A DNA stretch of 64,000 bases, taken from assembly GCA_963826885.1 (NCBI GenBank), contig CAWGYL010000002.1, positions 129,756 through 193,755 of the forward strand, given 5' to 3'. The notes under the pieces were generated by a model. It searched no databases. It was not told the DNA's origin and saw only the letters and a list, made by a program, of their open reading frames with translations. The DNA comes from Nitrospirota bacterium. GTDB taxonomy: Bacteria; Nitrospirota; UBA9217. Positions 1 through 64,000 of the stretch are shown piece after piece. The translations under genes and the position numbers were made by a program. Each line of letters opens with the position of its first letter. Positions within the stretch are counted from its first letter, which is position 1.

Positions 1-371
1 TCGGTCTTTAACTTTTTTATCAAGCAAATTTATCGATTTAATGGGAAACACCACTTACATGATAAAATCATGAATGTTTAGAAATCTCTTTGCTACGCAG
101 AAAGCCCCACGGGCATTTAGGCCTATTTATAATCTACGTTTAACCTAAAGGTAGCACTGCCTCTCTGATTGTCAAGCCGAGAAAGCATTTTAAATCAGGA
201 ATAGGCATAAATAGTGTATGGCAAAAGGTGGCCTCCGTTTCAATAGTTTTTCTACAAACATTTCTCCTGATTTACCGTGGCGAACAATTTATCCTCCCGT
301 GATCATAACGTGACCTTCGCATGATATCTTTCATACAGTTAACGAGAATGCATTGCGAAAAAGGTGATAAA

Positions 372-734
372 ATGAATAGAGCATTTTTCGCGATATCCGG
401 TGTGCTGCTTCTTCTTGCACTCTTCTCACTGTTCCTGTATTCGGGCGCGATGACTGGCGCTGCGACTTTGTTCCCCGTTCCTGGATACGGGACAAACCAA
501 GCACAGGAGAAGGGATTGTCAATAGTGATTTTCAAGGTCAAGTGTTATGAAGAAGGAAAGGTGGCACTCCAAGGACTAAATGGAATCCAGAAAATCGAAA
601 CGGGCTTTCATGACGTTCAGGAGACAGATACTGTTTATTACGATCCGAAGGTGATCACGATCGAAGAGATGGAAACGGCCTTGAAGAAGGCGGGAACGTA
701 TGTGGAAACAATGAAGAAGAAAGAGAGGAATTGA
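372..734 (+). CDS. Membrane-anchored protein with a heavy-metal-associated (HMA)-like ferredoxin-fold domain that has a single Cys, not CxxC
   Basis: N-terminal TM segment ([17 protein letters not shown]), then a beta-alpha-beta-beta-alpha-beta-like segment [26 protein letters not shown]...[12 protein letters not shown]. An RBS-like aaaggtga precedes the ATG at 372. The stop overlaps the start of the msrA fragment, so the two are translationally coupled. A degraded paralog sits upstream of the intact msrA at 57418-57530. Confidence 0.4.
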
Positions 735-964
735 TCATGTTTGTGAAATTGTTGATAGGAACATTGCTGGTTCTGCCGCTCATGGTTACCCGAGCCAATG
801 CAGGCACAATGCCGCCTGTTGAAAAAGCAACATTCGCGGGAGGGTGCTTCTGGTGCATGACCCCGCCTTTCGAGAAACTGGACGGAGTAAAAGAGGTCGT
901 ATCCGGCTACACCGGCGGGCATACCATCAATCCCACCTATAGTCAGGGTTTGGCAATTCTTTAA
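731..964 (+). pseudogene. msrA: Truncated peptide methionine sulfoxide reductase MsrA, N-terminal ~70 aa only
   Basis: Signal peptide plus [11 protein letters not shown]...GV..V.SGYTGG...NPTY, aligning with the full-length paralog at 56803-57414. Homology ends after NPTY and the ORF stops at 964. An IS110-family transposase gene lies immediately downstream. Confidence 0.6.
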
Positions 965-999
965 AAACCGACAGGCATCACGAACAATCCAAAATCGGG

Positions 1000-3395
1000 T
1001 AGGAGGCGGGATTACTCCCGCCGTCCTCCCACACCACATACTATAACGCTCCTGTCAAGAAAAAGATTCAATTTGCTTTTATTCAATAGGATAACTTGAT
1101 CAGTATATTAAAAACGCACCTCTCTCTTTCGGCATTTACGCCGTTATCACTTTTATCGACGAGTCTCTCGCAACCAGACGAACGACATCTCTGATAGTTA
1201 TGTCACCTATGCGGCGTGCCATATGGCCGCCAAGAATACCTTATCCAGATTCTATCGTTCAAAACGAGAGGCCCTGTATTGTAGGTGACGAGGTCAACTG
1301 CCCTCAACTAACTTGAGCACGGGCTCTCCCGTCGAAATAAATTTTGCGTACACCATTATGCGGCTGCTTTTCGTTCTACCCGCTTTTCCAGTTTAAGGTA
1401 TTTCGAGTCGAAAGATTCCTTCTTTTTCATCAGCGTCCAAGCAATAATCAAGAGCTTCGCGGCGAGCTTCACCCTCATTTTCGTGGCAATGCCTTTCTCC
1501 TTCGCCCGTCCAGCAAGCTTATTCGTAAAATAGGGAATAAAGTCCTTACTCTTAATCGAGGCAATGAACGCTGCCTGGTATAACGCGCACCGCAGATCCG
1601 CCTTGCCCTGTTTGGAGATGATCGGCGTTGCCCTGTTTGACGTTCTTCCGCTTCTCTGTGCGCAAAGATCAAAACCCGCCAACCGCAAAACCTGTTTGCC
1701 GCTTGTAAAGCGGTGGGGATCGCCGATGGCTCCGAGGACCTTGGCGGATACATCCGGCCCAAACCCAGGAATGCTCAAGAGGTACGTATACTCCGGAAAC
1801 TCAAGACAGGCATTCTCAAGCTTGTCTTCAACCGCTTTGATCTCCTGCCTAACCTGTTTCAAACTATCTACTGCAATCTGAGCTTCATGGAAGGCCGCCT
1901 CTCCCATGGTGCAGCCAACGGAATTGACCGCGGTCCTCCAAATCGCTCCCACTCTGCGTTCCCGAGCCAACGTCATTTTGCCTGGTGCTACGGTACGGCA
2001 GAAATCATCGTATTCCATGCCGGCGATAGCGGAAGGATCCAGACATTCCCGCACTACCGCCAGGGTCTCTGACGATCCGTAGTACGTATCCAACTCAGGG
2101 AAATACTGTGCAAGGATATGATTGCGAATATACGCGCTTATGCCGTGTTCCCGCTTCTTCAGTCGCCGCTTGACTGCGTTTAGTACGCGCACGTTTTGAA
2201 GCGTCATCAGGGGATATTCATAAAACATGCATTTCCCCTGTGCAATGAGATCTGCGATATTAGCCGAATCCTTGTCATCGTTTTTATCCCATCGACCGTT
2301 CAGAAGTTGCCGGTTGTTCTTTACTGCCATACCGCCAACAAAAACGACCATCAGACCGCATTTGAGCAGATGCTCCGCCAGGGGCTTGTGGTAGTCTGCC
2401 GTCGGCTCGATCCCGAAAACGACTTTCGGCAGGCTGTATTGAACCTTGACACGCTCCACATGCGCATCCAGCTTTTCGAATCCCTCGATCGTGTTGTCAA
2501 AGATCACATTCCTTAAAAGCGTCTTGCCTTGCGCAGTACCAAAAAACGCACGGTGCTTCTCTTTCGCCACATCAATCCCAATGATCAAATATTCTTCCGA
2601 ACCACGAATTTCTTTCTTCAGTTGCCGAAATTGCTGAAGTCTGATATCATCAATACAGTTCATAGAAGCCTCCTGCCCTTGAATTTAGTTTCGTCATAAA
2701 CTAATTCTTAGCAGGAGGTTTCTATTTTGGATAGTCTTGAAGAAAATATTTCCTATACTTTAATGGGGAAATATAACCTCATGCTCTATCCATATATAAC
2801 ACGTACGTGCCGTTCGGCATACGGCGGTTCCTGTCTTTCCGCTCTTTCGGTGACCTTGTCGCCTCCTGTTCTATAAGCACCTGACTTTACCTCGCGGATT
2901 CCGTCCGCTACTTCCAGCCTAGGCCCTCTTGCGGGGCTTGTGCTCAGTACAGATAGAGATTCGGTCTCGAACAGTCCGACAAGTTCGGCCCTTCATCCCG
3001 TTGGTGCGGGACTAATACGGCCTCTGCTGACTTCTACCGATCCATCTCAACACCTTACGATGTCGATAGCACATGGCAGAACGGCAGACCTCCCAGGGTA
3101 AGACGCATGACCTTCATCCCATATACCCGCCGCATCTACTTCCACACCTTCCGGATGGTTATCGGGCTTTGAGTCTTTATGCCCTCTCGCCCAAGTGTGG
3201 CTGCCTCATATGCGGTTTCTGTTCGTCAGGCCGGGACTTTGCTTACAGCTTCCTTCAGATTCCGGGTCGCCCCGGACACCCTTGCTGTTCGGCTAACGGT
3301 TCCTCCCATCAAGGCCCATAAAGGACTTTCACCTTCGAGTCGCCAGTCAGTTACCAATCTGACCAGCCTGTAAAATACAGAGCGTCATGCCTGGC
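1000..3395 (-). mobile_element. IS110-family insertion sequence; ends not determinable from sequence alone. It may cover only part of this span
   Basis: The transposase gene is flanked by about 390 bp of non-coding DNA on its 3' side (965-1355) and about 730 bp of ORF-free DNA on its 5' side (2664-3395). It abuts the truncated msrA. IS110-family elements lack terminal inverted repeats, so boundaries cannot be read directly. Confidence 0.35.
1356..2663 (-). CDS. IS110-family (DEDD) transposase
   Basis: N-terminal IIGIDVAKEKH and a DKNDDKDSANIADL motif. C-terminal LLSIPGFGPDVSAKVLGAIGDPHRFTSGKQVLRLAGFDLCAQRSGRTSNRATPIISKQGKADLRCALYQAA is typical of the IS110/IS1111 C-terminal domain. RBS ggagg lies 6 nt upstream of the ATG. 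Confidence 0.85.
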   Translation of the reverse strand: MNCIDDIRLQQFRQLKKEIRGSEEYLIIGIDVAKEKHRAFFGTAQGKTLLRNVIFDNTIEGFEKLDAHVERVKVQYSLPKVVFGIEPTADYHKPLAEHLLKCGLMVVFVGGMAVKNNRQLLNGRWDKNDDKDSANIADLIAQGKCMFYEYPLMTLQNVRVLNAVKRRLKKREHGISAYIRNHILAQYFPELDTYYGSSETLAVVRECLDPSAIAGMEYDDFCRTVAPGKMTLARERRVGAIWRTAVNSVGCTMGEAAFHEAQIAVDSLKQVRQEIKAVEDKLENACLEFPEYTYLLSIPGFGPDVSAKVLGAIGDPHRFTSGKQVLRLAGFDLCAQRSGRTSNRATPIISKQGKADLRCALYQAAFIASIKSKDFIPYFTNKLAGRAKEKGIATKMRVKLAAKLLIIAWTLMKKKESFDSKYLKLEKRVERKAAA

Positions 3396-3398
3396 ATA

Positions 3399-3440
3399 CA
3401 TAAAAAAGTGCCAATTCTTCTCGGAATTGGCACTTTTTGT
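3399..3440. terminator. Bidirectional rho-independent terminator hairpin
   Basis: aaaaaagtgccaattc-ttctcg-gaattggcacttttt: a perfect 15-bp stem with T-runs on both strands, located downstream of the minus-strand gene that ends at 3532. Confidence 0.6.
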
Positions 3441-3531
3441 GGTCATGTCTGCCCGCATACGAAGCCTGATCACGTTAAATCACTCTACAAGCATCTCAGA
3501 CCCCGTTTAAGAACGGATCGCTACCAATTCA

Positions 3532-3990
3532 TTACATGTGGTGCTCATGGCCCATGGGCATTTCGCTTGCCCCCTGAAGGGTAATTGGTAGTTCCTTCAC
3601 TCCCGTTTTCTCGAAGACCAGCGTCACGTTGAATTTCGAACCTACCGTCATTGTCATAGGCATGTCCTGGATCATGATATGGCTGCCGCCCATCTTTAAT
3701 TCCAGATTGCTTTTCGCGGGGACTTCTATCGTGTTCATATTTACCATGCGTTCACCTTGCATGACATGGAACGAAGCTTTTGCTCCCGGTATGTCAGTCT
3801 TTACTTCCTTGAGAACATCCGATCCACCTTGATTCCTAATATTCATGGTCACCATAGCTTCTCCCATGATAGCAGGAGACAATTCGGCATTGACCCCGTC
3901 AATGCTGATCTGCGGCGGACCGCTCTGGCATGAAGCAAGGATCATGGTGGTTACGAACACGGATATTACCAATAGCTTTGATTCCCTCAT
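3532..3990 (-). CDS. Lipoprotein, copper chaperone PCu(A)C-like (DUF461-like), with a Met/His-rich C-terminus
   Basis: Lipoprotein signal (ILASC) in a ~150-aa protein. Spaced Met/His motifs (HVMQGERMVNM...HIMIQDMPMTM...MPMGHEHHM) resemble the H/M copper-binding motifs of PCuAC. A TlpA-like redoxin is encoded two genes away. Confidence 0.5.
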   Translation of the reverse strand: MRESKLLVISVFVTTMILASCQSGPPQISIDGVNAELSPAIMGEAMVTMNIRNQGGSDVLKEVKTDIPGAKASFHVMQGERMVNMNTIEVPAKSNLELKMGGSHIMIQDMPMTMTVGSKFNVTLVFEKTGVKELPITLQGASEMPMGHEHHM

Positions 3991-4110
3991 TATTCCAAGT
4001 GATTTTATGATAGCCTCCTTCAGAAGTCGCCAGTACTGTCATTTTGAGTAACCTTGTCTACAGAAATAAAAGTTGACTGTAAACATTCAGCGGCCCTAGT
4101 TGCGCAGTCT

Positions 4111-5178
4111 TCAGAATGTATAACGCACTCCTAAGGAGGCAGTGTAATGCGGCGCTAGTTGTACTCCATTAAGATCCTGATAAATGGGCACTTGAACGAA
4201 ACCGTATATCGCAACCTGCTGACTGACAGACACGGTGATGCCAGGGCTGATATACAACAATGTTCCTCCGGTATTAACTTCATCCGCATTATCTCCTTCA
4301 TCATGCACAACGTATCGGTAGTTAAGCTGAAGCAAGGGGGAAAGATTAGAAAAACCCGCGTACAGTAAACCCAGGGTAAGGTTGAGTCCCTCACCCGGCT
4401 TGTATTGATCTCTTGAGTCCAGCGCTCTTTGATAGAGCGCCTGGGCGAAGTAGCTCACATTCATGCTTAGTCCATCGGTATAATATGCGCCGACTATGGC
4501 ATCAGTAGTGCCTGTCCCGGGTTGAAGACCACGATCAATAGGGACCGGGCCTGGAGCGGTCGGGTCAGTCGACGTCCCGGTATCTGTGTAACTGCCGGTC
4601 GGCAGCTTGAGACCGAAAAGAATACCAACATTGTGCCTTGGTGACAAACCCTGGTAACGACCCAATACCTTTATATCACCGATACTTGAAGTATGTGAGT
4701 TGTACTGCCCTCCTCCGGGCCCTGGGGTGTACCCATCCGATGCGGTTCCGAGTGTGCTATGGTTTCGATTGATCCATGGTAATTGAACATTCACTCCCCA
4801 ATCGCTGCCAGTGCTATAGTCTATTCCCAGCGTATAATAGTTGTTCACCGTATATTTCTCGATTTCCTCGGTGCCACCTGTTTGGGGATCCGGAAGTTTG
4901 CTGGCGGCTACAGGATCAATTGTTTTCGTCCCGCTCCGCAGCTGATCCTGATCAATAAAATCCCAACGAAGATCCATTTTTAGTCCTGGTGTGCAAGAGA
5001 GCTGCTCGTTTTCCCAATCGGAACTCAATGTGCAGCCACAACTTGCACAGGCCCTTGCATCTTCTGAAAATAATAGCAAGGTGCTTGCAACCATAATGAA
5101 CGCGCCTACGCTGTTAAACAATATTCGCGTAAATTTCTTCTGTCTAACTTGCTGGGCGAAATATCTTTTTACTCGCAT
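4111..5178 (-). CDS. Outer-membrane beta-barrel protein with an N-terminal Cys-rich motif (CASCGC)
   Basis: Signal peptide, alternating amphipathic beta-strand pattern, and a C-terminal ...GVRYTF aromatic end typical of outer-membrane beta-barrels. A Gly/Thr/Pro-rich loop region is present. The CxSCGC motif just after the signal peptide is reminiscent of the CXXC motif in MtrB/PioB-type porins. Confidence 0.5.
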   Translation of the reverse strand: MRVKRYFAQQVRQKKFTRILFNSVGAFIMVASTLLLFSEDARACASCGCTLSSDWENEQLSCTPGLKMDLRWDFIDQDQLRSGTKTIDPVAASKLPDPQTGGTEEIEKYTVNNYYTLGIDYSTGSDWGVNVQLPWINRNHSTLGTASDGYTPGPGGGQYNSHTSSIGDIKVLGRYQGLSPRHNVGILFGLKLPTGSYTDTGTSTDPTAPGPVPIDRGLQPGTGTTDAIVGAYYTDGLSMNVSYFAQALYQRALDSRDQYKPGEGLNLTLGLLYAGFSNLSPLLQLNYRYVVHDEGDNADEVNTGGTLLYISPGITVSVSQQVAIYGFVQVPIYQDLNGVQLAPHYTASLGVRYTF

Positions 5179-5201
5179 GGTGAAGTCTCCTCTTCAAGTA
5201 G

Positions 5202-5693
5202 TTACTGTTGTTTCAACAACTCAGCAATTTGTTTTTCATACATCGGGAGAAATTCCTTGCCGAACCCCATTTGCACATATCGGATAACTCCATCTTTACC
5301 AATGATGAATGCGGTCGGCAAAGTTCTAAAGTTATATCCTCTTCTGATGATGCCCTTTTTGTCGATAAGGACCGTAAACGTAACCGGGACCTTCTGGAGA
5401 AATTCAGTTACAAGCTTTTCGGAAGAATCGATATCTATTCCGATTATTTCGAGCCCCTCATTGCTATATTTTTTATAGAGTGCGTCGAGTGCAGGAAGTT
5501 CTTCCCGGCAAGGATCGCACCAGGGCGCCCAGAAGTCCAGGAACACCACCTTGCCCCTGAACTGCTTCAAGGTGACTACTTTACCGTTCACATCTACGAG
5601 ACTGAAGTCAGGCGCCGAAGTTCCAACCTGACTGGCATTCACAAAAACAGGTAGGGTGAGCGCAAGCAATAGTGCTATTATGATGATTTTCAT
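5202..5693 (-). CDS. TlpA/ResA-like periplasmic thiol:disulfide oxidoreductase (thioredoxin fold)
   Basis: Signal peptide MKIIIIALLLALTLPVFVNA followed by the WAPWCDPC thioredoxin-like active site within an AhpC/TSA-redoxin-like fold. The ORF track starts at 5741; the internal Met at 5693 is the more likely start. Confidence 0.75.
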   Translation of the reverse strand: MKIIIIALLLALTLPVFVNASQVGTSAPDFSLVDVNGKVVTLKQFRGKVVFLDFWAPWCDPCREELPALDALYKKYSNEGLEIIGIDIDSSEKLVTEFLQKVPVTFTVLIDKKGIIRRGYNFRTLPTAFIIGKDGVIRYVQMGFGKEFLPMYEKQIAELLKQQ

Positions 5694-6016
5694 TGACTGA
5701 TCTCCCGCCATGTATTCAAAATGCATCGCTGCGCGCAGCATAAAAATAAGCTTTTGTAAACTTGCTCAAATTTAGTGTTGATCTTAAACCGCATATCCGG
5801 CTGTTCTCCAGGAACTCATAAAAACACTCCACTCCGGAAATATCGCACCTCGTAAATGGATGATGGATTAAACATTCCCGAAGTGGAGCCAAGCTTTAAA
5901 GGGGAGGATAGCCTATGAGAACTATCCTCGGAGATACCATGCAAACGCATGCGTATTTGTGTGCCTTCCTGCTGTAAGGCAACAAGCTGACTCAAAAACC
6001 TCGGCTGCGTTACGGA

Positions 6017-6301
6017 TTAGGCTTTTGGGGGGCGTTCGTCTTGAAAGGCAGTTATGGTAGGTTTTATGAGAGGATTTATAATTTTAGAGGTTTCTTGAAG
6101 AACCAGAGGAAAAGGATAACAAGGGCACTCCTGAATAAAGGGCATGCTTCCCCCTGACGACAGGGCTGGAGTCGTTGAATGACATATGTCTAGAGTGCCG
6201 ATCATTGTATGTGCGTCGTGGCTGCACGTGAGAGAGAGGGAAGGCGGAATGGCGATGGTGAGAGCAATAGCTAGAAGCACTATGAGAGCTTGCCATTTCA
6301 T
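6017..6301 (-). CDS. Small secreted Cys-rich hypothetical protein
   Basis: Signal peptide MKWQALIVLLAIALTIAIPP followed by 6 Cys in about 70 aa. No recognisable family. Confidence 0.3.
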   Translation of the reverse strand: MKWQALIVLLAIALTIAIPPSLSLTCSHDAHTMIGTLDICHSTTPALSSGGSMPFIQECPCYPFPLVLQETSKIINPLIKPTITAFQDERPPKA

Positions 6302-6565
6302 GAAATTATCTTAAAGTCAAAAGTGCATAATGTCAACATAAAGTTACAATTTTAGCTGGTTATTGAAGAACAACATTATTGATTTACAAGCATGAATTAG
6401 GGCATGAAACCCTAGCCGGGATTCATCCCATTGATTCTTTTTCACCGGGATATACACCTCTCGGGAGGCAACACTGTAACGCTTGACAATAACAGCCAGA
6501 TATTCCCGTTTTGATCGCGCACTCACGGGAACGCACTCTCGTTTGGGAGTGTTAGTTATAGTAAC

Positions 6566-7156
6566 ATGAATTATGAGTCAATGATCTATTTCAATGTTTA
6601 CTTGGGTAAATTCTCTCGGTCAATTTGTCTTGACAGGGGGATACACGGAATTTATCATGGTTTCATGATCTATCCTGGATTATTGCAAACCGTTGCAAAG
6701 AGGATCACCCTGTCCAACGTGATGGGGGGCCTCGCATTCCTGCTGGTCGCAAGCCTGATGCTGTTCATCCTGTCTGACTGTTCAAAACAGGTTTCCTATC
6801 CCTCCCCAGTACAGATCGGCTCCAATATCGTCATCGATATGTCAAGCCTGGAGCTTGAGGTTCCCAAATTCTACACGTACCAGTTTCAGGACAAAAAGGT
6901 CAATTTTTTCGTTATCAAAAAGGAGGACACGCCCCTTTCCTTTCTTGACGCCTGCTCAAGCTGTTATCCCCATAAGCAGGGATACCGCTGCGAAGACAAC
7001 GCGGTTATCTGCCGTTACTGCAACGTCAGGTTGCCCATCAGTAAGCTCGAAAAAGGTATCGGGAGCTGTTATCCGATCAAAATTGAGGGCAAAATGGAGA
7101 ACGGCAAGTATATGATTGCGGTGGACACCTTGGAAAAGGCGGCGGATAAGTTTTGA
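6566..7156 (+). CDS. Membrane-anchored protein with a C-terminal 4-Cys (CxxC...CxxC) domain (DUF2318-like, attribution uncertain)
   Basis: TM segment GGLAFLLVASLMLFIL followed by FLDACSSCYPHKQGY...VICRYCNV. The true start is probably an internal Met near 6674 or 6722. Confidence 0.35.
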   Translation: MNYESMIYFNVYLGKFSRSICLDRGIHGIYHGFMIYPGLLQTVAKRITLSNVMGGLAFLLVASLMLFILSDCSKQVSYPSPVQIGSNIVIDMSSLELEVPKFYTYQFQDKKVNFFVIKKEDTPLSFLDACSSCYPHKQGYRCEDNAVICRYCNVRLPISKLEKGIGSCYPIKIEGKMENGKYMIAVDTLEKAADKF

Positions 7157-7343
7157 GATGAGGCGGCCTCAAAATAAGGTGCATCCAACGATTTAACCGT
7201 AAGCCCACCACTGCAAAAAATCTTTACAACGTGAAGTGATCGTTATCCTATTACCACTTCTGCTCCGACCAGATCCGCCCACCGTAGCGCAATCTGATGC
7301 AATATGTCTGTTTCGCGAGTATGTTTCTGGATCGCTTTCGCAA

Positions 7344-8519
7344 TCAGAAATGCCCTTCCCCGTTTTTTCTAGTCCTCTCGGTCCGCTTCATGCCAACAAA
7401 TTCTCCCCAGGCGGTTATTTGCCAGTTGTCTGTCCTGCTTGCCTCCGGCACCCAGGGTGGTACGGACAACTTCAAGCGAAGGGAAAGCGCATGCACGTAA
7501 GGTTCGTACATCCGCCGCAGCTCGTAAAGCCGCGGGGCCACATCCGCGTCCTTCCGGAGCTGAATACCTTCTGTCTCGAGCGCCGCGTGCATCGAAGCGA
7601 GTTCCCGCGGTGGAAGCCGGTCGATCAGCGGCTCCTCGGGCGCGACGTGTAACACCAGCGCGAGATCCACGATTGCATGGCGGGCCATGGCAAAGGTCAA
7701 TTGCGCCTGGCGCACGCATGTTCCATGAAGGTTGGTCATGACGAAGGCGCAGGTGTCCAGGATGGATGTCAGCGCCGCGAGCCACGATTGATTATCGTGC
7801 TGGGAACGGAAATACACGAGGACCGGAAAGGAGAGATGGCTTTCGAGCAATTCCGCCGACCATCGTTCCCATTCGTAGAGGAGCCGCGACAGCGATTCTG
7901 TGGCGGAGTCCTGGGATTGGCGCCGCACCATTTCAATGGCCGTCGGAGGAGAGCCAGCGCGCGCATCCAGGAGCGAGATATTGACCTCTCTTTTCGAAAA
8001 TGATTGATTGAGTGCCGGAAGGTAGCTGATTACGATGGCCAGAAAGCCGAAGCCCATGCCCGATTCGAGGACAATGAGAGCCCGTGCAACGGGAGTGTGT
8101 GGCACGATATCTCCCAGGCCGAGCGTAAAAAAAGTCGTCCCGCTGAAATAGAGGCAGGTGCCAAACGTTACGTAGTCCTCGGGTGTTTTCAAGGCGTTAC
8201 CCGGCGCCCAATAAAGGAGCGCGAAACCCGAGATCAAGACGCTGGCCCAAAACCCCAGCAGCAACGGCAGCGAAAGGGGGCCATAGTAGCTCAGGTAATT
8301 TTCCTGGCGTTTCCCACTCGAAAGCGCATGGACTAGCGCAGTCCAAAGTCGCCATGTGGTCCGATAGAAGAGACGTACGAGCCGTATACGCCTCGTCACC
8401 CGACGCGGAAAAACGACGGTTTCAAAGGCATCCGCCAGCACAACAATGATAAGGGCGATGCCCGCAATGGTTGCGAGAATCGGCACGGTTATTACTCCCC
8501 TCTTCACGCCCGCAGGCAC
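7344..8519 (-). CDS. Potassium channel protein (Ion_trans_2-type pore with a cytoplasmic C-terminal domain)
   Basis: Two TM helices flank a pore helix and the selectivity-filter-like TTFFTLGLGD (a TxGxGD variant). A long soluble C-terminal domain follows. Confidence 0.7.
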   Translation of the reverse strand: MPAGVKRGVITVPILATIAGIALIIVVLADAFETVVFPRRVTRRIRLVRLFYRTTWRLWTALVHALSSGKRQENYLSYYGPLSLPLLLGFWASVLISGFALLYWAPGNALKTPEDYVTFGTCLYFSGTTFFTLGLGDIVPHTPVARALIVLESGMGFGFLAIVISYLPALNQSFSKREVNISLLDARAGSPPTAIEMVRRQSQDSATESLSRLLYEWERWSAELLESHLSFPVLVYFRSQHDNQSWLAALTSILDTCAFVMTNLHGTCVRQAQLTFAMARHAIVDLALVLHVAPEEPLIDRLPPRELASMHAALETEGIQLRKDADVAPRLYELRRMYEPYVHALSLRLKLSVPPWVPEASRTDNWQITAWGEFVGMKRTERTRKNGEGHF

Positions 8520-8636
8520 GCCGGAGCATGTCTACCGGGTGTTGTATTTCAATTATATCACCTACATCACTGCGGTTGCATGTCTTCCTTCAGCGAGAGA
8601 GGTTTGAGATTGACAGAAGATAAAAATTTATGCCTC

Positions 8637-9100
8637 TGCGTCGCAAAACCGCGTCTCTTCAGGGCGGGGATATAAGGCGCTGATTGCAACGCAACCAAAA
8701 AAAGTTTTTTTTGATAATTAAGTAAACAATTGTTCACCGCTTACTATAGGCGTGAAATTAATCAATTTCCGCGAATCCTCGTAGGTGATTCCATTTTCAC
8801 TTGCATGACATTCTTACCGTTTGCCGAACCGGCAGCTACGGGGGACAGACAATTGTTGTGCGACATTCTGGTAAGTCACTGATATTTTGATGTTTATCTT
8901 TCGCTTGTTATTACTCGCACTTGTTTCCCTATTCCATGAATAAACATATGCTATTATTTATGAAACGGTTTCGCAGCCATCATCGCTCATGATAGCAACT
9001 AGGTGAGCATTTGTCTACTCAAATATCAAAACAATGCTTTTTGGGTTGTGTTGCAAGTAGCGCCTTATATCCCCGCCCTGAAGAGACGGGGTTTTACTGC
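8637..9100. mobile_element. MITE-like non-autonomous element (~460 bp) with ~50-bp terminal inverted repeats
   Basis: Left end aaaccgcgtctcttcagggcggggatataaggcgctgattgcaac (8645-8690). The right end (9047-9098) is its reverse complement with only a few mismatches. The interior is AT-rich and ORF-free. Confidence 0.55.
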
Positions 9101-9147
9101 GCAGATGGATAAATATGGTTGAAGAATGGGAAAAGTCGAGGTGAACT

Positions 9148-9798
9148 ATGATCCCGCTTAAAGACATCGACCGCAGGCCCTCACGTTTTCCGGCAATCAC
9201 TACCCTGATCATCGGGTTGAATACGCTCGTTTTTCTGTTTGAATTAGTGAACGGACCAGCCTTCATCGCCCGGTGGTCGTATAGTCCGTCAGAAATCGTT
9301 GCAGGACGAAACTTGATCACCCTCCTGACCGCCATGTTTGTACATGGCGGTTGGTTACATATAATTGGCAACATGATATTTTTTTGGGCGTTCGGACCTG
9401 CGATCGAAGACACAATGGGAAGAGCGAGGTTCCTAGTCTTTTACTTATCAGGCGGACTGGTAGCCACCCTTGCACAGGTGCTCCTTAACCCTGACTCTTC
9501 AATCCCCAATCTAGGCGCAAGCGGCGCGATTGCAGCGGTCATGGGAGCATTTCTCATCACCTTTCCCCGCGACAGGATCCGCACAATTGTTTTTCTCGGA
9601 ATTTTTGTGACAATAGTCTTTATTCCGGCGATCATACTGGTAGGATTATGGTTCGTCCTTCAGTTCTTCAGCGAAGTCGGCTCACTGGCAGTGCAGCAGA
9701 CCGGTGGTGGGATAGCGTATGCAGCCCATATCGGGGGATTTGTCTTCGGCGTTGTCTTTGCTCCTTTATTTGAGTCCCATCGGCGGCGTTACAAATAA
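9148..9798 (+). CDS. Rhomboid-family intramembrane serine protease
   Basis: Six TM segments. GASGAIAAVMGA (catalytic Ser in the GxSG motif) and AHIGGFVFG (catalytic His). Confidence 0.8.
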   Translation: MIPLKDIDRRPSRFPAITTLIIGLNTLVFLFELVNGPAFIARWSYSPSEIVAGRNLITLLTAMFVHGGWLHIIGNMIFFWAFGPAIEDTMGRARFLVFYLSGGLVATLAQVLLNPDSSIPNLGASGAIAAVMGAFLITFPRDRIRTIVFLGIFVTIVFIPAIILVGLWFVLQFFSEVGSLAVQQTGGGIAYAAHIGGFVFGVVFAPLFESHRRRYK

Positions 9799-9949
9799 GC
9801 TGAAATGAGCTTATGCCTATGACCGTTATAAGGCGGTGAATTTCCTCGGTCATAGCGAGATGGATAAGAAATAAAATGCGTGTCGGATGTAAAAGGAATG
9901 CATTGTGCTTCGAAATCAACGTTGACTCGGTCGACACAGGAGGTTGAAC

Positions 9950-12900
9950 GTGACAACAGCAAATAAAACAGCATGCATCTTATGTTTTACCCTTGCTCTC
10001 ATTGTGTTTCAGACAAACCTGTATGGTTCAGAGGAAAAACCTGGGCAATCCCTTCCAGTCTACAGTCTCTCTGTTTCATTTGACTTGAAAAGTAATCTTT
10101 TGAGAGGCAGAGCGGCAATTACGCTGCCCAAAGCTGCTGATATGACAGTTTCTCCTGGTAATCTCAGGATTATATCAGTCACACTGAACGGATTGCCTGT
10201 GGATTACAGAACAAAGGACAATCTCTTCAAGGTTACCGGTACTGGGATACTCGAAATAGCGTACGAGGGGACCTTCAGGGGAGAACCAGGAAGCAATGAA
10301 AATCTTGAGAGTGCAGGCATGGTCTCAGCCGGGATGGTGAGCGAGGAAGGCATCTCACTCAACGGCGACTGGTATCCAGCAATCAACGGACTTGCCTATT
10401 ATAAGCTCACTGCTCTTGTTCCGAACAATTTCATTGCCGTATCGGAGGCGGATGAAATTGATGCGAGGGATGCCGCTTCGGGTAAAGAGTATTCTTTTGT
10501 TTTTCCTCATCCTTTAACCGGGATAGACTTTGTTGCGGGCAACTACCGCGAAGTCAAGGACACTGTCGACGGTATAGGCATTTATGCATACTTCTTTCCC
10601 GCGGATGTTTCCCTTGCAGCCAACTATATTGAACACACAAAGAAATATCTCAGGATGTATAACGAGCTCTTCGTCCCCTACCCGTACAAAAGATTCTCTG
10701 TTGTAGAAAACATCCCGCCTACAGGCCTTTCCATGCCCACCTTCACCCTCCTGGGGCGGGACATCGTCCGCCTCCCTTTTATTCTTGAAACCTCCCTGGG
10801 CCATGAGATCACCCATCAATGGTTCGGGAATTATGTGTACGCCGACTTTAAGAAGGGTAATTGGCTTGAAGCGGTCACGAGCTATCTCTCCGACCATCTC
10901 TATGAGGAACTGAAGGGCAAAGGATGGGAGTACAGAAAAAATATTCTCATCAATTTCCAGAGCTATGTCACCCCTGACAAGGATTTCCCCCTCAGAGATT
11001 TCACCGAGAGGACCGGCTTCGCCTCCATGGCGATCGGCTATGGTAAAGGGGCAATGCTCTTTCATATGCTCGAGAACCTGGTCGGAAGAGACATATTCTA
11101 TAGATCGTTACGGAGACTTATCGAGGACAATAAATTTAAACAAGCCTCGTGGGCCGATGTAGAGACTTCATTTGAGCGAGAATCAGGCAAAGACCTCGGA
11201 TGGTTTTTTACCCAGTGGCTCAACCGTAAGGGAGTGCCCTCCTTCGAAGTCCGGTACCCTGGTGCTATTATTTTAAAGGGAATCACGACCGCTTCATTCG
11301 AGTTTGTACAGAAGGGAGAGCCCTACAGAGTTGAATTGCCCGCGAAAGTTATTACTGAAAAGGGTGAAGTGAAACAGGTGCTGGCTTTGGAAAAAGAAAG
11401 GCAGTATTTTGATATTGCTGCAAAAGAGAACCCTACGGATTTAATCTTTGATTATGACTACGATATAATGAGGACGCTTGCAGACAATGAGTTTCCTCCT
11501 GTTATCGCACGGCTGCTTGGGGATGAAAAAAAGATTATCGTTTATCCTGAAAAAGAAATGGGAAAATACGCCGGATTATTAGCAATTTTCAAAGGAGAAG
11601 GTTTTAGTGCGAAAGAACAGCTTGAGGTGAATGACAAGGATATCCAGTCCTCCTCGCTCCTTATTCTGGGTTCTGAAAGCCCTGTACTTAAAAGACTGTT
11701 CGGAGCGGCCGGGGAAAGGAGCACAGGCTTTCTGCTTATCGTACGAAATAACCCCTTGAATACTTCAAAGGTTGTGGCCTATGCCCACGGAAATTCGAAG
11801 GAAGAAGTAGACCTCGCTGTAGACAAGATATTCCATTATGGGAAGTATTCGGTCCTGCGCTTTGAAAAAGGGGAAAATGTGGCAAAGGAAATTAGCAAGT
11901 CAGATCGCGGCATGGTATTCAATCTTCAGGCTTCGGTAGAGGGTATCGAGCCCGATAAATCTCTCACGCTCGATGAAATAATCGATGCTGTCAGCGATAA
12001 GCCTATTGTCCTCATCGGGGAACGACACACCAATTATGAGGACCATAAGGTGGAGCTTGCGGTTATCGCGGGTCTCCTTAAGAAAGGGAAGAAAATCGCT
12101 ATCGGGATGGAAATGTTCCAGAGGCCTTTCCAGAAGGCAATCGATGAGTATCTCGTCGGGACCATAGATGAAAGGGAATTTTTGCGAAAGACGGAATATT
12201 TCAAGAGATGGGGGTACGACTACAATAATTACCGGGAGATCATAGAGTTCGCCAAGGCGAAGGGGATCCCCCTTGTCGCGTTGAACCAGCGGTCCGAGAT
12301 CGTGGACACGGTGGCCAAAGGAGGTCTCGACGCTTTAACCCAAGAGGAAAGAAAAGAGCTCCCTCAGGAGATGGATATGTCCGATGAATCATATAAAAAG
12401 CGGTTGAGGGAGGTCTATGAAGACCACCCTGACCATATTCCATTCGAGAACTTTTATCAATCGCAGATCATTTGGGATGAGACCATGGCGCACTCTGCAG
12501 CCCGACTCCTGGAGGAGCGGCCTGACCACCATATTGTCGTGCTGGCCGGAGTTGAACATATTATGTACGGTTCGGGAATCCCAAACAGGGTTCACCGGCT
12601 TACTGGCAGAAACTATGTCACGATTATAAACGGTACCTTCGACAGGGACGTTGGCACCTATGTACTGTTTCCCAAGTCCCTCAATCCCCCTTTTACGGCT
12701 AAACTAGGGGTGATCATCCGGGAATCAGCAGGCATGGTGCAAGTCACTGATTTTTCTCCTGATAGCGTTGCATTGAAGTCAGGCCTCAACAAGGGGGACA
12801 TGATTACCTCTGTAGACGGCTGGAAGATACAGACGATAAGCGATATAAAGATCGCCCTTTTCGATAAGGAACCGGGCCAAACGGTAAACGTGAAAGTGAT

Positions 12901-12955
12901 AAGAAAAAGATTTCTGCTCGGCTCGAGGGAACTCGAATTTAACCTCTCTTTGTAA
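9950..12955 (+). CDS. Secreted multidomain protein: M1-family zinc metallopeptidase domain, TIKI/TraB/ChaN-like domain and a C-terminal PDZ domain
   Basis: Signal peptide, then HEITHQWFGN...(18 aa)...E and NWLEAVTSY, which give the M1 HExxH-x18-E gluzincin signature. The middle region IVLIGERHTNYEDHKVELAVIAGLLKKGKKIAIGMEMFQRP...HIVVLAGVEHIMYG resembles ChaN/TIKI (GExH) domains. The C-terminus GVIIRESAGMVQV...GLNKGDMITSVDGWKI is a PDZ domain. The ORF track starts at a TTG at 9944; the GTG at 9950 has better RBS spacing (aggagg). Confidence 0.75.
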   Translation: MTTANKTACILCFTLALIVFQTNLYGSEEKPGQSLPVYSLSVSFDLKSNLLRGRAAITLPKAADMTVSPGNLRIISVTLNGLPVDYRTKDNLFKVTGTGILEIAYEGTFRGEPGSNENLESAGMVSAGMVSEEGISLNGDWYPAINGLAYYKLTALVPNNFIAVSEADEIDARDAASGKEYSFVFPHPLTGIDFVAGNYREVKDTVDGIGIYAYFFPADVSLAANYIEHTKKYLRMYNELFVPYPYKRFSVVENIPPTGLSMPTFTLLGRDIVRLPFILETSLGHEITHQWFGNYVYADFKKGNWLEAVTSYLSDHLYEELKGKGWEYRKNILINFQSYVTPDKDFPLRDFTERTGFASMAIGYGKGAMLFHMLENLVGRDIFYRSLRRLIEDNKFKQASWADVETSFERESGKDLGWFFTQWLNRKGVPSFEVRYPGAIILKGITTASFEFVQKGEPYRVELPAKVITEKGEVKQVLALEKERQYFDIAAKENPTDLIFDYDYDIMRTLADNEFPPVIARLLGDEKKIIVYPEKEMGKYAGLLAIFKGEGFSAKEQLEVNDKDIQSSSLLILGSESPVLKRLFGAAGERSTGFLLIVRNNPLNTSKVVAYAHGNSKEEVDLAVDKIFHYGKYSVLRFEKGENVAKEISKSDRGMVFNLQASVEGIEPDKSLTLDEIIDAVSDKPIVLIGERHTNYEDHKVELAVIAGLLKKGKKIAIGMEMFQRPFQKAIDEYLVGTIDEREFLRKTEYFKRWGYDYNNYREIIEFAKAKGIPLVALNQRSEIVDTVAKGGLDALTQEERKELPQEMDMSDESYKKRLREVYEDHPDHIPFENFYQSQIIWDETMAHSAARLLEERPDHHIVVLAGVEHIMYGSGIPNRVHRLTGRNYVTIINGTFDRDVGTYVLFPKSLNPPFTAKLGVIIRESAGMVQVTDFSPDSVALKSGLNKGDMITSVDGWKIQTISDIKIALFDKEPGQTVNVKVIRKRFLLGSRELEFNLSL

Positions 12956-13014
12956 GGCGGCAAGCTACCAGCGACCCCGAGTTTAAGAAACGACTTGGAA
13001 TATATGTGTGTAAC

Positions 13015-13040
13015 GCCGGCAAGGCGTTTTCCGCACGGGG
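13015..13040 (+). terminator. Possible rho-independent terminator
   Basis: aacgccggcaaggcgtttt hairpin followed by a T-run, located between convergent genes. Confidence 0.35.
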
Positions 13041-13044
13041 ACTA

Positions 13045-13797
13045 TTACTTTGACCTACCCTGAGACAATTTGTTAAGGGAATTATGCAGATCCTGCAGTT
13101 CAGATATGATGGTGTCGAGATCGAATTTGTGCCAATCAAGCACTGCGGAATGCAGGGAAGACTGGGCATCGCGCAGGGCTTTGCCTCTTTCGGTGCCATC
13201 GACAGGATGATAAAGCTTCACTTTTGCATCGAGGAGGTCATTGCTTTCCCTCAGTAAAAGCAATACGGCCTTCGCTGTTTGCGGCACATAGGGGAAGACG
13301 CCCATCCGTGCATTGTGGCACCGCTCACACACGGCCGCGACGGTCTCGGGTGTTGGAATACTGGTGACCATCGACCCATGACATGTTACGCATTCGGGGC
13401 CCTTTCCCTCCGATTCAAGCCTCTTGTAATGCAGACTCTGGGTAAATTTATAGAACTCCGCCCCGTGGCACTTGCCGCAGGTTGACGGGATGTTCTTGAA
13501 GTACACCATGCTTCGAGCATCGCCCGAGCCGAAAACACCCCTATGAGCCTCCTTTTGCCCGGAAGCGTGGGGATCGCCGCCATGGCAATTGTCGCAGGTT
13601 ACTCCATGCTTCTCGTGTACCGATCCCTTCCAACTGTGGGACTTTGCACCTACGAAACTGCTGCCCAGAAGCTGGGAATGGCAAGCGACGCAGGAATTCC
13701 CTGTTTTATTTTCATCCGCACCATTCGCGGACGCGGCAAACAGGAATGCGCCGCACGCGAGAAGGGCGCAAACAAGAACCTGGTCAATCTTTGACAT
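13045..13797 (-). CDS. Pentaheme c-type cytochrome
   Basis: Five CxxCH motifs (CVACH, CDNCH, CGKCH, CVTCH, CERCH) after a signal peptide. This is the last gene of the Rieske/cyt b operon. The Met at 13797 is the likely start; the ORF track extends to 13866 and would overlap the cyt b gene. Confidence 0.7.
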   Translation of the reverse strand: MSKIDQVLVCALLACGAFLFAASANGADENKTGNSCVACHSQLLGSSFVGAKSHSWKGSVHEKHGVTCDNCHGGDPHASGQKEAHRGVFGSGDARSMVYFKNIPSTCGKCHGAEFYKFTQSLHYKRLESEGKGPECVTCHGSMVTSIPTPETVAAVCERCHNARMGVFPYVPQTAKAVLLLLRESNDLLDAKVKLYHPVDGTERGKALRDAQSSLHSAVLDWHKFDLDTIISELQDLHNSLNKLSQGRSK

Positions 13798-15037
13798 TAC
13801 CGCCTCTCTTTCTGTTGTACCAGCGCAGAAGCGTGTAGCTGATACTCCACGCCAACGCTGTTGCAAGGATTGCTGCGACCATCATCGCCTTCGCCGTGAT
13901 ATGGAGCACGTCGATGTACCCAGCAACGACCATCATGCAGAGGAAAACGATCCCCCCAATGCCTAATGAGGTCATGAAGGGCCTGTGGAGCGGATTTTCC
14001 ATATAGTGCTTCGGATCTTTTGACCGGTCGAGGAACGGGATCAATGCATACACAACGAATGTGAACGCGGGAAAGATGACGCCGCCAATGGTCTCGGGCG
14101 TGATCTTGCCTCCCAGGAAAGAAAATGACAGGTCACCCGGAACCAGTTTCAGGAAACCATACACAACGAGGAAATACCAGTCAGGTCTCATCACGGGTGT
14201 TCCTGGCGACGGCGGGCCATACGCTTCTATTGGGTTCAAGGGGATATACGTCGCCATCATCACGACTACGAACAGCAGAAACAAGAAAAACGACAGGCTG
14301 ATGACGGCCTGTTCAGGCCAGATCGGGATGCCGATGAGCCTCCTCCCCCCCTGTGCCTCCTTTCGATTTCTGTTAGACCGGGGCTCCGTGTGTTTCTGCT
14401 TGACCAGAATGAGCATATGCAGGCCGATGAGGCCGGCCAGTACTGTTGGGATCAGCATGACATGCATGAAGAAGAAGCGGGGGACTGTCCCATCCGAAGG
14501 GAAGTCGCCTGCAAAGAGAAGTCTCGATATCCAATCTCCAACCCACGGCACCGACTTTGCCATATAGTAGGCAATGGACGTAGCGGTCACCGAGAACTGG
14601 CTATAGGGTAGCAAATAGCCGGTGAATGCCGCGACCATGGCCATACCCCACAAGCTGAGCCCCACGAGCCAGTTGATCTCCCGCGGCTTTTGGTAGGACG
14701 CGGTAAAGTAGATCCTCAGGAGATGCGCGAGGATGGCAGCGATCATGATCATTGCCGACCAGTGGTGGATGCGTCTGAAAACCAGGCCCATGGGGAGCAG
14801 GTCTAATCTTACCACACTCGCATAGGCTGCCGGGACCATCGCCCCGAAGAGGGAAACCATTGTAGTCGAAGGCTCATAGAAAAATCCGAGGAAGACGCCA
14901 GTCGCGACAAGGGTAATGAAGGAGAACAACGCCGTTTCTCCGAGCAGGAACGTGGGGTGGGTCGGGAATGTCTTGCTCAGGAACTTCTCCTTGAACTTTC
15001 TGAGTTCCAGCCTTTCATCGAACCATTTGAAAACCAT
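13784..15037 (-). CDS. Cytochrome b subunit of a Rieske/cyt b (bc-type) complex, with fused b N-terminal and C-terminal parts
   Basis: 417 aa with about 8-9 TM helices and conserved His pairs in helices (RIHHWSA...HLLR; HMLILVKQKHT), matching cytochrome b/b6-PetD architecture. It lies directly downstream of the Rieske gene. Confidence 0.85.
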   Translation of the reverse strand: MVFKWFDERLELRKFKEKFLSKTFPTHPTFLLGETALFSFITLVATGVFLGFFYEPSTTMVSLFGAMVPAAYASVVRLDLLPMGLVFRRIHHWSAMIMIAAILAHLLRIYFTASYQKPREINWLVGLSLWGMAMVAAFTGYLLPYSQFSVTATSIAYYMAKSVPWVGDWISRLLFAGDFPSDGTVPRFFFMHVMLIPTVLAGLIGLHMLILVKQKHTEPRSNRNRKEAQGGRRLIGIPIWPEQAVISLSFFLFLLFVVVMMATYIPLNPIEAYGPPSPGTPVMRPDWYFLVVYGFLKLVPGDLSFSFLGGKITPETIGGVIFPAFTFVVYALIPFLDRSKDPKHYMENPLHRPFMTSLGIGGIVFLCMMVVAGYIDVLHITAKAMMVAAILATALAWSISYTLLRWYNRKRGGNVKD

Positions 15038-15055
15038 GGCAGTGCCCTCGCCTCA

Positions 15056-15670
15056 CTATACCTGCGGCCCGATTGGTCCGTTGAAATCGCTCGTAAAGGC
15101 AAGCGTTCCGTCCTGCATCACCTTCACGCCAATTTGTGCGAGCGGGATCGGTGCAGGCCCGCCCATAACCTTCGCCCCCTGAGCTGGATTGAATATGCTG
15201 TTGTGGCAGTAGCATTCCGTGAATGATGCGGTGGGCGATTCTTGGTTTGCCATCCAGGAGACAGTGCAGCCGAGATGGGTGCAAATAGCGCTGTAGGCCA
15301 CAAACCCCTGGTCCGTCAGCGAGATGTCAGTGGGTGGCATGAATGCCTTCTCCTCCAGTTTGATCAGCTGGACGAGATTCGCGGGGTTCGATGACTTGCC
15401 CGTGGGATAGGCAAGCACGGCGTCGCCCGCCTTCATCGATGAAGCCGTGATGGGAGCCCCCGCGTTGCCTCCCTGAGCATACACAAGCCCGTCACCCGGC
15501 TTTATGGTCGCTGCATAGCCTCCGCCCTTCTTTTCGGGAGCCAGCACTTTGAGTAGTGTAAAAAGAGACCCGAAGGCGCCTGCGATGGATGCAAGGAGCA
15601 TCCCGAGGGTGAACCTCCTCCGGGTGATGCCTTTCTTGCTGCCCTCGCTCCCCGCGTTCCCGTCTACCAT
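15056..15670 (-). CDS. Rieske [2Fe-2S] iron-sulfur protein with a Tat signal
   Basis: Twin-arginine motif RRRFTLG. CTHLGC...CYCHNS is the CxH...CxxH Rieske cluster-binding box pair. Confidence 0.85.
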   Translation of the reverse strand: MVDGNAGSEGSKKGITRRRFTLGMLLASIAGAFGSLFTLLKVLAPEKKGGGYAATIKPGDGLVYAQGGNAGAPITASSMKAGDAVLAYPTGKSSNPANLVQLIKLEEKAFMPPTDISLTDQGFVAYSAICTHLGCTVSWMANQESPTASFTECYCHNSIFNPAQGAKVMGGPAPIPLAQIGVKVMQDGTLAFTSDFNGPIGPQV

Positions 15671-15927
15671 AGCAGCTCCTCCTCGCGGTCCTCCGATACC
15701 TCCCTGAAGGGAACAAAATAGCGCGCAAAGAGAACGATCTCAATGCCTGCGATCAGGAACTCGAAGGCGAGCAGTGTGCCCCAGAGGTAGTCACTTCCCT
15801 GGCCGGATATCAGGAAATAGGTGAACGCGGTGCCTGCAACGAGAAGCAGGATTGAAAGGACCAGCACCGCTATCATGGCGGCCTTTGGATATGCAGGCCT
15901 CTTCTCCTGTATGATCTCAAAGCTCAT
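15664..15927 (-). CDS. Small two-TM membrane protein, putative accessory subunit of the complex
   Basis: Starting at MSFEIIQ it encodes two hydrophobic helices. Its start overlaps the stop of the upstream cytochrome gene, suggesting translational coupling. Function unknown. Confidence 0.4.
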   Translation of the reverse strand: MSFEIIQEKRPAYPKAAMIAVLVLSILLLVAGTAFTYFLISGQGSDYLWGTLLAFEFLIAGIEIVLFARYFVPFREVSEDREEELLW

Positions 15928-15928
15928 A

Positions 15929-16660
15929 TTATCCCCTCCGTTCCAGTGCGAGGTACACGAGATAGCCGATGCCGAACAAGACAAGCACCGCGCCGAATGC
16001 GATAAATCCTATCTGGAAGGCATCGAGTTCCTCGGGAAATTCGGGTATGAACGGCGGTTTCTTGCCGACTGTTTTCGCCTGGGCGATCTTGATCCGTATT
16101 CCCGATAGCGCATTCACCGTTGATTCGGTCACATCCATCGGATCGATCTGATCGAACCCCGCCGTATCCTTGTGGCAACTTTCACAAACCTTGGGGACCT
16201 CTGGTATGGCATTTCGGTGTGCTTGGTGGCAAGTAACGCAGGATGGCCCGCCTTTATTTTCAAGATAGGCCTTGCCCATTATGCTCTTTGCGTACCGGTC
16301 GACGGAAGTATTATGGCACTGGCTGCACAGGGCAAACAGTTTTTTGCCGGATGGCTTACCTATAAAGCCCTGGGATATGGACATTGCTTGTGACATTTTT
16401 TCCCCAAATTCATTACCGGTGAAATGTTTGATATTCTGCACGTCCACGTCCGGATTTCCCCCGTGACAAAGATCGCACGTTATGCGATTTCGCTGATGGA
16501 TTGAACCTTGCCATTCCTTTACTGGTCTGCCGAGCGCAGCATCCATAAATTCGTGGCACAGTACGCAAGCCGAAGGTTTCAGCTCAGCGCGCCCGCTCGC
16601 CCCGAACAGTAGGAAAGCTGCTGCACAGCACAGCGCAAATGCACGGCTTGTTATCTTCAT
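15929..16660 (-). CDS. Membrane-anchored pentaheme c-type cytochrome
   Basis: Signal peptide, then five CxxCH motifs (CVLCH, CDLCH, CSQCH, CVTCH, CESCH) and a C-terminal TM helix (FIAFGAVLVLFGIGYLVYLAL). The likely start is MKITSRAF at 16660. Confidence 0.7.
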   Translation of the reverse strand: MKITSRAFALCCAAAFLLFGASGRAELKPSACVLCHEFMDAALGRPVKEWQGSIHQRNRITCDLCHGGNPDVDVQNIKHFTGNEFGEKMSQAMSISQGFIGKPSGKKLFALCSQCHNTSVDRYAKSIMGKAYLENKGGPSCVTCHQAHRNAIPEVPKVCESCHKDTAGFDQIDPMDVTESTVNALSGIRIKIAQAKTVGKKPPFIPEFPEELDAFQIGFIAFGAVLVLFGIGYLVYLALERRG

Positions 16661-17066
16661 ACGTTCGCTTCCCGAATTAGTATTGCATCTTTTTCCCCGA
16701 TTGAAAATCACCTCGCCCTGCAGCTGTCTTCAACCAAAGTGGGCAGGTCGCACAAGCAAGGATGCTATCCATGAAGTCAAGATAACGAATGAGAGGGCCG
16801 TGGCAAAAAGATGGCGACGTCAGGTGCTCTTGCCGTCCACTAATCAACGCACACTGCTTCTTGCTACCATCCAAGTAGTTAAGAACTCCGGTTTTGATCT
16901 CCCCTATCGTTTTCTCCGACAGTGTGCCGAACTTTGCCTGAACAACAAATTTTGCGAACCCCTGCACCTGCGCTATGCGCTGTTACCTCTCCTTCTCCAA
17001 ATCGTCGGCTTCCCTTCCAGCCCCGACAACTCGACCGCAGAGCACTTCTCGATGCTTGAAGGTGTA

Positions 17067-19478
17067 CTATTCCCATCCCTCCTGCACAATCTTGCTTGAT
17101 TGGACATGTGGGAATTTTTCCGTAAGTTTATCGATCGGAAGCTTCTCGTCTCCAGCCCGCATGAAATGGAGCAGTGATACCGATGCCCAGTAATCGTTGT
17201 AGTACGCCGTATTTTTCAGCTGTATCGGCACTCCTTTTTTGTTCACCCGGTGGCAAGCCCCGCAGGTGACTGGCCCTGCATACTTTCCGTCGGGACTGAA
17301 TTGAAGAGCCTGCTGATGAGTCGTTCTATCCACGGTGCCGTCCTCTCCTTCAAAGCGCACCGGATAGAGTCCATGGATCGACTCGTGGCAGGACTGACAG
17401 GCAATGTTCCCGTGCGCCTTTGAATACCGGTACAGCGAATACTTGTTTGGCTGGTCGATGGGAAAATATGCACCCCCTTCGCTCTCTACAAAAGGCGCGA
17501 GATGGCAGTCCGCGCAGTGCGGTTCCCCCGCCGCGAGCCACCAATCCTGGCCTGCCGAGGCCCCGCCATAAGGCACGGCATCGCCTTCCTGTGCGTTCCA
17601 GGGAAGCAGCTTCAACTTCCCTTCGCTGTCCTTCGTGGCCTTCACTATCGTTGCACCGGTATGTTTCCCGTAATACGCGTAAAGAGGGTTCCCTTCTGCG
17701 TTCACGATCGGATCGGCATAGTATTGTCTGAACTTTTTCTCGTCTCCGTTTGCCACCGTTTTGACGACCTCGGCAAGGGATTTATTCCTGAGAGAAGCCC
17801 CTTCCTGGGTAGCTACATTCTGCAGATCATCACTGTTGTACAGCTCATGTGCAAGCTGATTATGGCAATTAGAACAGTAGAGGCCCCTTTTTTCCTTGAT
17901 CGGCTTCCCGAGTTCGTCTTTCATGCTCACTTCATGGAGATACCATTTTCCGACGCTGTTCAGGAAGAAGGGCGGTTTTACGTTCGGGTTTGTGTGGGCA
18001 TCGCGGCGTAGGTAGCACCCGCCGCCCGCTGTACGTACGTCGGCGTCCGAAAAACGCGGGTTCCCTTCTGTATCTACTATAACATAGGGGTTTGCAGGCA
18101 AGTTGTTCATTTTCTCTGGCTGCCAATGCGTGGGATGGCATGCCTGACAGCTCTGCGTTCTACCTGCCATGTCGGGCATTGGGATAAACCCTGCGTGCGC
18201 TCCATGGATCGCAACGGACAGCGCCTTTGCTTTCACTGTTTTGTATCCCGTTGCTGTTGGCCGCGGGGATTGCAGATTGCCGGAAACGTTGTTACCGTGA
18301 CAATCGGAGCAGTACACGGGGCCTACAGATCCGAGACGGTTCGTGGATGCATCGGACCGGTAATCCTTGAGAAAACTAGTGCCGTAATGCTTGTCATGCA
18401 ATTCAAGAACGTTGATGGCCGCCGCCGACGACCGCGCCATGAATTCTGACATATCGGAATAGTTCTTTTTCCAGTAGACGTATTCCTTGTCAAATAGTGA
18501 CAGTCCTTGCTTCCGTGACAATTTCGCCGCTTTGCCTTCGTCCGAGTGACACACATAGCAGTTCGGAATATCGACCGGATTTGTACCGAAGAACTCGACC
18601 GGTTTTCCCCCGGCAAGGATTGGTTTACCATTCTTGTCCTGCAACCGGACCACGGAGTACTGATAGGGCTGAAAATCGAGATCTGATACGGTGCGGATGG
18701 TTCCTTTTCTCCTGCTGTCGTTGAACGCGGTCATGGGAAGTCCGAGCGCATCCCACAGATACGAGGCCGTAAGCGTCAATTGGATGTTCTTGACGTCGGG
18801 GATAAGAGAGTCGGTGAAAACCTTGTTGCTTCCCGTGCTGCCTGCGTAGGTCAGATCCCCTCCGGAGAGATTTTTCCCCGTCGGCCCGGAATCGATGGGG
18901 ACCTGGATCTGCTTCCCCACAAAGAGCCGTTGTGCCTCAGTCGCGTCTGGGGGGATCGTGCCTTCGAGGTCCTTGTAGATAAAAAGGTGGGTCCAGACGT
19001 AATTCGCCATGTTGTCGCCGGGATCATTGCTCCTGCCCGTTCCGTAGACGTCCTTGCTCACCTGCCAGTAGCGCATTTTGTTCCCTTCACTGTAGCTGTT
19101 GTCCCTGACTGAGTAGGAAAGCTTTATACCGTCGTCGGGGGATATCAGCCCCGGCAATCGGCCATGTTCTCCGGTTTTGACCGCCTGCGCCTGGATGCTG
19201 TTGTAGGGGGGAATCACGCAGCAGTAGGAAATATCAAACCCCACGCAGTGCATCCCAAGCTCATAATTAATGAAAATGGCATAGGGGTCTTTGGGGTCAT
19301 AGAGCGTCTCGCTTTTTCCTGCCCCGTCCTTGACCGTCACCTGCTGCTCGAGGCTATGTCCGAAAGGAGGGTTGGAGTTATACAGAGTCTTCGTCTGCGC
19401 GTCAGCAGCAGGATACCCTGCAGCCACAAGAGCCACAACCAGAAAAAAACCGGTCAAAATCACGAAGTATCGCTTCAT
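17067..19478 (-). CDS. Large secreted multiheme c-type cytochrome with at least 7 CxxCH motifs (803 aa)
   Basis: Signal peptide MKRYFVILTGFFLVVALVAAG. CxxCH motifs: CYVCH, CSDCH, CQACH, CSNCH, CADCH, CQSCH, CGACH. Strong RBS aaaggagg. It is the first gene of the cytochrome/Rieske/cyt b operon. Confidence 0.75.
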   Translation of the reverse strand: MKRYFVILTGFFLVVALVAAGYPAADAQTKTLYNSNPPFGHSLEQQVTVKDGAGKSETLYDPKDPYAIFINYELGMHCVGFDISYCCVIPPYNSIQAQAVKTGEHGRLPGLISPDDGIKLSYSVRDNSYSEGNKMRYWQVSKDVYGTGRSNDPGDNMANYVWTHLFIYKDLEGTIPPDATEAQRLFVGKQIQVPIDSGPTGKNLSGGDLTYAGSTGSNKVFTDSLIPDVKNIQLTLTASYLWDALGLPMTAFNDSRRKGTIRTVSDLDFQPYQYSVVRLQDKNGKPILAGGKPVEFFGTNPVDIPNCYVCHSDEGKAAKLSRKQGLSLFDKEYVYWKKNYSDMSEFMARSSAAAINVLELHDKHYGTSFLKDYRSDASTNRLGSVGPVYCSDCHGNNVSGNLQSPRPTATGYKTVKAKALSVAIHGAHAGFIPMPDMAGRTQSCQACHPTHWQPEKMNNLPANPYVIVDTEGNPRFSDADVRTAGGGCYLRRDAHTNPNVKPPFFLNSVGKWYLHEVSMKDELGKPIKEKRGLYCSNCHNQLAHELYNSDDLQNVATQEGASLRNKSLAEVVKTVANGDEKKFRQYYADPIVNAEGNPLYAYYGKHTGATIVKATKDSEGKLKLLPWNAQEGDAVPYGGASAGQDWWLAAGEPHCADCHLAPFVESEGGAYFPIDQPNKYSLYRYSKAHGNIACQSCHESIHGLYPVRFEGEDGTVDRTTHQQALQFSPDGKYAGPVTCGACHRVNKKGVPIQLKNTAYYNDYWASVSLLHFMRAGDEKLPIDKLTEKFPHVQSSKIVQEGWE

Positions 19479-20251
19479 GATGTTCCTCCTTTTTCGGAAA
19501 TGCGTTTAGCGAATCTCCAGCAATCACTCCGGTTTCTGGATTTCCCAAGACATGCTTTCATAACTCATGCCGGACATAGCAGCTATCCAGTGCAATATAA
19601 TTGAGATTCAACGTTGCAATATCCTGAACGGCAGACATCTCAGGTGAGGTCGGCTTAAAGGATGAGACTTCCTTGAAATATCCTTTCATTGTTCGCAGCT
19701 TCAACACGCATTTTATCAGCTTGGTTAAAATGCCCGTCAAATATACGATTAAACTACCCAGAAAGTCCCGAGATAGAATGTTTTATAATAAATTGAACAT
19801 TTTATAAATAAGATCGCGGTTTGGAAAGGAAAAGAATGACGAATACTGAACAACTACCAAAAACATAGCTCGCGGCATGGATGATGTCAAGTGAACAGCA
19901 GTAAGTTACCTGACTATTGCAGCACGATTCCATCAGCGGTTTCCAGAAACAAGTTGAAGCACTAATCTGTCAGATTTTTTTCTGCATGAGTCCTTGTCCG
20001 TTTTCCGCTCATTGCCACTTTCATCATAATGAAAGTAACCATTTTGGGGAATCCTACTGTCTCAATTCCCGAAGTTATCAGCTACGCAAGATGTAACCAC
20101 AAAAAACAGCACAGGCTTGGCGGTTATTACTCATCTGATCGCGTCTGTAATATTATTTCTCATGCCGAGGTCATCGTTTTTTTCATCGTGGGTAGCAACC
20201 GCACCCACTATCTCTCAACGGCCCCTTCCAGCAGTTCCGCCCTTGATCCTA

Positions 20252-21145
20252 TTAATCCTCGGACTTCGGCATCCCGGCAGGAATCTTTACAAAGTCTTTC
20301 GGGATGAGGACGATCTCGATCCTTCTGTTTTTTGCTTTCCCTTCATCCAAGTTGTTCGCTGCGACCGGGCGGTACTCGGAGTACCCGCATGCGGACAGAC
20401 GCTCTGGACCTATGCCGCCATTCTGCAGATACCTTACCACGGTAGTCGCCCGCGCGGTGGAAAGTTCCCAATTCGTGGGAAATTTCGCTTCGAGACCCGA
20501 TCCAATGGGAACGTTGTCAGTATGACCTTCTATCCTAATCTGCTTGTCGGTCACCTTTTTCAGGATCCCCGCTACGCGGTCCAGGACCTTTTTGCCGTTT
20601 TTCTTTATCTCCGCGCTTCCCGAGTTAAAAAGGACCTTTTCCACCATGCTGAGCGTAAGTTTGTCCCTAAGTTGAGTAATAGTGACATCTCCCTTTTTTA
20701 TTTCCTCTTGCATTTCTCCTACCAAGCTGTCGTAGGTCTTCTTGAGTTCCGCGATGGACTTTTCCTTTTCCGCGCTTGCCGCTGCCTTCTCCCGTACAAG
20801 CTCATCTATATTCTCCTGCAGGCTGGAGACATCTACTTCCTTGTTGGCAAGTTTCGCCCTGAGCTCCACAATTTTTTTATCCAACTCGCCCGTCTTGGAT
20901 TTGAGGATCTCATTGAGGCCCTTGTTATCCTCCGAAAGGGCCTGACTCTGTTTTTTCAGATCGTCATATTCGTTCCTTAGCTTTGTCAGTTCATCTTCTT
21001 CCTGTTTCAGCCTGCCCTCCAGCGACGAAACATCCTTTTTGAGATTGTCTATGTCGGTAAGCCTATCCTTGTACTTTCCCGCAGAAACGCACCCAAAGAC
21101 GGCAAAGATTACAGAAAAAAGGATTATCAATCTTAGTTTCGCCAT
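20252..21145 (-). CDS. OmpA/MotB-domain lipoprotein with an N-terminal coiled-coil region
   Basis: Lipoprotein signal (AVFGCVS). A long heptad-rich coiled coil precedes a C-terminal OmpA-like domain (NWELSTARATTVVRYL...NRRIEIVL). The likely start is MAKLRLII with RBS aaaggagg; the ORF track extends further upstream. Confidence 0.75.
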   Translation of the reverse strand: MAKLRLIILFSVIFAVFGCVSAGKYKDRLTDIDNLKKDVSSLEGRLKQEEDELTKLRNEYDDLKKQSQALSEDNKGLNEILKSKTGELDKKIVELRAKLANKEVDVSSLQENIDELVREKAAASAEKEKSIAELKKTYDSLVGEMQEEIKKGDVTITQLRDKLTLSMVEKVLFNSGSAEIKKNGKKVLDRVAGILKKVTDKQIRIEGHTDNVPIGSGLEAKFPTNWELSTARATTVVRYLQNGGIGPERLSACGYSEYRPVAANNLDEGKAKNRRIEIVLIPKDFVKIPAGMPKSED

Positions 21146-22420
21146 GACCGCATGCCTCCTTTTCTGAAATGGTGGTTTGGCCTGCATCTTTATGTTACAT
21201 AACAAGACTTTTTGTCGACAAAACCATTTCTCCTGTACGCCATTCATTGAGAAGAAGTCAACTTTAACACGTCTCTGCAAACTGTTAACTCAGTTTCCAA
21301 TCCGATTTTTTCCAGGCGTAGCACAGTTTCCTTGACCACGACAAACCATGCTGCCGTGGTTGACGAAGCGGTGAAGAGAGAATCAAGGACAAAGATTGTG
21401 GCAGTCACAAGAAGGATATTGTGCCAGCCAACGCAATCTGACAGGAGATCATCGGCTGCTGCGCCTGCCAATGCTCCGAGTGAGGGCCACTCACCATAAT
21501 CTCCTCACAGATCGCGGCAAGTCTGAAATCTGCCTTGATGAATAGCATGGAACCTGAGATTACTTCAACATTTTATCCGAAAGAAGACGTCTAAGAGCAG
21601 AGATGACCGCGGAAATGTAAATAAAGCGCTAGTTGCTATCTTTCCTGTTTCTTAGCACCTGTCGTCCTTGCTAAAGCATCAGACGCGCCCCCCAAGAATA
21701 CTGTACATTAAGATCGTCAGCACCAGGAGTGTCACAACGACGTAGGTGCGGTCACCTTGCCGAAGAAAAGCAAACATCGAGAATGCAACCCGAGTAACGG
21801 GGGTCGCGATCAGCAGCAGGAGCCCCAGTTGAATCAGTCCACGCCTGCGAAATGATAGGACATCTGCCAGGATCCCATGTACCGTACGCAGATCGGTGGG
21901 CTCCCCTCGAAAAATACGGTAATCAGGACATGCCGAGCAACACGAGCTACAATGGAGCAGAAAGAGTCGAAAAGCCAGTCAGGTGTTGACGCTGCATCCG
22001 GCAAACGAGCAGGCTAAACTTCTATTGCCTCAGCGATGGCATTCTCGACAAGCGAAAGGAGATCGCACATAACGCCAATGTTTCCAGTGTAGCGCACCTG
22101 GTACCCTGGACACAAGAAATAGTTAAGCGGCGGCCATCAATTAATGTTCTTTGTCGACTGCATATATTCTTCCTGATAACCGTCGAGCCCTCAAATAGTC
22201 CGTTCCTGATAAGTTATCGGTCGTGCAGATATCCGGCCGGTTCATGCTGTACAGCAATTATTTGCCACAGCCCCGGAAAGCCAAAAATCACCAGGATGCA
22301 CCCGAGTGACAGTGTTGCACACGTCTGCCACCTCTCCGAGCGGCCTGCAGGAAGTAGGGTCTAACAAGCGATATAATTATAAAAGAAGCCAACATCAGGA
22401 TAGAGGAGAGGAAAATAACA

Positions 22421-22795
22421 ATGATAACCTGGATTAATAAGCCGCAGGTAGCACGGAAAGCATCAAGATTAGCACTAGGTATCGGCCTTGTATTTGTCCT
22501 TTCGGCCTGTGCGAACATTGGCCACGATTTCGCTGCATCAAAAGTATACGATATTCGTATTGGGAAAACTACTCAGGCTGAGATCCTAGCCTTGTTCGGA
22601 CAGCCCTGGAGGGTAGGAATTGAGGATGGCAAGCTGAGATGGACTTACGGGAGCTACTACTACAGCGCATTCAGCGAGGCGAAGACGAAAGACCTTGTTG
22701 TCCGTTTTGATGCGAACAATATCGTCACTTCTTACACATTCAACACTACCGACGCCGCTGAGATAAGGATGCCTCAAAGCACTGCACGGCAATAA
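22421..22795 (+). CDS. BamE/SmpA-OmlA-like small lipoprotein
   Basis: Lipobox LSAC. IRIGKTTQAEILALFGQPWRV...KLRWTY resembles the BamE fold motif. RBS ggagagga. Confidence 0.5.
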   Translation: MITWINKPQVARKASRLALGIGLVFVLSACANIGHDFAASKVYDIRIGKTTQAEILALFGQPWRVGIEDGKLRWTYGSYYYSAFSEAKTKDLVVRFDANNIVTSYTFNTTDAAEIRMPQSTARQ

Positions 22796-22958
22796 ACATG
22801 ACTATTAAGTTCGCATGTTCGCAGAAAATTCTGGCGACTCAATAGCAGGACGGATGATTTCTCCTGTATTCCTCGCAGAAAAAGTGAAAGGACAGCCACT
22901 GTAAAATGGGTGCCTGACTCGTTGGAGCACAATCCTAACCAAGGATGGGAACATTCGC

Positions 22959-24209
22959 ATGAGAAGGATACAAGGTTTTGCCTATTGGCTATTGCCGCTA
23001 ATACTGGGGATTGTAATCGGTGCGTTATTCCGTCAATTTATTCTTCTGGATCCCGTGCCGTCGGCAGATATCCCCGAAGCAGCAACTCCGGAATTTCGAC
23101 TGATGGCTGAGGCTTGGAACGCTATCGAGCAGCAATACGTAGATCAGTCCGCCGTACAACCGAAAACGATGACCTATGGCGCGATCAGCGGCATGGTGGA
23201 ATCCCTTGGCGACACCGGCCACAGCGTCTTTCTGACCCCGGATATGGTGCAGGACGAAAACAGCCTGGAGCGTGGCGAATTCGCCGGCATAGGAGCCGAG
23301 CTTCAGGTGAAAAATAAACAATTGATTATTGTTGCGCCCATGGACGGCTCACCTGCTCAAAAAGCCGGTATTCGTCCCGGCGACGTGATTAAAAAGGTTG
23401 ACGCCCACAGTGTAGAAGGCTTGCCGTTACCACAGGTTGTCGGCAAAATTAAAGGCCCCGCCGGCACGCGGGTATCGCTGACTATAATGAGTCCATCAAC
23501 GGGGCTGGAACGGACAATCGAGATCATCCGCGCAAAAATAAAGATTCGCAGCATTACCTGGCTGAAGCTCCCGGGCACCGATCTGGCGCATGTGCGGATT
23601 GCTGTTTTCAGCAATGGAACGTCTAAGGCAATGGAAACAGCGCTCGCTGAGATCGAACGCAGCGGGGTAAAAGGACTGATTCTCGATCTCCGGAACGATC
23701 CCGGAGGCCTTCTGGACATGGCCGTGGGTGTGGAAAGCCAATTTCTGCAAGACGGGGACGCGCTGTTGGAAAAGGATGCTCACGGCAAGGTTCGGCCAGT
23801 GTCCCTTGACGGCGGCGTCAAAAAATGCAACCTCCCCCTTGTGGTTCTTATAAACGAAGGGACCGCGAGCGCGGCAGAGATCGTGGCTGGCGCTCTCCAG
23901 GATGCCATGCGTGCAACGCTTCTAGGTGAAACCACATTCGGAACCGGGACGGTCTTGAAAACCATCCCGCTCTCCGACGGATCTGCTGTGCAGCTTGCCT
24001 TCCTGGAATGGCTTACCCCGAAGGGCCGCACGATCTGGCATAAAGGCATCACACCGGATATTACAGTTTCGCTTTCCGAAGGTGCATCGCCATTGCTCCC
24101 GGAAGCGGAACGGAATATCACTCCCGAAGATTTGAATACAAGTAAAGACACTCAATTGCTTCGTGCGATCGAATTCATGCAGGGCAACATTCCCACTCAT
24201 CGAAATTGA
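22959..24209 (+). CDS. S41-family C-terminal processing (tail-specific) peptidase
   Basis: N-terminal TM anchor. PDZ domain (GIGAELQV...GSPAQKAGIRPGDVIKKVD), then LILDLRNDPGGLLD and GTASAAEIVAGALQD, which are the S41 Ser/Lys dyad region. Confidence 0.8.
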   Translation: MRRIQGFAYWLLPLILGIVIGALFRQFILLDPVPSADIPEAATPEFRLMAEAWNAIEQQYVDQSAVQPKTMTYGAISGMVESLGDTGHSVFLTPDMVQDENSLERGEFAGIGAELQVKNKQLIIVAPMDGSPAQKAGIRPGDVIKKVDAHSVEGLPLPQVVGKIKGPAGTRVSLTIMSPSTGLERTIEIIRAKIKIRSITWLKLPGTDLAHVRIAVFSNGTSKAMETALAEIERSGVKGLILDLRNDPGGLLDMAVGVESQFLQDGDALLEKDAHGKVRPVSLDGGVKKCNLPLVVLINEGTASAAEIVAGALQDAMRATLLGETTFGTGTVLKTIPLSDGSAVQLAFLEWLTPKGRTIWHKGITPDITVSLSEGASPLLPEAERNITPEDLNTSKDTQLLRAIEFMQGNIPTHRN

Positions 24210-24327
24210 TCAATCATGATGCCCGAACGCTTCTCTATCGGGTGGCAACGTCTATAATTTCAAGCCGGATAATGTCATCGAGATCACGTTTAAAGGGAAT
24301 CGATTTTAAAGTAGAAATCGGTACGGA

Positions 24328-24912
24328 CTAATAAGTGATCACGTTTACGCCAAACAAACGGAAATTATACTTAAGATCGCAATAACCTTTAGAATCGAGA
24401 CTGAAGGCCTTGGGATTCAATATTAGTTCAACACAAGAGGCGGGGCTATGCATCACCGCATCCATCAGTTTTGTTGACTTTATGGCATAGAGCTTACCAT
24501 CATCCGACGCTATGTATATGGCCCCATCAGCACCGATGACGGGGGAAGAGTACAAATAACCTCCTATCGTATAACTCCACTTGAGCCTGCCATCTGGGTT
24601 TATTGCATAGAGGTTGCCATCATCCGACGCTATGTACACAGTCCCATCTGCACCGATGACAGGGGAGGAGTACAAGTTACTTTCTGTTGCATAGTTCCAC
24701 TTGAGCCTGCCATTGGGGTTTATTGCATAGAGTTTACCATCATTCGACGCTATGTACGCGGTCCCATCTGCAACGATCGCGGTGGAGGATGACAAGGGAC
24801 TTTCTATTGAATATCTCCACTTGCAAGCGCCATCGTTCAACAAGGTCCTTCGAAATCGGATAGACACAGCCCTGAAGAAGCATGACAGAGCCAAAGAGCA
24901 AGACAATCGTTT
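24328..24912 (-). pseudogene. PQQ-like beta-propeller repeat lipoprotein with an apparent frameshift just after the signal peptide
   Basis: A lipoprotein signal MKTIVLLFGSVMLLQGC starts at 24912 in one frame. The repeats NDG.LYAINP.GRLKW.Y...YSSPVIGADG.VYIAS continue in another frame (the ORF-track frame 24328-24906). The frame switch occurs around 24830-24850. Confidence 0.5.
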
Positions 24913-25017
24913 TCATAAACAGCCACTTTCTTTAAGACTAGGCCGACTTTTGCCGCCATCTCGCTCAGAAACCCGGTCTCGGATTCGTCGGAGAGCAATC
25001 TATCTTTGCAGGCCCGC

Positions 25018-27687
25018 TCAGGGTCCCGGGTTCGGCCCCAGCGTTACTTGAACAAACCCGTCCGGCCGAATCCACTCGGCAAAGGCTTTTTGCACCTGTT
25101 TATCCGTAAATTTCAGGTACAGCGCTGCAGCGCGGACCGGCTCATCAAGCGGCAAGTCTTCCTGGGAACGCGACAGCATTCCCTGGGCGATGCTGTCCGT
25201 GCTGGCTTCTGAAAGAGGCAACTGTCGTATCAACAAGATTTTAGCCCGCCGCAATTCAGTTTGAGTAACGGGGGCAGTTTGCATTGTTCTCAGGTCGCGT
25301 TCCACCATGGTACGGGCCTTGGTAACGTTCGGAGGATCGCAGGCAAAGAAGACTCCGAAAAGTGAGCGAGTCTTTCGCGCTTCAATGAAGGACTCCACCG
25401 TATAGACCAGACCGGCCTGCTCGCGCAGATCATGATACAGCCGGGTAGCGTAAAATGCGCCTGACAACACGTGATTGCCGAGCACCAGTTTGTAATAATC
25501 CGGGTTGGAACGCGTGATGCCAATCGTCTCCGCCAGTGTTACCTGGTTCTGGACCATGCTCGCATCGGGCACAACGGCTAAAGAGGACTTGTTGGGTGGT
25601 ACCGGAGGGAGGTCCGTCTCCGGTTTCGGGCCGTGCGACTTCCACGAACCGAGATACTTTTCAACGATATCCTTGGCCTGTTCCGGAGTTGTCCGACCGA
25701 TGACAACGATCGTCGCCAGGTCGGGGCGAAACACCGTATCATAATAAGACCTGAGGTCTTTTAACGAAAGCGAGCTTACCGTCTCAGGCAAAGCCTGACG
25801 GAGCGACGGATCATTCTTGGGATAGAGCGCTTCACGAAGTGCGCGTCTTGAAAGATAGGGAGGGCTTTTTAGCAGACCGGGCAGTGAGTTTAATTTTTCC
25901 TGCCGCACGATCTCGAACGCGGGATCGGGAAGAGCGGGATTCAGCAAATTATCGGCAAGAAGCGCCATCCCGCGGTCAAAGTGGTCGGAGAGGACCCTGA
26001 GCGAGAAACTCGCACCAGCCGAGATGGTTGCTCCGATATCGTCCTGTGCCTTCTGAAACGTCAGTCTGTCGAGGGACATCGTACCGTACGAGAACAGACT
26101 ATCCAGGAGATCGGCGACCCCTTCCTTTCCCAAAGGCTCTTCCAACTCCGGCTTGTTCTTGATCTGCCCCATGACGGTAACTGTAGAACTCACGTTTTCC
26201 GGTTGGACGATCAAACGGATACCATTGGGCAAGGTATAGAATGTGGGTTTGACACTGGAAATTGGAACGCCTGGCAATGCTTCAACTCTTCTCGCCCAAA
26301 CAGGAAGTTTGGCATGAGTGGTCACTGTTGGGGCGAATGATTCCTCGCCGCCAAACCCTTTTGCCGACACCGGCATCCCCGAAGGACGCGGTGTAAGAAT
26401 GGCTGTAATCGCAGTATCATTCACGAGGTACTCCCGGAGAACGCGGTCCACATCTTCAACCGTCACTTTTTTGATCGCCGCAATATCGTCATCCGGAGAA
26501 GAGCGACCCTCCACGGCAAGTGCCTGCGACCAAACCGCAGCGAGTCCGGAAATGGAGTTGGCCTGAAATTCAGCGTCCGTAATCTCATGGCGCTTTGACG
26601 CCTCAACGATATCGGCCGGGACCCCGAATCTTGCATATTCAGCCACTATAGTTTTTATGGTGGCAACCAGCACAGTACCATCCCCTCCAGAGGGAAATGC
26701 TGCTGTGGCATACCCGAATGATGCTTTTGGAAGCGACCCGCCGTCGAACCCGGTGAAGAGCGCCTTACCTTCAGTAACCAGTGTGTAAAGATTTCCCCGC
26801 CGACTGTCCAGAACATCAGCCAGAATTTGCCCAGCCGCATAGTCAGGGCTATCGTAGCCGGGCAGACGGAATGCCACAATGGCAAGCCCATAGGGAAGGT
26901 CGGTATCGAGTTTGATCGAAGTCGGCCTGAGTGCCTCAAGATGAATATCCGGGCGCGGTGGCAAGGCTTTCGCAGGGATAGATTCGAACAGTTCCTTCAC
27001 CTTTTCCAGGGTCCTGGCCGGCTCTACATCACCCGTAATAATAAGAATAGCATTGTTCGGTGCATACCACCTGTCGTGGAATTCCTTGAGCATTGCACCG
27101 GTCGTCTTATCGAATGAAGGGCGTGTGCCCAGAGCATCATGGGCATAGGGCGTATTGCTGAACACGTTTTCCAGAAGCCGTGTGGAAAAAACGTACTCAG
27201 GACTCGAAAGGTCCCGTGCTACCTCCTGCTCGATTGCTCCGCGTTCTTTTGCCCAAAGCTCTTCTGTGTCAAGGACACCACGCATGCGCACCGCTTCCAC
27301 CTTCAGTGCAACATCTATGTCATCCTTGGGCACCGTGAGGAAATACTGGGTCACGGTCTGCTGAGTGTCTGCGTTAAACTCGCCTCCCATCAAGGCGATA
27401 ATGTTTGCAAGTTGGTCCGCAGAGAGGCCCGGGCTGCCGCGAAACATCATATGTTCCTGGGCATGAGCCATTCCCGGGAAACCATCGGGCGCTTCATTTG
27501 AACCCACGAGATAGTTCACTTCCGTAGAAACCACGGGTGCCAGATCGTTCGGCACGATCACCACGCGCAGACCGTTCGCAAGAGTCGCGCGGATAACATC
27601 AGCGGCTGCGGCTACGTGCGCTGACATCGACAAAAGAAGAAACCATATGACTGCCCCGTATATTAAACTTACTTTCCAGTTACGCAT
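25018..27687 (-). CDS. Secreted M16-family (pitrilysin/insulinase-like) zinc peptidase, tandem two-unit type
   Basis: Signal peptide, HAQEHMMFRG inverted zinc-binding motif (HxxEH), and about 890 aa consistent with two M16 active/inactive domain pairs. Likely start MRNWKV at 27687 with RBS gaaagga. Confidence 0.8.
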   Translation of the reverse strand: MRNWKVSLIYGAVIWFLLLSMSAHVAAAADVIRATLANGLRVVIVPNDLAPVVSTEVNYLVGSNEAPDGFPGMAHAQEHMMFRGSPGLSADQLANIIALMGGEFNADTQQTVTQYFLTVPKDDIDVALKVEAVRMRGVLDTEELWAKERGAIEQEVARDLSSPEYVFSTRLLENVFSNTPYAHDALGTRPSFDKTTGAMLKEFHDRWYAPNNAILIITGDVEPARTLEKVKELFESIPAKALPPRPDIHLEALRPTSIKLDTDLPYGLAIVAFRLPGYDSPDYAAGQILADVLDSRRGNLYTLVTEGKALFTGFDGGSLPKASFGYATAAFPSGGDGTVLVATIKTIVAEYARFGVPADIVEASKRHEITDAEFQANSISGLAAVWSQALAVEGRSSPDDDIAAIKKVTVEDVDRVLREYLVNDTAITAILTPRPSGMPVSAKGFGGEESFAPTVTTHAKLPVWARRVEALPGVPISSVKPTFYTLPNGIRLIVQPENVSSTVTVMGQIKNKPELEEPLGKEGVADLLDSLFSYGTMSLDRLTFQKAQDDIGATISAGASFSLRVLSDHFDRGMALLADNLLNPALPDPAFEIVRQEKLNSLPGLLKSPPYLSRRALREALYPKNDPSLRQALPETVSSLSLKDLRSYYDTVFRPDLATIVVIGRTTPEQAKDIVEKYLGSWKSHGPKPETDLPPVPPNKSSLAVVPDASMVQNQVTLAETIGITRSNPDYYKLVLGNHVLSGAFYATRLYHDLREQAGLVYTVESFIEARKTRSLFGVFFACDPPNVTKARTMVERDLRTMQTAPVTQTELRRAKILLIRQLPLSEASTDSIAQGMLSRSQEDLPLDEPVRAAALYLKFTDKQVQKAFAEWIRPDGFVQVTLGPNPGP

Positions 27688-27752
27688 ACGAATTCCTTTC
27701 TGACTGATTTCAGCCCTGTTAATCTTCAAGTGGAAGAAAGTGCGATAATCCC

Positions 27753-29213
<1,461 letters not shown>

Positions 29214-29784
29214 TGATGACCTCCCGAGGCGTTTTTTTACAGATTCGTGAATCTCTACTCAAGTATACTCTTATAAAATTATAGGAGGGGAATTTGCCGT
29301 GCATTGGCACTAACGGTTGCGTGCTATTATCTAACTTAAGTTTTATCGCTTTCCCGAACACTCGGGAACCACTGAGACAATATAAATTAGCGGTTTCGAT
29401 TTTGATGAGCGTCTTTTGCATTCCCAATTACGTAAAGCAGTACTGTTTATAGCTATAATCTCACATCTCAAATGTGGTGTCTTATTATTTTTCCCCGGGA
29501 TAATGTGAGATAATTATTTATTTCGATAAAATCTTCAACCTTTCCCGACAGAAACCTTCCAGCTAATCCGGCAAATCGTTCCAAGTAGAGTTACCTCTTC
29601 GCTGGAAGCGCACGAAGCATCTCGATAAGTAATCACTCCCCTGAAAGAAATCCGATTACCTAAGACGATAGCGATGACGCTCAAGCGGTGCTAAAATATA
29701 AACAGAAAGGGTCAATGTGATTCTCACGATAGGGCAGAATGAGTGCCCAATGGGGCTACCCGTTACGAAAGCGAGGTGAGCTAA

Positions 29785-30174
29785 ATGATACTCATGTATA
29801 TGCTGTTTGCGCTCACGGTTTCTACAGTCCTCACTGCGCTTATTTCGGCGCATATCCCACAGAACAGGGAGGGCGAGGCATTTATCGGTTTTTTTGTTGC
29901 ACTCATGGTGCTGGCATGGGCGGCGGATGAATGGCTGATTCCAGCCCTTACAGCTGGACATAAAACATCCTGGCTGCCGATCCTGCTCCTAATTATGTTC
30001 GGTTGCTTTTTCGCGGCATCCACAATCCTTTCGGTCAGAACACCCGGACCGCAGCAACATGCCGTGGTGAATCACGATAACAGAATCGGCGCGGAGGCGG
30101 TGGTCTTCGACCTTGTCCTCTGGTTTGCATTGCTGATCGTAGGAATTGCCGTATTGAGGTCTATCGGATTATAA
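29785..30174 (+). CDS. Small integral membrane protein, hypothetical
   Basis: Four predicted TM helices. RBS gaggtga. No recognisable motif. Confidence 0.3.
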   Translation: MILMYMLFALTVSTVLTALISAHIPQNREGEAFIGFFVALMVLAWAADEWLIPALTAGHKTSWLPILLLIMFGCFFAASTILSVRTPGPQQHAVVNHDNRIGAEAVVFDLVLWFALLIVGIAVLRSIGL

Positions 30175-30801
30175 TAGACTGTTAAAAGCGGTTTTAAACC
30201 GTCATCTTGAACGAAGTGAAGGATCTCACTTCTTTGAAAAGGCAAGATTTTTCTCTGTGCTCAGAATGTAAGAGTCCTTTTTTTGGACTTTTTAGCTGCG
30301 TTAGAGACGTTCCCATCCCTTTGGTGGCAATATAAGAATCAATGGACTGTGTACCAAGGAGGATTTTATTTGAAAAACCTGGGGTGGCCTCCTCGCTTGC
30401 CGAACACACATATCGATCGTCTCCAAATTTGTAAGCTCGCTATCGTCATCCGCATCCCAAAATTTGAAGTTGTAGATGTCCCCGAACACCTCCCTCATCG
30501 AGCTCATGCCGCTAGAGGATTGGGAATAGGCATTTCCCTCCGCCCTCTGCGAAGATTTTGCGAGCTATTCTCAATTTTCTTTCCCTTCATCCAAATACCA
30601 CTGGGGCACGGGCATTTCTGACATGATTTGCTGATACTAAAGAACCGTCAACCCGCTTTATCCCCCTTGACAATCATTTAACCGATGCTAACCTTTTATC
30701 ATATGGCCGGATTCGGTCAAGCCGCATGTAATATTCCCACTGCTGACTTGATAATCATGCTTTTCAAATCATAAGAATTATTATCATTACGGAGGTGAGT
30801 T

Positions 30802-31275
30802 ATGATCAGTCTTAAAGTCAATGGCAAAAATTATCAAGTAGATGTACTACCGGATGCGCCGCTGCTCTGGGTCATCCGGGAAGAGTTGAAACTTACGGGC
30901 ACGAAGTTCGGGTGCGGGATAGCACAGTGCGGCGCCTGCACCGTGCACATTGACGGCAAGGCGGAACGCTCCTGCCAGATTCCGGTAAAGGACGCCCAAG
31001 GCAAGAAGATCACGACCATCGAGGCACTCGGCGCTGAACGGGTGGGCAAGGCGGTCCAGCAGGCGTGGACCGCGGAGGACGTGCCCCAGTGCGGTTACTG
31101 TCAGTCCGGCCAGATCATGCAGGCTGCGGCGCTCCTCATGCACAACCCCAAACCTTTGGACTCTGACATCGACAACGATCTCTCAGGCAACCTCTGCCGG
31201 TGCGGCACATACCAGCGCATCCGCAAGGCCGTGCACCGTGCGGCCAGTATGCTGGCAAAAGGAGACAAACCATGA
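30802..31275 (+). CDS. (2Fe-2S)-binding small subunit of a molybdenum hydroxylase (IorA/CoxS-like)
   Basis: [13 protein letters not shown] (plant-type 2Fe-2S Cys cluster) plus CGYCQSGQ...CRCGTY (second cluster). RBS ggaggtga. Confidence 0.8.
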
Positions 31276-33437
31276 GCAAGATCATCAAGATAACCCGCCG
31301 TGATTTTTTAAAGACAGGGGCATTGGTCGGAGGAGGTCTGATACTCGGTTTTCATATGCCGGCGAGTGAGTCTTTCAGTGAAACACCGACGCAGCCAGCT
31401 ACACCCATTGTGCCGAACGCTTTCATCCGCATCGGTACTGACGACACCGTAACCATCATCGTTAACCATTCTGAAATGGGTCAGGGCGTGTACACATCGC
31501 TTCCAATGCTCATCGCCGAAGAACTTGAATGTGATTGGCGCAAAGTGCTAGTGGAGTCGGCTCCCGTGGATCCTGTGTACAATCACACCGCCTACGGCAT
31601 GCAGATGACCGGCGGTAGTAGCAGCGTCTGGAGCGAGTATGACCGGCTGCGTATGGTGGGTGCGGCGGCCCGGGAGATGCTGATCGCCGCAGCGGCCAAC
31701 CTGTGGAAGGTGAGTAAGACAAGCTGCCGCGCCGAGAAGGGAAAAGTAATCCACAGGAGCGGCAAATCCCTCACCTACGGGAAGCTCGCGGACAGGGCTG
31801 ATACCTTGCCCGTACCGCAGGATGTGACGCTCAAGGATCCCTCGAAGTTTAAGATCATCGGCAAACCGACGAAGCGCCTGGACACGCCGGAAAAGGTAAA
31901 CGGCAGGGCTATGTTCGGCCTGGATGTGAGCGTACCCGGCATGTTGACAGCTCTGATAGCACGTCCCCCGGTGTTCGGCGCAAAAGTAGTGAGCGTTAAC
32001 GCCGATAAGGCCAAGATTGTCTCCGGAGTTCAGGATGTGGTGCAGGTACCCTCAGGAGTGGCGGTGATCGCTTCAGGCTTCTGGCCGGCGAAGAAAGGGC
32101 GGGACGCCCTTGAGATCGTCTGGGACGAAGGAGACGGCGCGACGTTCTCAACAGCGGGCATGCGTGATCAGTATATGAACCTGGCTCAAACCCCCGGGAC
32201 GGTCACACGCAAAGATGGCGACTCCGCAGATGCCCTGCCGAAGGCGGTGAAGCAGGTCAGCGCCGACTATGAAGTCCCCTACCTATCCCATGCAACAATG
32301 GAAACCTTGAACTGTCTGGTTGATCTGCGCGTCGACAGCTGTGAAATCTGGACCGGTACGCAATTCCAGACTGTTGATCGGAATGCCGCTGCACGAGTTG
32401 CGGGGCTCGAGCCTGAGAAGGTCAAAATTCACACGACGTTTCTCGGAGGCGGTTTCGGCCGCCGTGCGAACCCCCGATCCGATTTCGTCATCGAGGCGGT
32501 GCAGGTCGCGAAAGCGGTCGGGAAACCGGTCAAGGTGGTCTGGACCCGTGAGGACGACGTTGCAGGCGGCTACTACCGCCCGATGTGGTACGATCGGATC
32601 GCCGCGAGGCTCGATGCAGGCGGAAATCCGGTCGCCTGGCGGCATACGATCGTTGGACAGTCGATTCTGAGCGGGACGCCGTTTGAACAAATGCTCGTCA
32701 AGAACGGCGTGGATGGGACGTCGGTGGAAGGTGCCAAAGACATTCCTTACGGGATCCCGAACATTCTTGTCGACCTGCACAGCCCTGAGCTCGCGGTACC
32801 GGTGCTCTGGTGGCGCTCCGTCGGCCACTCTCATACCGCCTTTGTCGTCGAAAGCTTCGTGGACGAGTTGGCAAACGCGGCCGGCAAGGACCCCTATGAA
32901 CTGCGCCGCATGCTCCTCGCCGGGCACCCGCGCCACCTCGGCGTGCTGAACCTCGCCGCGCAAAAGGCGGGCTGGGAGATGCCGCTGCCGAAAGGCCGGG
33001 CGCGCGGTATCGCTGTGCATGAGTCATTCGGCAGCTACGTCGCGCAGGTGGCAGAGGTCTCGGTGAGCCCCGCAGGGCAGGCGCGCGTGCACAAGGTGGT
33101 GTGCGCCGTTGACTGCGGAAGATTCGTGAATCCCGACACCATCAAAGCGCAGATGGAGGGGGGGATCGTCTTTGGCCTTTCTGCCGCACTTTACGGTGCG
33201 ATCACTTTCAAGAACGGTCGGGTGGAGCAGAGCAATTTCAACGACTACCCCATCCTGCGTTTGAACGAAATGCCCGAGGTCGAGGTGCACATTGTGACAA
33301 GCACGGAAAAGCCAGGCGGCATCGGGGAGCCGGGTGTGCCGCCGATTGCGCCCGCCCTCTGTAATGCGCTCTTTACTTTGACCGGTAAGCGCATCCGCCA
33401 GCTGCCTATTCGGGTTGAAGAACTGAAAATGGTGTAA
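31273..33437 (+). CDS. Molybdopterin-binding large subunit of a xanthine-dehydrogenase-family enzyme (IorB-like), Tat-exported
   Basis: Starts with a Tat motif ([22 protein letters not shown]). About 720 aa typical of isoquinoline 1-oxidoreductase beta / aldehyde oxidase MoCo subunits. Its ATGA start overlaps the small subunit stop. The ORF-track start at 31200 is probably too far upstream. Confidence 0.8.
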
Positions 33438-33856
33438 CTGAGGTGGCGTGAGCTCTTCCCAATTGTTGTGCAAGGTGGAGCGTTGAATGATTGCTGGGGG
33501 GCTAACTACCGCATTAGTGTCTGGCACTTGGTTCATCACTGGAACGTCTTCCGAATTCGGGCGGAACCTCACCGAACTTCAGATTGAGCGAGCATACATG
33601 GTTCATTTTCGTACCATGCGTTATTACCCTTGTGCTTTTTGACGTCACGCTATGGCTCGATAAGGAGCGAAAGATATTTTAGATACAGAATAAAAAGAAA
33701 ATATATATATATTTCAGACTTCGTCTTTCCCCGACTTGTCCTGTTTGATCTCAATCTTCTCCCCAATAGAATCATGAGATCAATAAAACGCCAGGACTCA
33801 GGCTTGGACGCATCAAGATTTGTGACATGTCCATTTCTCCTTCAGGAGGTTTTCAT

Positions 33857-33901
33857 CATGGAAGTCGGATTTATCGGATTGGGACGGATGGGTGCAAGGT
33901 G
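33857..33901 (+). pseudogene. Remnant 5' end (14 codons) of an NAD(P)-binding dehydrogenase gene (6PGDH/HIBADH-type N-terminus)
   Basis: aggagg RBS plus ATG encoding MEVGFIGLGRMGA, the classic GxGxxG Rossmann start of 3-hydroxyisobutyrate/6-phosphogluconate dehydrogenases, followed immediately by a stop. Downstream is about 550 bp of AT-rich non-coding DNA. Confidence 0.4.
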
Positions 33902-34459
33902 AAGGCTGGATGATCAGAATTGTTAGGGAGGTGAATAATTCTGTTTGAATTATGGATATTATGTATGGTTTTTCTGGCAACAAGTACTTCCTGCTGTTTA
34001 AGATTCCATTCATTGCAAAACATCAACTTTCAAGCTTAATTCTCAACCTGAATTCTGCATCATCGAAGGAGTTTGAATATCCGGCATATGACGTAGTTGA
34101 TAATATCATTAATCAAAACCGCTTCGATACCTGCTAATAACCTCATCACGATCAGTGCCTCAGCCCAAGCCTACTTCAAATCGTATGGGGAGATGTTAAA
34201 TTCTATTCATATCAGTATAATCATCTCCTTGATCATATAAAGACCCCTAAAAAATAATGGGTAGAGCTAAAGAATCCGCTCCGTTATTCCGATAAGAAAT
34301 GTGTAATATTACGTCTTATTTCTGTAACATCATTTTTTAGAATGAGTATTCTAGTCACTCGACAGTACGAGGTTATGCACACGCGGGGACTTTAAAGGAT
34401 GCCGCATTAGCTGGCTGTAGTAAGAACCAAAGCGACACCCCCCAGGTAAAGGAGGGCAT

Positions 34460-35425
34460 ATGATGAAAAGCTCACATAAATTGTGTTTAGTTGCATTGGT
34501 GTTCCTCGCCGCAATTTTACTGTCAGTCAATGCTTGGGCAGAGAAAAGAATCGGGGTTCTCATATTCAGTGACGAGACCCGCTATATAGAGGCGGCCAAG
34601 GGTATCAAGGATAAACTCTCCGAAGCTGGCTATACAGCATCGAATACGCATTATATTATCGAAAAGTCGGGCGCCAATAAGGCAAAGGCCGTAGAAATTG
34701 CGCAGAAATTCACTAGTGAAAAGTTAGATTTAATCATTGCCCTAGGCACGTCTTCCGCTGTGATCCTGGCCAAGGAAATCAAGGATGTGCCGATTGTCTT
34801 CAGTGTCGTATATAACCCCGTGGAAGCGGGAATAGCAAAGTCGTGGAAGAGTTCAGGCAATAACACAACGGGAACCACTACCGACATCCCCATGATGAAG
34901 ATTCTGGACAACCTGAAATTGCTGAGGCCGGTACGGAGACTTGCAGTGCTCTATACGGCGGGCGAGACGAACTCCGAGTCGTTGCTCAGGGACTTGCAAA
35001 ACATTCAAGCGAAAGCCGGGATTAGCATCATTCCGGTGCTTATCACCACCAAAGAAGACATCGACCAGCTGCTCCCGGAAGTACTGCGCACGGTAGACTC
35101 AATCTACATTTCCGGAAGCAATGTGGTGAACAGCCAGATCGTAACAATTGTGAACTTGACGACAAAGGCGAACGTAATTACCGTATCCCATCTTGAAGAC
35201 TTGATCGAGAAGGGAGTCTTGTTGGGCGTGTGCGCCGATCCTTACACCTCGGGACGGCTTGCCGGGGAGAAGGCGGTAAAGATCCTTCACGGAGCAAAAC
35301 CTTCTTCGCTTTCCATTGATGCCCCTACAAAATTTGATGTTATTATAAATATGAAAACGGCAAGGGAGGGAAAGTTCCCGCTCTCTTCTGAATTCATGAA
35401 AAGAGTGACAAAGAAGATCGAATAG
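34460..35425 (+). CDS. Periplasmic substrate-binding protein of the ABC_sub_bind (PF04392-like) family, probable sensor partner of the adjacent kinase
   Basis: Signal peptide. About 300 aa with RIGVL...IALGTSSA...YNPVEAG, a pattern characteristic of this family. A hybrid histidine kinase lies 40 bp downstream. RBS aaaggaggg. Confidence 0.6.
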   Translation: MMKSSHKLCLVALVFLAAILLSVNAWAEKRIGVLIFSDETRYIEAAKGIKDKLSEAGYTASNTHYIIEKSGANKAKAVEIAQKFTSEKLDLIIALGTSSAVILAKEIKDVPIVFSVVYNPVEAGIAKSWKSSGNNTTGTTTDIPMMKILDNLKLLRPVRRLAVLYTAGETNSESLLRDLQNIQAKAGISIIPVLITTKEDIDQLLPEVLRTVDSIYISGSNVVNSQIVTIVNLTTKANVITVSHLEDLIEKGVLLGVCADPYTSGRLAGEKAVKILHGAKPSSLSIDAPTKFDVIINMKTAREGKFPLSSEFMKRVTKKIE

Positions 35426-35466
35426 CAGCGCGGAAATTCGGCCGAGACCGGAAAGAATGGTGTCCC

Positions 35467-38106
35467 ATGGCGGTACGTCATAAGCATAAAAGTATACGGT
35501 ACAGATTCCTCAAAGATCTGTCGGTTATCCTCTTTATAAGCACTGTTGTTCTGAGTACGGTCATTGCAGTAAACGAGGGTCGGATGCTCAATCGGTCCCT
35601 TATTACCAAGGGTAGAAGTTTCGCATCCTACATAGCCAAACTCAGTAAGGATCCGCTGATCATGAAGGACAGCATTCAGCTTGATTCAATTGTCAGCGAC
35701 GCAAGCAAAGATGAAGATATCCTGTATGCCGTGATCGATGATGCCAATGGAAGCCTCACTACCTCCCAGTTCGCCAGTATCAATTACCGGTCTCCGCGAT
35801 TGAAGGCCATCCTGAAGGGTCTGCCGAAAGAGAGTGAACTCCAGAATATTATTGACGCCATCAGGAAGCGAGGGGCTGCAACGGAAGTTTCCATGCCTAT
35901 TTTTTCGGGTCTGTACAAGATAGGTGAAGTGACTATTTGCCTGTCGCAGTACGCCATCCACCGGCAGATCTTGAACACTGTGCTTTTCATACTCGTACTC
36001 AACATCGCCGTGGCTTTTATCCTCGGCTATGTTGTGTTTTCCGTGTCTAGACAGGTTCTCTTCAAACCGCTGGCTGAACTTGCCGGAGCGACGGATCGTC
36101 TTGCAAAAGGCGATCTCACATCCCGGATTACACTGCAGGCCGCCGATGAACTGCAGGTGCTGTTTGATAATTTCAACCGCATGGCCGAGGACCTTGACAA
36201 ATCGACGGTGTCCAAGGCATACATGGATAACATCATCGAGGGCATGATCAACACATTCATCGTGGCTGATCAAGAAGATAAAATCATAAGGGCCAATGCC
36301 GCGACTTGCAGTCTCCTGGATTACCGCGAAGATGAATTGAAAGGGAAACCCATTAACACGATTCTTGCAGGGAACGAAGCGGCAAATTATTTTCAGATAA
36401 AGACACTGCCGGTGGAGAAACGCATCAACATGCTTGAGGGCTCCTACAGGGCAAAGGGCGGTCAAATGATACCGGTGCTTCTATCAGTGTCTGCCCTGTA
36501 CGATGAGAAGAACGTACACCAGAGTACGGTTTACATCGCGCAGGATTTCACCGAGCGCAAGAAAACGGAGGAGTTGATAAAGCAGAACGAAATTTTCATC
36601 AAAAGCATCCTTGAAAGCGTGGATGAGGGTTTTGTCGTCGTAGGCAAGGATTACCGGATCATCTCGGCGAACAGGGCTTTTTGCGACAAGGCCGGGATGA
36701 CCATTGAAGATGCAATCGGCAGATACTGCCATGAAGTGTACCAACGCCGCACGACCCCCTGTTTTGAGGCCGGGGTGCAGTGCTCCGTGAAGCACACTCT
36801 CGAAACCGGTGAACACGCCGCATTTATGCATACACATTGCGATGAACACGGAATCCCAATGTACGTTGATACAAAGTCGTATGCCATGCGGGACGCCACG
36901 GGCAATGTGACCTCCGTGATCGAGATCAGCGTCGATGTCACCGAGAAGAAAAAACTGGAAGATCAATACCGACATGCGCAGAAAATGGAGGCGATAGGCC
37001 AGCTTGCTGGCGGCGTGGCGCACGATTTCAACAATATCCTGTCCGCGATCATCGGCTACGGTCACCTTTCTCAGATGAAACTACGCGACGACGATCCGGT
37101 GAGGCACTATATCGACCAGATTTTACAGTCTTCGGAGCGCGCAGCCGCTTTGACACAGAGCCTGCTCGCATTCAGCAGAAAGCAGCCCGCGAAAAAAGAG
37201 CTTCAAGAATTGAACTCAGTGATCAGGAATTTTGAGAAATTCCTGCACCGCCTGCTGCGCGAAGACATCGAGATGACGACCCGATACTCGATCGAGCGGC
37301 CCGTGATTATGGCAGATCGGGGACAAGTTGAGCAGGTGATCATGAATCTCGTTACGAACGCACGTGATGCCATCCCGGACAGGGGGAAACTGACCATCGA
37401 TACCAAGGTCAGTGCCATGGACGAGGCGTTTTTACGGGCTCACGGTTACGGCAAGGTGGGAGACTATGCCATGCTGTCGGTGTCGGACACTGGCGTTGGA
37501 ATGAATAAAGAGACCAAGAAGAGGATTTTCGAACCGTTCTTCACAACCAAGGAAATGGGAAAAGGGACCGGTCTCGGACTGGCTATAGTGTATGGGATCG
37601 TGAAAGCGCACGATGGTTTCATTAATGTGTATTCTGAGCCGGAGAAAGGGACCACCTTTCACGTTTACTTCCCCGTGGTCAGAACGACGAATGCCGTGCC
37701 TGAACTTGCGGAGCAAATTCCGGTCCCGCTCAAGGGTGGAAACGAAACGATCTTCCTCGCTGAGGACGACGCGAGTCTACGCAATATGACGTCGGTCGTT
37801 CTCCGGGGAATGGGATATACAGTGATCGAGGCGGAGGACGGTGACAGGGCGGTTGTCAGGTTCGGCGAGAACCGCGCAACAATCAAACTCGTGATTCTTG
37901 ATGGCATTATGCCAAAGATGAACGGCTTGGAAGCGTATCAGAAGATCAGCGCTCTCAACCCGAATATCCGTTGCATTTTCATGAGCGGCTATTCGGGAGA
38001 AGTATTCGCACAGAGCGGCTTGCCGAACGGCACGGAGTTCCTACCGAAACCGGTAAAGCCATCGGAGCTGTTGAGCAAGGTTAGGGAAATGCTTGACAGG
38101 GAATAG
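35467..38106 (+). CDS. Hybrid sensor histidine kinase (periplasmic sensor, HAMP, PAS, HisKA, HATPase_c, C-terminal receiver)
   Basis: Two TM segments bracket a periplasmic domain. HDFNNILSAIIGY is the H-box. DTGVGM...GTGLGLAIV are the G-boxes. The C-terminal receiver has ...LAEDD... and ...LVILDGIMP..., with the Asp in ILD. Confidence 0.85.
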   Translation: MAVRHKHKSIRYRFLKDLSVILFISTVVLSTVIAVNEGRMLNRSLITKGRSFASYIAKLSKDPLIMKDSIQLDSIVSDASKDEDILYAVIDDANGSLTTSQFASINYRSPRLKAILKGLPKESELQNIIDAIRKRGAATEVSMPIFSGLYKIGEVTICLSQYAIHRQILNTVLFILVLNIAVAFILGYVVFSVSRQVLFKPLAELAGATDRLAKGDLTSRITLQAADELQVLFDNFNRMAEDLDKSTVSKAYMDNIIEGMINTFIVADQEDKIIRANAATCSLLDYREDELKGKPINTILAGNEAANYFQIKTLPVEKRINMLEGSYRAKGGQMIPVLLSVSALYDEKNVHQSTVYIAQDFTERKKTEELIKQNEIFIKSILESVDEGFVVVGKDYRIISANRAFCDKAGMTIEDAIGRYCHEVYQRRTTPCFEAGVQCSVKHTLETGEHAAFMHTHCDEHGIPMYVDTKSYAMRDATGNVTSVIEISVDVTEKKKLEDQYRHAQKMEAIGQLAGGVAHDFNNILSAIIGYGHLSQMKLRDDDPVRHYIDQILQSSERAAALTQSLLAFSRKQPAKKELQELNSVIRNFEKFLHRLLREDIEMTTRYSIERPVIMADRGQVEQVIMNLVTNARDAIPDRGKLTIDTKVSAMDEAFLRAHGYGKVGDYAMLSVSDTGVGMNKETKKRIFEPFFTTKEMGKGTGLGLAIVYGIVKAHDGFINVYSEPEKGTTFHVYFPVVRTTNAVPELAEQIPVPLKGGNETIFLAEDDASLRNMTSVVLRGMGYTVIEAEDGDRAVVRFGENRATIKLVILDGIMPKMNGLEAYQKISALNPNIRCIFMSGYSGEVFAQSGLPNGTEFLPKPVKPSELLSKVREMLDRE

Positions 38107-38300
38107 CAAGAGACAAGAACGAGGAGTGAATGCCCGCCTCTCATCTTATATTCACAATTTACAAACCGATTTGTTGATTGTTTCAAAAAATGAGAACTAC
38201 ACGCTTGTAGGTGGATCTCGGAGAGCCAAGATTAGTCTACTACAGAATCTATACACCCCAATTCGCCTTTCTGACATTAGACAGAGTCTGTTTATTAATT

Positions 38301-38434
38301 AACAAAGCAATATATTCTAACCACCTATAGCGATGGGATATTCAAGGGTATTACAACAAATAGAGAATGGATATCGCACAACAAGATACATCTATAATTC
38401 TTCACCTCAATTAAATTATGATTTCTGAGAGATT
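38301..38434. repeat. 134-bp repeat R, copy 1 (direct repeat of 47569-47702)
   Basis: aacaaagcaatatattctaaccacctatagcgatgggatattcaagggtattacaacaaatagagaatggatatcgcacaacaagatacatct...atttctgagagatt matches 47569-47702 with 2 mismatches. Confidence 0.85.
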
Positions 38435-38650
38435 ATGCCAAGAACATATGCTTAATGCGTAATCGTGTCAATGATTCCGATGGAGTGTTTTAGAGTAGAT
38501 GTATGAGAATTCAAGTTCAAGTAAGCCGCTCCGCGGCAGAGAAGCAAAGACCGCTTCCTTCGCCTGTCCCATCTCGCCTGATTTTTTTTGAGTAATTTCC
38601 GTGCTACCATATTTCTCCATTGCAGTTCAATCTTATTTCACAAGGAGAAT

Positions 38651-39523
38651 ATGGTCATGGAAAACTGGTACGAGAAGTCCATCAATGCTTTGCAACTGAG
38701 CGGTATGTCCGAACGAACGCAGGCAAACTACACCCGCGCGGTGCGGCTGCTCACCGAGCATTACGGCAAGACCCCCGATCTCATTACCGAAGAAGAGCTT
38801 CAGGAGTACTTCCTCAATCGCAGGAATGTCAGCAAGTGGGCGCCCAACACCATGCGCATCTGCTATGCCGGGATCCGCTTCTTCTTTGAGACCGTACTTC
38901 AGCGCGACTGGCACATTCTCAGCATCATCCGGGCTCAGCCAGAACACCGGCTACCCACCGTACTCAGTACCGAAGAGGTGCTCAACATTCTCGCCCGAGT
39001 CTCTTCTCGTCGCAACCGCGCCTTCCTCTCCACGGTTTACTCCTGTGGTCTCCGGCTTCAGGAAGCGCGGTACCTAGAAACCGCTGATATCGACAGCAGT
39101 CGTATGATGATCCACATACGTAAGGGCAAAGGCGCGAAGGATCGTTACGTTCCACTTCCTCATGCGACGCTTGCCATTTTGCGAAAGCATTGGGATACAC
39201 ACAAAAACCCGAGGCTGATCTTCCCCTCACGGGTCTTACACGGCAAAAAATCGGATAGTCAGATCCCGGTCTCTATCAGCACAGTACAGAGAGCGCTCCG
39301 GGACGCGGTACATGCTGCGGGCATCCAGAAACGCGACGTTTCCATCCATACCTTGCGTCACTCGTATGCGACCCATTTGTTAGAAGCCGGTGTCAATCTG
39401 CGTGTGATCCAGCGGTATATGGGCCACTCCAGCCTTGAGACCACGATGATCTATCTCCATCTGACGACCAAGGGTCAGGATGATGCCTTCAAGCTCATCG
39501 ACCAGATCATGGTGGGGTTCTGA
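38651..39523 (+). CDS. Tyrosine recombinase / phage-integrase-family protein (orfA of the IS91-family element)
   Basis: R...HTLRHSYATHLLEAGVNLRVIQRYMGHSSLETTMIYLHL carries the R-H-R-Y catalytic box with the terminal Tyr. RBS aaggaga before the ATG at 38651. Confidence 0.8.
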   Translation: MVMENWYEKSINALQLSGMSERTQANYTRAVRLLTEHYGKTPDLITEEELQEYFLNRRNVSKWAPNTMRICYAGIRFFFETVLQRDWHILSIIRAQPEHRLPTVLSTEEVLNILARVSSRRNRAFLSTVYSCGLRLQEARYLETADIDSSRMMIHIRKGKGAKDRYVPLPHATLAILRKHWDTHKNPRLIFPSRVLHGKKSDSQIPVSISTVQRALRDAVHAAGIQKRDVSIHTLRHSYATHLLEAGVNLRVIQRYMGHSSLETTMIYLHLTTKGQDDAFKLIDQIMVGF

Positions 39524-39525
39524 TC

Positions 39526-40620
39526 ATGGATACGGTCAATGACATCTTCCGCACCTATGCCCCGGAGTACCTGACGCGGTTTGGTGGCGCTATCCCTGGG
39601 GAACATCGTAAGGCGATAACCGCGATTATCAACTGCCGCACCCCGGCCTCTGGAACGACCTACTTTCGGTGCGAATCGTGCGGGGAGCGGCACGCGATTC
39701 ACCGCTCCTGCGGAAATCGCCACTGCCCGACCTGCCAACATCATAAGAGTCAACAGTGGCTCGAAAAACAGCTTGATCGGCGTGTGCCGGGGCACCACTT
39801 CATGATTACCTTCACGGTGCCGGAACAAATTCGCCGGTTTATCCGGAGCAACCAGCGGGCGGCTTACGCCGCCCTGTTTTCCGCCTCCTCCGAAGCCATG
39901 AAAAAGCTGGTTCTCGACCCTAAGTTCATGGGCGGCGATCTGCCAGGCTTCTTCGGAGTCCTGCACACTTGGGGCAGAACGCTTGAGTATCATCCTCATA
40001 TCCACTATATCGTCGTAGGCGGAGCGCTCTCGTCTGATGACAAGACCTGGAAGCCCTCAGGAACCGGCTTCTATGTGCCGGTCGAAGCGTTGTCTCCCAT
40101 CTTTCGAGCGAAGTTCAAAGACGAAATGAAAAAGGCCGGTCTTTTTGATCAAATACCCGACGAAGTATGGCGAATTGACTGGAACGTAAACTCTCAGGCA
40201 ATTGGTTCAAGCGAGGCAAGCCTCAAGTATCTTGCCCCCTATGTCTTCCGGGTAGCCTTGTCCAACAGCCGTATCGTGAAAGTTGAGAACCGTCAGGTCT
40301 TCATTCGGTACAAAAAGACCGGGAGCAATCGCTGGAGGATGCTGGTCCTGGACGTAATGGAGTTTGTGCGCCGATTCCTCCAGCACGTGCTGCCAACGGG
40401 GTTCATGAAGGTGCGATATTACGGTTTCCTGAACGCCGCGTGCAAGGTCCCGCTTGAGAACATCAGGACGCTGATTGAGCTGGCTTATGGATTCGAGGTA
40501 ACAATGTCTGAAATCGAACAGATGCCGCCATTGCCCCGTCCAACCTGTGGAAGCTGCGGCGGCACGCTCAAAGTGCTTTATGTCTCTCTGCCGCATCAGC
40601 ACCTGGCACGCGCCGGATAG
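39526..40620 (+). CDS. IS91-family transposase (HUH endonuclease, Y2 type)
   Basis: N-terminal zinc-finger-like CxxC...HxxxCxxC (CESCGERHAIHRSCGNRHCPTC). HUH motif in HTWGRTLEYHPHIHYIV. The twin-tyrosine region YLAPYVFRVALSNSRI is present, as is C-terminal CGSCGG. Confidence 0.85.
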   Translation: MDTVNDIFRTYAPEYLTRFGGAIPGEHRKAITAIINCRTPASGTTYFRCESCGERHAIHRSCGNRHCPTCQHHKSQQWLEKQLDRRVPGHHFMITFTVPEQIRRFIRSNQRAAYAALFSASSEAMKKLVLDPKFMGGDLPGFFGVLHTWGRTLEYHPHIHYIVVGGALSSDDKTWKPSGTGFYVPVEALSPIFRAKFKDEMKKAGLFDQIPDEVWRIDWNVNSQAIGSSEASLKYLAPYVFRVALSNSRIVKVENRQVFIRYKKTGSNRWRMLVLDVMEFVRRFLQHVLPTGFMKVRYYGFLNAACKVPLENIRTLIELAYGFEVTMSEIEQMPPLPRPTCGSCGGTLKVLYVSLPHQHLARAG

Positions 40621-40967
40621 CATTTGACGATTCTGATGTACCATGTGTTTCTGACGTGTGGTCCCGCGGGTATTATCCGCGCGGTCAACGGCCCCGTTCG
40701 GCCATGTGCGCGGATTAGGCGTTCACTCCACGATACGCTAATCAAGAGAATCGCACTGGTTTCACGATAAACAGATTAAAACAGTCTATGGCACTCCATA
40801 ATCTACTCACTTCAGGCTTTCACCGGATATCACCCACCGAAGCATTACCCTATATATAGAGGACATCGGCCATCAGTCTGCCGCTCCGGGCTTCTTGAAC
40901 TATGGATTGAGCACGACGTAAAGATGTCGTCTCAATCCTTTTTGGTTGAAAATTACATCGTTCCAAA

Positions 40968-41110
40968 AAATGGAAACTCGTTTGCTACAGGAAGGATCTG
41001 CTGACAGAAAACATTATTACAAAATGCAATGATACATGTGATACAAAATGAATTCTGTACCTTCGCTAATATTATATGAAACTGGACTTCACTTTCTAGT
41101 CTGCAATTTC
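40968..41110. repeat. Interspersed modular repeat, B-type copy 1
   Basis: aatggaaact...caggaaggatctgctgacagaaaacattattacaaaatgcaatgatacatgtgatacaaaatgaattctgtaccttcgctaatattatatgaaactggacttcac is about 85-90% identical to 59090-59232. Confidence 0.75.
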
Positions 41111-41200
41111 GGCCTGCTGCTAGATGCGTTTATGTACGCCCGGTACAGGCATGAATTTATTGAGGTGCAAGTTCCCTGTACGAATATTCACTGATTTATT

Positions 41201-42301
41201 TTAGATGACAGAATCAGTTTCCTTCTTCGGTATCGGTGGAAGTTGTGCAGGGGACATTTCGGGCCCGAGTAATATCGCGATCCAACGTGTGCTTTTGTGA
41301 TTCTCGCACACATATTTCAGAGTCATGGTCAAAGGTATGCTCAGAACCACACCGATAAGACCGAGCAGGCCTCCCCAAAAAACCAGAGAGATAAATACAA
41401 CAAGCGTGGACAGGCCAAGCCTCCGACCCATGAGCACCGGCTCGACTACGTTGCCAAAAATGAAATCAACGGCCAGATATCCGATAGCCGCGAGCGAAGC
41501 ACGGCCTATCCCGAACTGGATCACGGCAAGAAAAACTGCGGGAACGGCGGCAATAAGCGCGCCGACATTAGGTACATAGTGGAGCAAAAATGCCAGGAAA
41601 CCCCAGAGAATGGGGAAATCTACACCGAGGAATGACAGCCATAACCCGATCAGGACACCTGTTATCAGACTAATTGCCGTTTTAATGGCCATATAGCGGT
41701 TGATATCATAGACGAACCTCATAAACCGGTGAAAGTCATGCTGAGGATCATCAAGAATAGCGCGGAATTTGATGGGAAAGCTCGAAGCTTCAAGGAGTAT
41801 GAAGGTTACGGCGAGCAGAATCAAGACGATCTCGAACAGCGCCGAGCCCAGCCCCTTGAACAAGCTGGCGGTCAGGCTCTTCACCGCTTCCGGTTTCATC
41901 TGATCGAGCAGAATAGAGTCCGTGAACGGGATACCCTTGGTTGCTAAAAACGTCTGGAGTGAAGAAAGATGCATCTGTAAGCGCGTCTGATAATATGGGA
42001 GATTCGCGTAAAAACTTTTAAGAGACGCGACGACGAGCCCTCCGATAACCACTAGAATAGTAGCCATGCACATCACCACGAGCAACACCGCGACTACATG
42101 AGGAATGCGTTTCTGCTCAATCCAGTGGACCGACGGCGTGCCGATGGCAGCCAGGAAGACAGCGACGAGAAACCATACCAGGACCGATTGTGCCTGATGA
42201 ATGTCTCCAGTGATGATCGCGAGCGCTGCCAAAATGACGAGTATGCGTGTTCCGCGGTGGGGATCACTTGGTTCAGCCATGGGCAAATACCTCTTCAACA
42301 A
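41201..42301 (-). CDS. AI-2E family transporter (PerM/UPF0118 permease)
   Basis: About 8 TM helices and 366 aa. Conserved LLHYVPNVGALIAAVPAV / GLLGLIGVVLSIPL pattern typical of AI-2E family permeases. Confidence 0.75.
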   Translation of the reverse strand: MLKRYLPMAEPSDPHRGTRILVILAALAIITGDIHQAQSVLVWFLVAVFLAAIGTPSVHWIEQKRIPHVVAVLLVVMCMATILVVIGGLVVASLKSFYANLPYYQTRLQMHLSSLQTFLATKGIPFTDSILLDQMKPEAVKSLTASLFKGLGSALFEIVLILLAVTFILLEASSFPIKFRAILDDPQHDFHRFMRFVYDINRYMAIKTAISLITGVLIGLWLSFLGVDFPILWGFLAFLLHYVPNVGALIAAVPAVFLAVIQFGIGRASLAAIGYLAVDFIFGNVVEPVLMGRRLGLSTLVVFISLVFWGGLLGLIGVVLSIPLTMTLKYVCENHKSTRWIAILLGPEMSPAQLPPIPKKETDSVI

Positions 42302-42499
42302 AGGATTATCGTTTCCGTGCTCCCGGGAAAAAGCGGAGATTCTGATGATTTGCTTCTTGAGTAAGCCGGTGGTCTATCCGGCAACTTCTGAATCAGACCC
42401 TCTGCTCCATCTCCGAGGCGTATTTGCCGAGACGCGCGAGGCCGTTCAGCCTCGCACGCTTGAAACAAATCCCAAGTAGCCCCTCATTAGGTGCTGAAT

Positions 42500-43480
42500 T
42501 CAATGAAAAACAGCTTCTGTCTGTTCCACCTTTTTCCACGTTTTATCAGGGTCATATGCTGTAACTGCTTTTGCTATCTCTTCCGTCTTGGGCCCGAGGT
42601 CCTTTTCATATACAACACCCTTTTGGTTAACCATGAAGGTCATGATCCCCGAAACGCCGTACTGTGCAGGATATGCCGCCAGGCCAAAACCTTTTACCAT
42701 TTTGCTGTTGACTACGTAATCAAGTTCGCCACCGGGAGCATTGCTGCCCTGGCTTTTCAGGATCTTGAAATAATACCCGTGATAAGGTGAGGGCTTTTCT
42801 CCTTTCCTAAATGTGTATCCTTCTTCTGTTGCACGGGCAATGAGTGGACCCAGAGGACTACTTTCCTCTCCAGAAGCGGCTTCCCAGTACAGGCCATCCT
42901 TCTCGTTTTTCTGGCTCTGAAAGTGTTGCGCGTATTGTAGTACTGCGTCGCTATTGCGTTCCTTGCTGGCATACTCACGCTGGGCATCCACATAAGCGAG
43001 AGAAACCTGAATGGTATTCAATTCGTTTCTGCCTATTCTCCGATTTATGATCTCTTCCTTACCATCTTCTGTAAAAAAAATCCATCCCTGGCCTGACTTC
43101 ACAATGGGAATCGGGAAGCACCATACATCTTTTCCGATATATACTAATAGTGTCTTGTCGTCAAATTTTGAAAACTTAACTCCTTCTGCAGCAGCCTTAG
43201 CGAAACGTTGGCGGCCCTGCGTATCGGCAATGGCATCGCCAGAGGATATGACATCTTTGCTTCCAGACCCGAAAATGGCCAGTAATTCTTTGGTGTCATT
43301 GTTCTTGTCTGCCTCTAAGAGAGCACTGAATGCGTCTTGTGGAGACTTGAACTCTCTTTGCCTTATTTCCTGAGCAGAGGCGAGAAAACCAAAAGCCGTT
43401 ACTTCAATTATGATCATGAAAGCTGCTAAATCACGGCAAAAAAAAGGGTTTTTTAGTTTTGTTACACGTCTGAACATCAT
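42500..43480 (-). CDS. Secreted protein of unknown function (resembles DUF2950-family proteins; attribution from memory, unverified)
   Basis: Signal peptide (K-rich n-region, ...AFGFLASA). About 300-aa mature protein with no catalytic motif. Likely start MMFRR at 43480 with perfect RBS ggaggaaaga. Co-oriented and closely spaced with 43571-44638 and the AI-2E transporter. Confidence 0.45.
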   Translation of the reverse strand: MMFRRVTKLKNPFFCRDLAAFMIIIEVTAFGFLASAQEIRQREFKSPQDAFSALLEADKNNDTKELLAIFGSGSKDVISSGDAIADTQGRQRFAKAAAEGVKFSKFDDKTLLVYIGKDVWCFPIPIVKSGQGWIFFTEDGKEEIINRRIGRNELNTIQVSLAYVDAQREYASKERNSDAVLQYAQHFQSQKNEKDGLYWEAASGEESSPLGPLIARATEEGYTFRKGEKPSPYHGYYFKILKSQGSNAPGGELDYVVNSKMVKGFGLAAYPAQYGVSGIMTFMVNQKGVVYEKDLGPKTEEIAKAVTAYDPDKTWKKVEQTEAVFH

Positions 43481-43570
43481 TCTTTCCTCCATAAATCGGC
43501 AATCCGATAATATTTCATTCATTTTTAATAACCGAGAGATGACGTCTGGCCGTCGAGACACTACATAGTT

Positions 43571-44638
43571 TCACCTGGAACGCCCGCCACGCCCGCCACC
43601 CCCGCCACCATGGTATCCTCCCCCACCGCCACCACGGGGAACTCCACCACCACTACCACGGATAACTCCACCACCAGTGGAGCTTCTACTAGCGGGGATT
43701 TGACCGGCCCTGGAGCGGCTTTGGAATCCACGGTTGCTCGCGGCCCGCTCAAACCGGCTGTTAGCGGAGCGCACAAAGGCACTTGAGCGAGTTGCAGCAG
43801 AAGATCCTGACACACCGTAGCCCCTGAATTGTTTAATTGCCTGTGCACCTCTCTGCGCAGAAGGACGGGCTCTTTGCATGTCTCCAGTTTCCGCGAAAGT
43901 TCCACCACGAAATCTGTTTGTCGGATCTATGCGCGACATCCTGCCTGTCCTGGGATCGCGATAATGATTGCTGATGAATCCTCCGAGCCTGCGCTCATGT
44001 TCATGCCGATGCCCATGCACTCTAATATCAAAGTCTACGAGAACAAAAAACCCCTGGAACCAGAAATCCGACCACCAAAAAGGATAAGGTACCCAAGTAT
44101 AAAGGTATGCATAATCGGGAGGTGGAGTATAGTACGTCACAACGGGGGGGCCTTCAGTAGAGTAATAGTTGTCCATGTCTGTGGATTCAGGGTAATTCGT
44201 GCCGGGTGTTTCACCCGGCAACTGCCCCACAGCAGGTCTTACGGGCATATCATATCCCTTTATGACCTCCTGAAAAGCTGCCATTGCCGCATCTTTTCCC
44301 CCAAATAATTTCCCAGAAGCAGCCGCTTCACTAATTGAAGCTTGTACCTCATCTATAATATCAGGCGTAACCGGGTAATCGGCGATCCATCCATTTCGGG
44401 GCGTTATGCCGACAGAACTCAATGCACTCTCCGCTTCAGCCTCACTCATCGCCGCGCCAAGTTTAAACGCTTCCGTGAGATCGACCGCAAAATCTCCTTC
44501 ACGAGTAAGTGGCTGTGCTATAGGGGGGGTTGCGACATTCGTCTGCTCTGATTGTGCAATTGCTGCTGCAGGGATCAATAGCAAAACGCCTAGCATGAAA
44601 ATAAACACTCTGAACAGTGATCTCCTCCTCATACACAT
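43571..44638 (-). CDS. Secreted protein with an aromatic-rich core and a long Gly/Arg/Ser-rich low-complexity C-terminal tail (DUF3300-like, attribution uncertain)
   Basis: Signal peptide MRRRSLFRVFIFMLGVLLLIPAAAIA. Central YYTPPPDYAYLYTWVPYPFWWSDFWFQGFF and a HGHRHEHERR segment. C-terminus ...GGGVIRGSGGGVPRGGGGGGYHGGGGGGRGGRSR. Confidence 0.4.
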   Translation of the reverse strand: MCMRRRSLFRVFIFMLGVLLLIPAAAIAQSEQTNVATPPIAQPLTREGDFAVDLTEAFKLGAAMSEAEAESALSSVGITPRNGWIADYPVTPDIIDEVQASISEAAASGKLFGGKDAAMAAFQEVIKGYDMPVRPAVGQLPGETPGTNYPESTDMDNYYSTEGPPVVTYYTPPPDYAYLYTWVPYPFWWSDFWFQGFFVLVDFDIRVHGHRHEHERRLGGFISNHYRDPRTGRMSRIDPTNRFRGGTFAETGDMQRARPSAQRGAQAIKQFRGYGVSGSSAATRSSAFVRSANSRFERAASNRGFQSRSRAGQIPASRSSTGGGVIRGSGGGVPRGGGGGGYHGGGGGGRGGRSR

Positions 44639-45121
44639 TCTCCTTCCCCAACTGGACCTTCCTATATTTTATCAAATAAAATGTCCTTACGGCAATTATA
44701 TACGGCAGTTTACTTTTGGAGTTAGCAGAAGAAAGTCTCTTATGTAGCAACGCGGACGAGGGAAGCCTCCGAAAAAAATGAGCATAATGAGCAAAATAAC
44801 AAATACAGTTCGAAAACTGAAGTGTTTCAAAGAATGGAAACTACAACAGCTATAGAAAGTATTCTGCGATTTCCAAAAGATGAAACTCTCGCGGACTACA
44901 GGAAGATAGTCGATGATTGTTTCCACTTAAGATTGATGAGGGGAAAAAACTACTACAATTCTACTACAGTTACAAGAAGAGGATTTACAAATAGTGATCC
45001 AACTCCCTAAAATAATTGGTGTCTCAAGATGGATTCGAACATCTGTAACCGCCTCTATTACCCACAAAAGAAAATGAGTTATGGGAAGTACCATAACTAA
45101 TTTATTTTATAAATATAATTT

Positions 45122-45169
45122 GCGTCCCCAAGGGGATTTGAACCCCTTTTATCGCCGTGAAAGGGCGGT
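45122..45169 (-). other. Partial tRNA-Glu(UUC) gene: 3' 48 nt only (anticodon stem-loop through acceptor 3' strand). Candidate integrase att-site remnant
   Basis: The minus-strand reading ACCGCCCTTTCACGGCGATAAAAGGGGTTCAAATCCCCTTGGGGACGC aligns almost base-for-base with the 3' half of bacterial tRNA-Glu (ACCGCCCUUUCACGGCGGUAACAGGGGUUCGAAUCCCCUAGGGGACGCCA). The sequence 5' of it has no D-arm or acceptor complement. Confidence 0.6.
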
Positions 45170-45590
45170 ACGTGACATTTTCAGCAAAAAACGTAACTGG
45201 GCGATTGGCAACGGCTTTGAGCTAACTTATGAAAAATCAAACTATTTTTTCGATTCTGTCTATTCTGCGGTTTCTGTAGATTCTGCCCTTGGAGCAAAAT
45301 TCTACGACAATTCTACGACAGTCTACGGCACCAGCCATACACACCAATTCACCTTTCTAACATTAGACGGTGTCTGTTTATTAATTTCACGTGGAGTTGA
45401 AATCATCCGGCACTATCCTGTGTGGGCGGGTCACAGCGGCAAAAAGAGCGGAACTTTGTCGTCAGAAAATATGCAAAACAATAGCACGATCAATCAACAT
45501 TTGGTTTCATTCTTTCGCAAAATGTTCGTCAATTGACCCGGGTTCGTGCAAATGCTCTTGCATACATTGCGTCATTTTATGCATCATCTT

Positions 45591-46331
45591 TTATGCGCTC
45601 CCGGCGCAGCACTTCTTGTACTTCTTGCCGCTCCCGCATGGACATAATTGATTACGGTGTATCTTGTCCATGCGCGCGGGAGTGGGCTTTTCGCTTGGGA
45701 TTATCGGTCTTCTCATTCCCCGCGGCTCGGCTAGTCTGGATTCGCGCAAGCCCGCATTGATCCTCGCGATACAATGGATCATCACTTCCTCGAGTTGCGA
45801 AACGTTCTTCCTCGACTCGATTATATCGCTTTCCTTAGCTGTTTTCTCTCGCTCAAGCAACTCCATTAGCTTCTCCTGCACTGTGCTTACCGTTGCAAGG
45901 TCCATGAAAGCTAGTTTAACGTCTCCGGTAAGATCGGTCTCCTGCAGTCCACCCAGGTCGAGCCCTTTGATGAAATAAATTATAAACGCAAGGTGGCCCT
46001 GAATATTTTGCTTGAGCCCATCGAGAGTTTCGGGGTATTCTGTATCGGGGTAGACATATTCTCCCTGTTCCGGCTTCCAGCTCGCAATAAGATTCCAGAG
46101 AGACATGATGTTTCCGAGTGTCATGTTTGCATCGTCCAGGGATTCGAAGGGCTTTCTGTCCTCCCGGCCGAGAATAAGTTCCAGAAAGTCCGATGGCTTA
46201 ACCATATGCGGTGCTGCGATGCAGCCGTAGAACAGACCGTAGACCTCATAGAGCGTCCGTTTTGACCCACATTTCTCCAGCGATTCTCGCATGGTCGTGT
46301 CGCCGCAGTAGGCATTCGGTGGTGTGAACAT
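45591..46331 (-). CDS. YecA/UPF0149-like protein with a C-terminal SEC-C metal-binding motif
   Basis: C-terminal ...LCPCGSGKKYKKCCAGS is the SEC-C zinc-binding motif. The N-terminal ~200 aa are acidic and alpha-helical. Confidence 0.6.
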   Translation of the reverse strand: MFTPPNAYCGDTTMRESLEKCGSKRTLYEVYGLFYGCIAAPHMVKPSDFLELILGREDRKPFESLDDANMTLGNIMSLWNLIASWKPEQGEYVYPDTEYPETLDGLKQNIQGHLAFIIYFIKGLDLGGLQETDLTGDVKLAFMDLATVSTVQEKLMELLEREKTAKESDIIESRKNVSQLEEVMIHCIARINAGLRESRLAEPRGMRRPIIPSEKPTPARMDKIHRNQLCPCGSGKKYKKCCAGSA

Positions 46332-46361
46332 GTATCCCCTTTTTTTAAAAAGCAGCAGGCT

Positions 46362-46856
46362 TCAGCCCGTATGACTCTTCTTTTTCGGCGCTGTCTTCTT
46401 CAAATAATTTTCGAAAAGTTCGCAAGTGCTTTCGAATGCACTCTGATCCCTTTCCGTCATGTGATCGTAGCCGTCAGGCAGTATACCGCCAGATTCGACG
46501 GATTCCATAAGCTTCTTGAGGGGAGTGGTTTTGTACTCTTCGTACATCGAAACATGTCTGATGATCAATCCGCCCAACAGCCATGCATTGTCGATATGGA
46601 TTTTCAGCGTCTTCCGGGACCGATTACCTTTTACTTTTATGAGCACGTCCAGAAACTCTTCCATATATGACAGCAGTTTCTTTCCATATTCACGATCTTC
46701 CCTGGTACCCATCCATCGCTCTGGCCATTTGTCGAAATCGGGAGACGGTTCCGCAGGGTTATAGGCCGTTCTGCTCCCGCCTTTCTCACCATATTTGACA
46801 CTCCCTTTCCTAAGCAGCATTGCTTGAACTTTTAGAGTATGTCCGGATCTCCCCAA
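46362..46856 (-). CDS. Hypothetical cytoplasmic protein
   Basis: 164-aa ORF co-oriented with flanking genes. No recognisable motif. Confidence 0.35.
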   Translation of the reverse strand: MGRSGHTLKVQAMLLRKGSVKYGEKGGSRTAYNPAEPSPDFDKWPERWMGTREDREYGKKLLSYMEEFLDVLIKVKGNRSRKTLKIHIDNAWLLGGLIIRHVSMYEEYKTTPLKKLMESVESGGILPDGYDHMTERDQSAFESTCELFENYLKKTAPKKKSHTG

Positions 46857-47016
46857 ATGATATTAAGTAATAATATCACACCGTTATTTTTTTAATGAGA
46901 TGCACCAGAATTCCGTATTAGTCTTTTACTCCACGATTATAGACCATATTGAATACATGGGAATTGCCAACCGCACACTGTCGCCCCCCACGTCCCTCTT
47001 GAACAACTGGTTAAAC

Positions 47017-47310
47017 CTATTTCATTCTGTCAATCCAATAGTCCGGTTGTCTGTGTAAATGCGCGAACGCAAGAACAACTATTTTGTCATCCTGAATGGA
47101 ATAGAGAATTTTGTATGGGAATTTGTGTACGATGTACCGCCGAATTTCTTTCCGCTCGGACGGCCACGCTTGAGGGTATTGTTGTATGCGGACAAGGGAA
47201 TGCCTGATTTGTTCCTCGAACTGGGTTCCTACGCCCGGTTGCTCTATTTCATAAAACTCTTTAGCCTCATCATATTCCCGACGGGCAATTTCGAGAATTT
47301 CTATGAACAT
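47017..47310 (-). CDS. Type II toxin, RelE/ParE family
   Basis: 97 aa with ...IRRYIVHKFPYKILYSIQDDKIVVLAFAHLHRQPDYW typical of ParE/RelE plasmid-stabilisation toxins. It sits immediately downstream of a small antitoxin ORF with a 2-bp gap. Confidence 0.8.
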   Translation of the reverse strand: MFIEILEIARREYDEAKEFYEIEQPGVGTQFEEQIRHSLVRIQQYPQAWPSERKEIRRYIVHKFPYKILYSIQDDKIVVLAFAHLHRQPDYWIDRMK

Positions 47311-47312
47311 GA

Positions 47313-47528
47313 TTATTTTCTACTGAACATGTCCTCGAAAGAGACTGTTTTAGTTTTACCGGCTTTGTAGGCTTTGAGCCTTTTCTCGGCTTCAGCCACC
47401 CACACTTTTTCAATTTTAGGATCGGGGACATCAAGGCTCTTTAGCAAGGCTTCGATTATGATGGATTTTTCTGCAGGTTTAAGATGTAAGGCTTTTGCAA
47501 TTATAGTTTTCGTTGGTGACATGTTCAC
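47313..47528 (-). CDS. Type II antitoxin (putative addiction-module component) paired with the RelE/ParE toxin
   Basis: 71 aa with Lys-rich helical ...VWVAEAEKRLKAYKAGKTKTVSFEDMFSRK. Gene order is antitoxin then toxin. Confidence 0.65.
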   Translation of the reverse strand: MNMSPTKTIIAKALHLKPAEKSIIIEALLKSLDVPDPKIEKVWVAEAEKRLKAYKAGKTKTVSFEDMFSRK

Positions 47529-47568
47529 ACCTCGTATTCTTACAAAAAATTATATCACAGGTCGCGGT

Positions 47569-47702
47569 AACAAAGCAATATATTCTAACCACCTATAGCG
47601 ATGGGATATTCAAGGGTATTACAACAAATAGAGAATGGATATCGCACAACAAGATACATCTAATATTCTTCACCTCAATTAAATTATGATTTCTGAGAGA
47701 TT
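47569..47702. repeat. 134-bp repeat R, copy 2 (direct repeat of 38301-38434)
   Basis: See copy 1. Two mismatches over 134 bp. It lies about 200 bp downstream of the stop of the minus-strand hybrid kinase gene. Confidence 0.85.
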
Positions 47703-47913
47703 CACCTACAAGTCTGCGTAATCAATTTTGTGACAAGGGTCAAGAATACCACATGAAACATACTTCATCGCACGATATCTCATTGTTCTTCTCGATGGGT
47801 TGGTTAATATCATTGTATCGTGTTGCGTCCTCCTTATTCCAACATTTGTATCTTATAGCTGCTCACCATGCTCTCTTGCGTTACGCGTATGTGAAGCTTC
47901 ATGGAGCAACCCG

Positions 47914-50550
<2,637 letters not shown>

Positions 50551-50760
50551 TAGAAAAGACCTCGTTACTTGGTGTGCGTAACTTATTCAAGGAATGTTAA
50601 CGCGACAACACTTCATTGTTTCAATAAACTATATTGTACATATTTTAAACCGTACCGTCATCTCTTTGCAGAAGATGTAATATTTCACATTCTTCTTGTC
50701 GGAATAATGAGGGAAATCTTTAGGTACAATCCTGAATTTTGCGGGGTTGAAACAGGAAGA

Positions 50761-51078
50761 TCAATAACTATCACTAACTTTTAGAATGCAGCCACGCTTC
50801 TTGTCAATTTCAACTCTCAAGATGGGTTCAGACCATTTTAATCCATCTGATGGTGCGTTTTCCACAATCCACGTGTCTCCGTGATGAAGATGCGCATAGA
50901 AATTATGTGTTTTTGAAAACGACTTATGTATACGATGTTTTTCAAGGGTTTCCCCAAAAATGGGGATAAGAACAGCTTTGGCAATCGCGATGGCCGTCTT
51001 ATCGTCGGGGACAAAAGGTTCACTTTCTACTTTTACCGCTGCACCAGCATGAGTTGCGACTCGAGATCCCCCAGCGGG
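50761..51078 (-). pseudogene. Start-codon-less ~105-codon ORF with protein-like composition; possible frameshifted small gene
   Basis: Open frame ...EPFVPDDKTAIAIAKAVLIPIFGETLEKHRIHKSFSKTHNFYAHLHHGDTWIVENAPSDGLKWSEPILRVEIDKKRGCILKV with no ATG/GTG/TTG in frame. An ATG in the +1 frame at its 5' end runs into a stop after 5 codons. Confidence 0.25.
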
Positions 51079-51259
51079 TTATAATGGATGCTCAATCAGT
51101 TCCTTAATGAATGTATTTGACGTATTTGAAGCATTTTAAATATGTAACCAGAATCACAGACTAAAGCACGAACACCCTTTAGACTTTAATCAAAGTGAGC
51201 TTCGATGCGCTTTCGATTATTGGATCTTCGGACAAAGCACGAAAGGAGGTGAATATATT

Positions 51260-51493
51260 TTGAAAAATATAATTGCAGTCGTCGCGGCTGTAATGTTCTT
51301 AATTGGCCTTGGCGCTCTCTACGCAGAGGATGATGTAAATATGCCTTCGGAAAATTTGTCAAAAGGAACGATATCAACAAAAGAAATGGATAAAAACACA
51401 AATGAAGACACAGGAAATAAAGTAACAAAATATAATAAAGAAAAGAAAATGGGCAAAGAAAAGAAAAAGATGGCTACGGAAGAAGCAAAATAG
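51260..51493 (+). CDS. Small secreted Lys/Glu-rich protein, hypothetical
   Basis: RBS aggagg 9 nt before a TTG start. Signal peptide MKNIIAVVAAVMFLIGLGALYA. The mature part is low-complexity K/E/N/T-rich. Confidence 0.35.
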   Translation: MKNIIAVVAAVMFLIGLGALYAEDDVNMPSENLSKGTISTKEMDKNTNEDTGNKVTKYNKEKKMGKEKKKMATEEAK

Positions 51494-51830
51494 ACATCAT
51501 TCATCTATCGACATAAAGCTCGCAGATATTCCAATTAGGTAAAATTATTAGCCGCTAAGCAGGCAAATCAGGATGTGCCTGTTTTTTTTAAAGCAAGAAT
51601 AAAGCATGTAACATACACGTTTCAAAAAACTTGCTCGTTACAGTTTACAGGAAGGATCAGACGCTGAATGATTCAATCGATATCCTTCACTTCAGTCAAA
51701 TCCTGGTCCTTAGAAGAGCCACCTACTAGTCCGTAATTTCGATCATTCGAAGCTATCATCAAATACGGATAGTATAATGCACATGAACGTCGTGGGCGCG
51801 TCCGGGCGCATGTTCGGGAACAGGATGGGA

Positions 51831-52742
51831 TCAAGGCGTCACAAAGTCCTGGAGATGGTCCAACACGCCTTTCGGCGGGGAGATGTACCTCTTGTCCGTC
51901 TCGGCGTCGCACGGCGGAAGCTCTTCGACGGCCTTGCGCAGGCCGGGTCCATCGAACTCGTTTTTAGTGGTGTACGCCGGCCGGAAATCGTGCGCGAAGC
52001 CGCCCATCCTGTAGGACTTCAAGACCCATATCCCCATCTCCAACGCAAAGGGTTGGCGGGGAAAATCAAACGCCCTTTCCTCAACCTTCTTTACCGATTC
52101 GGGCAGACCGGCATATGGTTTGCTTTTGCAAAAGCCGTCCGTTTGCATTTTGACGAGGGAGGGCACACGCCACGACTCCACAGTGTATTTCCCCGATTTG
52201 ATGCCTACAATCGGTGGCACCTGTCTCGCATTTTGATAAAAAACGTCAAAACCGGTGTTCAGGTCCACCATGTCCTGAGGGCTTTTCAAGCTCTGCAACT
52301 GTAGCGTTGGAAAACGGTACTCCAGCAATTTCTTTGCCACCCCGTCATATGCCACCGTTTCGGGCAATTCGAAGGTGTACGTTATCTTTACGCCGATGAG
52401 ATGTCCGTTCCTGTTCTTGATGGGTGTCTCGTCAACAACCGCCACCCTGATCTCGTTCAACACAGCGGTTGCCACACGCTCCTCGTACCAAGGGTTGAAC
52501 AGAAACAGGAAAACGATCGGACCCGCCAAGGCCAACAGGGGGACCGCATAGGCCAAGGCTGCCAGGCGCGCGCTTTTTGACCTGATCCATTTTTCCAGAC
52601 ACAACGGCAGGGCGAAAATCGCCAAGACCAACGGAAACACCAGATAGAAGAATTCCCCGCCATGCGCGATGCCGTATCCGAACAGGGACAGGGACAGCAT
52701 GGCGCAGACTATGGCGACTATGATGTAGAGGATTTTCAGCAA
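51831..52742 (-). CDS. Membrane protein with three N-terminal TM helices and a ~200-aa extracytoplasmic domain, hypothetical
   Basis: 303-aa ORF with hydrophobic segments at the N-terminus. No catalytic motif recognised. Confidence 0.45.
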   Translation of the reverse strand: MLKILYIIVAIVCAMLSLSLFGYGIAHGGEFFYLVFPLVLAIFALPLCLEKWIRSKSARLAALAYAVPLLALAGPIVFLFLFNPWYEERVATAVLNEIRVAVVDETPIKNRNGHLIGVKITYTFELPETVAYDGVAKKLLEYRFPTLQLQSLKSPQDMVDLNTGFDVFYQNARQVPPIVGIKSGKYTVESWRVPSLVKMQTDGFCKSKPYAGLPESVKKVEERAFDFPRQPFALEMGIWVLKSYRMGGFAHDFRPAYTTKNEFDGPGLRKAVEELPPCDAETDKRYISPPKGVLDHLQDFVTP

Positions 52743-52924
52743 TGAAGATTCCCTGTTGTGGCATCCTTGCTAACAGTTGCATTCCCGGCGACACAAGTGG
52801 TTTTTTGGATTCGAAAGGACATTCCCATGCCGCCGCATTGATAACAAGTAATTAGCTCTTCGGAATACAGTATCATAGCCTCGGCTGACATGCAACTTAC
52901 ACTACCATTAAACCGTCGGCGGGT

Positions 52925-53030
52925 GCAACTGCCTTAGAAGAGGAAGGACAGTGGACTAAAAAGTTCAAACGGAATTATTCACTTTTGTTATCAATTCTGC
53001 CCTCCAGCCTTCACCTCCCATGAAGAGGTT
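52925..53030. repeat. Interspersed modular repeat, A-type copy
   Basis: caactgccttagaagaggaaggacagtggactaaaaagttcaaacggaattattcacttttg shares the GGAAGGAC...TTGACTAA.AACTTCAAAC.GAAT.ATTCA core with copies at 56570, 60775 (rc) and 63590 (rc). Confidence 0.7.
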
Positions 53031-53317
53031 TATCAAGTGCCGCCTTGGGATTTTTTGTTAAATGCTAATATGGCATCATGCTTTTAAGCACATCAGTCTC
53101 GCCAAACAGTCCGGTAATTTATTAGGGAATCAGCCATCCTCCCATTCGAGATCACCCTATTGGTGTCTCACCTTATTGATGCTGATGGCACGCCCATTCT
53201 ACAAGCCGGTTTTTTCAACCAAGGTGAATGGTCGGGCTATGCCAAACCGTTGATTCCTATATCCCGGTTCATCTTTGTGAGAGCTGATCTTCTTGATCTT
53301 ATTTCCCTCGCATTCTG

Positions 53318-54346
53318 TTAGTTCGTCCGCAGCAAACTTGCATCATAAGGTTTTCGGTCACGAAGCACGTAAAAGATAATCTCTATCAATTTTCTTGCTA
53401 ATGCGACTACTGCAGTCTTGTTGCCTCTTCTCCTGGCTATACGTTCATACCATTTCCTCAATGGTTTGCTTTCACTGTTTGTACTTCGTAATATTGCATG
53501 CGCACTCTGAACTGCTACGTGCCTGACTTCGCTTCGTCCCTCGCGGGTTATATGGCCATAATCAGCCCGCTCTCCACTACTAAACACACTTGGCACAAGA
53601 CCGCAATAACTCGTTAACTGCTTTGCTCGCTTGAATCGCGTTATGGTCGAGATCGCGGCATAATAGGTCTTGGAGGACACCTCGCCGACTCCGGGCACGC
53701 TCTTCAATAACGCAACATCCTTATTTTGGTAGTCCGCAATCACGTCATCCAGCACGTCTTTTTGCTTTCGGAGCTCTGCAATCGCTTTCCCATAACTCTC
53801 AACGATTGGATTTAGGTGTTTTGGAACGCTTTTATTCTCCTGGAGCCTTGTAAAGATCGATTCATCATCGAAAGCTTTTGTCTTGAGTTTTATTCCTTCT
53901 TGTCGCAACATGCCCCGTAGATGGTTCTTAAGGCATGTTGAACTCTTTAAAAGTTGGTGTCGAGAGCGTAAGAGATCGCGTAACTCTCGGCTATCGCCCT
54001 CTGCCATATACACTCTTTCGGGCAATTCGTCTATCCGTAATAATTTTGCAAGGAATATGGCATCTACCTTGTCGGTCTTCTTCTTGTTCTTGGCAATGAG
54101 CTTTACCTTGTTAGGATTAACAATATAAACGCTGATTCCCAGCTTCTTGAGCGTATCATGTATCCAACGGCTATGGCCGCCTGCCTCGACTGCTACCTTT
54201 ACAGGCTTATTCATCCATCGCTTGAAATACTGCCGATAGCCATCCTTATCCGTAGGGATCTCTTGGCTCTCGACCTTTCTTCCTTTGCCATCGGTGACGT
54301 ACACATAACTGCTTTTCTCAGATACATCGCATCCAATGTAGAACAT
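53318..54346 (-). CDS. IS110-family (DEDD) transposase, second copy, a different family member from 1356-2663
   Basis: FYIGCDVSEKSSYV N-terminus, KTDKVDAIFLAKL, and C-terminal LKSVPGVGEVSSKTYYAAISTITRFKRAKQLTSYCGLVPSVFSSGERADYGHITREGRSEVRHVAV. RBS aaggagg 7 nt before the ATG at 54346. Confidence 0.85.
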   Translation of the reverse strand: MFYIGCDVSEKSSYVYVTDGKGRKVESQEIPTDKDGYRQYFKRWMNKPVKVAVEAGGHSRWIHDTLKKLGISVYIVNPNKVKLIAKNKKKTDKVDAIFLAKLLRIDELPERVYMAEGDSRELRDLLRSRHQLLKSSTCLKNHLRGMLRQEGIKLKTKAFDDESIFTRLQENKSVPKHLNPIVESYGKAIAELRKQKDVLDDVIADYQNKDVALLKSVPGVGEVSSKTYYAAISTITRFKRAKQLTSYCGLVPSVFSSGERADYGHITREGRSEVRHVAVQSAHAILRSTNSESKPLRKWYERIARRRGNKTAVVALARKLIEIIFYVLRDRKPYDASLLRTN

Positions 54347-54665
54347 GGCGGCTACCTCCTTACTGTGATATTTGTTACTTCTAATCACATGGTAGCACCG
54401 AATATTTGTTTTCCCCCTCCTTCATAATATCTACAAGTATGGAATGTCACCCATTTGAAGGCTCCCTGTCAAGTGAAAAAATTACCCCGTGACGAGAAAA
54501 TGATATTTTCTCGAGTGGAGGTGTTTGATCGTCTGGAGTTTGATGTTGATGTGAAGATACGTATCTTCAAAGATGAAAGGCCGTAGCTCTGCCTTTTCCC
54601 GGCGCTCTTTGACGTGGCAAAAAAAAACGTCAAGGGCAGTCAAGCAGATCCTATTAGTCGTACTG
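54347..54665 (-). ncRNA. Candidate bridge-RNA-encoding left end of the IS110-family element. Inference only
   Basis: About 320 bp of ORF-free sequence immediately 5' of the transposase gene, the position where IS110-group elements encode their non-coding guide (bridge) RNA. No structure was computed. Confidence 0.25.
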
Positions 54666-56366
54666 CTAACGCGGTTCATCTTTTGTTCCTTTTTTGAGAC
54701 GATTCTTCAGCACGAGCCTCAACCACAGGCAGCCGGCGGCTGCCAGGCTGATCATCGGAAGAACCGGCAGGTTGGGCAGATGAAGGGAGGACCGAATCCA
54801 TCTCTCAAAATCGCTTTCGTTGCTGAGGAGCGCAGCAAATACGATCAGGGCCGCGATGATAAAACCGTATGCGGTGTTCATGCCGGTCGTATCACTGCTG
54901 CTCCCGATCGTTCCGGCCCCATGGCCCGCAATCCGGACCGTAGGGTTCTCGAAGAATTGGAGCACCTTGGCGCCACGTTTGAGAGCAAGCCGCTTCAGTC
55001 TTCCCATGTCGAACGGGGCCGCCTTCATTTTGTTCAACACGTCACCGAATTTAAGCTCGGTTGCGATATATTTCCGGACAAAGAACCTGAGATGCTCGAC
55101 GATCTTGATCTCCGGATCAAGGGACAGACAAGTCCCCTCGAACGTGGTCAGCGCTTTGGATACGAGGACAAAGTCGTGCGGGATGCGGATTCCGAACTCC
55201 AGGCTCGTATTTAGGAACCGTTCCATCATCTGCGAAAACGGGATGCCGGTCACTTCATAAATGGGCAGTTCAGAGAGCACCTCGTTCATCTCGCGGTGAT
55301 ACCCGGCAAGGTCGATCTCGTCCTCCCTGACATTGCACAGCTCCAGGAACGACCCGATGACCCTCTTTACATCCCCTCCCGACATGCCGTGGAGGATATC
55401 GAAGATCCATGCCCGCAGGTCTTCGGATAAATAGCCCACGATCCCGAAATCAAGATAGGCAATGGTATTTTTGTCCACGAGCATGATGTTCCCTGCATGA
55501 GGATCACCGTGAAAGAACCCGTCGATAAAGATCTGCTTCATCATGGAGTCCGCTATGAGATGGGCCACAGTTTTTCTGTCGATGCCTTGTTCAGGTGCGT
55601 GCAGTATATTGACGCCCCTTACCTGTTCCATGACGAGGATATTCCTGGTCGTATACTCGCGGTATACCTTCGGGATCTTTACTCCCGGATAGTCCTTGAA
55701 GTTATGGGAGAAGAGGAGGGCGTTCTTCCCTTCTTGCCGGAAATAAAGCTCGCGCTCGGTCCACCGCGAAAACTCCTGCACGAGCATGACCGGACGGTTC
55801 TTCCTGAGCGGGGGAACGAACCGCTCGATAAGGTACGCGAAACGCAGCATGATGAAGAGGTCCGATATCATCGCTTCCCGGATACCCGGTCGCTGGACCT
55901 TGACCGCCACTTCTTCACCCGTCCGGAGTCGAGCCCGATGGACCTGCGACACAGAGGCCGCAGCCATGGCTGTTTCATCGAATTCGCTGAAGATCTCGGT
56001 ATAGTCTCTCTTCAGTTCGCTCCGGAGTTCTCGTTGCACTTGTGCAAAGGGGAAGGGAGCGACCTGGTCCTGAAGTTTTTTGAATTCTTTGCAGAAAGCC
56101 GGAGGGATCAGGTCTGGCCGGATGCTCAGGAATTGGCCGAACTTTACATAGGTGGGCCCAAGTTTCTCCAAGGTCTCCTTCGCGATCTCTGGAGCACTCA
56201 TCCTCGGTCTGCTGCTTGTGAGATATTTGCCGATGGCCTTCTCGAATTTTGCGCTGGGGGAGAATATGAACCGGTAGGGCACGAGGATCATGAACTGCCT
56301 GAACAGGATAAAGCCGATCGTTATTAAACGCTTCATGCCTCGCAGATGGGTGAGTACCGACCCCAT
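54666..56366 (-). CDS. ABC1/UbiB-family atypical protein kinase (AarF domain)
   Basis: AAASVSQVHRARL...EEVAVKVQRPGI (VAIK-like), DGFFHGDPHAGNIML catalytic loop, and a C-terminal TM region. 566 aa. Confidence 0.85.
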   Translation of the reverse strand: MGSVLTHLRGMKRLITIGFILFRQFMILVPYRFIFSPSAKFEKAIGKYLTSSRPRMSAPEIAKETLEKLGPTYVKFGQFLSIRPDLIPPAFCKEFKKLQDQVAPFPFAQVQRELRSELKRDYTEIFSEFDETAMAAASVSQVHRARLRTGEEVAVKVQRPGIREAMISDLFIMLRFAYLIERFVPPLRKNRPVMLVQEFSRWTERELYFRQEGKNALLFSHNFKDYPGVKIPKVYREYTTRNILVMEQVRGVNILHAPEQGIDRKTVAHLIADSMMKQIFIDGFFHGDPHAGNIMLVDKNTIAYLDFGIVGYLSEDLRAWIFDILHGMSGGDVKRVIGSFLELCNVREDEIDLAGYHREMNEVLSELPIYEVTGIPFSQMMERFLNTSLEFGIRIPHDFVLVSKALTTFEGTCLSLDPEIKIVEHLRFFVRKYIATELKFGDVLNKMKAAPFDMGRLKRLALKRGAKVLQFFENPTVRIAGHGAGTIGSSSDTTGMNTAYGFIIAALIVFAALLSNESDFERWIRSSLHLPNLPVLPMISLAAAGCLWLRLVLKNRLKKGTKDEPR

Positions 56367-56569
56367 AGAAATAAACCTCCACTCGAAGATTACCCTGTAT
56401 TTGAAGCGGATTTTAAACGGTTAGGTTCTTTTTTGCAAACAATGGTATCATATCATCAAAATGAATTATTGTATAGCATGCTTGTGCAATAGCGGTATTT
56501 GCCGCGAGTGGATTATGAGGCATCCAGAGGATGGAAATTTTGCAGTTGATAATTTGGATTGTTGCAAGG

Positions 56570-56680
56570 AATGGAAATTCAACATGAACAGGAAGGACAA
56601 TTGACTAAGAACTTCAAACAGAATTTATCACTTTTTTGGCGATTCCGGCTCTCCGAGCTTCACCTAACCTACAAGTCTGT
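56570..56680. repeat. Interspersed modular repeat, A-type copy
   Basis: caggaaggacaattgactaagaacttcaaacagaatttatcacttttttggcgattccggctctccgagcttcacctaacctacaagtctg. Confidence 0.7.
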
Positions 56681-56802
56681 ACTCTCGTTGACAAAAATCT
56701 ATCCAGAATTCTACTTGATAATTGTAAATGAACGCGCCCTTCACCGGCAGGTACGCAGCGTAGCGGCGTACCTGACTGCAAGTAAGAACTGAGGTTTTAG
56801 GA

Positions 56803-57414
56803 TTAATGTCCCGCCTCATTACCCCAAAGTTCCTTAAGCCGCCGGTCACGACCGCACGTGGTACGATAAAATTTATAACGAATCGGGTTCTTCTTGTAAT
56901 AATGTTGGTGGTAATCTTCGGCGGGGTAGAACCCGGTGGCTTGCACAATTTCTGTTGCTATAGGTTCTTTAAAGGTCTTATTCTTCTCCAAAAGCGCCTT
57001 TGACTGCAATGCCAACTGATGCTGTTCTTCTGTGTGATAAAAGATTGCACTTCGATACTGATGTCCTGAATCACAGAATTGGCGGTCTTGAGCTATTGGG
57101 TCAATATTATGCCAAAAAACCTTCAGGAGTTTCTCATATGACACTTTTATCGGGTCATAGACGACCTGAATTGACTCGGCGTGTCCGGTCCCTCCGGCTG
57201 AGACCTCTTCATATGTCGGGTTCTTTTTCTGTCCACCTGTATAGCCGGATGTGACCGATACCACACCAGGAATCTCATCAAAGGGGTGTTCCATACACCA
57301 GAAGCATCCGCCCGCAAAGGTCGCTTTTTCAAGATGTGGCACACTGCCTGCGGTGACCCGAGTAACCACGAACGGCAGGACCAGCAATGTTGCCATCATT
57401 AATTTGTCGAACAT
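56803..57414 (-). CDS. msrA: Peptide methionine sulfoxide reductase MsrA, secreted/periplasmic form with signal peptide
   Basis: Signal peptide, then [12 protein letters not shown] (catalytic Cys), SGYTGG, and the full MsrA fold through ...AEDYHQHYY. 203 aa. Confidence 0.9.
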   Translation of the reverse strand: MFDKLMMATLLVLPFVVTRVTAGSVPHLEKATFAGGCFWCMEHPFDEIPGVVSVTSGYTGGQKKNPTYEEVSAGGTGHAESIQVVYDPIKVSYEKLLKVFWHNIDPIAQDRQFCDSGHQYRSAIFYHTEEQHQLALQSKALLEKNKTFKEPIATEIVQATGFYPAEDYHQHYYKKNPIRYKFYRTTCGRDRRLKELWGNEAGH

Positions 57415-57417
57415 GGT

Positions 57418-57530
57418 CGGTTCCTCTCTTTCTCTGTTACTGTTTCCGCATAGGTTCCCCCCTTTTTCAACGTCGTTTCCAATTCTTCAATCGCAATCAC
57501 CTTCGGATTGTTGCTAAAAAATAAGCGACC
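57418..57530 (-). pseudogene. Degraded remnant (last ~35 codons) of a paralog of the HMA-like gene at 372-734
   Basis: The minus-strand translation ...LFFSNNPKVIAIEELETTLKKGEPMRKQ* aligns with the C-terminus ...[32 protein letters not shown] of the 372-734 product. An in-frame stop lies just upstream. It sits directly 5' of the intact msrA, mirroring the arrangement at 372-964. Confidence 0.4.
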
Positions 57531-57673
57531 ACCACAGCGTTCCTACGACGTGTTTGGGTTTCGCTGTGCGGTCGCTATTCACCCCCCTGAGGGTTTGATG
57601 TCACATGTCACCACCTAAGTCGCCTTCTTCCCCGCGATCGCTAGGCTTAGTTCGCTACCGCTTTCACTCCTTC

Positions 57674-58372
57674 CTAGGCGGCCTTTTCCATGAGCGCCCT
57701 GGCGGCCTTTTCGATGAGTGCGGCCACTGCTTTCGGCTGCGACACGTAGATCGCGTGACTGCCTGCGACCTCGATGACAGTCGAACCAGCGCGCTTGGAC
57801 ATGAAGCGCTGAGCCGCCGGCGGGATCATCTTGTCGTCGGTGGTAACCAGGTACCAGCTCGGCTTGGTCTTCCAAGCCGCCTCGCTGATCGTGCCGTTGA
57901 GCGCGTCCAGGCCCCATGGGACTTGGGAGTCTGCCATGAATGCGGCCTTTTCAATGTCCACGTCACCCGCGAATGAGGCTGGGAACTTCGCCTTGTCGAG
58001 TAAGAGATATCCGTCCTGCGGCGCCAGTATTGGAGGCACAGGCGCGCCCGGCGGTGGATCCTTGATAAGCGTGGACACAGACTCACCCTTGTCCAGAGCA
58101 AAGGCGGTGATATAGACAAGCCCCGCTACCTTTGGATCGTTGCCGGCTTCGGTGATCACTGCTCCGCCGTAGGAGTGGCCGACGAGAACCACTGGGCCAT
58201 TCTGTAGGGCGATAATGCGCTTGGTTGCGGCGACATCGTCGGCCAGAGATATCGTCGGATTCTGAACGATGCTGACCATGTAGTCGTCCTTCTTCAGGAT
58301 CTTATAGACACCTTCCCAACCAGAGCCGTCCACGAAGCCACCATGGACGAGAACGATATTCGTTGTTTTCAT
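57674..58372 (-). CDS. Alpha/beta-fold hydrolase
   Basis: IVLVHGGF...LVGHSYGG (nucleophile elbow GxSxG) ...GSHAIY. 232 aa. Confidence 0.7.
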   Translation of the reverse strand: MKTTNIVLVHGGFVDGSGWEGVYKILKKDDYMVSIVQNPTISLADDVAATKRIIALQNGPVVLVGHSYGGAVITEAGNDPKVAGLVYITAFALDKGESVSTLIKDPPPGAPVPPILAPQDGYLLLDKAKFPASFAGDVDIEKAAFMADSQVPWGLDALNGTISEAAWKTKPSWYLVTTDDKMIPPAAQRFMSKRAGSTVIEVAGSHAIYVSQPKAVAALIEKAARALMEKAA

Positions 58373-59089
58373 TTGAAGTCTCCTTTCTTGTGTACTCGTA
58401 AAGTCAAAGTCTAGCCACAGAGAGCATTCGGAACACTTTGCATTTTAGGAGTAATTTGCATTTCAAGTTCCTCTCCCCCCTCTGTGGCCTTTTACTACAT
58501 GCGCCTTTTCTGTTTCTGCAATATTTTAAATTCCCTGTTTGTCTCTATTCTCCGCATACTTATGCCTGACTATCTTTTCTCCTTGTACCCTGGGGTTTCA
58601 TAATGTACCCTTTTTTCCATCAAACTTTTGACATTATCTGTGTACTCTCCACGATAAAATCGAGTCATTTTCTTGCCCGCCGGACACTGACGTCTTCAGT
58701 TGAGGCGTCTACACTCAACACCCGCTCTCTTCCTAAGAGCAGGCGGAATCCGCGGGATCATCTACGGACCGTGGATAAACACAATTGTCTTCGCTCCTTG
58801 AACGCTTATGCAAATTCTCTCAAGAACGATAAGCCTATTCAATAATTTAATTGTTGCTCGATTTATATGAATGTCAAGCCGATGAAAGTATTAACTCACA
58901 AACCGGCGCGATCAGGCTGGTCAGAAGGTCAAAAGGGGAAAAAAAGGGTAAAATCATCATTCGTGACATGTGTCTATGCCTTGGCGCTCCTAGGGAACAA
59001 GGATGTGCCTAACATCCCAGTGCATCATGAACGGGGATTTTTTTTAGTAGATGCTGTTGAATTCAGCTTGAAACTTTATGTGTTGTAAT

Positions 59090-59232
59090 AATGGAAACTA
59101 CAACTGCCTTAGAAGAGGAAGGACTCGGTGACAGAAAACATTATCACAAAATGCTATGATACATGATACAAAATGAAATTTACACCTTCGCTAATATTTT
59201 ATGAAACTCGGCTTCACAAGCTTGTACTTTCC
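59090..59232. repeat. Interspersed modular repeat, B-type copy 2
   Basis: aatggaaactacaactgccttagaagaggaaggactcggtgacagaaaacattatcacaaaatgctatgatacatgatacaaaatgaaatttacaccttcgctaatattttatgaaactcggcttcac; see 40968-41110. Confidence 0.75.
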
Positions 59233-59506
59233 AATATTTGAAACTATAAACGATTATTGGTAGTATCATGCATACCTGTCAGGAAGAGAAACTCGGGCTG
59301 TCGAAGCGTGATCAGGTTGTGCAGATCCTCGATGCATTCCTGGGAAGTAAGAAATTGGCAAAGACCGTATAACAGCTTACCCCTTCCAGTATGTCAGGTC
59401 TCGCATTTATTTTTTATATACGCAATGTTGAGATATAACACTATTAGAATTTCTAAAATAACAAGAAACGCAAATAGCCCTAACGGTGGGAAGATGGAAA
59501 GCAACA

Positions 59507-60142
59507 TCAATTCCTTCGATTTGAATTTACTGCCGTACGTTGGACATTTTTATTATTCTGTAATTTCATGTGAATACCGACTAGTCCCAGCAATACCGAG
59601 CCAAACAGCCAAGCTGCCGCAGGAATCGGAGTAAAAATGAGTGTTGTTGACTGGAGATACAAATCGTTGTTATCTCGCAAATTGACATCGCCAGAAGTAG
59701 AAATGTATTCCACCTCACCGCTATTAGATGTTCTGCTCACATATGTCTGAATGTAATTTGGAGTATCTTCCGACCACCCAAGTAATTCAACACTAGACAT
59801 TTCGTAATTCGTTGCATTAGTGTAAGTATAAGAAGGATTAGGATTCGGCATCGAAAAGGTTCCGAGCAAATTTCCCGACATATCGTAATAAGAGCCATTA
59901 ACAAGCCAAGAAAGATTCGGTGCGGTTGTATCACCCGAGTAAGTATCGCTCCCAATTATAATTACATTTTGATTCGTCGTTATGTCTTGACCCTGCAAAT
60001 TCAAACTACTATCAGTCTCTAATGTTCCAATTCCACTAAAATTATCGGTTACATTTACATAATTTGCTCTTGATTCATAAGTCATGCCCAATACCGCTAC
60101 AATTAAGAAAACTACCACCAAAAGCAATCTCATTCTTTTCAT
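59507..60142 (-). CDS. Secreted Ser/Thr/Asn-rich protein with a PEP-CTERM-like (VPLPA-type) C-terminal sorting signal
   Basis: Signal peptide MKRMRLLLVVVFLIVAVLG. C-terminus ...TPIPAAAWLFGSVLLGLVGIHMKLQNNK is a Pro-containing motif plus TM helix plus basic tail, matching the exosortase-substrate layout. The gene is AT-rich. Confidence 0.5.
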   Translation of the reverse strand: MKRMRLLLVVVFLIVAVLGMTYESRANYVNVTDNFSGIGTLETDSSLNLQGQDITTNQNVIIIGSDTYSGDTTAPNLSWLVNGSYYDMSGNLLGTFSMPNPNPSYTYTNATNYEMSSVELLGWSEDTPNYIQTYVSRTSNSGEVEYISTSGDVNLRDNNDLYLQSTTLIFTPIPAAAWLFGSVLLGLVGIHMKLQNNKNVQRTAVNSNRRN

Positions 60143-60224
60143 TTTTTATCCTCCTTTTACCCTACCTGTTGACAGAGATATATGCAATAATTTTGAACTA
60201 AAAGAGATTCTCTCTGGCAACAAT

Positions 60225-60275
60225 AAAAAACCCGGACTGATCATTGAACTATCACAATGATCGATCCGGGTTTTC
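60225..60275. terminator. Long perfect palindromic stem-loop, terminator-like
   Basis: aaaaaacccggactgatcattg-aactatca-caatgatcgatccgggtttt: a stem of about 20 bp with flanking A/T runs. Confidence 0.35.
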
Positions 60276-60774
60276 TGGTTCCTTTATTTGTAAGGACAGC
60301 AAAGGGCCCGCAGATACCGCCTAAAGCCTACTTCGTACACAATCGCTAATTATGGAAACCCGCCAAGCGTATATTTCCATAAATAATTTTTTTTGAGAAG
60401 AAGGGAGGATGATTTGGGTTATATGTATCACACTTATGTTAAAATCTTGTGACGATTTGATTAATTCTTAAGTGGGAATGGGTTATATATGGGTTGAGGG
60501 TGCATACTACGCGGGAATCGGTCTCAGCATTGTTGAGCGTGTAATTCAAAGGCATGGCGGGAAAGTGTGGGCTGAAGGCGAACCTGCCAAGGGGGCGACT
60601 TTTTATTTTACCGTCCCTGCAACTGTGGGGGAGATGTGAAAAATCGTTTAATTTGAAAATCAAACATGGTTTAGAGCGTTCTGAAAGGTCGGAAAAAACG
60701 CGTTTCTTAGCCTGGCCTCCATATGCAGTTTTCATCTAGTATTTCGCATAGAAACTTTGTCAACGTGGGTGCAT

Positions 60775-60860
60775 GCTTGTAGGTGGAGCCCGCAGAGCCA
60801 GGATCAGAAAAATAATGAATTATTCCGTTTGAAGTTTTTAGTCAAAGCTCCTTCCTTGAA
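60775..60860. repeat. Interspersed modular repeat, A-type copy in reverse orientation
   Basis: The reverse complement reads caaggaaggagctttgactaaaaacttcaaacggaataattcattatttttctgatcctggctctgcgggctccacctac. Confidence 0.7.
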
Positions 60861-61179
60861 AACGTTGAAGTTGCAATTCTTTGAAACACATCAATTTGCA
60901 TTCAGCAGCTGTTAACGTCGCCTACCATATAAACTCCTAAGAATTCTCATTTATTGCTAAAGTTATATGCTAATACCCCGATAAGAATATCAACCAGTTT
61001 GCAGAAGTTATTTGACTGACTCTATGCATCTATGACATTAATGATCAGAGTGTATATGCTTAAATCATAAAGCATATAAAATGATGTTAGAACAGCTAGT
61101 CCTGGTATCTCAAACGTCTTTGCTTTATCTCTCAAACAACTTGTGAGCTGTTATTTTATATTACCTTGAGGAGAATTAA

Positions 61180-62838
61180 ATGGCACACATAGATATACTG
61201 AAGCCGGCAAAAGAGAACAAAACTAAGATAGCGGATTTTAAGGTCATGGATTACCCCAGTTTGCGGCGGCCTTTGACCGTCCCCGTGGAAGAGTTGAACG
61301 AGGGCATCTTTGAAGAAGGCCTCAGGTACGACGTCTCCAATATCCTCAGCTGGCAGGTCATCCACATGCGCGGCCTATTGGATGAGCAGTTTCGCACACC
61401 CCTGTTTGATGCAATGGTCAATCTTGCGGAGAGCCGCAAGGTTTCCTTCCATACCCCCGGTCATAAAAGCGGCAAAGGCATATCCACCCGGTTTCGCGAG
61501 TTCGTGGGACCGCGCATTTTTTCCATCGACTTAACGACTCTCGACGAAGTAGACTCCTTGCAGAACCCCACCGGCGTGATCAAGGAAGCCCAGGAACTGG
61601 CAGCCAAAGCAGCCGGGGCGGACCGCTCCTACTTTCTAGTGAACGGAACGACCGTGGGCAACCATGCCATGGTGGCGTCCACGACCGGCCCCGGAGACAA
61701 GGTCCTGATAGCCAGAAATTGCCACCGTTCAGTGCTTACCGGTCTTATCATGAGTGGCGCTCAGCCGATCTTTTTCCAGCCGGCCTTTAACCGGGACTTG
61801 AAGCTCACCCTGAACGTCACATTTGAGACCGCGAAGCAGGCCATTGACGCAAACCCGGACGCCCGCGCTCTTCTGATCACCAGCCCGAACTACTACGGTC
61901 TCTGCGCGGACATTGAAAAAATCATTCCCTACGCTCACGAGAAGGGTCTTTTCGTGTGCGTGGACGAAGCGCACGGTCCTCATCTCAAGTTCAACCCCAA
62001 GCTCCCCAAATGCGCCCTTGATGCCGGCGCCGACCTCTGCGTCCAATCGACCCACAAGATCGTCGGCGGCCTAACACAGGCGTCCATGCTGCATGCAAAA
62101 ACAGGCAGGATCAATATCGACGACGTGACGAACACGCTAAAGCTCCTCCAGACAACGAGCCCCTCCTACATCCTGATGGCGTCTTTGGACCTGGCCCGGA
62201 TGCAGATGGCGACAGAAGGCAAGACACTCCTCAACCATACCATAAAACTCGCCGAGGAAGCCCGGTCCAAAATCCAGGAAATCAACGGCATCAGCTGCTT
62301 TGGCAGGGAGCGGGCGAAAGCCGTCGGCATGGCTGACTTGGACGTGACGAAACTCATGATCACTGTTTCTGACTTGGGGCTTTCCGGCTACCAAGTGTCC
62401 CATTTGCTGAATACCAGGTTCGGCATCCAGGTCGAGATGGCCGACCCTTTCCATGTGCTTGTTATTGTTTCGATCGGCGACCGGCAGGACGACCTCGAGC
62501 GTCTCGTGGAAGCCCTCCGGCAGATATCGGCAGAGACCGGCCCCCAGAGAGCGCGTCTGCCGCTGGACAAAGTCCATCCGCCGATGTTTCAGAACCGCTT
62601 CGCCATGACTCCGCGTAATGCATTCTATTCAGATAGTGAGCTGGTGAATGTTCATGATTCCGTAGGTAGGGTTTCTACGGAGATCGTGACCGTCTACCCC
62701 CCCGGCATCCCGCTTCTCGTGCCCGGAGAAGAGATATCCCAGGACGCCATCGACTACTTCCAGAACATGGCAGGCCTCGGCGCCATCATCGACGGGTTGA
62801 CTGAAAACAATACACGCGTACGCGTGTCTAAAGCGTAA
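61180..62838 (+). CDS. PLP-dependent Orn/Lys/Arg decarboxylase family enzyme (fold-type I, SpeA-like)
   Basis: FHTPGHKSGKG, SYFLVNGTTVGN and QSTHKIVGGLTQASMLH (PLP-Lys region) are characteristic of the OKR_DC_1 major domain. 552 aa. Confidence 0.85.
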   Translation: MAHIDILKPAKENKTKIADFKVMDYPSLRRPLTVPVEELNEGIFEEGLRYDVSNILSWQVIHMRGLLDEQFRTPLFDAMVNLAESRKVSFHTPGHKSGKGISTRFREFVGPRIFSIDLTTLDEVDSLQNPTGVIKEAQELAAKAAGADRSYFLVNGTTVGNHAMVASTTGPGDKVLIARNCHRSVLTGLIMSGAQPIFFQPAFNRDLKLTLNVTFETAKQAIDANPDARALLITSPNYYGLCADIEKIIPYAHEKGLFVCVDEAHGPHLKFNPKLPKCALDAGADLCVQSTHKIVGGLTQASMLHAKTGRINIDDVTNTLKLLQTTSPSYILMASLDLARMQMATEGKTLLNHTIKLAEEARSKIQEINGISCFGRERAKAVGMADLDVTKLMITVSDLGLSGYQVSHLLNTRFGIQVEMADPFHVLVIVSIGDRQDDLERLVEALRQISAETGPQRARLPLDKVHPPMFQNRFAMTPRNAFYSDSELVNVHDSVGRVSTEIVTVYPPGIPLLVPGEEISQDAIDYFQNMAGLGAIIDGLTENNTRVRVSKA

Positions 62839-62980
62839 ATCCGGCAAACCATTGAGAAGGACCAATTACGCCCAAAGATGTAATGAATCTGGCAAAAAAA
62901 CAAAGCAAAGATGGTGGATTGTCACACAATATTTGGATCCTAGGTGCATGCCGTTTCTTTTTAACAGAAAGGATATAAGG

Positions 62981-63415
62981 ATGAAAAATAAAGTGATTAT
63001 TTTGGGTGTGCCCGGAATTTATTTATTGTTGACCGCAGCGGCTATTTATTACTTGGTTGAAATACTGCAATTGAATTTCACTATGGCACTTCTGACAGTT
63101 ACAAGTGTATTCTGGTCGATAGCCGGGATAGTAATATTTCTATTAAGAGATAAGCTTTACAGTGGATTAGTAAAGTTATCTAAAGACAAAAAAGAAAGAC
63201 TTCTTAACAATTATATGCGCCAATTAAAATTGTATTGGTTTATGCTATGGTCGTCTCCCATATATGCATTGACTATTATCGCCGTTTACAAATACGTACC
63301 AGATGTGCAACTAGATTTTATCAATATTGCAATCATAGCAGTTTCGTTTTATTTAGGGGCAATTTTAAGCATACTGAAAATAAAGTATGTATCAATGAAA
63401 TTGAAAAATATTTAA
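62981..63415 (+). CDS. AT-rich small integral membrane protein, hypothetical
   Basis: Four TM helices. Its GC content is markedly lower than that of the neighbouring decarboxylase gene. Likely start MKNKVIILG; the ORF track starts at 62852. Confidence 0.35.
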   Translation: MKNKVIILGVPGIYLLLTAAAIYYLVEILQLNFTMALLTVTSVFWSIAGIVIFLLRDKLYSGLVKLSKDKKERLLNNYMRQLKLYWFMLWSSPIYALTIIAVYKYVPDVQLDFINIAIIAVSFYLGAILSILKIKYVSMKLKNI

Positions 63416-63589
63416 TAAATTAAGCGTGGAACGTCACATCAAAGCAGATTGGTATTGCACTACGTAAAAATACTAACACAGCAGTCGAGCCATCCTCGCT
63501 TCGCTCGGTTGCTCACCTTATCGTTTAAATGTATGTAAGCTACAACCCGCCATTCTTCACCTTTGTCATATTTCTGTCATTCCATGATA

Positions 63590-63668
63590 GTAGGTGGATC
63601 AAGGCGAGCCAAGACCACAACGAATATGAATAATTCTGTTCGAAGTTTTCAGTCAAGTGTTCTTTCTG
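63590..63668. repeat. Interspersed modular repeat, A-type copy in reverse orientation
   Basis: The reverse complement reads cagaaagaacacttgactgaaaacttcgaacagaattattcatattcgttgtggtcttggctcgccttgatccacctac. Confidence 0.65.
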
Positions 63669-63917
63669 TAGTTTTTTTTGCCATTCTTCTAACTATTTCA
63701 CGTTTCATCCAGAATCTTCTTGAATATCCTTAAAATACCACTCTGCCTGACGCCCTTCATAATCCGGCATATATTTTGTTGACGGCTCAGCATTATTATT
63801 GCTAAACTGACTAGCAAATAAAGATCGAGTGTTTATCCTCAGGTCTTTAAGGTAATGGGCTCTGATGCTTCGCGTTCTCTTCGACTCGGCGGTGAATAAC
63901 TATTCTGTGGGGACTAT

Positions 63918-64000
63918 ATGAAAAAACAAAAACCGGTTTCACGGCTCCAGCAAATGCTGTCTGAAATGTTCGGCTTCGGTCCTGCTGTATCGCTCAGCGT
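63918..64000 (+). CDS. 5' end of a gene running off the window (MKKQKPVSRLQQMLSEMFGFGPAVSLS...)
   Basis: ATG with an open frame to the window edge. Identity unknown. Confidence 0.25.
   Translation, partial: MKKQKPVSRLQQMLSEMFGFGPAVSLS

Follow-up and report, generated by a model that had tools for sequence, protein, structure and literature searches.

Two loci in the window, as we call the 64-kb stretch of DNA analysed here, carry pieces of a gene pair that recurs in related Nitrospirota, in which a gene for a small exported HMA-like protein is followed directly by msrAB. We consider it probable that the first locus (copy 1, 372–964) lost most of msrAB from this module by a deletion or rearrangement, that a group II intron and an IS110 element were inserted nearby as separate events, and that the second locus (copy 2, 56803–57511) is a mosaic. 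The original prediction had read the two loci as paralogous cassettes under pruning until a single functional copy of either gene was left, with an IS-associated deletion behind the truncation. Its basic observations, an intact HMA-like gene with a shortened msr partner in copy 1 and an intact msrA in copy 2, proved correct; the reciprocal pruning and the role given to the insertion sequence were not supported.

Conservation of the HMA-like/msrAB gene pair

Copy 1 consists of an intact gene for an exported, single-Cys protein of 120 residues with a predicted HMA fold (372–734, plus strand), identified as an ORF with homologues, and of a secreted msrAB stump (737–964, plus strand), a 75-codon ORF that begins with an ATG at 737 and was recognized by the PMSR profile and by alignment with orthologues. 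A search of other genomes, which had been proposed together with the original prediction, recovered the HMA-like gene directly upstream of a secreted msr gene in seven related Nitrospirota loci (L010/L015, L011, L013, L014, L016, L140, and L141). The HMA-like stop codon and the msr start codon are 2 nt apart and share a common Shine-Dalgarno sequence. The predicted pairing with a secreted Msr enzyme is supported, except that the partner is a secreted MsrA-MsrB fusion instead of MsrA. The fusion has 354–361 residues in six loci and 338 residues in L011, where it is cut by the contig end. The orthologues of L010 and L141 carry both PF01625 and PF01641, and msrAB of L140 reads on beyond codon 91. 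A membrane-anchored molybdoenzyme of the sulfite-oxidase family is encoded upstream of the pair in three metagenome-assembled genomes. The tight pairing is conserved among these loci, often 3' of the membrane-anchored molybdoenzyme. Our literature search on HMA and msr operons found no description of the HMA-like/msrAB pairing.

The HMA-like protein

The HMA-like protein starts with a hydrophobic helix or signal peptide, which a linker connects to a predicted beta-alpha-beta-beta-alpha-beta domain. The AF2 model places strands at residues 50–56, 72–80, 83–90, and 110–114 and helices at residues 59–67 and 97–107, with block-mean pLDDT values of 86–95 for residues 51–110, and this order is that of a ferredoxin-like fold. 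The top Foldseek matches to the model were MerP (1osd), ATP7B, and HMA7, with target-normalised TM-scores up to 0.78. Profile searches gave fainter signals. No Pfam family matched at E ≤ 0.01, the HMA profile (PF00403-type) included; NCBIfam returned weak matches to UxxU_metal_bind and MerTP, both under their cut-offs; and a PDB profile search retrieved solved HMA domains at E = 0.03–0.6. Among 115 homologues, C58 is invariant in an alignment of 24 sequences. It is the only cysteine kept in the family consensus KVKCYDEGK, in which the position of the second Cys is occupied by Glu, so that there is no CxxC metal-binding loop. The protein is thereby similar to HMA metallochaperones (MerP, CopZ, and the N-terminal domains of copper ATPases) in its predicted fold and in the Cys at the start of helix 1, and to MerP also in its export, whereas it differs from them in having neither a CxxC or MxCxxC metal loop nor a Pfam HMA match.

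We also considered that the HMA-like protein could be a cut-down N-terminal half of MsrA. An hhalign comparison paired C58 with the catalytic Cys of MsrA and matched a YDP motif in both proteins (probability 14%, E = 0.002), which is a weak lead only, and the structural matches favour HMA. No fusion of HMA-like and Msr domains was present among the best 150 representative clusters of 180 matches. The family is small, with about 180 clusters, and includes stand-alone paralogues of 115 residues (L012/L017, L018, and L019).

The surviving gene in the window still appears to be under constraint. Its product is 91% identical to that of L140, with dN/dS = 0.18 between the two genes, and a relaxed selection on it is thereby unsupported. 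The protein deviates at two (D60E and Y81D) of the 38 columns conserved at 93% or more, and 29 of the 115 members show as many or more deviations.

Truncation of msrAB in copy 1

The alignment with orthologues covers codons 1–68 of the stump (737–940); codons 69–75 and the stop codon (941–964) are unrelated DNA. A stop after about 70 codons had been predicted, and the truncation is indeed there, with the homology ending slightly earlier, after codon 68. The ORF matches positions 1–41 of the 153 positions of the PMSR profile (Pfam PF01625) and scores 50 bits against TIGR00401, under the cut-off of 108, and is not a full-length MsrA. It also lacks the MsrB part and does not combine PMSR and SelR in one polypeptide, as a bifunctional MsrAB would. 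The stump shares 84–91% amino-acid identity with the N-termini of the 360-residue MsrAB of L010 and L013, compared with 63% for msrA2 of copy 2. These comparisons identify copy 1 as a truncated orthologue of the HMA-like/msrAB module.

The truncation is neither an assembly artefact nor the result of a frameshift. The same junction is spanned in two independent assemblies, by an ENA contig (L008) with 100% identity to window positions 1–1039 and by a JGI contig (L009) identical to positions 178–1045. When all frames of the 64-kb window were searched by tblastn with a full MsrA and with a full MsrAB orthologue, no further piece of MsrA or MsrB was found, so the stump does not continue in another frame, a possibility raised with the original prediction. 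Because an MsrB domain is absent from the entire window, the two loci together do not make up one working copy of both genes.

A spacer of 53 nt (941–993) separates the msrAB break from the 3' end of the intron. It showed no significant similarity to other parts of the window, to the remainder of the orthologous msrAB genes, or to any retrieved locus. The best local match to a degraded msrAB continuation or 3' end, in L016 (p about 0.03, uncorrected), is absent in the closest orthologues and was treated as chance. On the minus strand the spacer is the 3' exon of the intron, and most simply it would be DNA that originally followed the PCuAC terminator. We found no version of the copy 1/PCuAC locus free of the IS and the intron among the retrieved loci, nor any flank synteny with related genomes beyond the two genes from which the locus before the deletion could be reconstructed.

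Group II intron and IS110 element next to copy 1

A gene for a PCuAC-type copper chaperone (3532–3990, minus strand; PF04314, E = 9.5e-16) converges with the cassette. Its intrinsic terminator (3404–3437, minus strand), a hairpin of −21.4 kcal/mol (z = −6.6) followed by a U-run, constitutes the 5' exon and the insertion site of a group II intron without a reverse-transcriptase/maturase ORF. The 5' part of the intron, with D1–D4 and D5 (2799–3400, minus strand), was identified with Rfam, and the 3' end (994–1038, minus strand) by a shared 28-mer and by folding; together they make an intron of about 644 nt. D1–D4 scored 147 bits with RF02001 (group-II-D1D4-3; gathering threshold 32) and 67 bits with RF01998 (D1D4-1; threshold 35). 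The 3' end contains a putative D6 hairpin (1031–996; −26.7 kcal/mol) with a single bulged A and terminates with ...UACCCGAU. The exact 28-mer of this end occurs in more than 120 metagenome contigs, which all have D5 upstream and diverge right after CCCGAT. The hairpin at 996–1031 was accordingly read as the probable D6 of an intron that is widespread, and was rejected as an IS110 end or a terminator. The D5-like and D6-like hairpins are common to more than 120 elements, but RF00029 remained silent even on intact intron copies. Two intact copies free of the IS, one 100% identical (L073) and the other 97.9% identical (L118), are equally short, and at least one ORF-containing relative that shares the hairpins (L139) encodes a reverse transcriptase and maturase.

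Among bacterial group II introns, ORF-less derivatives included, insertion behind an intrinsic terminator is class C behaviour. The intron in the window resembles such introns in its Rfam matches to D1–D4, its D5-like hairpin, the bulged A of its D6-like hairpin, and a 5' exon of hairpin plus T-run in two independent copies, since the L118 copy likewise starts right after a hairpin and T-run. It differs in lacking the RT ORF, in its length of only about 644 nt, in a D5 broken by the IS, and in the missing RF00029 match, and by its insertion site it is a candidate for class C. It is a clean insertion of an ORF-less derivative into the PCuAC terminator. Both terminator hairpins described in this work were identified by folding; a simple terminator scan missed them, probably owing to A-U pairs by which the stems reach into the T-run.

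The intron is itself interrupted by an IS110-family insertion sequence of 1,760 bp (1039–2798, minus strand), which was delimited by its domains and by setting its ends against IS-free intron copies (L073, L118, L034, and L067). Its transposase ORF (2663–1356, 435 residues) matches PF01548 (DEDD_Tnp_IS110, E = 1.5e-18), PF02371 (Transposase_20, E = 2e-17), and NF033542 (152 bits, cut-off 140). The element sits in the 3' strand of the basal stem of intron D5, between ...CGTACGTGT and GGTGTGGG..., with TGT at both sides. At this end of the element, L008 stops at 1039 and the L009 sequence changes after 1045. The IS end that L009 carries at this junction is related to that in the window but not the same, and its occurrence at the same target position suggests site-specific insertion. 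An exact look-up of the transposase returned no record, and no other copy occurred in any retrieved locus.

IS110-family elements encode bridge-RNA-guided recombinases (PMC11208160). The element in the window conforms to the family in its DEDD and Transposase_20 domains, in the short repeated core (TGT) at both junctions, and in that no terminal inverted repeats were noticed by eye in its ends; its target differs in lying inside domain 5 of a group II intron. No description of this location was found among the titles listed by our literature search, none of which contained "group II intron". No bridge RNA was matched in Rfam, and a 7-mer search of both non-coding ends gave no match to the target, real guides being shorter and split.

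The original prediction had placed an IS110-family transposase gene about 400 bp from the truncation. Measured to the boundary of the element itself, at 1039, the distance is about 98 nt. No mobile-element end lies at the 940/941 junction, which is 53 nt beyond the 3' end of the intron, and this argues that the visible IS110 did not make the break. Moreover, the IS is flanked by contiguous intron that matches the IS-free copies base for base, so nothing was deleted next to it. The IS-associated deletion is replaced by a clean insertion inside the intron.

Mosaic structure of copy 2

The msrA2 ORF of copy 2 (56803–57414, minus strand) encodes a complete MsrA of 203 residues with the GGCFWCM motif, covering positions 1–152 of 153 in PF01625 (222 bits, cut-off 23.7) and scoring 208 bits with TIGR00401 (cut-off 108). 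Its two parts have different relatives. The mature part, codons 28–203 (56803–57333, minus strand), groups with a stand-alone family of secreted, 202-residue MsrA from Thermodesulfovibrionales, with 84–100% amino-acid identity to nine members against 52–72% to cassette MsrAB, and the nucleotide pattern agrees with this assignment. None of the stand-alone orthologues has HMA-like sequence upstream. The signal-peptide segment, codons 1–27 (57334–57414, minus strand), comes from the HMA-like/msrAB cassette: it shares 41–52% amino-acid identity with the leaders of cassette MsrAB against 0–15% with stand-alone leaders, and 77–80% nucleotide identity with cassette loci, with no match to L142–L144. 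Since the mature part is of the stand-alone type and the signal peptide of the cassette type, copy 2 appears to be a recombinant with about 180 nt of cassette DNA and not a decayed sister cassette. The two families are 83–93% identical over a 42-nt stretch at the proposed crossover. Either the 5' end of a cassette may have been grafted onto msrA, or the mature part of msrA may have converted a cassette.

Next to the start of msrA2 lies a pseudogene remnant of the HMA-like gene, 97 nt with the last 30 codons (57415–57511, minus strand), with 77–82% nucleotide identity to cassette HMA-like genes. The HMA-like homology 5' of msrA2 is limited to window positions 57509–57420 with 70% amino-acid identity, so that the predicted remnant exists and is somewhat shorter than the 35 codons assumed. 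Its stop codon is gone (TGA to CGA), and the Shine-Dalgarno sequence for msrA2 is still present. The terminator of the neighbouring alpha/beta hydrolase gene (57674–58372), a hairpin and U-run at 57519–57580 on the minus strand (−26.7 kcal/mol, z = −2.9), ends about 8 nt ahead of the remnant. The window and L148 have the remnant junction in common, whereas L147 has a different junction and keeps about 36 nt, which supports that the HMA-like part was trimmed more than once in this lineage.

A direct nucleotide alignment, suggested with the original prediction, mapped the breakpoints of the similarity between the copies: positions 640–859 align with 57511–57292 at 78.6% identity over 220 nt (E = 2e-50). 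At the protein level, identity is 62.9% over the first 70 residues of MsrA. The predicted similarity of about 65% was therefore close, although the mosaic structure of msrA2 does not support its interpretation as paralogous cassettes.

Discussion

The history that we favour begins in copy 1 with a deletion or rearrangement that would have taken msrAB from codon 69 on, left the HMA-like gene intact, and fused codon 68 to DNA that lies 53 nt past the terminator of PCuAC, the gene convergent with the cassette. In a separate event, the ORF-less group II intron would have landed in the U-tract of this terminator, and the IS110 element then in the base of intron domain 5, without either mobile element causing the break. 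In copy 2, a cassette fragment running from the 3' end of the HMA-like gene through the ribosome-binding site into the signal-peptide codons would have been joined to the mature part of a stand-alone msrA, most likely by a crossover in the highly conserved stretch coding for the active-site motif. Further deletions abutting the ends of neighbouring genes might later have trimmed the upstream HMA-like part.

A mobile element that has since been lost may have made the 940/941 junction. A different proposal, which we regard as unlikely, is homologous recombination between two copies of the intron of about 644 nt, or of IS110. The left flank (the HMA-like gene, the stump, and the 53 nt) and the PCuAC flank would then never have been neighbours, and the other half of msrAB would lie elsewhere in the genome. 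Identical or near-identical intron copies with different flanks (L073, L118, L034, L067, and L098) and the different IS end at the same junction in L009 are in line with such an exchange. However, the msrAB break is 53 nt outside the intron and would still need a separate event, and the 3' fragment of msrAB was not seen in any retrieved locus. The reciprocal pruning of two old paralogous HMA-like/msrA cassettes to one working copy each, with IS110 truncating msrA by an adjacent deletion, accounts for the cassette-derived sequence broken on opposite sides at the two loci, for the IS110 so close to the break, and for the independent shortening of the HMA-like remnant in relatives. We hold this reading to be quite improbable, given that the IS flanks are contiguous intron identical to IS-free copies, that the mature msrA2 stems from another MsrA family, one that lacks the HMA-like gene upstream, and that the gene lost was an MsrAB, of which the window retains no MsrB domain.

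It is most improbable that the short forms are functional, as a secreted 75-residue GCFWC peptide and a 33-residue ORF from the HMA tail. The stump does retain the start codon, the Shine-Dalgarno sequence, the signal peptide, and the catalytic GCFWC motif, and it is identical in the two other assemblies. Nevertheless, with 41 of 153 profile positions most of the fold is missing, and all six complete orthologues have 354–361 residues. On small counts, the stump gave dN/dS = 0.45 against L140, and intact orthologues compared with each other over these codons gave 0.15. The HMA remnant, apart from its lost stop codon, differs from that of L148 at 5 of 30 residues.

Extracytoplasmic MsrAB systems in which a dedicated partner is encoded next to the enzyme include Neisseria PilB (Trx-MsrA-MsrB), the periplasmic MsrAB of Haemophilus influenzae, and the MsrAB operons of Streptococcus with CcdA and Etrx-type thioredoxins (see, for example, PMC9404787, PMC6210582, and PMC7034828). 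The Nitrospirota pair is comparable in placing a secreted bifunctional MsrA-MsrB beside a small exported accessory. In contrast to the CxxC thioredoxin-fold partners, the accessory has a predicted HMA fold in which a single Cys is conserved (C-Y-D/E-E), and neither CcdA nor DsbD is encoded next to the pair. That the HMA-like protein acts together with MsrAB is inferred from the adjacency of their genes in a few related metagenome-assembled genomes, and our best guess is that the protein might assist MsrAB in the periplasm by binding metals or thiols. A bolder and more doubtful idea is that it could be dedicated to periplasmic MsrAB in Nitrospirota as its partner, working as a metal-sensing or thiol-relay accessory, and could form with the molybdoenzyme an undescribed envelope island for methionine-sulfoxide repair. 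The window would then present a genome in which the enzyme was lost, the partner is still selected, and a stand-alone MsrA captured the leader and the ribosome-binding site of the cassette.

In summary, the locus is an example of ordinary genome decay and at the same time brings to light a conserved gene pair of which we found no description. A tempting story is corrected, as the truncation does not appear to be the work of the nearby IS, nor do the two loci appear to be decaying twins. Base-level boundaries are now available for three nested events, from a terminator to an ORF-less group II intron to IS110, and msrA2 would be a clear natural case of the capture of a signal peptide and a ribosome-binding site by recombination at a conserved active-site motif. 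A small exported protein family with a predicted HMA fold, absent from Pfam, consistently has secreted MsrAB as its neighbour in Nitrospirota, and this pair is a concrete candidate for the supply or regulation of periplasmic Msr enzymes outside the well-studied pathogens.

The conserved HMA-like/msrAB pair and its broken copy

The 120-aa HMA-like protein encoded at 372-734 (+) has 115 close homologues, and the few with a source name are labelled Nitrospirota. Wherever a related locus is covered far enough (L010/L015, L011, L013, L014, L016, L140, and L141), a secreted Msr gene lies within a few bases 3' of the HMA-like gene, and the complete partners are always MsrA-MsrB fusions of 354–361 aa, with the domains PF01625 and PF01641 identified in L010 and L141. 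Three metagenome-assembled genomes additionally encode, upstream of the pair and on the same strand, a protein of 540–556 aa (L010:3110-4732, L013:2047-3717, and L014:155-1774; 85–89% mutual identity) with an N-terminal multi-helix membrane region, a twin-arginine-like motif, and a sulfite-oxidase-family molybdopterin domain. The window lacks this protein, which may be an MsrP-like partner. The HMA-like protein also has paralogues of 115 aa that stand alone, without an msr gene (L012/L017, L018, L019, and L014:7501-7761), one adjoining a radical-SAM/DUF3641 gene and another an OmpR-type two-component system.

In the window, the HMA-like gene is followed by a 75-codon msrAB stump (737-964, +), whose ATG at 737 lies 2 bases past the TGA of the HMA-like gene and whose match to the PMSR profile is confined to positions 1-41 of 153. 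The stump shares 84–91% identity with the N-termini from loci L010 and L013, compared with 63% with the window's own msrA2, indicating that copy 1 is an orthologue of the conserved module. At the related locus L140, whose HMA-like protein shares 91% identity with that of the window, msrAB continues beyond codon 91. The dN/dS of the window HMA-like gene against L140 is 0.18, equal to the value between intact cassettes, and the two unusual substitutions in its product are not exceptional for the family; judged from its sequence, the gene looks functional. Genes linked to copper are grouped near copy 1: a PCuAC chaperone gene (3532-3990) runs convergently to the cassette, and contig L007 (731-1102) has an HMA_2 gene (PF19991) about 7 kb upstream of where the window begins.

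Cause of the msrAB break

The original prediction described two broken loci, and re-deriving the ORFs and profile matches returned the same feature positions for both. The truncation of copy 1 is real. A frameshift was rejected as the cause of the short msrA because tblastn with MsrA and a full MsrAB orthologue found nothing further in the window. An assembly artefact was rejected as well, since two independent assemblies, the ENA contig L008 (window 1-1039) and the JGI contig L009 (window 178-1045), are both sequence-identical to the window and span the same junction. In the alignment with the orthologues, homology stops after codon 68 (940). The break at 940/941 is separated by 53 nt from a group II intron whose 3' end is at 994, and by 98 nt from an IS110-family element that ends at 1039. 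The IS-associated deletion that had been proposed is not supported by this arrangement: the IS110 element is a clean insertion, and the intron and the IS each retain both of their own ends, so neither deleted adjacent DNA.

The simplest reading is that a deletion or rearrangement joined codon 68 of msrAB to the DNA immediately beyond the PCuAC terminator. According to this model, msrAB would have been lost beyond codon 68 and fused to that DNA, and the intron, followed by the IS, would have arrived independently of the break. The 53-nt spacer had no match in the fetched loci, the rest of the window, or the orthologous msrAB genes; our searches found neither an element-free version of the copy 1 locus nor flank synteny with related genomes. 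Recombination between multi-copy elements may also have had a part in the break. Identical or near-identical copies of the intron stand between other flanks in L073, L118, L034, L067, and L098, which makes it a multi-copy element of this population or of close relatives.

An IS110 element nested in a group II intron

The hairpin at 996-1031 contains a 28-nt sequence, GGAGGACGGCGGGAGTAATCCCGCCTCC, that has exact matches in more than 120 metagenome contigs (L020-L139 among the matches listed), many of them at contig ends. Read in the sense of the window minus strand, all matched contigs among those listed carry an upstream 34-nt hairpin followed by this hairpin, which has a bulged A, and all part ways right after ...UACCCGAU. 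The two hairpins fit D5 and D6 of a group II intron, and the divergence point fits its 3' end. Rfam D1-D4 parts were found at 3276-2988 on the same strand (-), and D5 was located at about 2832-2799 (-), whereas Rfam RF00029 gave no match in the intron copies of the window, L073, and L118. The relative L139 has a reverse-transcriptase/maturase ORF between D4 and D5. IS-free copies in L073 (100% identity) and L118 (97.9%) are about 644 nt long and ORF-less. The window intron, likewise ORF-less and about 644 nt without the IS110 element, spans 994-3400 (-) with it and lies within the U-tract of the PCuAC terminator: its 5' end at about 3400 directly abuts a strong hairpin and U-run downstream of the PCuAC gene, and the L118 copy likewise begins after a hairpin and T-run. 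Class C group II introns typically insert behind terminators. The exact hairpin matches in the more than 120 contigs among those listed point to a very widespread intron family.

The IS110-family element (1039-2798, -; 1,760 bp) encodes a 435-aa transposase and is flanked by TGT at both sides. It interrupts the intron where L073 and L118 run directly from ...ACGTACGTGT into GGTGTGGGAGG... without interruption, which identifies it as a clean insertion into the basal stem of D5. A different IS end, roughly 75% similar, stands at exactly the same junction in L009:1-130, suggesting that an IS110 subfamily targets this intron sequence site-specifically. Among the ten titles listed by a literature search, none contained the term 'group II intron', and no report of an IS110 element within such an intron came up. 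The window has another IS110-family transposase gene, unrelated to the first (53318-54388, -; 342-aa product), which adjoins a UbiB-like kinase gene; the matching contigs L002-L004 carry an annotation for its product, and tblastn with the 435-aa transposase missed it.

Other repeats in the window include three tandem 120-nt units at 24479-24838 (the later two match the first at 83% and 73% identity), which overlap an ORF at 24328-24906 (-). Dispersed non-coding repeats occur among 38234-38434, 45320-45386, and 47568-47702, at 40989-41092 and 59116-59217, and at 8626-8738 and 9002-9114. They include a 135-nt pair at 99% and a 67-nt pair at 84% identity, two adjacent pairs (87–88% identity) 18.1 kb apart, and one 113-nt inverted repeat (83%).

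Copy 2 is a mosaic

msrA2 (56803-57414, -) encodes a complete 203-aa MsrA (PF01625 positions 1-152 of 153, 222 bits), with the last 30 codons of an HMA-like gene upstream (57509-57420, -; 70% identity), in which the stop codon is lost (TGA to CGA). The two copies have 220 nt in common at 78.6% identity (640-859 against 57511-57292). The closest relatives of msrA2 belong to a large family of secreted, stand-alone MsrA of 200–203 aa, some labelled Thermodesulfovibrionales. Codons 1-27, the signal peptide, are 0–15% identical to nine stand-alone MsrA and 41–52% to four cassette MsrAB, whereas the corresponding values are 93–100% and 65–72% for codons 28-70, and 84–89% and 52–57% for codons 71-203. 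Nucleotide searches agree: the HMA tail and leader match cassette loci only (77–82%), and the mature part matches stand-alone loci over its full length (77–84%). No HMA-like sequence was found upstream of the stand-alone orthologues examined, which have msrB, a second msrA, or no neighbour beside them. Together, the segment identities and these upstream regions indicate that msrA2 is a recombinant with about 180 nt of cassette DNA. From the sequences compared, a 42-nt stretch coding 13 conserved residues, 83–93% identical between the two families, is a plausible crossover site.

With this mosaic pattern, msrA2 is not what is left of a sister cassette, and that side of the reciprocal pruning put forward originally is not supported; the conserved pair and the trimming of the HMA-like part hold. 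In L148 (MsrA 90% identical), the junction is the same as in the window, beside an alpha/beta hydrolase terminator, whereas in L147 (94%) about 36 nt of the remnant are left beside a different gene, indicating that the HMA-like upstream part was trimmed more than once. The interpretation of the original prediction is thus partly supported, without the IS deletion and the sister cassettes.

Possible role of the HMA-like protein

The HMA-like protein has no Pfam match, and NCBIfam gave sub-threshold matches only, to selenoprotein-type and MerP-type metal-binding models. Its AF2 model starts with a helix, continues through a disordered linker, and has a beta-alpha-beta-beta-alpha-beta domain predicted with confidence, for which MerP, ATP7B, and other HMA domains are the top structural matches; profile matches to solved structures are likewise HMA domains, albeit weak. 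The family has C-Y-D/E-E in place of the usual CxxC loop, and Cys58 is invariant in a 24-sequence alignment. The family is small (180 representative clusters), and no fusion proteins with the domain were found among the best 150 of these 180 matches. A profile-profile alignment placed Cys58 on the MsrA catalytic Cys and YDP on the MsrA YDP (E = 0.002, probability 14%), and both proteins match NCBIfam NF041383 in the same stretch (about 139-231), which may be due to chance or to the two ferredoxin-like folds being distantly related.

A literature search found no description of an HMA/msr operon. Like known extracytoplasmic MsrAB systems, the module encodes a partner alongside the enzyme, but the fold of this partner is that of HMA domains, not of thioredoxin. 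The decay events themselves are ordinary: a deletion, mobile elements nested in one another, and a mosaic gene. Going by gene adjacency only, our best guess is that the HMA-like protein is a periplasmic accessory of MsrAB, either binding metal or acting via its single thiol.

What the first reader, a model, noticed from the sequence alone, without database searches (positions are those of the whole stretch)
2664..3395. Roughly 730 bp of ORF-free, structure-rich DNA 5' of the IS110 transposase: candidate bridge RNA or other structured ncRNA
IS110-family elements encode a ~150-250-nt bridge RNA in the non-coding end next to the transposase gene. Here the transposase start at 2663 is followed by an unusually long ORF-free stretch running to the bidirectional terminator at 3399. 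It contains several GC-rich hairpins, including a hairpin at 2801-2831 (minus-strand CCGUAUGCCGAACGGCACGUACG) that resembles a group II intron domain V. Non-coding DNA also lies on the other side of the gene (965-1355). Either the element carries an extended non-coding left end, or remnants of another structured RNA element lie here.
Basis: inference. Interest (0 to 1): 0.5.

Follow-up and report, generated by a model that had tools for sequence, protein, structure and literature searches.

The report
IS110 element splits group II intron
The flagged non-coding stretch is mostly the first 600 bases of a small, protein-less group II intron that an IS110-type insertion sequence has cut in two inside its catalytic hairpin; the insertion sequence's own guide (bridge) RNA lies on the other side of its transposase gene, so this is two ordinary kinds of mobile DNA, one nested in the other.

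Summary
All elements are on the minus strand.

- **Intron, 3399-2801:** domains I-IV and most of domain V of an ORF-less class C (IIC) group II intron. Rfam gives 147 and 67 bits. It sits just after the terminator of the PCuAC gene.
- **IS left end, 2800-2664:** only the 137-nt left end of an IS110-family insertion sequence (2800-1036). Related IS copies share nothing beyond 2800.
- **Rest of the intron, 1035-994:** the end of domain V, domain VI and the 3' end follow the IS.
- **Empty site:** a metagenome contig (L187) carries the same intron uninterrupted and is 100% identical across the junction. The 1,763-bp IS therefore went in at a GT core, in the strand that pairs with the catalytic triad.
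- **Bridge/seek RNA:** it is not in the flagged region. It lies downstream of the transposase (about 1335-1156). It is a two-loop RNA with strong covariation, and its loop sequences match the flanks and ends of about 30 related copies.
- **Unexplained point:** the window copy's own guide does not match its site. Related copies show the guide module being exchanged by recombination, which is the most likely cause.

Verdict: new members of known kinds, with modest interest.

The parts
3403..3438 (-). Intrinsic terminator hairpin of the PCuAC gene (3990-3532). It is the 5' exon of the intron. Its U-run end UUUAU (3404-3400) serves as IBS1.
   Evidence: RNAfold gives a 15-bp stem at -19.8 kcal/mol. 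Relatives of the intron all start right after such hairpins plus a T run.
2801..3399 (-). 5' segment (599 nt) of an ORF-less group IIC intron. It starts with GUAUG at 3399 and covers domain I with a lineage-specific ~40-nt insertion, the EBS1 loop AUAAA at 3180-3176, domains II-IV (only 152 nt where relatives carry the RT gene), and domain V from 2827 up to the extra U at 2801.
   Evidence: RF02001 at 3276-3102 scores 147 bits and RF01998 at 3069-2988 scores 67 bits. It is 72-78% identical to ORF-containing relatives L083, L171 and L160. EBS1/IBS1 pairing is shown. No IEP is found by tblastn.
1036..2800 (-). IS110-family insertion sequence. It spans 1,765 bp counting the GT at both ends, so 1,763 bp were inserted. 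The left end starts GTTATATAT and the right end finishes TTGACA-N17 ending in ...TATAGTATGT.
   Evidence: Homology to 80 relatives is bounded at 2800 and 1036/1031. Both ends are conserved in 40 complete copies. The empty site L187 is 100% identical on both sides.
2664..2800 (-). IS left end. It holds the TATATA at 2798-2793, which would be the -10 of a promoter formed on the circular junction with TTGACA at 1058-1053. It also holds a conserved anti-SD (2720-2711) / SD (2676-2666) helix that encloses the transposase ribosome-binding site.
   Evidence: Alignment A3 of 29 copies keeps the helix in all of them. The fold is -29.2 kcal/mol. The junction promoter is inferred from sequence and from PMC11187229.
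1356..2663 (-). Transposase gene, 435 aa, DEDD/RuvC-like, IS110 family. The ORF is intact.
1156..1335 (-). Bridge/seek RNA gene in the IS right end. The target loop has the left guide plus core TGCTCAAGTTA-GT (1319-1306) and the right guide GTCACCT-AC (1289-1277). The donor loop spans 1252-1232 and 1212-1188. The enclosing stems are 1335-1330/1161-1156 and 1269-1261/1172-1166.
   Evidence: RNAalifold on 33 copies gives 38 pairs, 24 with compensatory changes. 94.6% of cells are paired, against 36-49% when partners are slid, and 0/500 shuffles reach this. Guides match flanks with 0/20000 permutations reaching the observed value. The donor guide base covaries with the IS end in 35/35 copies.
994..1035 (-). 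3' segment of the intron. It holds the last two pairs of domain V (GG 1035-1034), the linker, domain VI (1030-997, GUAA loop, bulged branch A at 1000) and the 3' end ...CGAU at 994.
   Evidence: 100% identical to L187 59-100. The same D6/3' end consensus CCUACYCGAU appears in about 120 relatives. RF00029 on L187 scores 37.2 bits.
731..946 (+). Context: a truncated msrA holding only the first ~72 codons, convergent with the intron. The 47 nt between it and the intron 3' end (947-993) are of unknown origin.
   Evidence: Pfam PMSR covers profile positions 1-41 of 153. tblastn places the fragment at 719-946 and an intact paralogue at 57333-56884.

Best explanation
Two mobile elements are nested here, both on the minus strand.

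1. A small ORF-less class C group II intron, 643 nt when reconstructed, sits immediately after the terminator hairpin of the PCuAC gene. This is the usual home of this intron class. Its EBS1 loop AUAAA pairs with the last bases UUUAU of the 5' exon. Having no reverse transcriptase of its own, it must have been placed by a protein supplied by a related intron (inferred).

2. An IS110-family insertion sequence then integrated at a GT dinucleotide inside domain V. It went in between the extra U at 2801 and the GUGG that pairs with the catalytic CGC triad. The first 599 nt of the intron therefore lie upstream of the transposase (the flagged region). The last 42 nt lie 1.76 kb away, beyond the IS. 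Split this way, domain V cannot form, so this intron copy is almost certainly dead (inferred).

3. The IS works like other IS110/IS1111 elements. A roughly 180-nt RNA is encoded downstream of the transposase. It has one internal loop that reads the target flanks and another that reads the IS ends, around a GT core. A TTGACA at the right end and a TATATA at the left end would make a promoter only on the excised circle. A conserved helix hides the transposase ribosome-binding site.

4. The guide now carried by this copy predicts the target CTCAAGTTA-GT-AGGTGA, not the domain V site. The most likely reason is that the 3' guide module was exchanged by recombination with a sister copy after insertion. 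Insertion guided in trans by another copy's RNA is the next possibility.
For: **Intron**
- Rfam hits.
- Relatives carry the same D1-D3, a 465-477-aa RT ORF in D4, and RF00029-positive D5/D6.
- All relatives follow terminators, and EBS1 covaries with IBS1.
- There is no IEP in the window.

**Nesting**
- IS homology is bounded at 2800/1036.
- The empty-site contig L187 is 100% identical to window 2856-2799 and 1038-991, with a single GT.
- The occupied junction (L203) occurs in the same metagenome as L187.
- 16 other complete IS copies have no intron nearby.

**Guide RNA**
- Alignment, covariation and permutation tests.
- The segment order (bottom-strand match first, then top-strand complement) and the downstream non-coding region agree with PMC11187229.

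**Guide exchange**
- L204 and L205 are the same locus. They have 2 mismatches in 2,359 nt of flank and the IS is identical for its first ~1,250 nt.
- They differ over the tnp 3' end plus the guide RNA. L205's guide matches the flank. L204's guide does not, and it is the same allele as the window's.
- The window IS is itself mosaic: its 5' part is closest to L046 and its guide region is closest to L204.
Against: - No RNA or activity data exist. Transcription, processing and protein binding of the guide RNA are inferred.
- The intron deviates from the consensus. It starts GUAUG rather than GUGYG, has an extra U in domain V that drops RF00029 to 37.2 bits (GA 40) in the uninterrupted copy, and has a 40-nt insertion in domain I. 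It may have been a poor or dead ribozyme even before the IS arrived.
- The window copy's guide matches its flanks in only 2/9 and 3/9 positions. No relative with a guide matching the domain V site was found. The route of insertion is therefore not shown.
- L187 starts inside the intron, so the 5' half of the second copy was not seen.
Confidence: 0.88

Rival explanations
1. The flagged region encodes the IS110 bridge RNA, or is an unusually long IS left end.
For: IS110-type elements often carry the guide RNA upstream of the transposase (PMC11187229). The region is structured.
Against: - Related IS copies share nothing beyond 2800.
- The left end is 135-154 nt in nearly all complete copies, and its only conserved structure is the anti-SD/SD helix.
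- Guide-like loops with flank and end matching lie in the right end.
- The empty site L187 shows that 2801 and upward is intron.
Confidence: 0.02
2. The intron and the IS form one functional composite, like an IStron, in which the ribozyme removes the IS from transcripts or the IS uses intron domain V as a habitual safe-haven target.
For: Domain V is highly conserved and multi-copy, so it would make a good target. The insertion is exact at a GT core.
Against: - The IS lies inside domain V and destroys the helix that carries the catalytic triad. It does not sit inside a dispensable loop.
- None of 16 other complete IS copies is near an intron.
- None of 122 occurrences of the same domain V half is followed by the IS end, and there are none in viral contigs.
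- No family member's guide matches the domain V site.
Confidence: 0.04
3. The IS reached domain V by a non-cognate route: either off-target recombination needing little more than the GT core plus GGTG, or guidance in trans by a sister copy's RNA. On this view the present mismatch is original, not the result of later guide exchange.
For: - The window guide matches its flanks in only 2/9 and 3/9 positions.
- The right flank GGTG resembles the guide-specified AGGTG shifted by one base.
- The guide-encoding non-coding region works in trans in experiments (PMC11187229).
Against: - Across the family the flanks match the resident guide (0/20000 permutations).
- At one locus the guide module is seen to have been swapped in situ (L204 vs L205).
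- The window IS is mosaic exactly over that module.
- Only one guide RNA gene exists in the 64-kb window, although the rest of the genome is unseen.
Confidence: 0.3
4. The region is the decayed remainder of a protein-coding gene.
For: It holds several 40-82-aa ORFs.
Against: None has a Pfam match. The whole stretch is accounted for by covariance-model hits and by homology to introns. No remnant of the intron RT is present.
Confidence: 0.01

Closest known systems
Bacterial class C (IIC) group II introns, such as O.i.I1 of Oceanobacillus iheyensis and B.h.I1 of Bacillus halodurans (PMC1702495, PMC4748821, PMC4424553)
   Same: - It sits directly after an intrinsic terminator hairpin and has a short EBS1-IBS1 pairing.
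- The ribozyme is compact.
- Domain V has a CGC triad, a 2-nt AC bulge and a GAAC loop.
- Domain VI has a bulged A, and the 3' end is ...AU.
- The match of the domain V sequence to O.i.I1 is from my memory of that sequence, not from a tool.
   Different: - It has no RT gene in domain IV.
- The 5' end is GUAUG. Some relatives have GUACG.
- It has one extra U in the 3' strand of domain V and a 40-nt insertion near the start of domain I.
- It is now interrupted by an IS.
ORF-less bacterial group II introns mobilised in trans by the protein of a related intron (reviewed in PMC4424553)
   Same: It is a protein-less ribozyme with at least two copies that are 100% identical over the ~100 nt compared: the window copy (also seen as L203) and L187, which has a different 3' exon. 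Contigs break inside it as they do for a repeat.
   Different: The helper intron and its protein were not seen in the 64-kb window. Activity is untested.
IS110-family bridge RNA / seekRNA systems: IS621 and ISEc21 (IS110 type), ISEc11 and ISPa11 (IS1111 type) (PMC11187229)
   Same: - It has a DEDD transposase.
- A ~180-nt two-loop RNA matches both target flanks and both IS ends around a 2-nt core.
- There is no target duplication beyond the core.
- The -35 and -10 elements are split between the two ends.
- Guide order is bottom-strand match first, then top-strand complement, as in the IS110 type.
   Different: - The RNA is downstream of the transposase gene. That is the IS1111 habit, noted as an exception in some IS110 groups.
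- The transposase is 435 aa.
- No Rfam family recognises the RNA.
- The window copy's guide does not fit its own site.
Twintrons and IStrons (mobile element nested in, or fused to, a self-splicing intron)
   Same: One mobile element lies inside a self-splicing intron.
   Different: The inner element is a DNA transposon with no means of splicing itself out, and it interrupts the catalytic helix. In IStrons the ribozyme flanks the IS and removes it from the RNA. Nothing suggests that here.

Membership tests
Group II intron (class IIC) | Ribozyme core of domains I-IV recognisable by covariance models | tested here: met
   RF02001 scores 147.4 bits (GA 32) and RF01998 scores 66.8 bits (GA 35), both full-length on the minus strand.
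Group II intron (class IIC) | Contiguous domain V (catalytic triad, 2-nt bulge) and domain VI (bulged A), as in RF00029 | tested here: not met
   There is no RF00029 hit in the window at E<=1, because the IS splits domain V. The uninterrupted copy L187 scores 37.2 bits, E=3.4e-6, just under GA 40, with the extra U as an insertion. Relatives L104, L128 and L145 score 48 bits. The reconstructed sequence folds as D5 plus D6.
Group II intron (class IIC) | 5' end GUGYG and 3' end AY | tested here: inconclusive
   The window starts GUAUG. Relatives start GUGCG, and four relatives start GUACG. The 3' end ...CGAU agrees with about 120 relatives.
Group II intron (class IIC) | Insertion just downstream of an intrinsic terminator, with a short EBS1-IBS1 pairing | tested here: met
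   The hairpin at 3438-3403 plus a U run precedes 3399. The AUAAA loop (3180-3176) pairs with UUUAU (3404-3400), and loop and exon covary in relatives.
Group II intron (class IIC) | Intron-encoded reverse transcriptase/maturase in domain IV | tested here: not met
   The window has 152 nt where relatives have a 465-477-aa ORF. tblastn finds no IEP anywhere in the window. It is therefore an ORF-less derivative.
Group II intron (class IIC) | Self-splicing and retromobility | not testable with these tools
   The only indirect hints are a second identical copy with a different 3' exon and contig breaks inside the intron.
IS110-family bridge/seek RNA, as proposed for 2664-3395 | Lies within the IS and is conserved among related copies | tested here: not met
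   Only 2664-2800 is IS. 2801-3395 has no similarity in 80 loci, and L187 shows it is intron.
IS110-family bridge/seek RNA, as proposed for 2664-3395 | Two internal loops carrying target and donor guides | tested here: not met
   The left-end alignment shows only the anti-SD/SD helix. No k-mer of 6 or more is shared with the site.
IS110-family bridge/seek RNA, for 1335-1156 | Conserved two-loop secondary structure | tested here: met
   There are 38 pairs in 7 helices, 24 with compensatory changes. 94.6% of cells are paired, and 0/500 shuffles reach this.
IS110-family bridge/seek RNA, for 1335-1156 | Target-loop segments match the two flanks of the element around a shared core | tested here: inconclusive
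   This holds across the family: own flanks average 5.3/7 and 3.7/5 against 3.3 and 2.8 for other copies' flanks, with 0/20000 permutations reaching the observed value. It does not hold for the window copy itself (2/9 and 3/9).
IS110-family bridge/seek RNA, for 1335-1156 | Donor-loop segments match the IS ends | tested here: met
   The variable base of the right end, TAG[T/G/A]ATGT, equals the loop base in 35/35 copies, with three states. ATAAC in the loop is the reverse complement of the left end GTTAT.
IS110-family bridge/seek RNA, for 1335-1156 | RNA is made, binds the transposase and is needed for transposition | not testable with these tools
   No expression data. No Rfam family matches it.
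IS110 family insertion sequence | DEDD (RuvC-like) transposase with the IS116/IS110/IS902 C-terminal domain | tested here: met
   PF01548 (E=1.5e-18) and PF02371 (E=2e-17). NF033542 scores 152.3 bits against a cutoff of 140.
IS110 family insertion sequence | Site-specific insertion with no duplication beyond a short core, and defined conserved ends | tested here: met
   Comparing the empty site with the occupied site shows 1,763 bp inserted at a GT. Both ends are conserved in 40 copies.

The most novel reading that the evidence does not exclude
An intact IS110-family element sits at a site that its own bridge RNA does not specify, inside the catalytic domain V of a group II intron. At another locus (L204 vs L205) the 3' guide module of this IS lineage has been swapped in situ. 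If guide modules are routinely exchanged between copies, or used in trans, then target choice in natural IS110 populations is a property of the pool of copies and not of each element. Copies would regularly become stranded at sites from which their own RNA cannot excise them.
Probability: 0.3. Interest if true: 0.45.

Novelty: new member of a known kind. Interest (0 to 1): 0.3.

Why it matters
- **Annotation.** The region should be labelled as a split ORF-less IIC intron plus an IS end, not as a bridge RNA. The real guide RNA of this widespread IS lineage (Nitrospirota, Desulfobacterota and others) is defined with its guide positions. This would allow its targets to be predicted and a covariance model to be built, since Rfam does not detect it.
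[quoted passage not shown] This one appears to be multi-copy despite an unusual domain V.
- **Guide and flank mismatch.** Together with the in-situ module swap seen in relatives, this is a small natural example of how RNA-guided transposons reprogramme themselves or become stranded.
- **Limits.** None of this is a new kind of system.

Tried and rejected
- **Second IS110 copy.** Aligning with the second IS110 gene in the window (53318-54388) gave no DNA similarity.
- **Rfam.** At E<=1 over 900-3600 it found nothing for the IS non-coding ends apart from a chance snoRNA hit. Gathering-level scans of 16 related IS loci also found nothing on the guide RNA.
- **Exact transposase look-up.** The protein is not on record.
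- **Terminator scan.** The simple scan missed the 3438-3403 hairpin. It was confirmed by folding.
- **Predicted cognate target.** A search of the window for CAAGTTAGTAGGTGA found one 3-mismatch hit, which is chance level.
- **Alternative guide segments.** A k-mer search of both non-coding ends against the domain V site found only a chance-level 8-mer.
- **Domain V plus IS-end junction.** A scan of viral contigs gave 0 hits.
- **Further guide RNA copies.** nhmmer found only the one in the window.
- **RT remnants.** tblastn with relatives' RT proteins found no remnant in domain IV or elsewhere.
- **Decayed-gene idea.** Rejected.
- **Functional intron-IS composite (IStron-like).** Rejected, because the association is unique to this locus and the IS destroys domain V.
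Full report
**What is at the coordinates**

The transposase ORF runs 2663..1356 on the minus strand and is 435 aa. It carries the two IS110-family domains and passes NCBIfam NF033542, 'IS110 family RNA-guided transposase'.

Upstream of it, 2664-3395 has no credible gene. The longest ORF is 82 aa, and five ORFs tested had no Pfam match.

Rfam places two group II intron models on the minus strand. RF02001 lies at 3276-3102 (147.4 bits, E=1e-30) and RF01998 at 3069-2988 (66.8 bits). No other family passes, and RF00029 (domains V/VI) is absent even at E<=1.

It is the 5' strand, loop and part of the 3' strand of domain V.

**Where the IS ends**

A scan of one genome per species found 154 relatives of the transposase, and 80 were fetched.

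- blastn of the whole neighbourhood against them shows homology that starts exactly at window 2800 and ends at 1036 (1031 in the closest relative). Nothing matches 2801-3480.
- Forty complete copies share the ends GTTATATAT... and ...TTGACA-N11-12-TATAG[G/T/A]ATGT, and are 1,704-1,816 bp long.
- The window IS is therefore 2800..1036. It has a 137-nt left non-coding end and a 320-nt right non-coding end.

Only the first 137 nt of the flagged region belong to the IS.

**The rest is an intron cut in two**

The sequence just beyond the right end of the IS (1035-994, minus strand) reads GGUGUG-GGAGGACGGCGGGAGUAAUCCCGCCUCCUACCCGAU. This is the end of domain V, a domain VI with a GUAA loop and a bulged A, and a 3' ...AU.

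- In 115 of 122 occurrences the next bases are GTGG..., followed by a domain VI ending CCTACYCGAT.
- One locus, L187 (Ga0209517_10004965), is 100% identical to window 2856-2799 and then directly to window 1038-991. Only one GT lies between the two flanks.
- L187 is therefore the empty site. The IS is a 1,763-bp insertion at a GT core.
- The pre-insertion sequence was ...GGCACGUACG-U-GU-GGUGUGGG.... The IS separates the domain V 5' strand, with its CGC triad (2826-2824), from the GUGG that pairs with it.

The extra U at 2801 is native to this intron lineage and is not an artefact. It lowers RF00029 on L187 to 37.2 bits (GA 40, E=3.4e-6), whereas relatives with canonical domain V score about 48 bits. 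The reconstructed D5-D6 folds as expected with a bulged U (-43.0 against -46.8 kcal/mol without it).

**What kind of intron**

The closest relatives with D1-D3 homology are L083, L171, L160, L096, L114 and L104, at 69-78% identity.

- They carry the same Rfam D1-D4 motifs.
- L083 and L104, the two examined, carry a 465-477-aa reverse transcriptase ORF in domain IV.
- Each starts right after a terminator-like hairpin and a T run.

This is the hallmark of class C introns (PMC1702495, PMC4424553).

The window intron starts at 3399, directly after a 15-bp hairpin (3438-3403) and UUUUUUAU. Its EBS1 loop AUAAA (3180-3176) pairs with the exon end UUUAU. In relatives, loop and exon change together: AAACA/UGUUU, CAAA/UUUG, AUAA/UUAU.

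It differs from its relatives in five ways:

- The 5' end is GUAUG. Relatives have GUGCG, and four have GUACG.
- A ~40-nt insertion lies near the start of domain I. The distance from the 5' end to AAUCUGAAGGAAG is 138 nt against 98-99 nt.
- Domain V has the extra U.
- Only 152 nt stand in place of the RT gene.
- No RT gene or remnant exists anywhere in the 64 kb.

It is an ORF-less derivative of 643 nt when reconstructed. [quoted passage not shown]

It appears to be multi-copy. L187 has a different 3' exon from the fourth base onward. The occupied window locus (L203 = window 1-1205, 100% identical) is present in the same metagenome as L187. Public contigs identical to the window stop inside the intron, at 3315 and 3282.

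**Where the guide RNA really is**

Aligning the right non-coding ends of 35 copies shows a strongly conserved ~200-nt block just after the stop codon.

RNAalifold on 33 copies predicts seven helices that enclose two large internal loops.

- 24 of 38 pairs show compensatory changes.
- 94.6% of cells are paired, against 36-49% when partners are slid. No shuffle out of 500 reaches the observed values.

In the first loop, the 5' side ends in a segment identical to the left flank plus GT. The 3' side holds the reverse complement of GT plus the right flank. Examples:

- L012: GGCTTA-GT and TCTCCAC
- L075: ATAAGC-GT and CATTC
- L054, L074 and L080: 9/9 matches on the left

Matches to a copy's own flanks exceed all 20,000 permutations on both sides.

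In the second loop, one base equals the variable base of the IS right end, TAG[T/G/A]ATGT, in 35/35 copies with three states. ATAAC is the complement of the left end GTTAT.

This is the architecture of IS110/IS1111 bridge or seek RNAs. The order (bottom-strand match first) is the IS110 type. The downstream location is the IS1111 habit, and is also noted for some IS110 groups (PMC11187229).

In the window, the RNA spans about 1335-1156, and its guides are at 1319-1306 and 1289-1277. Rfam has no model that detects it.

The left end (2800-2664) holds only two conserved features:

- the terminal TATATA, which with the right-end TTGACA and a 17-nt spacer would form a promoter on the circular junction (inferred, as shown for relatives in PMC11187229)
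- an invariant anti-SD/SD helix (2720-2711 with 2676-2666, -29 kcal/mol)

**The unexplained point**

The window's guides specify CTCAAGTTA-GT-AGGTGAC, but the site is CACGTACGT-GT-GGTGTGG. That is 2/9 and 3/9 matches, and the GGTG is offset by one base.

- No alternative guide-like segment exists in either end.
- No second guide RNA gene is in the window.
- No family member has a guide fitting domain V.
- None of 16 other complete copies lies near an intron.

Domain V is therefore not a habitual target.

I fetched the closest relatives, at 86-91% protein identity. Nine of twelve copies in this clade fit their flanks. The three that do not fit on the left are the window, L046 and L204.

L204 and L205 are the same chromosomal locus in two assemblies.

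- They have 2 mismatches in 2,359 nt of flank.
- The IS is identical for its first ~1,250 nt. Beyond that, the two are 56-93% identical over the transposase 3' end and the guide RNA; the lowest bin lies where the L204 contig ends.
- L205's guide matches the flank (ATGTTT). L204's guide does not, and it is the same allele as the window's (CTCAAGTTA).

The window IS is itself mosaic. Its first 900 nt are closest to L046 (90-95%). The tnp 3' end plus guide region is closest to L204 (91-95%). L046's left flank (CACAGTT) fits the guide of L207 and not its own.

The best reading is that the 3' guide module is exchanged between copies by recombination, so this copy's guide is unrelated to the site it occupies. 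Guidance in trans (the non-coding region works in trans; PMC11187229) or an off-target event cannot be excluded. According to that paper, flanks matching the RNA are needed for circle formation, so this copy may be unable to excise (inferred).

**Verdict**

The locus holds new members of two well-known kinds of element, nested, and an intron copy that is almost certainly inactivated. Interest is modest. The useful outputs are three:

- a correct annotation
- a defined guide RNA for a widespread, un-modelled IS110 lineage
- a natural example of mismatch between guide and flank, linked to recombination of the guide module

Noticed in passing
window 731-993 (+) and 56884-57333 (-): msrA at 731-946 holds only its first ~72 codons (PMSR profile positions 1-41 of 153), and the rest is missing from the window. 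An intact msrA paralogue lies at 57333-56884. The 47 nt between the fragment and the intron 3' end (947-993) are of unknown origin, so a deletion or rearrangement happened next to the intron.
   Followed up: partly
window 53318-54665 (-): A second, unrelated IS110-family transposase is present (356 aa, NF033542 249 bits). It has a 277-nt upstream non-coding stretch (54389-54665) that could hold a 5'-type bridge RNA. It shares no DNA similarity with the first IS.
   Followed up: no
L204 and L205 (same locus; IS at 2361 onward): Two assemblies of one chromosomal site carry IS alleles that are identical for ~1,250 nt and then differ over the transposase 3' end and the guide RNA. One guide fits the flank and the other does not. 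The guide module was exchanged in situ by recombination.
   Followed up: partly
L201, L202, L187, L203: Public contigs 100% identical to the window end or start inside the intron (window 3315, 3282 and 2856). These are assembly breaks typical of a multi-copy repeat. L203 (occupied site) and L187 (IS-free copy with another 3' exon, next to a cyanase-like gene) come from the same JGI metagenome, 3300027854.
   Followed up: partly
window ~3380-3340 (-) and 3399-3395 (-): The intron has a lineage-specific ~40-nt insertion forming two small hairpins near the start of domain I. Its 5' end is GUAUG, and two mismatches fall in the first hairpin relative to all relatives.
   Followed up: partly
L155 and L183 (metagenome loci): Each locus holds two IIC intron copies. 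In L155 the second starts directly after the ...CUACUCGAUU 3' end of the first, and L183's copies lie ~680 nt apart (junction not examined). L089 and L127 have a duplicated GUGGUGUG between domains V and VI.
   Followed up: no
window 2666-2720 (-): A conserved helix pairs AACCUCCUGC with GCAGGAGGCUU and encloses the transposase ribosome-binding site. It is present in all 29 left ends aligned and is probably a translational brake.
   Followed up: partly
window 1355-1347 (-): Directly after the transposase stop codon the IS reads TGGTGTACG. This joins a 6-mer of the right flank (TGGTGT) to a 5-mer of the left flank (GTACG). It is not conserved in relatives and is probably chance.
   Followed up: no

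Follow-up and report, generated by a model that had tools for sequence, protein, structure and literature searches.

Several described systems provide points of comparison for the locus analyzed here. The actinobacterial complex QcrCAB (Corynebacterium glutamicum, PDB 7q21) combines a fused long cytochrome b with a c-type partner that carries more than one haem, the dihaem class I protein QcrC. In the menaquinol:cytochrome c reductase of Thermus thermophilus (Rieske structures 1NYK and 3FOU), the c subunit is a monohaem protein. The R/b-1 to R/b-3 clusters of the anammox bacterium Kuenenia each encode a Rieske/cytochrome b pair together with multihaem c-type cytochromes, and their energetics are described as biochemically uncharacterised (PMC12954380). 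Finally, Rieske/cytochrome b genes can be embedded in reductase loci such as the Nap cluster of Caldithrix abyssi, where the pair, which lacks a monohaem cytochrome c1, has been proposed to feed periplasmic multihaem cytochromes (PMC5317091).

The locus described here lies within a 64,000-nucleotide stretch of DNA, the whole of which we refer to as the window. A sequence-only reading had proposed that six tightly spaced genes form a single module of 17 or more haems, akin to the bc-like complexes of anammox bacteria, Nitrospirae and metal reducers and possibly acting as a conduit between quinol and an extracellular or periplasmic acceptor, in either direction. We consider it likely that there are, instead, two modules side by side: a five-gene cassette (13045-16660) and an independent heptahaem cytochrome (17067-19478). 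The features are as follows:

17067..19478, minus strand: 803-aa heptahaem cytochrome (ORF, signal peptide, seven CxxCH)
15929..16660, minus strand: first pentahaem cytochrome, 243 aa, five CxxCH (ORF 15929-16711, likely ATG at 16660)
15664..15927, minus strand: 87-aa protein with two transmembrane (TM) helices (ORF, TM prediction)
15056..15670, minus strand: Rieske [2Fe-2S] protein, 204 aa (Pfam Rieske domain, PDB relatives)
13784..15037, minus strand: fused cytochrome b, 417 aa (N- and C-terminal Pfam domains)
13045..13797, minus strand: second pentahaem cytochrome, 250 aa, five CxxCH (ORF 13045-13866, likely start 13797)
16755..17054, minus strand: MmgE/PrpD-family remnant (tblastn and nucleotide identity to contig L014)
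16661..16760, minus strand: native 5' leader of the cassette, about 100 nt (local alignments to L010, L011 and L093)
16779..16806, minus strand: weak sigma-70-like site within the PrpD remnant, TTGCCA-16-TATCTT, 9/12, a candidate
19862..19890, minus strand: promoter-like site TTGACA-17-TATGTT, 10/12, the best one upstream of the 803-aa gene

An ORF check placed all six genes on the minus strand at these coordinates, so that the co-direction and gene content first reported stand. Tight spacing, by contrast, applies to five genes only: the intergenic distances within the cassette are +1, −7, +18 and −14 bp, whereas the 803-aa gene lies 406 bp from the nearest cassette gene. Overlaps or gaps of no more than 18 bp suggest that the cassette genes are translationally coupled. 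Gene identities agree with Pfam and NCBIfam matches, which confirm the cytochrome b and Rieske domains, and gene callers picked the same starts in identical public contigs. The same six-gene arrangement is found in three independent assemblies and hence is not an assembly chimera; adjacency of the 803-aa gene and the cassette was seen in this population only, and a plasmid search found no copy. The cofactor content first described also holds, with the Tat-dependent Rieske protein, the fused cytochrome b and the two-TM peptide all present. A motif scan of the three cytochromes counted 7 + 5 + 5 CxxCH sites, 17 in total, and no CxxxCH, CxxxxCH or CxxCK. These haem motifs are kept in alignments with homologues, which excludes chance occurrence.

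What kind of complex does the cassette encode? Cytochrome b is a fusion of b6-like and subunit-IV-like halves with eight predicted TM helices (Pfam Cytochrom_B_N_2, E 1e-50; Cytochrom_B_C, E 1e-8). Its b-haem ligands are one of H91/H92 together with H105, H192 and H207, residues that coincide in an alignment with the corresponding histidines of C. glutamicum QcrB; the Qo motif PDWY occupies residues 285-288. The Rieske protein has a Tat signal or anchor (RRRF at residue 17, TM helix 22-40) and cluster-binding boxes CTHLGC at 130 and CYCH at 153. With two bis-His b-haem sites (helices B and D), a PxWY-type Qo motif and a Tat-exported Rieske protein with both boxes, the cassette is predicted to be a Rieske/cytochrome b (bc-type) quinol oxidoreductase. 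Among solved structures, its cytochrome b is closest to actinobacterial QcrB (206 bits, E 1e-59, residues 9-404); the match to ordinary proteobacterial or mitochondrial bc1 complexes, with which it does not group, is about 93 bits. A PDB search with the Rieske protein found the Thermus thermophilus protein as best relative (E 1e-26). The PDWY motif occurs only in menaquinol-oxidising systems with a low- or mid-potential Rieske protein (PMC4122944). Together, this motif and the two nearest solved relatives indicate that cytochrome b and the Rieske protein are of the menaquinol type; as judged from their sequences, they are neither anammox-like nor Geobacter-like.

Like QcrCAB, the cassette has a long, fused cytochrome b with 14 residues between the helix-D histidines (H192 and H207 here) and a c-type partner that carries at least two haems; both Qo motifs are of the menaquinol type, PDWY in the cassette and PDVY in QcrB. 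There are, however, clear differences. QcrB is 120-140 residues longer; scores against the NCBIfam models for QcrB (NF050120, 301 vs 500 bits) and QcrA (NF050121, 84.6 vs 275) fall below the cut-offs; the Rieske protein has one TM anchor rather than the three of QcrA; two pentahaem c3/c7-like proteins are found rather than a dihaem class I QcrC; and the cassette includes an extra 87-aa subunit. The gene order is the same as in the Thermus operon fbcCXFB, which we take to be cytochrome c, small membrane protein, Rieske protein, cytochrome b, except that a pentahaem gene stands in the place of the c subunit and a second one follows cytochrome b. Canonical bc1 complexes differ in having a monohaem c1, PEWY or PVWY in place of PDWY, and a helix-D spacing of 13 residues rather than 14. 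Two pentahaem cytochromes occupy the place of c1 here, which bears out the expectation of multihaem, not monohaem, c partners. Complexes of the b6f/b6c type have split b6 and subunit IV rather than one fused polypeptide, and the haem ci cysteine (CxGG) has no counterpart here, where the sequence at that position is FLLGE (residue 30).

Kinship with anammox or Geobacter systems did not hold up. Clustering of a Rieske/cytochrome b core with multihaem c-type cytochromes is common to this locus and the anammox clusters, but the Rieske protein matches its Kuenenia counterparts (9rk3, 9rk4) at E 6e-8 and 2e-6, far short of the Thermus match; the locus has no genes for NAD(P)-oxidoreductase-like or HAO-like subunits; and cytochrome b is nearest to the actinobacterial type. 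The model for Geobacter ExtP, the b-type cytochrome of the selenite-tellurite operon (NF040969), scores 155 bits, short of its cut-off (290), and covers only the N-terminal half. As in Caldithrix, there is no monohaem c1 and electrons are proposed to pass to periplasmic multihaem cytochromes. The cassette differs in having two pentahaem subunits of its own and in lying outside reductase loci, none of which was found around it in seven contexts.

The two pentahaem cytochromes are paralogous (34% identity), and searches of the PDB with them returned marginal matches only. The first begins with a signal or anchor and carries a TM helix in its C-terminal part (217-235). Two extra His and three Met are invariant across seven fairly similar sequences, suggesting a mixture of bis-His and His/Met haems, and we propose that this protein is an analogue of cytochrome c1. 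The second also has an N-terminal signal or anchor, followed at the C-terminus by a helical tail without a TM helix; five extra His are invariant across seven fairly similar sequences, and its haems are probably all bis-His. The 87-aa protein has two TM helices and no cofactor motif, and is found at the same position in every cassette seen, with 67-83% identity. It is probably a small structural subunit. Assignment to DUF7318 was rejected, the Pfam match being below the cut-off.

The cassette is unchanged (243/87/204/417/about 251 aa) in six related contigs from Nitrospirota or Acidobacteria (L010, L011, L012, L093, L094 and L095). An 803-aa homologue lies next to it in none of the six, and the flanks are unrelated. 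For example, one contig of 3.08 Mb carries the cassette at 0.84 Mb and the closest 803-aa homologue at 1.95 Mb, 1.1 Mb apart. The 406-bp gap in the locus described here holds part of an MmgE/PrpD-family gene. In L014, such a gene (5435-6910, identified by Pfam) follows the 803-aa homologue, and the remnant shares 43% identity with residues 11-128 of its product (tblastn, E 1e-16) and 73% nucleotide identity with L014 DNA. The remnant marks a recent rearrangement that joined the 803-aa gene to the cassette. An ORF at 16677-16967 overlaps it, and a functional small ORF in the gap (ORF96) was rejected in favor of the PrpD homology. The gap has no Rfam match and folds no better than shuffled sequence (z = +1.05). 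Taken together, the cassette without the 803-aa gene in relatives, the 803-aa gene without the cassette elsewhere (see below) and the PrpD remnant indicate that the six genes are not one ancestral operon. The count of 17 haem sites is correct, but they do not belong to one ancestral unit.

The rearrangement may also have affected transcription. About 100 nt of the native upstream DNA of the cassette is kept here, homologous to the region before the first pentahaem gene in relatives; the promoter-like block of those relatives (in L093, 5186-5213, 165-190 nt before the ATG) falls outside it. Since such sites are no more frequent there than in shuffled sequence, the sigma-70-like site within the PrpD remnant is only a candidate; it could serve the cassette as a replacement promoter. 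No terminator-like site was found in the 406-bp gap; terminator-like hits inside genes were disregarded because their number equals the shuffle expectation. With the gap free of terminators and the relatives' promoter block missing, the six genes may form one transcript, and co-transcription in the host is possible. The adjacency could also have been selected for function.

The 803-aa protein is predicted to be a heptahaem c-type cytochrome of the periplasm and, in the two-module reading, no part of the conserved Rieske/cytochrome b complex. A predicted Sec signal peptide (residues 1-27) precedes a beta-rich, haem-free N-terminal region (about 45-301), in which the motif GMHCVGFDISYCC occurs; all seven CxxCH lie in the helical domain that follows (305-803). 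Conserved positions include a His/Cys motif in the haem-free beta domain, GMHCxGFDxSYCC, and R482, R492, D493 and H495 between haem motifs. An AlphaFold model built from 70 sequences, divergent members included, reached a pLDDT of 85.8; an earlier run with 32 close homologues gave 46 and was unusable. No fold relative of the model was found among solved structures, and sequence and profile searches of the PDB with the family gave no significant match. The N-terminal beta region has Ig-like structural matches, and Pfam models of MtrC/MtrF domain II/IV match the protein weakly (31.5 bits). Like NrfA, octahaem nitrite reductase, HAO/HDH, OTR and MccA, the protein is periplasmic by prediction and strongly conserved, with many CxxCH and conserved Arg, Asp and His between haems; unlike these enzymes, it lacks CxxCK, CX15CH and the cross-link Tyr, and matches none of their folds. 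Upstream of the gene is a 773-bp non-coding stretch that holds the promoter-like site at 19862-19890, with an OmpA-C-like gene beyond, and the upstream regions of the closest homologues share no conserved motif other than a ribosome-binding site.

Relatives of this protein were found in 241 species, and a third homologue search, with a divergent profile, returned only seven proteins. The best 80 of the 241 loci encode proteins of at least 60% identity and come from six or more lineages of phylum rank, among them Nitrospirota, Aquificota, Campylobacterota, Methylacidiphilaceae, Aminicenantes and Syntrophales. Persephonella marina, Sulfurimonas species and Methylacidiphilum fumariolicum are cultured carriers of the family. 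Source annotations always read “hypothetical,” and literature searches by accession and keyword found no description of the family or of the exact five-gene cassette. It is an uncharacterised, highly conserved orphan family. The gene mostly stands alone and is monocistronic in Persephonella. Among the same best 80 loci, the five-gene cassette is near the gene in none, no neighboring family recurs in more than eight (clustering and Pfam counts), and no partner gene was found across phyla. In five of the 80, a different, distant Rieske/cytochrome b gene pair lies within 2-8 kb, which could hint at a recurrent functional link. In divergent members, class I cytochrome c domains are fused to the N-terminus (P0241) or the C-terminus (P0247), which suggests electron exchange between the family and the cytochrome c chain that follows bc-type complexes. 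A distant relative, P0395, carries domains characteristic of surface proteins (PKD, cadherin and Big). One locus has a qNOR gene near the 803-aa homologue, and Nitrospirota relatives have FixO-like/haem-copper-oxidase and HPP genes nearby; with the class I fusions, these are leads toward an oxygen or nitrogen-oxide substrate.

How might the two modules work? In the two-module reading, the cassette would be a self-contained stand-in for complex III in a menaquinone-using bacterium of the Nitrospirota type, with five subunits, as we infer from gene order alone, and ten c-type haems. Menaquinol would be oxidised at the PDWY-type Qo site. One electron would pass to the Tat-exported Rieske protein, then to the membrane-anchored pentahaem cytochrome acting as c1 and probably from there to its paralogue, the second pentahaem cytochrome, which would deliver it to periplasmic acceptors. 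The other would cross the membrane via haems bL and bH to the Qi site, so that a Q cycle, as we propose, would generate proton-motive force. The second module would have been brought upstream of the cassette by the recent rearrangement, along with a piece of its former PrpD-family neighbor. Transcription of the 803-aa gene may run on into the cassette here, and the 803-aa protein may accept electrons from the cassette's complex.

Such a link raises the possibility of acquired coupling, in which the heptahaem cytochrome would now be a dedicated periplasmic acceptor or terminal reductase of the cassette, co-transcribed from the 803-aa gene's promoter because the rearrangement removed the native one. 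This is a possibility that we regard with some doubt. The position of the relatives' promoter-like block outside the retained 100 nt, the terminator-free gap, the fusions to class I cytochrome c and the five other loci with some Rieske/cytochrome b genes within a few kilobases all point toward it. Against this, the adjacency was seen in one population only, the PrpD remnant has its own weak promoter-like site, an intervening pseudogene suggests accident rather than design, and the closest homologue is 1.1 Mb from the cassette in its own genome. An ancestral six-gene operon encoding a 17-haem Rieske/cytochrome b supercomplex, acting as a quinol:multihaem conduit in the manner of anammox bacteria or metal reducers, is quite improbable. 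It would account for the shared gene direction and the lack of a terminator-like site in the gap, and other lineages do have Rieske/cytochrome b complexes with multihaem partners (PMC5317091), but the cassette lacks the 803-aa gene in 6/6 related contigs, the 803-aa family lacks the cassette in 80/80 loci (best 80 of 241), the 406-bp gap contains a pseudogene remnant, and the likeness to anammox Rieske proteins is weak and that to ExtP below cut-off.

Two further alternatives concern the direction and destination of the electrons. If the cassette ran in reverse, low-potential periplasmic multihaem donors would reduce menaquinone through it, in an uphill or confurcating lithotrophic pathway. 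The apparently all bis-His second pentahaem cytochrome is consistent with this, such haems being typically of low potential, and the reverse-acting bc complexes of acidophilic iron oxidisers provide a precedent (PMC4122944). Those complexes have APWY-type Qo motifs, however, rather than PDWY, and lithotrophy genes are absent from the surroundings of the cassette in all seven contexts, making reverse operation unlikely. Extracellular electron transfer, with the 803-aa cytochrome secreted to the surface and electrons exchanged between quinol and minerals, is highly unlikely despite the weak MtrC/MtrF matches, the Ig-like matches of the beta-rich N-terminal region and the surface-type domains of P0395. 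The 803-aa protein has no lipobox Cys, the window holds no porin or outer-membrane cytochrome partner, and the extracellular conduit first suggested finds no support; where a porin-cytochrome conduit (MtrCAB/Pcc) has a porin gene, the flanks have only the OmpA-C-like gene. Moreover, identity of at least 60% across phyla (best 80 of 241 loci) is unusually high for a surface cytochrome, and Methylacidiphilum, Persephonella and Sulfurimonas, all of which have the family, are not known as metal respirers.

Complexes that pair Rieske/cytochrome b with multihaem partners are thought to be early, low-potential versions of complex III; hardly any of them has been purified. Sharply defined and strongly conserved, the cassette occurs commonly among environmental Nitrospirota and Acidobacteria and is therefore a good target for structural and redox studies. 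What looks like a “17-haem operon” is the product of a rearrangement and warns against over-reading gene adjacency. The main interest of the locus is the orphan cytochrome family. Tentatively, the 803-aa protein may represent a new class of periplasmic multihaem oxidoreductase, with an unseen fold and a conserved His/Cys site, that is supplied with electrons by the cytochrome c chain beyond bc-type complexes, uses them for turnover of a small substrate and is wired directly here to a ten-haem menaquinol-oxidising complex. Its substrate, if found, could reveal a missing enzyme of microaerobic or anaerobic respiration or of detoxification.

The locus had been described by the sequence-only reading as one Rieske/cytochrome b operon of six genes with at least 17 haems. 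What does the DNA encode? An ORF survey of the window finds six ORFs, all on the minus strand, spanning 13045-19478, with the following features by translation and motif count:

17067-19478, minus strand: 803-aa protein; hydrophobic signal peptide at the N-terminus, seven CxxCH motifs
15929-16660, minus strand: pentahaem protein 1, with five CxxCH motifs and a C-terminal TM helix; its start ATG is also the choice of public gene callers
15664-15927, minus strand: 87-aa protein with two TM helices
15056-15670, minus strand: 204-aa Rieske protein with RRRF, CTHLGC and CYCH
13784-15037, minus strand: 417-aa cytochrome b
13045-13797, minus strand: pentahaem protein 2, with five CxxCH motifs

Pfam and NCBIfam matches support the Rieske protein, a cytochrome b with its N and C halves in one chain, and multihaem c-type families, and together with the ORFs and motif counts they confirm six co-directional genes with the proposed identities. 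The haem count also stands: because the motif count found zero CxxxCH, CxxxxCH or CxxCK sites in the six proteins, the c-type sites number 17, to which the six genes add two b-haems and one [2Fe-2S] cluster. The tight spacing reported earlier holds for the five genes from pentahaem protein 1 to pentahaem protein 2 (the cassette), which are separated by +1, −7, +18 and −14 bp, but not for the 803-aa gene, which ends 406 bp from the next gene.

Is the six-gene arrangement a conserved entity? Close relatives of the cytochrome b number in the hundreds and are 410-426 aa long. The best 120 share 76-100% identity with it; the source-named organisms among them are Nitrospirota, Nitrospiraceae or Acidobacteria. 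Genomic context was sampled in six relatives on longer public contigs (L010, L011, L012, L093, L094 and L095), whose cytochromes b are 79-93% identical to that of the window. All six share exactly these five genes, in unchanged order and of matching size (243-274, 87, 203-205, 415-418 and 251-257 aa), the genes flanking the cassette are mutually unrelated across the six, and an 803-aa homologue is absent nearby in every one. The 87-aa ORF is a real gene, because it is 67-83% identical between cassettes. On the 3.08-Mb contig of one MAG, the two modules are apart: the cassette is at 0.84 Mb, an 803-aa homologue (89% identical) at 1.95 Mb. Comparison of gene order and sequence thus indicates that the five genes of the cassette form an autonomous unit that is conserved. 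Converging on the cassette end in the window is a gene for an unusual 1003-aa fusion of peptidase M1, ChaN/Tiki haem-binding and PDZ domains (9944-12955, plus strand). This gene also adjoins the cassette in L093, but at the opposite side, and a local inversion is therefore indicated.

The converse comparison, starting from the 803-aa family, gives the same picture. Conservation in this family is very strong, with the best 120 matches 63-89% identical. Scanning one genome per species yielded relatives in 241 species; identity is at least 60% in the best 80 loci. These 80 include Nitrospirota, Aquificota (Persephonella, Hydrogenothermaceae), Campylobacterota (Sulfurimonas, Sulfurovum, Hydrogenimonas), Methylacidiphilaceae (including M. 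fumariolicum SolV), Aminicenantes, Syntrophales, Geobacteraceae and others; none carries a window-type cassette. No gene family recurs beside the homologue in more than eight of the 80, as judged by neighbour clustering and by Pfam counts for the 142 immediately adjacent genes. The commonest neighbours are lineage-specific TPR and MFS genes, and in Persephonella the homologue stands alone between secDF and pgi. Another, distant Rieske/cytochrome b pair (25-39% identity) lies 2-8 kb away in five of the 80 loci: L057, L064 and L072 (Aminicenantes), L016 (Nitrospirota) and L088. It is on the opposite strand in both loci examined closely (L016 and L064). In Aminicenantes the cytochrome b carries a fused class I cytochrome c, and in one such bc complex a DUF488 gene lies between it and the 803-aa homologue; in L016 the pair is followed by a 298-aa multihaem cytochrome. 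The proximity of these pairs may be accidental or may reflect a loose, recurring link. Overall, the distribution of homologues indicates that the 803-aa gene is an independent module, and the "17-haem six-gene operon" lacks conservation as a unit. The earlier observation is partly confirmed and its interpretation partly supported.

How did the two modules come to lie side by side? The 406-bp gap contains a 96-codon ORF, which we rejected as a gene: it is a remnant of an MmgE/PrpD-family gene (16677-17054, minus strand, homologous to the PrpD of the public Nitrospirota contig L014). The translation of 16755-17054 matches PrpD residues 11-128 (43% identity, E 1e-16), and this stretch has 73% nucleotide identity to L014, a contig related to the window. 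The closest intact context of an 803-aa homologue is found on that contig (L014:5435-10404). There, the gene directly after it is a 491-aa MmgE/PrpD-family gene, with ComA (phosphosulfolactate synthase) and a qNOR-type NorB next in line, all on the same strand. Similar PrpD debris follows the 803-aa gene copy in L013. Homology to the upstream regions of other cassettes (L010, L011 and L093) is restricted to the last ~100 nt before the first pentahaem ATG. The best promoter-like site in L093 (TTGAAA-16-TATAAT, 11/12) lies 165-190 nt 5′ of the ATG, and the corresponding part is replaced in the window. The arrangement is real, since an identical one is present in three separate public assemblies (L006-L008). 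From the PrpD remnant, the ~100-nt native leader and the three assemblies, it follows that the 803-aa gene and a stub of its old neighbour were joined to the cassette recently. Within the gap there is no terminator-like site, no Rfam match and no unusual folding, and the promoter-like site is weak (16806-16779, 9/12). Read-through from the 803-aa gene into the cassette is possible in this organism.

In some Nitrospirota genomes (L001/L024 and the L020 flanks), mobile or selfish elements (IS110 transposase, HigB/HigA, IS605 OrfB/TnpB) lie beside the 803-aa homologue. These fit the family's patchy cross-phylum spread and very high sequence identity; a plasmid search found no plasmid copy. Elsewhere in the window, a strong match to the 5′ portion of a group II intron (2988-3276, minus strand; Rfam D1-D4-3 147 bits, D1-D4-1 67 bits) is followed on the same strand by an IS110-family transposase ORF (1356-2663). 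No domain 5/6 match or reverse-transcriptase ORF was found for the intron, which looks truncated or interrupted. A DUF2950 protein (42500-43561, minus strand, E 1e-110) and a molybdopterin-binding subunit of the xanthine/aldehyde oxidase family (31200-33437, plus strand) are unrelated to the cassette.

What type of complex does the cassette encode? The best solved relative of its cytochrome b is actinobacterial QcrB (7q21_B, 206 bits), with which the four haem-ligand histidines align, as against ~115 bits for cytochrome b6 and at most 93 bits for proteobacterial or mitochondrial cytochrome b. The helix-D histidines show the 14-residue spacing of the b6 type. The haem-ci cysteine position reads FLLGE. 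The Qo motif is PDWY, a motif that Kao and Hunte encountered solely in organisms that oxidise menaquinol and whose Rieske proteins are of low or mid potential (PMC4122944). The nearest solved relative of the Rieske protein is that of Thermus thermophilus (E 1e-26). The NCBIfam QcrB, QcrA, PetC, ExtP and b6 models all score under cut-off for the cassette proteins, placing the complex outside every named equivalog family. Rieske/cytochrome b cores combined with multihaem partners form a kind that is established but poorly characterised, discussed in the Caldithrix genome paper (PMC5317091), which cites Dibrova et al. 2013; anammox complexes are a further example (PMC12954380). The two pentahaem subunits bear out the proposal of multihaem partners, but not the suggested anammox or Geobacter kinship, given that Kuenenia Rieske structures are distant (E 6e-8 and 2e-6) and ExtP falls below cut-off. 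We found no literature description of this exact cassette. On these comparisons, it is a distinct variant, in which a menaquinol core of Thermus/actinobacterial type is joined by a pair of paralogous pentahaem subunits and the 87-aa subunit.

The pentahaem proteins are paralogues (34% identity, E 8e-22). Across seven aligned cassettes, pentahaem protein 1 has two invariant non-motif His but three invariant Met, which argues for mixed His/Met and bis-His haems, probably suited to accepting electrons from the Rieske cluster; its C-terminal anchor resembles that of cytochrome c1. Pentahaem protein 2 has five invariant extra His and no TM helix besides its signal sequence, and would fit a low-spin bis-His wire or shuttle. 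We infer a mechanism in which menaquinol would be oxidised at the Qo site, with one electron passing from the Rieske cluster through the anchored and then the second pentahaem cytochrome to periplasmic acceptors, and the other through haems bL and bH to the Qi site, giving Q-cycle proton translocation. In the window, genes for copper chaperones (PCuAC, thioredoxin/Sco-like), together with a Cu,Zn-SOD gene near the L010 cassette, suggest that the organisms meet oxygen or nitrogen oxides. The window genes belong to a copper/redox cluster at 3532-7156, comprising the PCuAC chaperone (3532-3990), an AhpC/TSA-thioredoxin/Sco-like protein (5202-5741) and an FtrD-like membrane iron-sulfur protein (6566-7156), which suggests maturation of copper enzymes, e.g., haem-copper oxidases or N2O reductase.

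The most novel element at the locus is the orphan heptahaem family. Its source names are all "hypothetical", "uncharacterized" or a generic cytochrome label (including Persephonella marina EX-H1 C0QRM7/WP_012675330.1), and a literature search found no mention of its accessions. Other cultured organisms with a homologue include Sulfurimonas indica (WP_246153787.1) and Methylacidiphilum fumariolicum SolV. The seven CxxCH are invariant even at 35-45% identity, as are seven more His (H361, H425, H428, H495, H689, H702 and H771), which would suffice for seven bis-His haems. Residues listed as conserved and charged are R482, R492, D493 and N497. H77 is nearly invariant within the N-terminal motif GMHCxGFDxSYCC, whose cysteines are missing from the most divergent members. 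The AlphaFold model, which is confident (70-sequence alignment; pLDDT 85.8, pTM 0.87), is beta-rich over 45-301 and helical over 305-803. The protein has no lipobox, and there is no porin gene nearby. This neighbouring heptahaem cytochrome may be a new type of enzyme, although that is less likely than not.

Several leads bear on its function. In divergent members, fused class I cytochrome c domains are present (N-terminally in P0241, E 2e-20; C-terminally in P0247, E 4e-15). Additional modules occur in longer relatives (P0241, P0247, P0249 and P0395): class I cytochrome c domains at one end or the other, as many as 16 CxxCH in one protein of 1905 aa, and PKD, cadherin and Big domains. In one Nitrospirota subclade (L018, L020-L023, L025, L029 and L036; e.g., L020:12538-17081), the homologue is followed on the same strand by five genes: those for a FixO-like cytochrome c and a 472-aa member of the haem-copper oxidase family, then those for a protoglobin-PsiE and an HPP-family membrane protein with a CBS protein gene between them. 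The FixO-like/oxidase pair is whole in three loci, with remnants in others of the subclade, and a FixI-like Cu-ATPase is close by. L014 has its qNOR gene near the homologue. These fusions, the oxidase synteny and the qNOR gene are weak, lineage-specific leads; they fit a periplasmic protein that would exchange electrons with a cytochrome c chain, and the 803-aa protein may perhaps take part in oxygen or nitrogen-oxide metabolism.

Follow-up and report, generated by a model that had tools for sequence, protein, structure and literature searches.

The window analysed here, a stretch of 64,000 nucleotides from a Nitrospirota bacterium, contains short, similar sequences scattered between its genes, which raises the question of whether these sequences belong to one family and what such a family does. 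The repeats, which lie between genes of an uncultured Nitrospirota clade, are a real, lineage-specific and non-coding family of approximately 170-200 bp. With profiles built from the copies, 8 full copies and 4 partial ones were detected between 33.8 and 63.7 kb of the window; its first 33 kb contained none, and related Nitrospirota contigs contained approximately 100 more. Full copies were recovered by nhmmer with these profiles at E = 1e-26 to 5e-38 and fragments at 1e-4 to 5e-8; the best match in the reversed window, which served as a control, reached only E = 3. By these measures, the nine sites listed in the preliminary description all belong to one family. The strict motif TTCRAACNGAATNNNTCAY-N29-CACCT occurred five times in the window versus zero times in 100 shuffles. 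Nor is the repeat restricted to one locus: a wider search of relatives found it in at least five species-level Nitrospirota MAGs and in 38 of the 41 metagenome contigs that the motif had retrieved, and relatives with approximately 80% identical UbiB contained no repeat element in approximately 100 kb. The motif can be used as a marker for this clade. As had been described, all copies lie between long ORFs; they show no 3-nt periodicity, and their open frames are not longer than those in shuffles. The sites in the original copy list are real, but the list overlooked the full copies at 33854-34047 (-) and 51595-51770 (+), and because of these, the former included, the family begins upstream of the interval first assigned to it. 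The 46-nt "5' module", as it had been written, matched nothing at up to 3 mismatches; it merges parts of two copies, 44805-44868 and 59060-59260.

Along the direction of the adjacent genes, each copy has the order U-core1-M-core2-D. Both arms are approximately 55 bp long: U carries core1 (..CTTGTAGGTG) at its inner end, and the well-conserved D carries core2 (CCTTCCTGTA..) at its inner end. U is a degenerate inverted twin of D, for which the U arm of contig L023 provides a clear example. Alignment of U+core1 with inverted D+core2 scored above reversed, shuffled and direct-orientation controls, with a similarity that is weak and test pairs that are non-independent; repeat finding with exact seeds gave no inverted pair inside any copy. 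The middle module, M, is variable and measures 65-95 bp. The A and B "bodies", previously taken for alternative continuations of unrelated sequence, are variants of this module in an element that aligns end to end and, at approximately 170-200 nt, is longer than was described. The suggested mix-and-match modularity was borne out, with modules swapped between copies and switches located at the two short invariant cores. These cores are the most conserved columns of the repeat (64 and 50 non-redundant copies, respectively), and the conserved tips of the arms are their inner rather than their outer ends. Core1, GTAGGTG, and core2, CTTCCTG, are near-invariant across copies that are otherwise approximately 55% identical, which implies selection on both motifs.

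Three full copies have an A-type middle module: 56538-56712 (+; nhmmer E = 2.7e-34), which lies between the PMSR and UbiB genes, with core2 at 56589-56596 and core1 at 56666-56672 carrying a 5-nt duplication (GTAGGT-TAGGT-GAAG); 60736-60914 (-; E = 5e-38), with core1 at 60779-60785 and core2 at 60850-60857; and 63548-63720 (-; E = 5e-31), with core1 at 63590-63596 and core2 at 63661-63668. The module is B-type in 40944-41117 (+; E = 1.6e-26; core2 40988-40995, degenerate core1 41090-41096) and 59060-59260 (+; E = 8e-27; core2 approximately 59116-59123, degenerate core1 approximately 59212-59220), which share 87% identity over it. Copy 33854-34047 (E = 1.5e-31) has a degenerate core1, CAAGGTG, at 33895-33901, core2 at 33986-33993 and a 19-nt insertion in the middle module. 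The other full copies are 51595-51770 (E = 3e-30; core2 51648-51655, core1 51720-51726) and 52888-53069 (+; E = 1.5e-29; core2 52940-52947, core1 GGAGGTG at 53012-53018). Among the partial copies, 38169-38233 (-; E = 7e-10) consists of arm U, core1 (38207-38213) and the first part of M, and is interrupted at 38233/38234 by inserted DNA; the same site is intact in contig L061. Arm D, a degenerate core2 and most of M make up 38300-38434 (+; nhmmer model positions 30-120), a 135-nt segment that is a 99% direct repeat of 47568-47702 and stops exactly where core1 is expected. Copy 47568-47748 (+; E = 5e-18, model positions 30-167) comprises a degenerate arm D plus core2, M, core1 at 47703-47709 and arm U. 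Only arm D and core2 (approximately 44852-44859) are present at 44805-44868 (+; E = 5e-10 and motif search), beside a second partial core2 at 44897-44905.

The cores are the points where near-identical genomes turn to unrelated sequence, and thus copies serve as exchange junctions. Homology between near-identical contigs breaks inside the repeats at 48 of 91 distinct internal breakpoints, although repeats cover 4.8% of the DNA (p ~1e-38), a comparison that, like all cross-genome comparisons here, uses metagenome assemblies, in which breaks or mis-joins at repeats are possible. Of the 48 breakpoints, 21 fall at model positions 120-139 (core1) and 16 at 40-69 (core2). More than 13 independent junctions were located at the 7-10-nt cores, with flanking modules of 55-85% identity; some core1 junctions vary by several nucleotides, and the tetranucleotide CTTG is not always kept. 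Within the window, copy 33854-34047 has a breakpoint with L040 and L061 at 33897, in core1; copy 63548-63720 has one with L066 at 63587, adjoining core1; and a strain variant (L001) changes sequence at 52943, in core2 of copy 52888-53069. For copy 56538-56712, the orthologous flank in L026 is 95% identical as far as core1, beyond which a different module and different downstream genes appear. Gene blocks also move between contexts: the cassette-like block 33897-38234 is found in L061 at 97.7% identity with different flanks, and a unit at L026 3366-4660, with core2 at both boundaries, occurs in two contexts. Middle modules and whole flanking gene blocks would therewith be exchanged at the copies by an action at the DNA level. 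The family also accounts for the breaks at repeat copies in assemblies of these genomes.

What might act on these junctions was suggested by related contigs, in which the repeat arms are found in inverted orientation around the gene for a 279-aa Xer-like tyrosine recombinase. In L078, two inverted D+core2 arms (nhmmer E = 1.4e-9 and 0.007) enclose an intact integrase gene, and a 45-nt inverted repeat at this locus ends in CTACAGGATGG / CCATCCTGTAG; L078 is the one locus with long arms on both sides of the gene. Inverted core2 is present on both sides of the gene in L079 and L080, core2+D follows it after approximately 60-90 nt in L026, L064 and L052, and no core2 adjoins it in L077 and L081. 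The two integrase copies inside repeat-bounded units (L026 and L064) contain a stop codon or frameshift, and the window holds no member of the family. Because the arms flank this gene in inverted orientation, we tentatively favour the reading that the repeats are miniature, recombinase-less derivatives, or dispersed recombination sites, of the 279-aa integrase element and work as junctions for shuffling at the DNA level. Exchange at the cores would be catalysed in trans by the integrase family. Several further points count against this reading: a nearly symmetric recombination site does not account for co-orientation with genes, recombination at 7-10-nt cores may instead be microhomology-mediated, and no filled/empty site pair in approximately 0.6 Mb bore out mobility of the short elements themselves.

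It is possible but unlikely that the repeats are passive, left over in decay from an old dispersed sequence and served by no enzyme of their own. RecA-dependent or microhomology-mediated recombination, together with template switching among approximately 100 similar copies, would then place junctions at the longest shared stretches, because identity is highest there. This agrees with breakpoints that coincide with the best conserved columns and with the several-nucleotide scatter of some junctions around core1. It also agrees with the lack of filled/empty site pairs, and of any indel matching a copy, among all locus pairs (approximately 0.6 Mb), and with the lack of a recombinase consistently adjoining repeats in the loci examined. 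However, the cores are far shorter than homologous recombination usually needs and yet carry the many independent junctions mentioned above; moreover, passive decay would leave neither the selection implied by near-invariant cores nor an integrase gene flanked by the same arms explained.

The integrase reading has a wider form, which we consider unlikely, in which the repeats are dispersed sites of a chromosomal gene-shuffling system run by widespread 279-aa Xer-like recombinases. Pairs of non-palindromic arms of approximately 55 bp with two short cores would delimit blocks of one to three ordinary genes, which would be excised, integrated and exchanged, an integron-like function in which attC hairpins, attI and an intI platform would be missing. 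Members of this integrase family also occur in Asgard archaeal and syntrophic bacterial MAGs, where they might play the same role with other site families. Should the tentatively favoured integrase reading hold, an uncultured, environmentally abundant lineage would have a new way to keep part of its chromosome fluid, ordinary gene blocks (sensor kinases, transporters, and repair or biosynthetic enzymes) would be reshuffled between strains via short oriented junctions, and a very widespread, uncharacterised tyrosine recombinase family would gain a testable substrate.

Comparison with integrons shows what is shared and what is not. Like attC sites and their cassettes, the repeats lie downstream of genes and point the same way, bounded gene blocks (33897-38234 and L026 3366-4660) recur with different flanks, exchange occurs at short conserved cores, and a recombinase of the Xer/IntI-like tyrosine family is linked to them. 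Unlike integron cassettes, the "cassettes" here consist of one to three genes with their own long intergenic regions. Identity with attC was rejected: the repeats have no fold and no R''/L''-L'/R' palindrome, and their cores are GTAGGTG/CTTCCTG, not RYYYAAC...GTTRRRY. No intI-attI-Pc platform was found in the window, whose only tyrosine recombinase is part of an IS91-family element and scored 170 bits versus the integron-integrase cut-off of 265. The pdif modules of Acinetobacter are similarly discrete gene modules bounded by short Xer-type recombinase sites in varied contexts; however, pdif sites are 28-bp, 11-6-11 dif-like plasmid sites, whereas the sites described here are chromosomal, with arms of approximately 55 bp and unrelated cores.

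The IS91-family insertion sequence, assigned with Pfam and NCBIfam, occupies 38515-40944 (+) and encodes the tyrosine recombinase (38588-39523) and a Y2 transposase (39526-40620). Its ends, GTTCAAGTAAGCCGCTCCGCGGC on the left and ..CCTTTTTG on the right, were defined from 6 contexts. In the window, its insertion point lies 5' of GTTG (40945-40948), where arm D of copy 40944-41117 has its outer end. The element is multi-copy in the lineage, and in 6 of 6 independent contexts recovered it occupies the same repeat position in a different copy, all of them reading ..GAAT(T/A)C(A/T)G-IS-GTTGAAA..; the outer tip of arm D, ..GAATTCNG-GTTGAAA.., is thus its specific landing site. Insertion without duplication, with the oriIS end beside a (C/G)TTN tetranucleotide and at the same place repeatedly, matches the behaviour described for the IS91 family, including the lack of target-site duplication (PMC13181058). 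This is a documented IS91-family element whose target choice reaches far beyond a tetranucleotide. The earlier proposal made the repeats preferred targets of the resident IS110 elements; preferred targeting by a resident insertion sequence is borne out, but for this IS91-family element. For IS110 it finds no support, with one of two genes adjoining a copy: the IS110-family transposase gene at 53318-54388 (-; Pfam DEDD_Tnp_IS110 and Transposase_20), which was recovered in one genomic context, has its 3' flank abutted by arm U of copy 52888-53069, and the other (1356-2663) has no adjoining copy, just a lone TTGTAGGTG nearby.

A rolling-circle origin, which would make the repeat, or M alone, a non-autonomous mini-IS91 or an orphan oriIS/terIS end, appears quite improbable. 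The Y2 transposase would in that case mobilise the repeat and adjacent genes by one-ended transposition beside (C/G)TTG, a tetranucleotide that is present at core1 (CTTG-TAGGTG), after core2 (..GTTGAAG) and in arm U. The constant position of the multi-copy element at GTTG of arm D is compatible with this origin, as is the absence of target-site duplications, which the IS91 family shares (PMC13181058). Published ISCR oriIS sequences (GCGGTTGAACTTCCTATACC, PMC8894482; GTGGTTTATACTTCCTATACCC, PMC13023784) are similar to the end of M, GTTTGAAG..CCTTCCTGTA, but only if a 17-nt gap is allowed. Furthermore, the ends of the resident element have no significant similarity to the repeat (one match, p = 0.01 among 24 tests, located in a gene flank), the repeats have none of the subterminal palindromes that characterise IS91 ends, and the variable retention of CTTG at core1 junctions is contrary to expectation.

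Orientation provides an argument for a role at the transcript level, which is nevertheless very unlikely. Of 88 upstream neighbour genes, 69 point the same way as the repeat (p = 8e-8), as do 63 of 87 downstream ones (p = 3e-5); within one locus, all copies share a single orientation, and copies lie 48-400 nt after stop codons. A cis-regulatory 3'UTR or intergenic signal would keep its orientation because it is read within the transcript; examples would be an unstructured, C/U-rich tract of the Rho-utilisation kind, an insulator bound by protein, or a promoter module. The repeat is indeed unstructured, its second half is pyrimidine-rich in the gene sense, and it contains conserved blocks such as GTGAATAATTCNGTTTGAA. 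Nonetheless, distances to stop and start codons are broadly spread, the element is missing from the relatives with similar UbiB mentioned above, and breakpoints, IS targeting and arms around the integrase gene are left unexplained. The promoter or terminator features once considered were not recovered either, in that a consensus scan (sigma-70, terminator) was not enriched over shuffles and no conserved hairpin with a U-tract was present. The proposed RNA element failed likewise: RNAalifold of 18 copies predicted no pairing for either strand (0 kcal/mol), z-scores from folding single copies were near 0 (means -0.5 and -0.1), and Rfam covariance models had no match in 33.5-64 kb even at E <= 1. 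At Rfam gathering thresholds, the window yielded group II intron domains only, away from the repeats.

A classical MITE, another early suggestion, is contradicted by the lack of target-site duplications (direct duplications in the inspected flanks of 0 of 25 full copies; GAATTC occurs near both repeat ends, but at differing distances) and of filled/empty pairs, and by inverted repeats that are only long and degenerate. The repeats do share with MITEs (Correia/CREE, RUP) and BOX small size, many intergenic copies and a related larger enzyme-encoding element. Ends shared with an autonomous element, a further MITE trait, may be represented by the D+core2 arms (L078) or core2 (L079/L080) around the 279-aa recombinase gene, at only 2-3 loci. 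Unlike MITEs and BOX, they have no sharp terminal inverted repeats, target-site duplication or stable RNA or DNA fold, and their conserved, recombining positions are inner arm ends; the enzyme of their candidate parent, unlike that of MITEs, is a tyrosine recombinase rather than a DDE transposase. The resemblance to BOX or Correia elements stood for modularity, which BOX shares, and fell otherwise. BOX was rejected because the repeat, although modular, is unstructured and unmatched in Rfam at E <= 1, and Correia because 26-bp terminal inverted repeats and TA duplication are absent; inspection of the repeat consensus did not reveal the Correia IHF motif WATCAANNNNTTR. REP/BIME was likewise rejected, as RNAalifold found no pairs on either strand and no short palindrome with a stable stem-loop is present. 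E. coli BIME/REP (PU) sequences are also dispersed intergenic mosaic repeats and specific IS targets, but they are short stable palindromes entered by IS1397/ISKpn1 or IS110-family elements, whereas the repeats here have no hairpin and are entered by the IS91 family. NIMEs with dRS3 in Neisseria are intergenic mosaics of short conserved repeats between variable modules, and are rearrangement sites and targets for site-specific integration of mobile DNA. Mosaic structure with variable modules, rearrangement and the role as a mobile-DNA target are common to both. However, dRS3 units are inverted repeats of 20 bp, and a NIME is an array of these units; the Nitrospirota repeat has no sequence similarity to dRS3 and is a single unit, with two arms of approximately 55 bp and two different 7-10-nt cores, that is oriented with genes.

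The repeats form a real family in the window. All nine sites listed in the preliminary description were recovered by a profile HMM that was built from four copies and then iterated, and several pairs among them were also recovered by exact-seed repeat finding, at 63-99% identity. The profile HMM revealed two further full copies, at 33854-34047(-) and 51595-51770(+), and full copies scored E = 1e-26 to 5e-38, compared with E = 3 for the best match in the reversed window. After iteration, 8 full copies and 4 partial ones were found in the window, all within 33.8-63.7 kb, with no copy detected by the iterated profile in the first 33 kb; this density, ~12 copies in 30 kb, marks the window as a local hot spot. 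Five matches to a strict motif, TTCRAACNGAATNNNTCAY-N29-CACCT, were present in the window versus zero in shuffles. The exact 46-nt 5' module that had been described was not found in the window, even when up to 3 mismatches were allowed, and proved to be a composite of two copies. The two alternative bodies, A and B, do differ in one middle segment, but they align along the entire length of the element.

A consensus was derived from 90 non-redundant sequences in gene-sense orientation, i.e., the reverse complement of the orientation used in the preliminary description: ..GCGTTCAT..CAAGTAGAATTCTGCATAGATTTTTGTCAAC....TGCA..CTT GTAGGTG.AG.CCGGAGAGCCAGAAT....GTGAATAATTCNGTTTGAAGTTTTTAGTCAAC..T CCTTCCTGTA ...GTTGAAGTTTCCATTCTTTGCAACA.T.AA.TTTCAAC.NGAATTC. 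We named its parts U, core1 (GTAGGTG), M, core2 (CCTTCCTG[TA], also written CTTCCTGTA) and D. Conservation is highest at the two cores, and M, which includes a conserved block GTGAATAATTCNGTTTGAA, is variable in sequence and length, occurring as A-type, B-type, 19-nt-insertion type and short forms. Partial copies often consist of core2 and D only, or of U, core1 and M. In gene sense, U with core1 resembles D with core2 read in the opposite direction. U/D alignment scores were higher than those of reversed, shuffled and direct-orientation controls even with the cores removed, although the pairs are non-independent and the p-values inflated; a clear case is arm U of the comparison locus L023, GTTGAAACTCGTTTGCTTGTAGGTGAAG, against arm D of copy 40944-41117, ATGGAAACTCGTTTGCTACAGGAAGG. 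There is partial complementarity between core2 (CCTTCCT) and core1. Core1 itself is Shine-Dalgarno-like in gene sense (GGAGGTGA), with no start codon after it, and in the reverse orientation (e.g., TCACCTCC at 53012-53022, and other core1 sites) it resembles the 16S rRNA 3' end.

A copy starts 48-400 nt past a stop codon and ends 46-650 nt ahead of the next start codon, and in nearly all copies the orientation first described is antisense to the neighbouring genes. On the basis of crude ORF maps, co-orientation was seen for 69 of 88 upstream neighbours (p = 8e-8) and for 63 of 87 downstream neighbours (p = 3e-5). Every copy within a given locus shares one orientation, and in the window copy orientation flips wherever gene direction flips, so that a link to replication direction is disfavoured. 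Ordinary chromosomal genes around the copies, including those for hybrid histidine kinases, an AI-2E transporter, DUF2950 proteins, UbiB, PMSR (methionine sulfoxide reductase), a hydrolase and an Orn/Lys/Arg decarboxylase, are mixed with mobile ones, namely a tyrosine recombinase and IS91 Y2 transposase pair and two IS110-family genes.

Related loci switch from one sequence to another at the cores. Breakpoints were taken from all-versus-all locus alignments (at least 90% identity, at least 400 nt) that ended inside both contigs, and 48 of the 91 distinct end points fell inside repeats, which constitute 4.8% of the DNA (p about 1e-38); 21 were at model positions 120-139 (core1) and 16 at 40-69 (core2). 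Downstream of PMSR, the window matches its 95% identical relative L026 through ..CAGACTTGTAGGT, past which the two differ in M module, D arm and downstream genes. The pairs L027/L057, L040/window, L042/L059 and L066/window are common from (T)GTAGGTG on, with unrelated DNA upstream, and switches at core2, CCTTCCTG(TA), were seen in L026/L064, L042/L057 and L001/window. A 4.3-kb block at 33897-38234, comprising a 321-aa gene and a histidine kinase gene, recurs in L061 at 97.7% identity with different DNA upstream. A 5-nt tandem duplication, GTAGGT-TAGGT-GAAG (56661-56672), is present in core1 of copy 56538-56712 and is a type of scar that aberrant staggered-cut recombination could leave. Microhomology-mediated events at the cores may also account for these junctions. 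Ordinary homologous recombination is an unlikely cause, because the modules flanking the cores share only 55-85% identity and the cores themselves span just 7-10 nt.

Arms of the repeat were also found around a tyrosine recombinase gene. The unit at L026 3366-4660 has core2 at each boundary and recurs in L064 with other flanking DNA. It holds a tRNA-Lys(CTT) together with a tyrosine recombinase gene of 280 codons, which is disrupted in L026 by a stop codon and in L064 by a frameshift. The recombinase is Xer/IntI-like, below every curated cut-off, and belongs to a very large family, nearly all members of which are exactly 279 aa long; many of the retrieved members (P0121-P0240) are on short 1-3-kb contigs, in clusters of up to 173 members, with named sources including Nitrospirota ('Ca. 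Sulfobium'), Syntrophorhabdales, Syntrophaceae and Asgard archaeal MAGs. Five contexts of intact, 80-86% identical homologues were picked by protein similarity alone, and all five had repeat matches at most 1.5 kb from the gene. In L078, the gene lies between inverted D+core2 arms, 2805-2859(+) and 3987-3924(-), with a 45-nt inverted repeat ending in CTACAGGATGG / CCATCCTGTAG. L079 and L080 have inverted core2 motifs on both sides of the gene, and core2+D follows ~60-90 nt past it in L026, L064 and L052; core2 was absent beside the gene in L077 and L081. The tRNA-Lys(CTT) is directly upstream of the integrase gene (L026 3552-3627, L064 279-354), and the full order core2-D-tRNA-integrase-core2 occurs in two different contexts. 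In L026, a 13-nt inverted repeat, CCCAGAGGCCACA / TGTTGCCTCTGGG, closely flanks the gene.

Because the arms flank the integrase gene and U+core1 mirrors D+core2, the short element appears to share the plan of the integrase element: inverted arms with cores at their inner ends, around a recombinase gene in the long element and a 65-95-bp module in the short one. The repeats, which constitute an interspersed mosaic repeat or recombination site, are most likely recombinase-less miniature derivatives of the integrase element or, equivalently, its dispersed recombination sites, and we infer that the short copies were derived from the long element. Integrases of the 279-aa family would catalyse strand exchange at core1 and core2 in trans, which would swap the middle modules; if the two copies were at separate loci, the gene blocks lying between them would be moved or exchanged. 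In this proposed working, the closest known systems are Neisseria NIME/dRS3 mosaics, integron attC sites and Acinetobacter pdif modules, and in being an IS target the repeat is similar to BIME/REP. Integron-like shuffling is a possible reading and, if confirmed, would be much more interesting.

The resident integrase and Y2-transposase pair is a discrete multi-copy IS, with identical transposase sequences indexed in 99 collection blocks. By comparing six contexts, its left end was set at 38515 (GTTCAAGTAAGCCGCTCCGCGGC.., GTTC and then a palindrome) and its right end at 40944 (..GTCGTCTCAATCCTTTTTG). In all six contexts, GTTG adjoins the right end and leads, in the orientation first described, into a different arm D copy, and the left flank ends with ..GAAT(T/A)C(A/T)G; the element always lies between ..GAATTCNG and GTTGAAA.., at the outer end of arm D, without duplication, and would use the ter-like GTTGAAA site of that arm. 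The IS91 family has been described as making no target duplication, with a 5'-CTTG/GTTC-type tetranucleotide adjoining oriIS, and with terIS carrying a palindrome and a GTTC/CTCG cleavage site (PMC13181058). The resident IS agrees with this description, except that its target specificity reaches well beyond four bases. The earlier proposal that the repeats are preferred IS targets was thus right in kind, but the targeting IS is of the IS91 family, not IS110. The IS110 gene at 53318-54388 adjoins arm U of copy 52888-53069 and had one genomic context in all look-ups, and the second (1356-2663) was outside any repeat in the profile search.

Other identities for the repeat were considered and were either rejected or found unlikely. 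The repeats are unlikely to be IS91-type ends: the likeness of the end of M, in gene sense, to published ISCR oriIS sequences depends on a 17-nt gap, the ends of the resident IS have no significant similarity to the repeat or its cores, and subterminal palindromes are absent from the repeats. Nor is copy 40944-41117 the oriIS end of this IS, which ends at 40944, ahead of the copy. By tblastn, the window integrase, IS91 and IS110 genes were not associated with repeats in other loci, the purposely fetched IS91 contexts aside. The repeat lacks features that define integron attC, REP, BOX, Correia and classical MITE elements; no target-site duplication was found at the copies, and no filled/empty site pairs among ~0.6 Mb of related loci. 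Sigma-70-like promoters and intrinsic terminators were neither enriched nor recurrent in the copies, and on inspection a sigma-54 reading of TGGAAAC..TGC failed on the varying spacing and GC dinucleotide. For structured RNA or hairpin DNA, RNAalifold gave 0 consensus pairs on both strands with 6 or 18 copies, single-copy folding z-scores averaged -0.5 and -0.1, and Rfam had no match to the repeat at E <= 1. A coding or small-ORF reading (METTTALEEEG..., and gene-sense frames) meets stops and frameshifts in most copies, with no 3-nt periodicity of conservation and, on both strands, longest open frames not longer than in shuffled copies.

The family is genome-wide in a sub-clade of Nitrospirota and not restricted to the window locus, because copies are present in Nitrospirota MAGs and metagenome contigs. 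A motif scan of one genome per species yielded 10 loci (~4 expected by chance), seven of them in five Nitrospirota MAGs. One further locus, with four Nitrospirota repeat copies, is L027 (CAVOUC010000029.1), which is binned as 'uncultured Alphaproteobacteria', probably wrongly, and comes from a sample shared with Nitrospirota MAGs; a stretch of it is 78% identical to the IS110 region of the window. The metagenome motif scan gave 41 contigs, 38 of which had profile-confirmed copies. The named UbiB homologues are from Nitrospirota or 'Nitrospiraceae bacterium' MAGs, and relatives with ~80% identical UbiB had no copies in ~100 kb of contigs. No DNA similar to the repeat was found in plasmid and phage collections, and no description of such a Nitrospirota repeat in the searchable literature.

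Several further features of the window and its relatives were observed. Group II intron RNA domains at 2988-3276(-) (Rfam RF02001, E = 1e-30; RF01998, E = 8.5e-10) are directly upstream of, and on the same strand as, the 435-aa IS110-family gene 1356-2663(-), and a lone core1-like motif, TTGTAGGTG, is located just 3' of that gene at 1279-1287. Paralogous hybrid histidine kinases of ~879 aa each, 35467-38106(+) and 47914-50550(-), bracket in inverted orientation a block with the IS91-family element, AI-2E transporter and DUF2950 genes, which suggests an inversion or duplication in this region. A 67-nt repeat at 38234-38300 and 45320-45386 (84% identical) contains a small palindrome, ACAGAGTCTGT, and its first copy begins exactly at the truncation point of repeat copy 38169-38233. 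The 220 nt at 640-859 share 79% identity with a portion of the PMSR gene (~57.0-57.3 kb), indicating a putative second PMSR paralogue or fragment near the window start. In another Nitrospirota species, three ~105-nt indels (e.g., L011 4034-4140, 8895-9004 and 14805-14909) distinguish L011 from the otherwise 99.5-100% identical contigs L012/L013, and could be either gaps in the assembly or another type of small insertion element.
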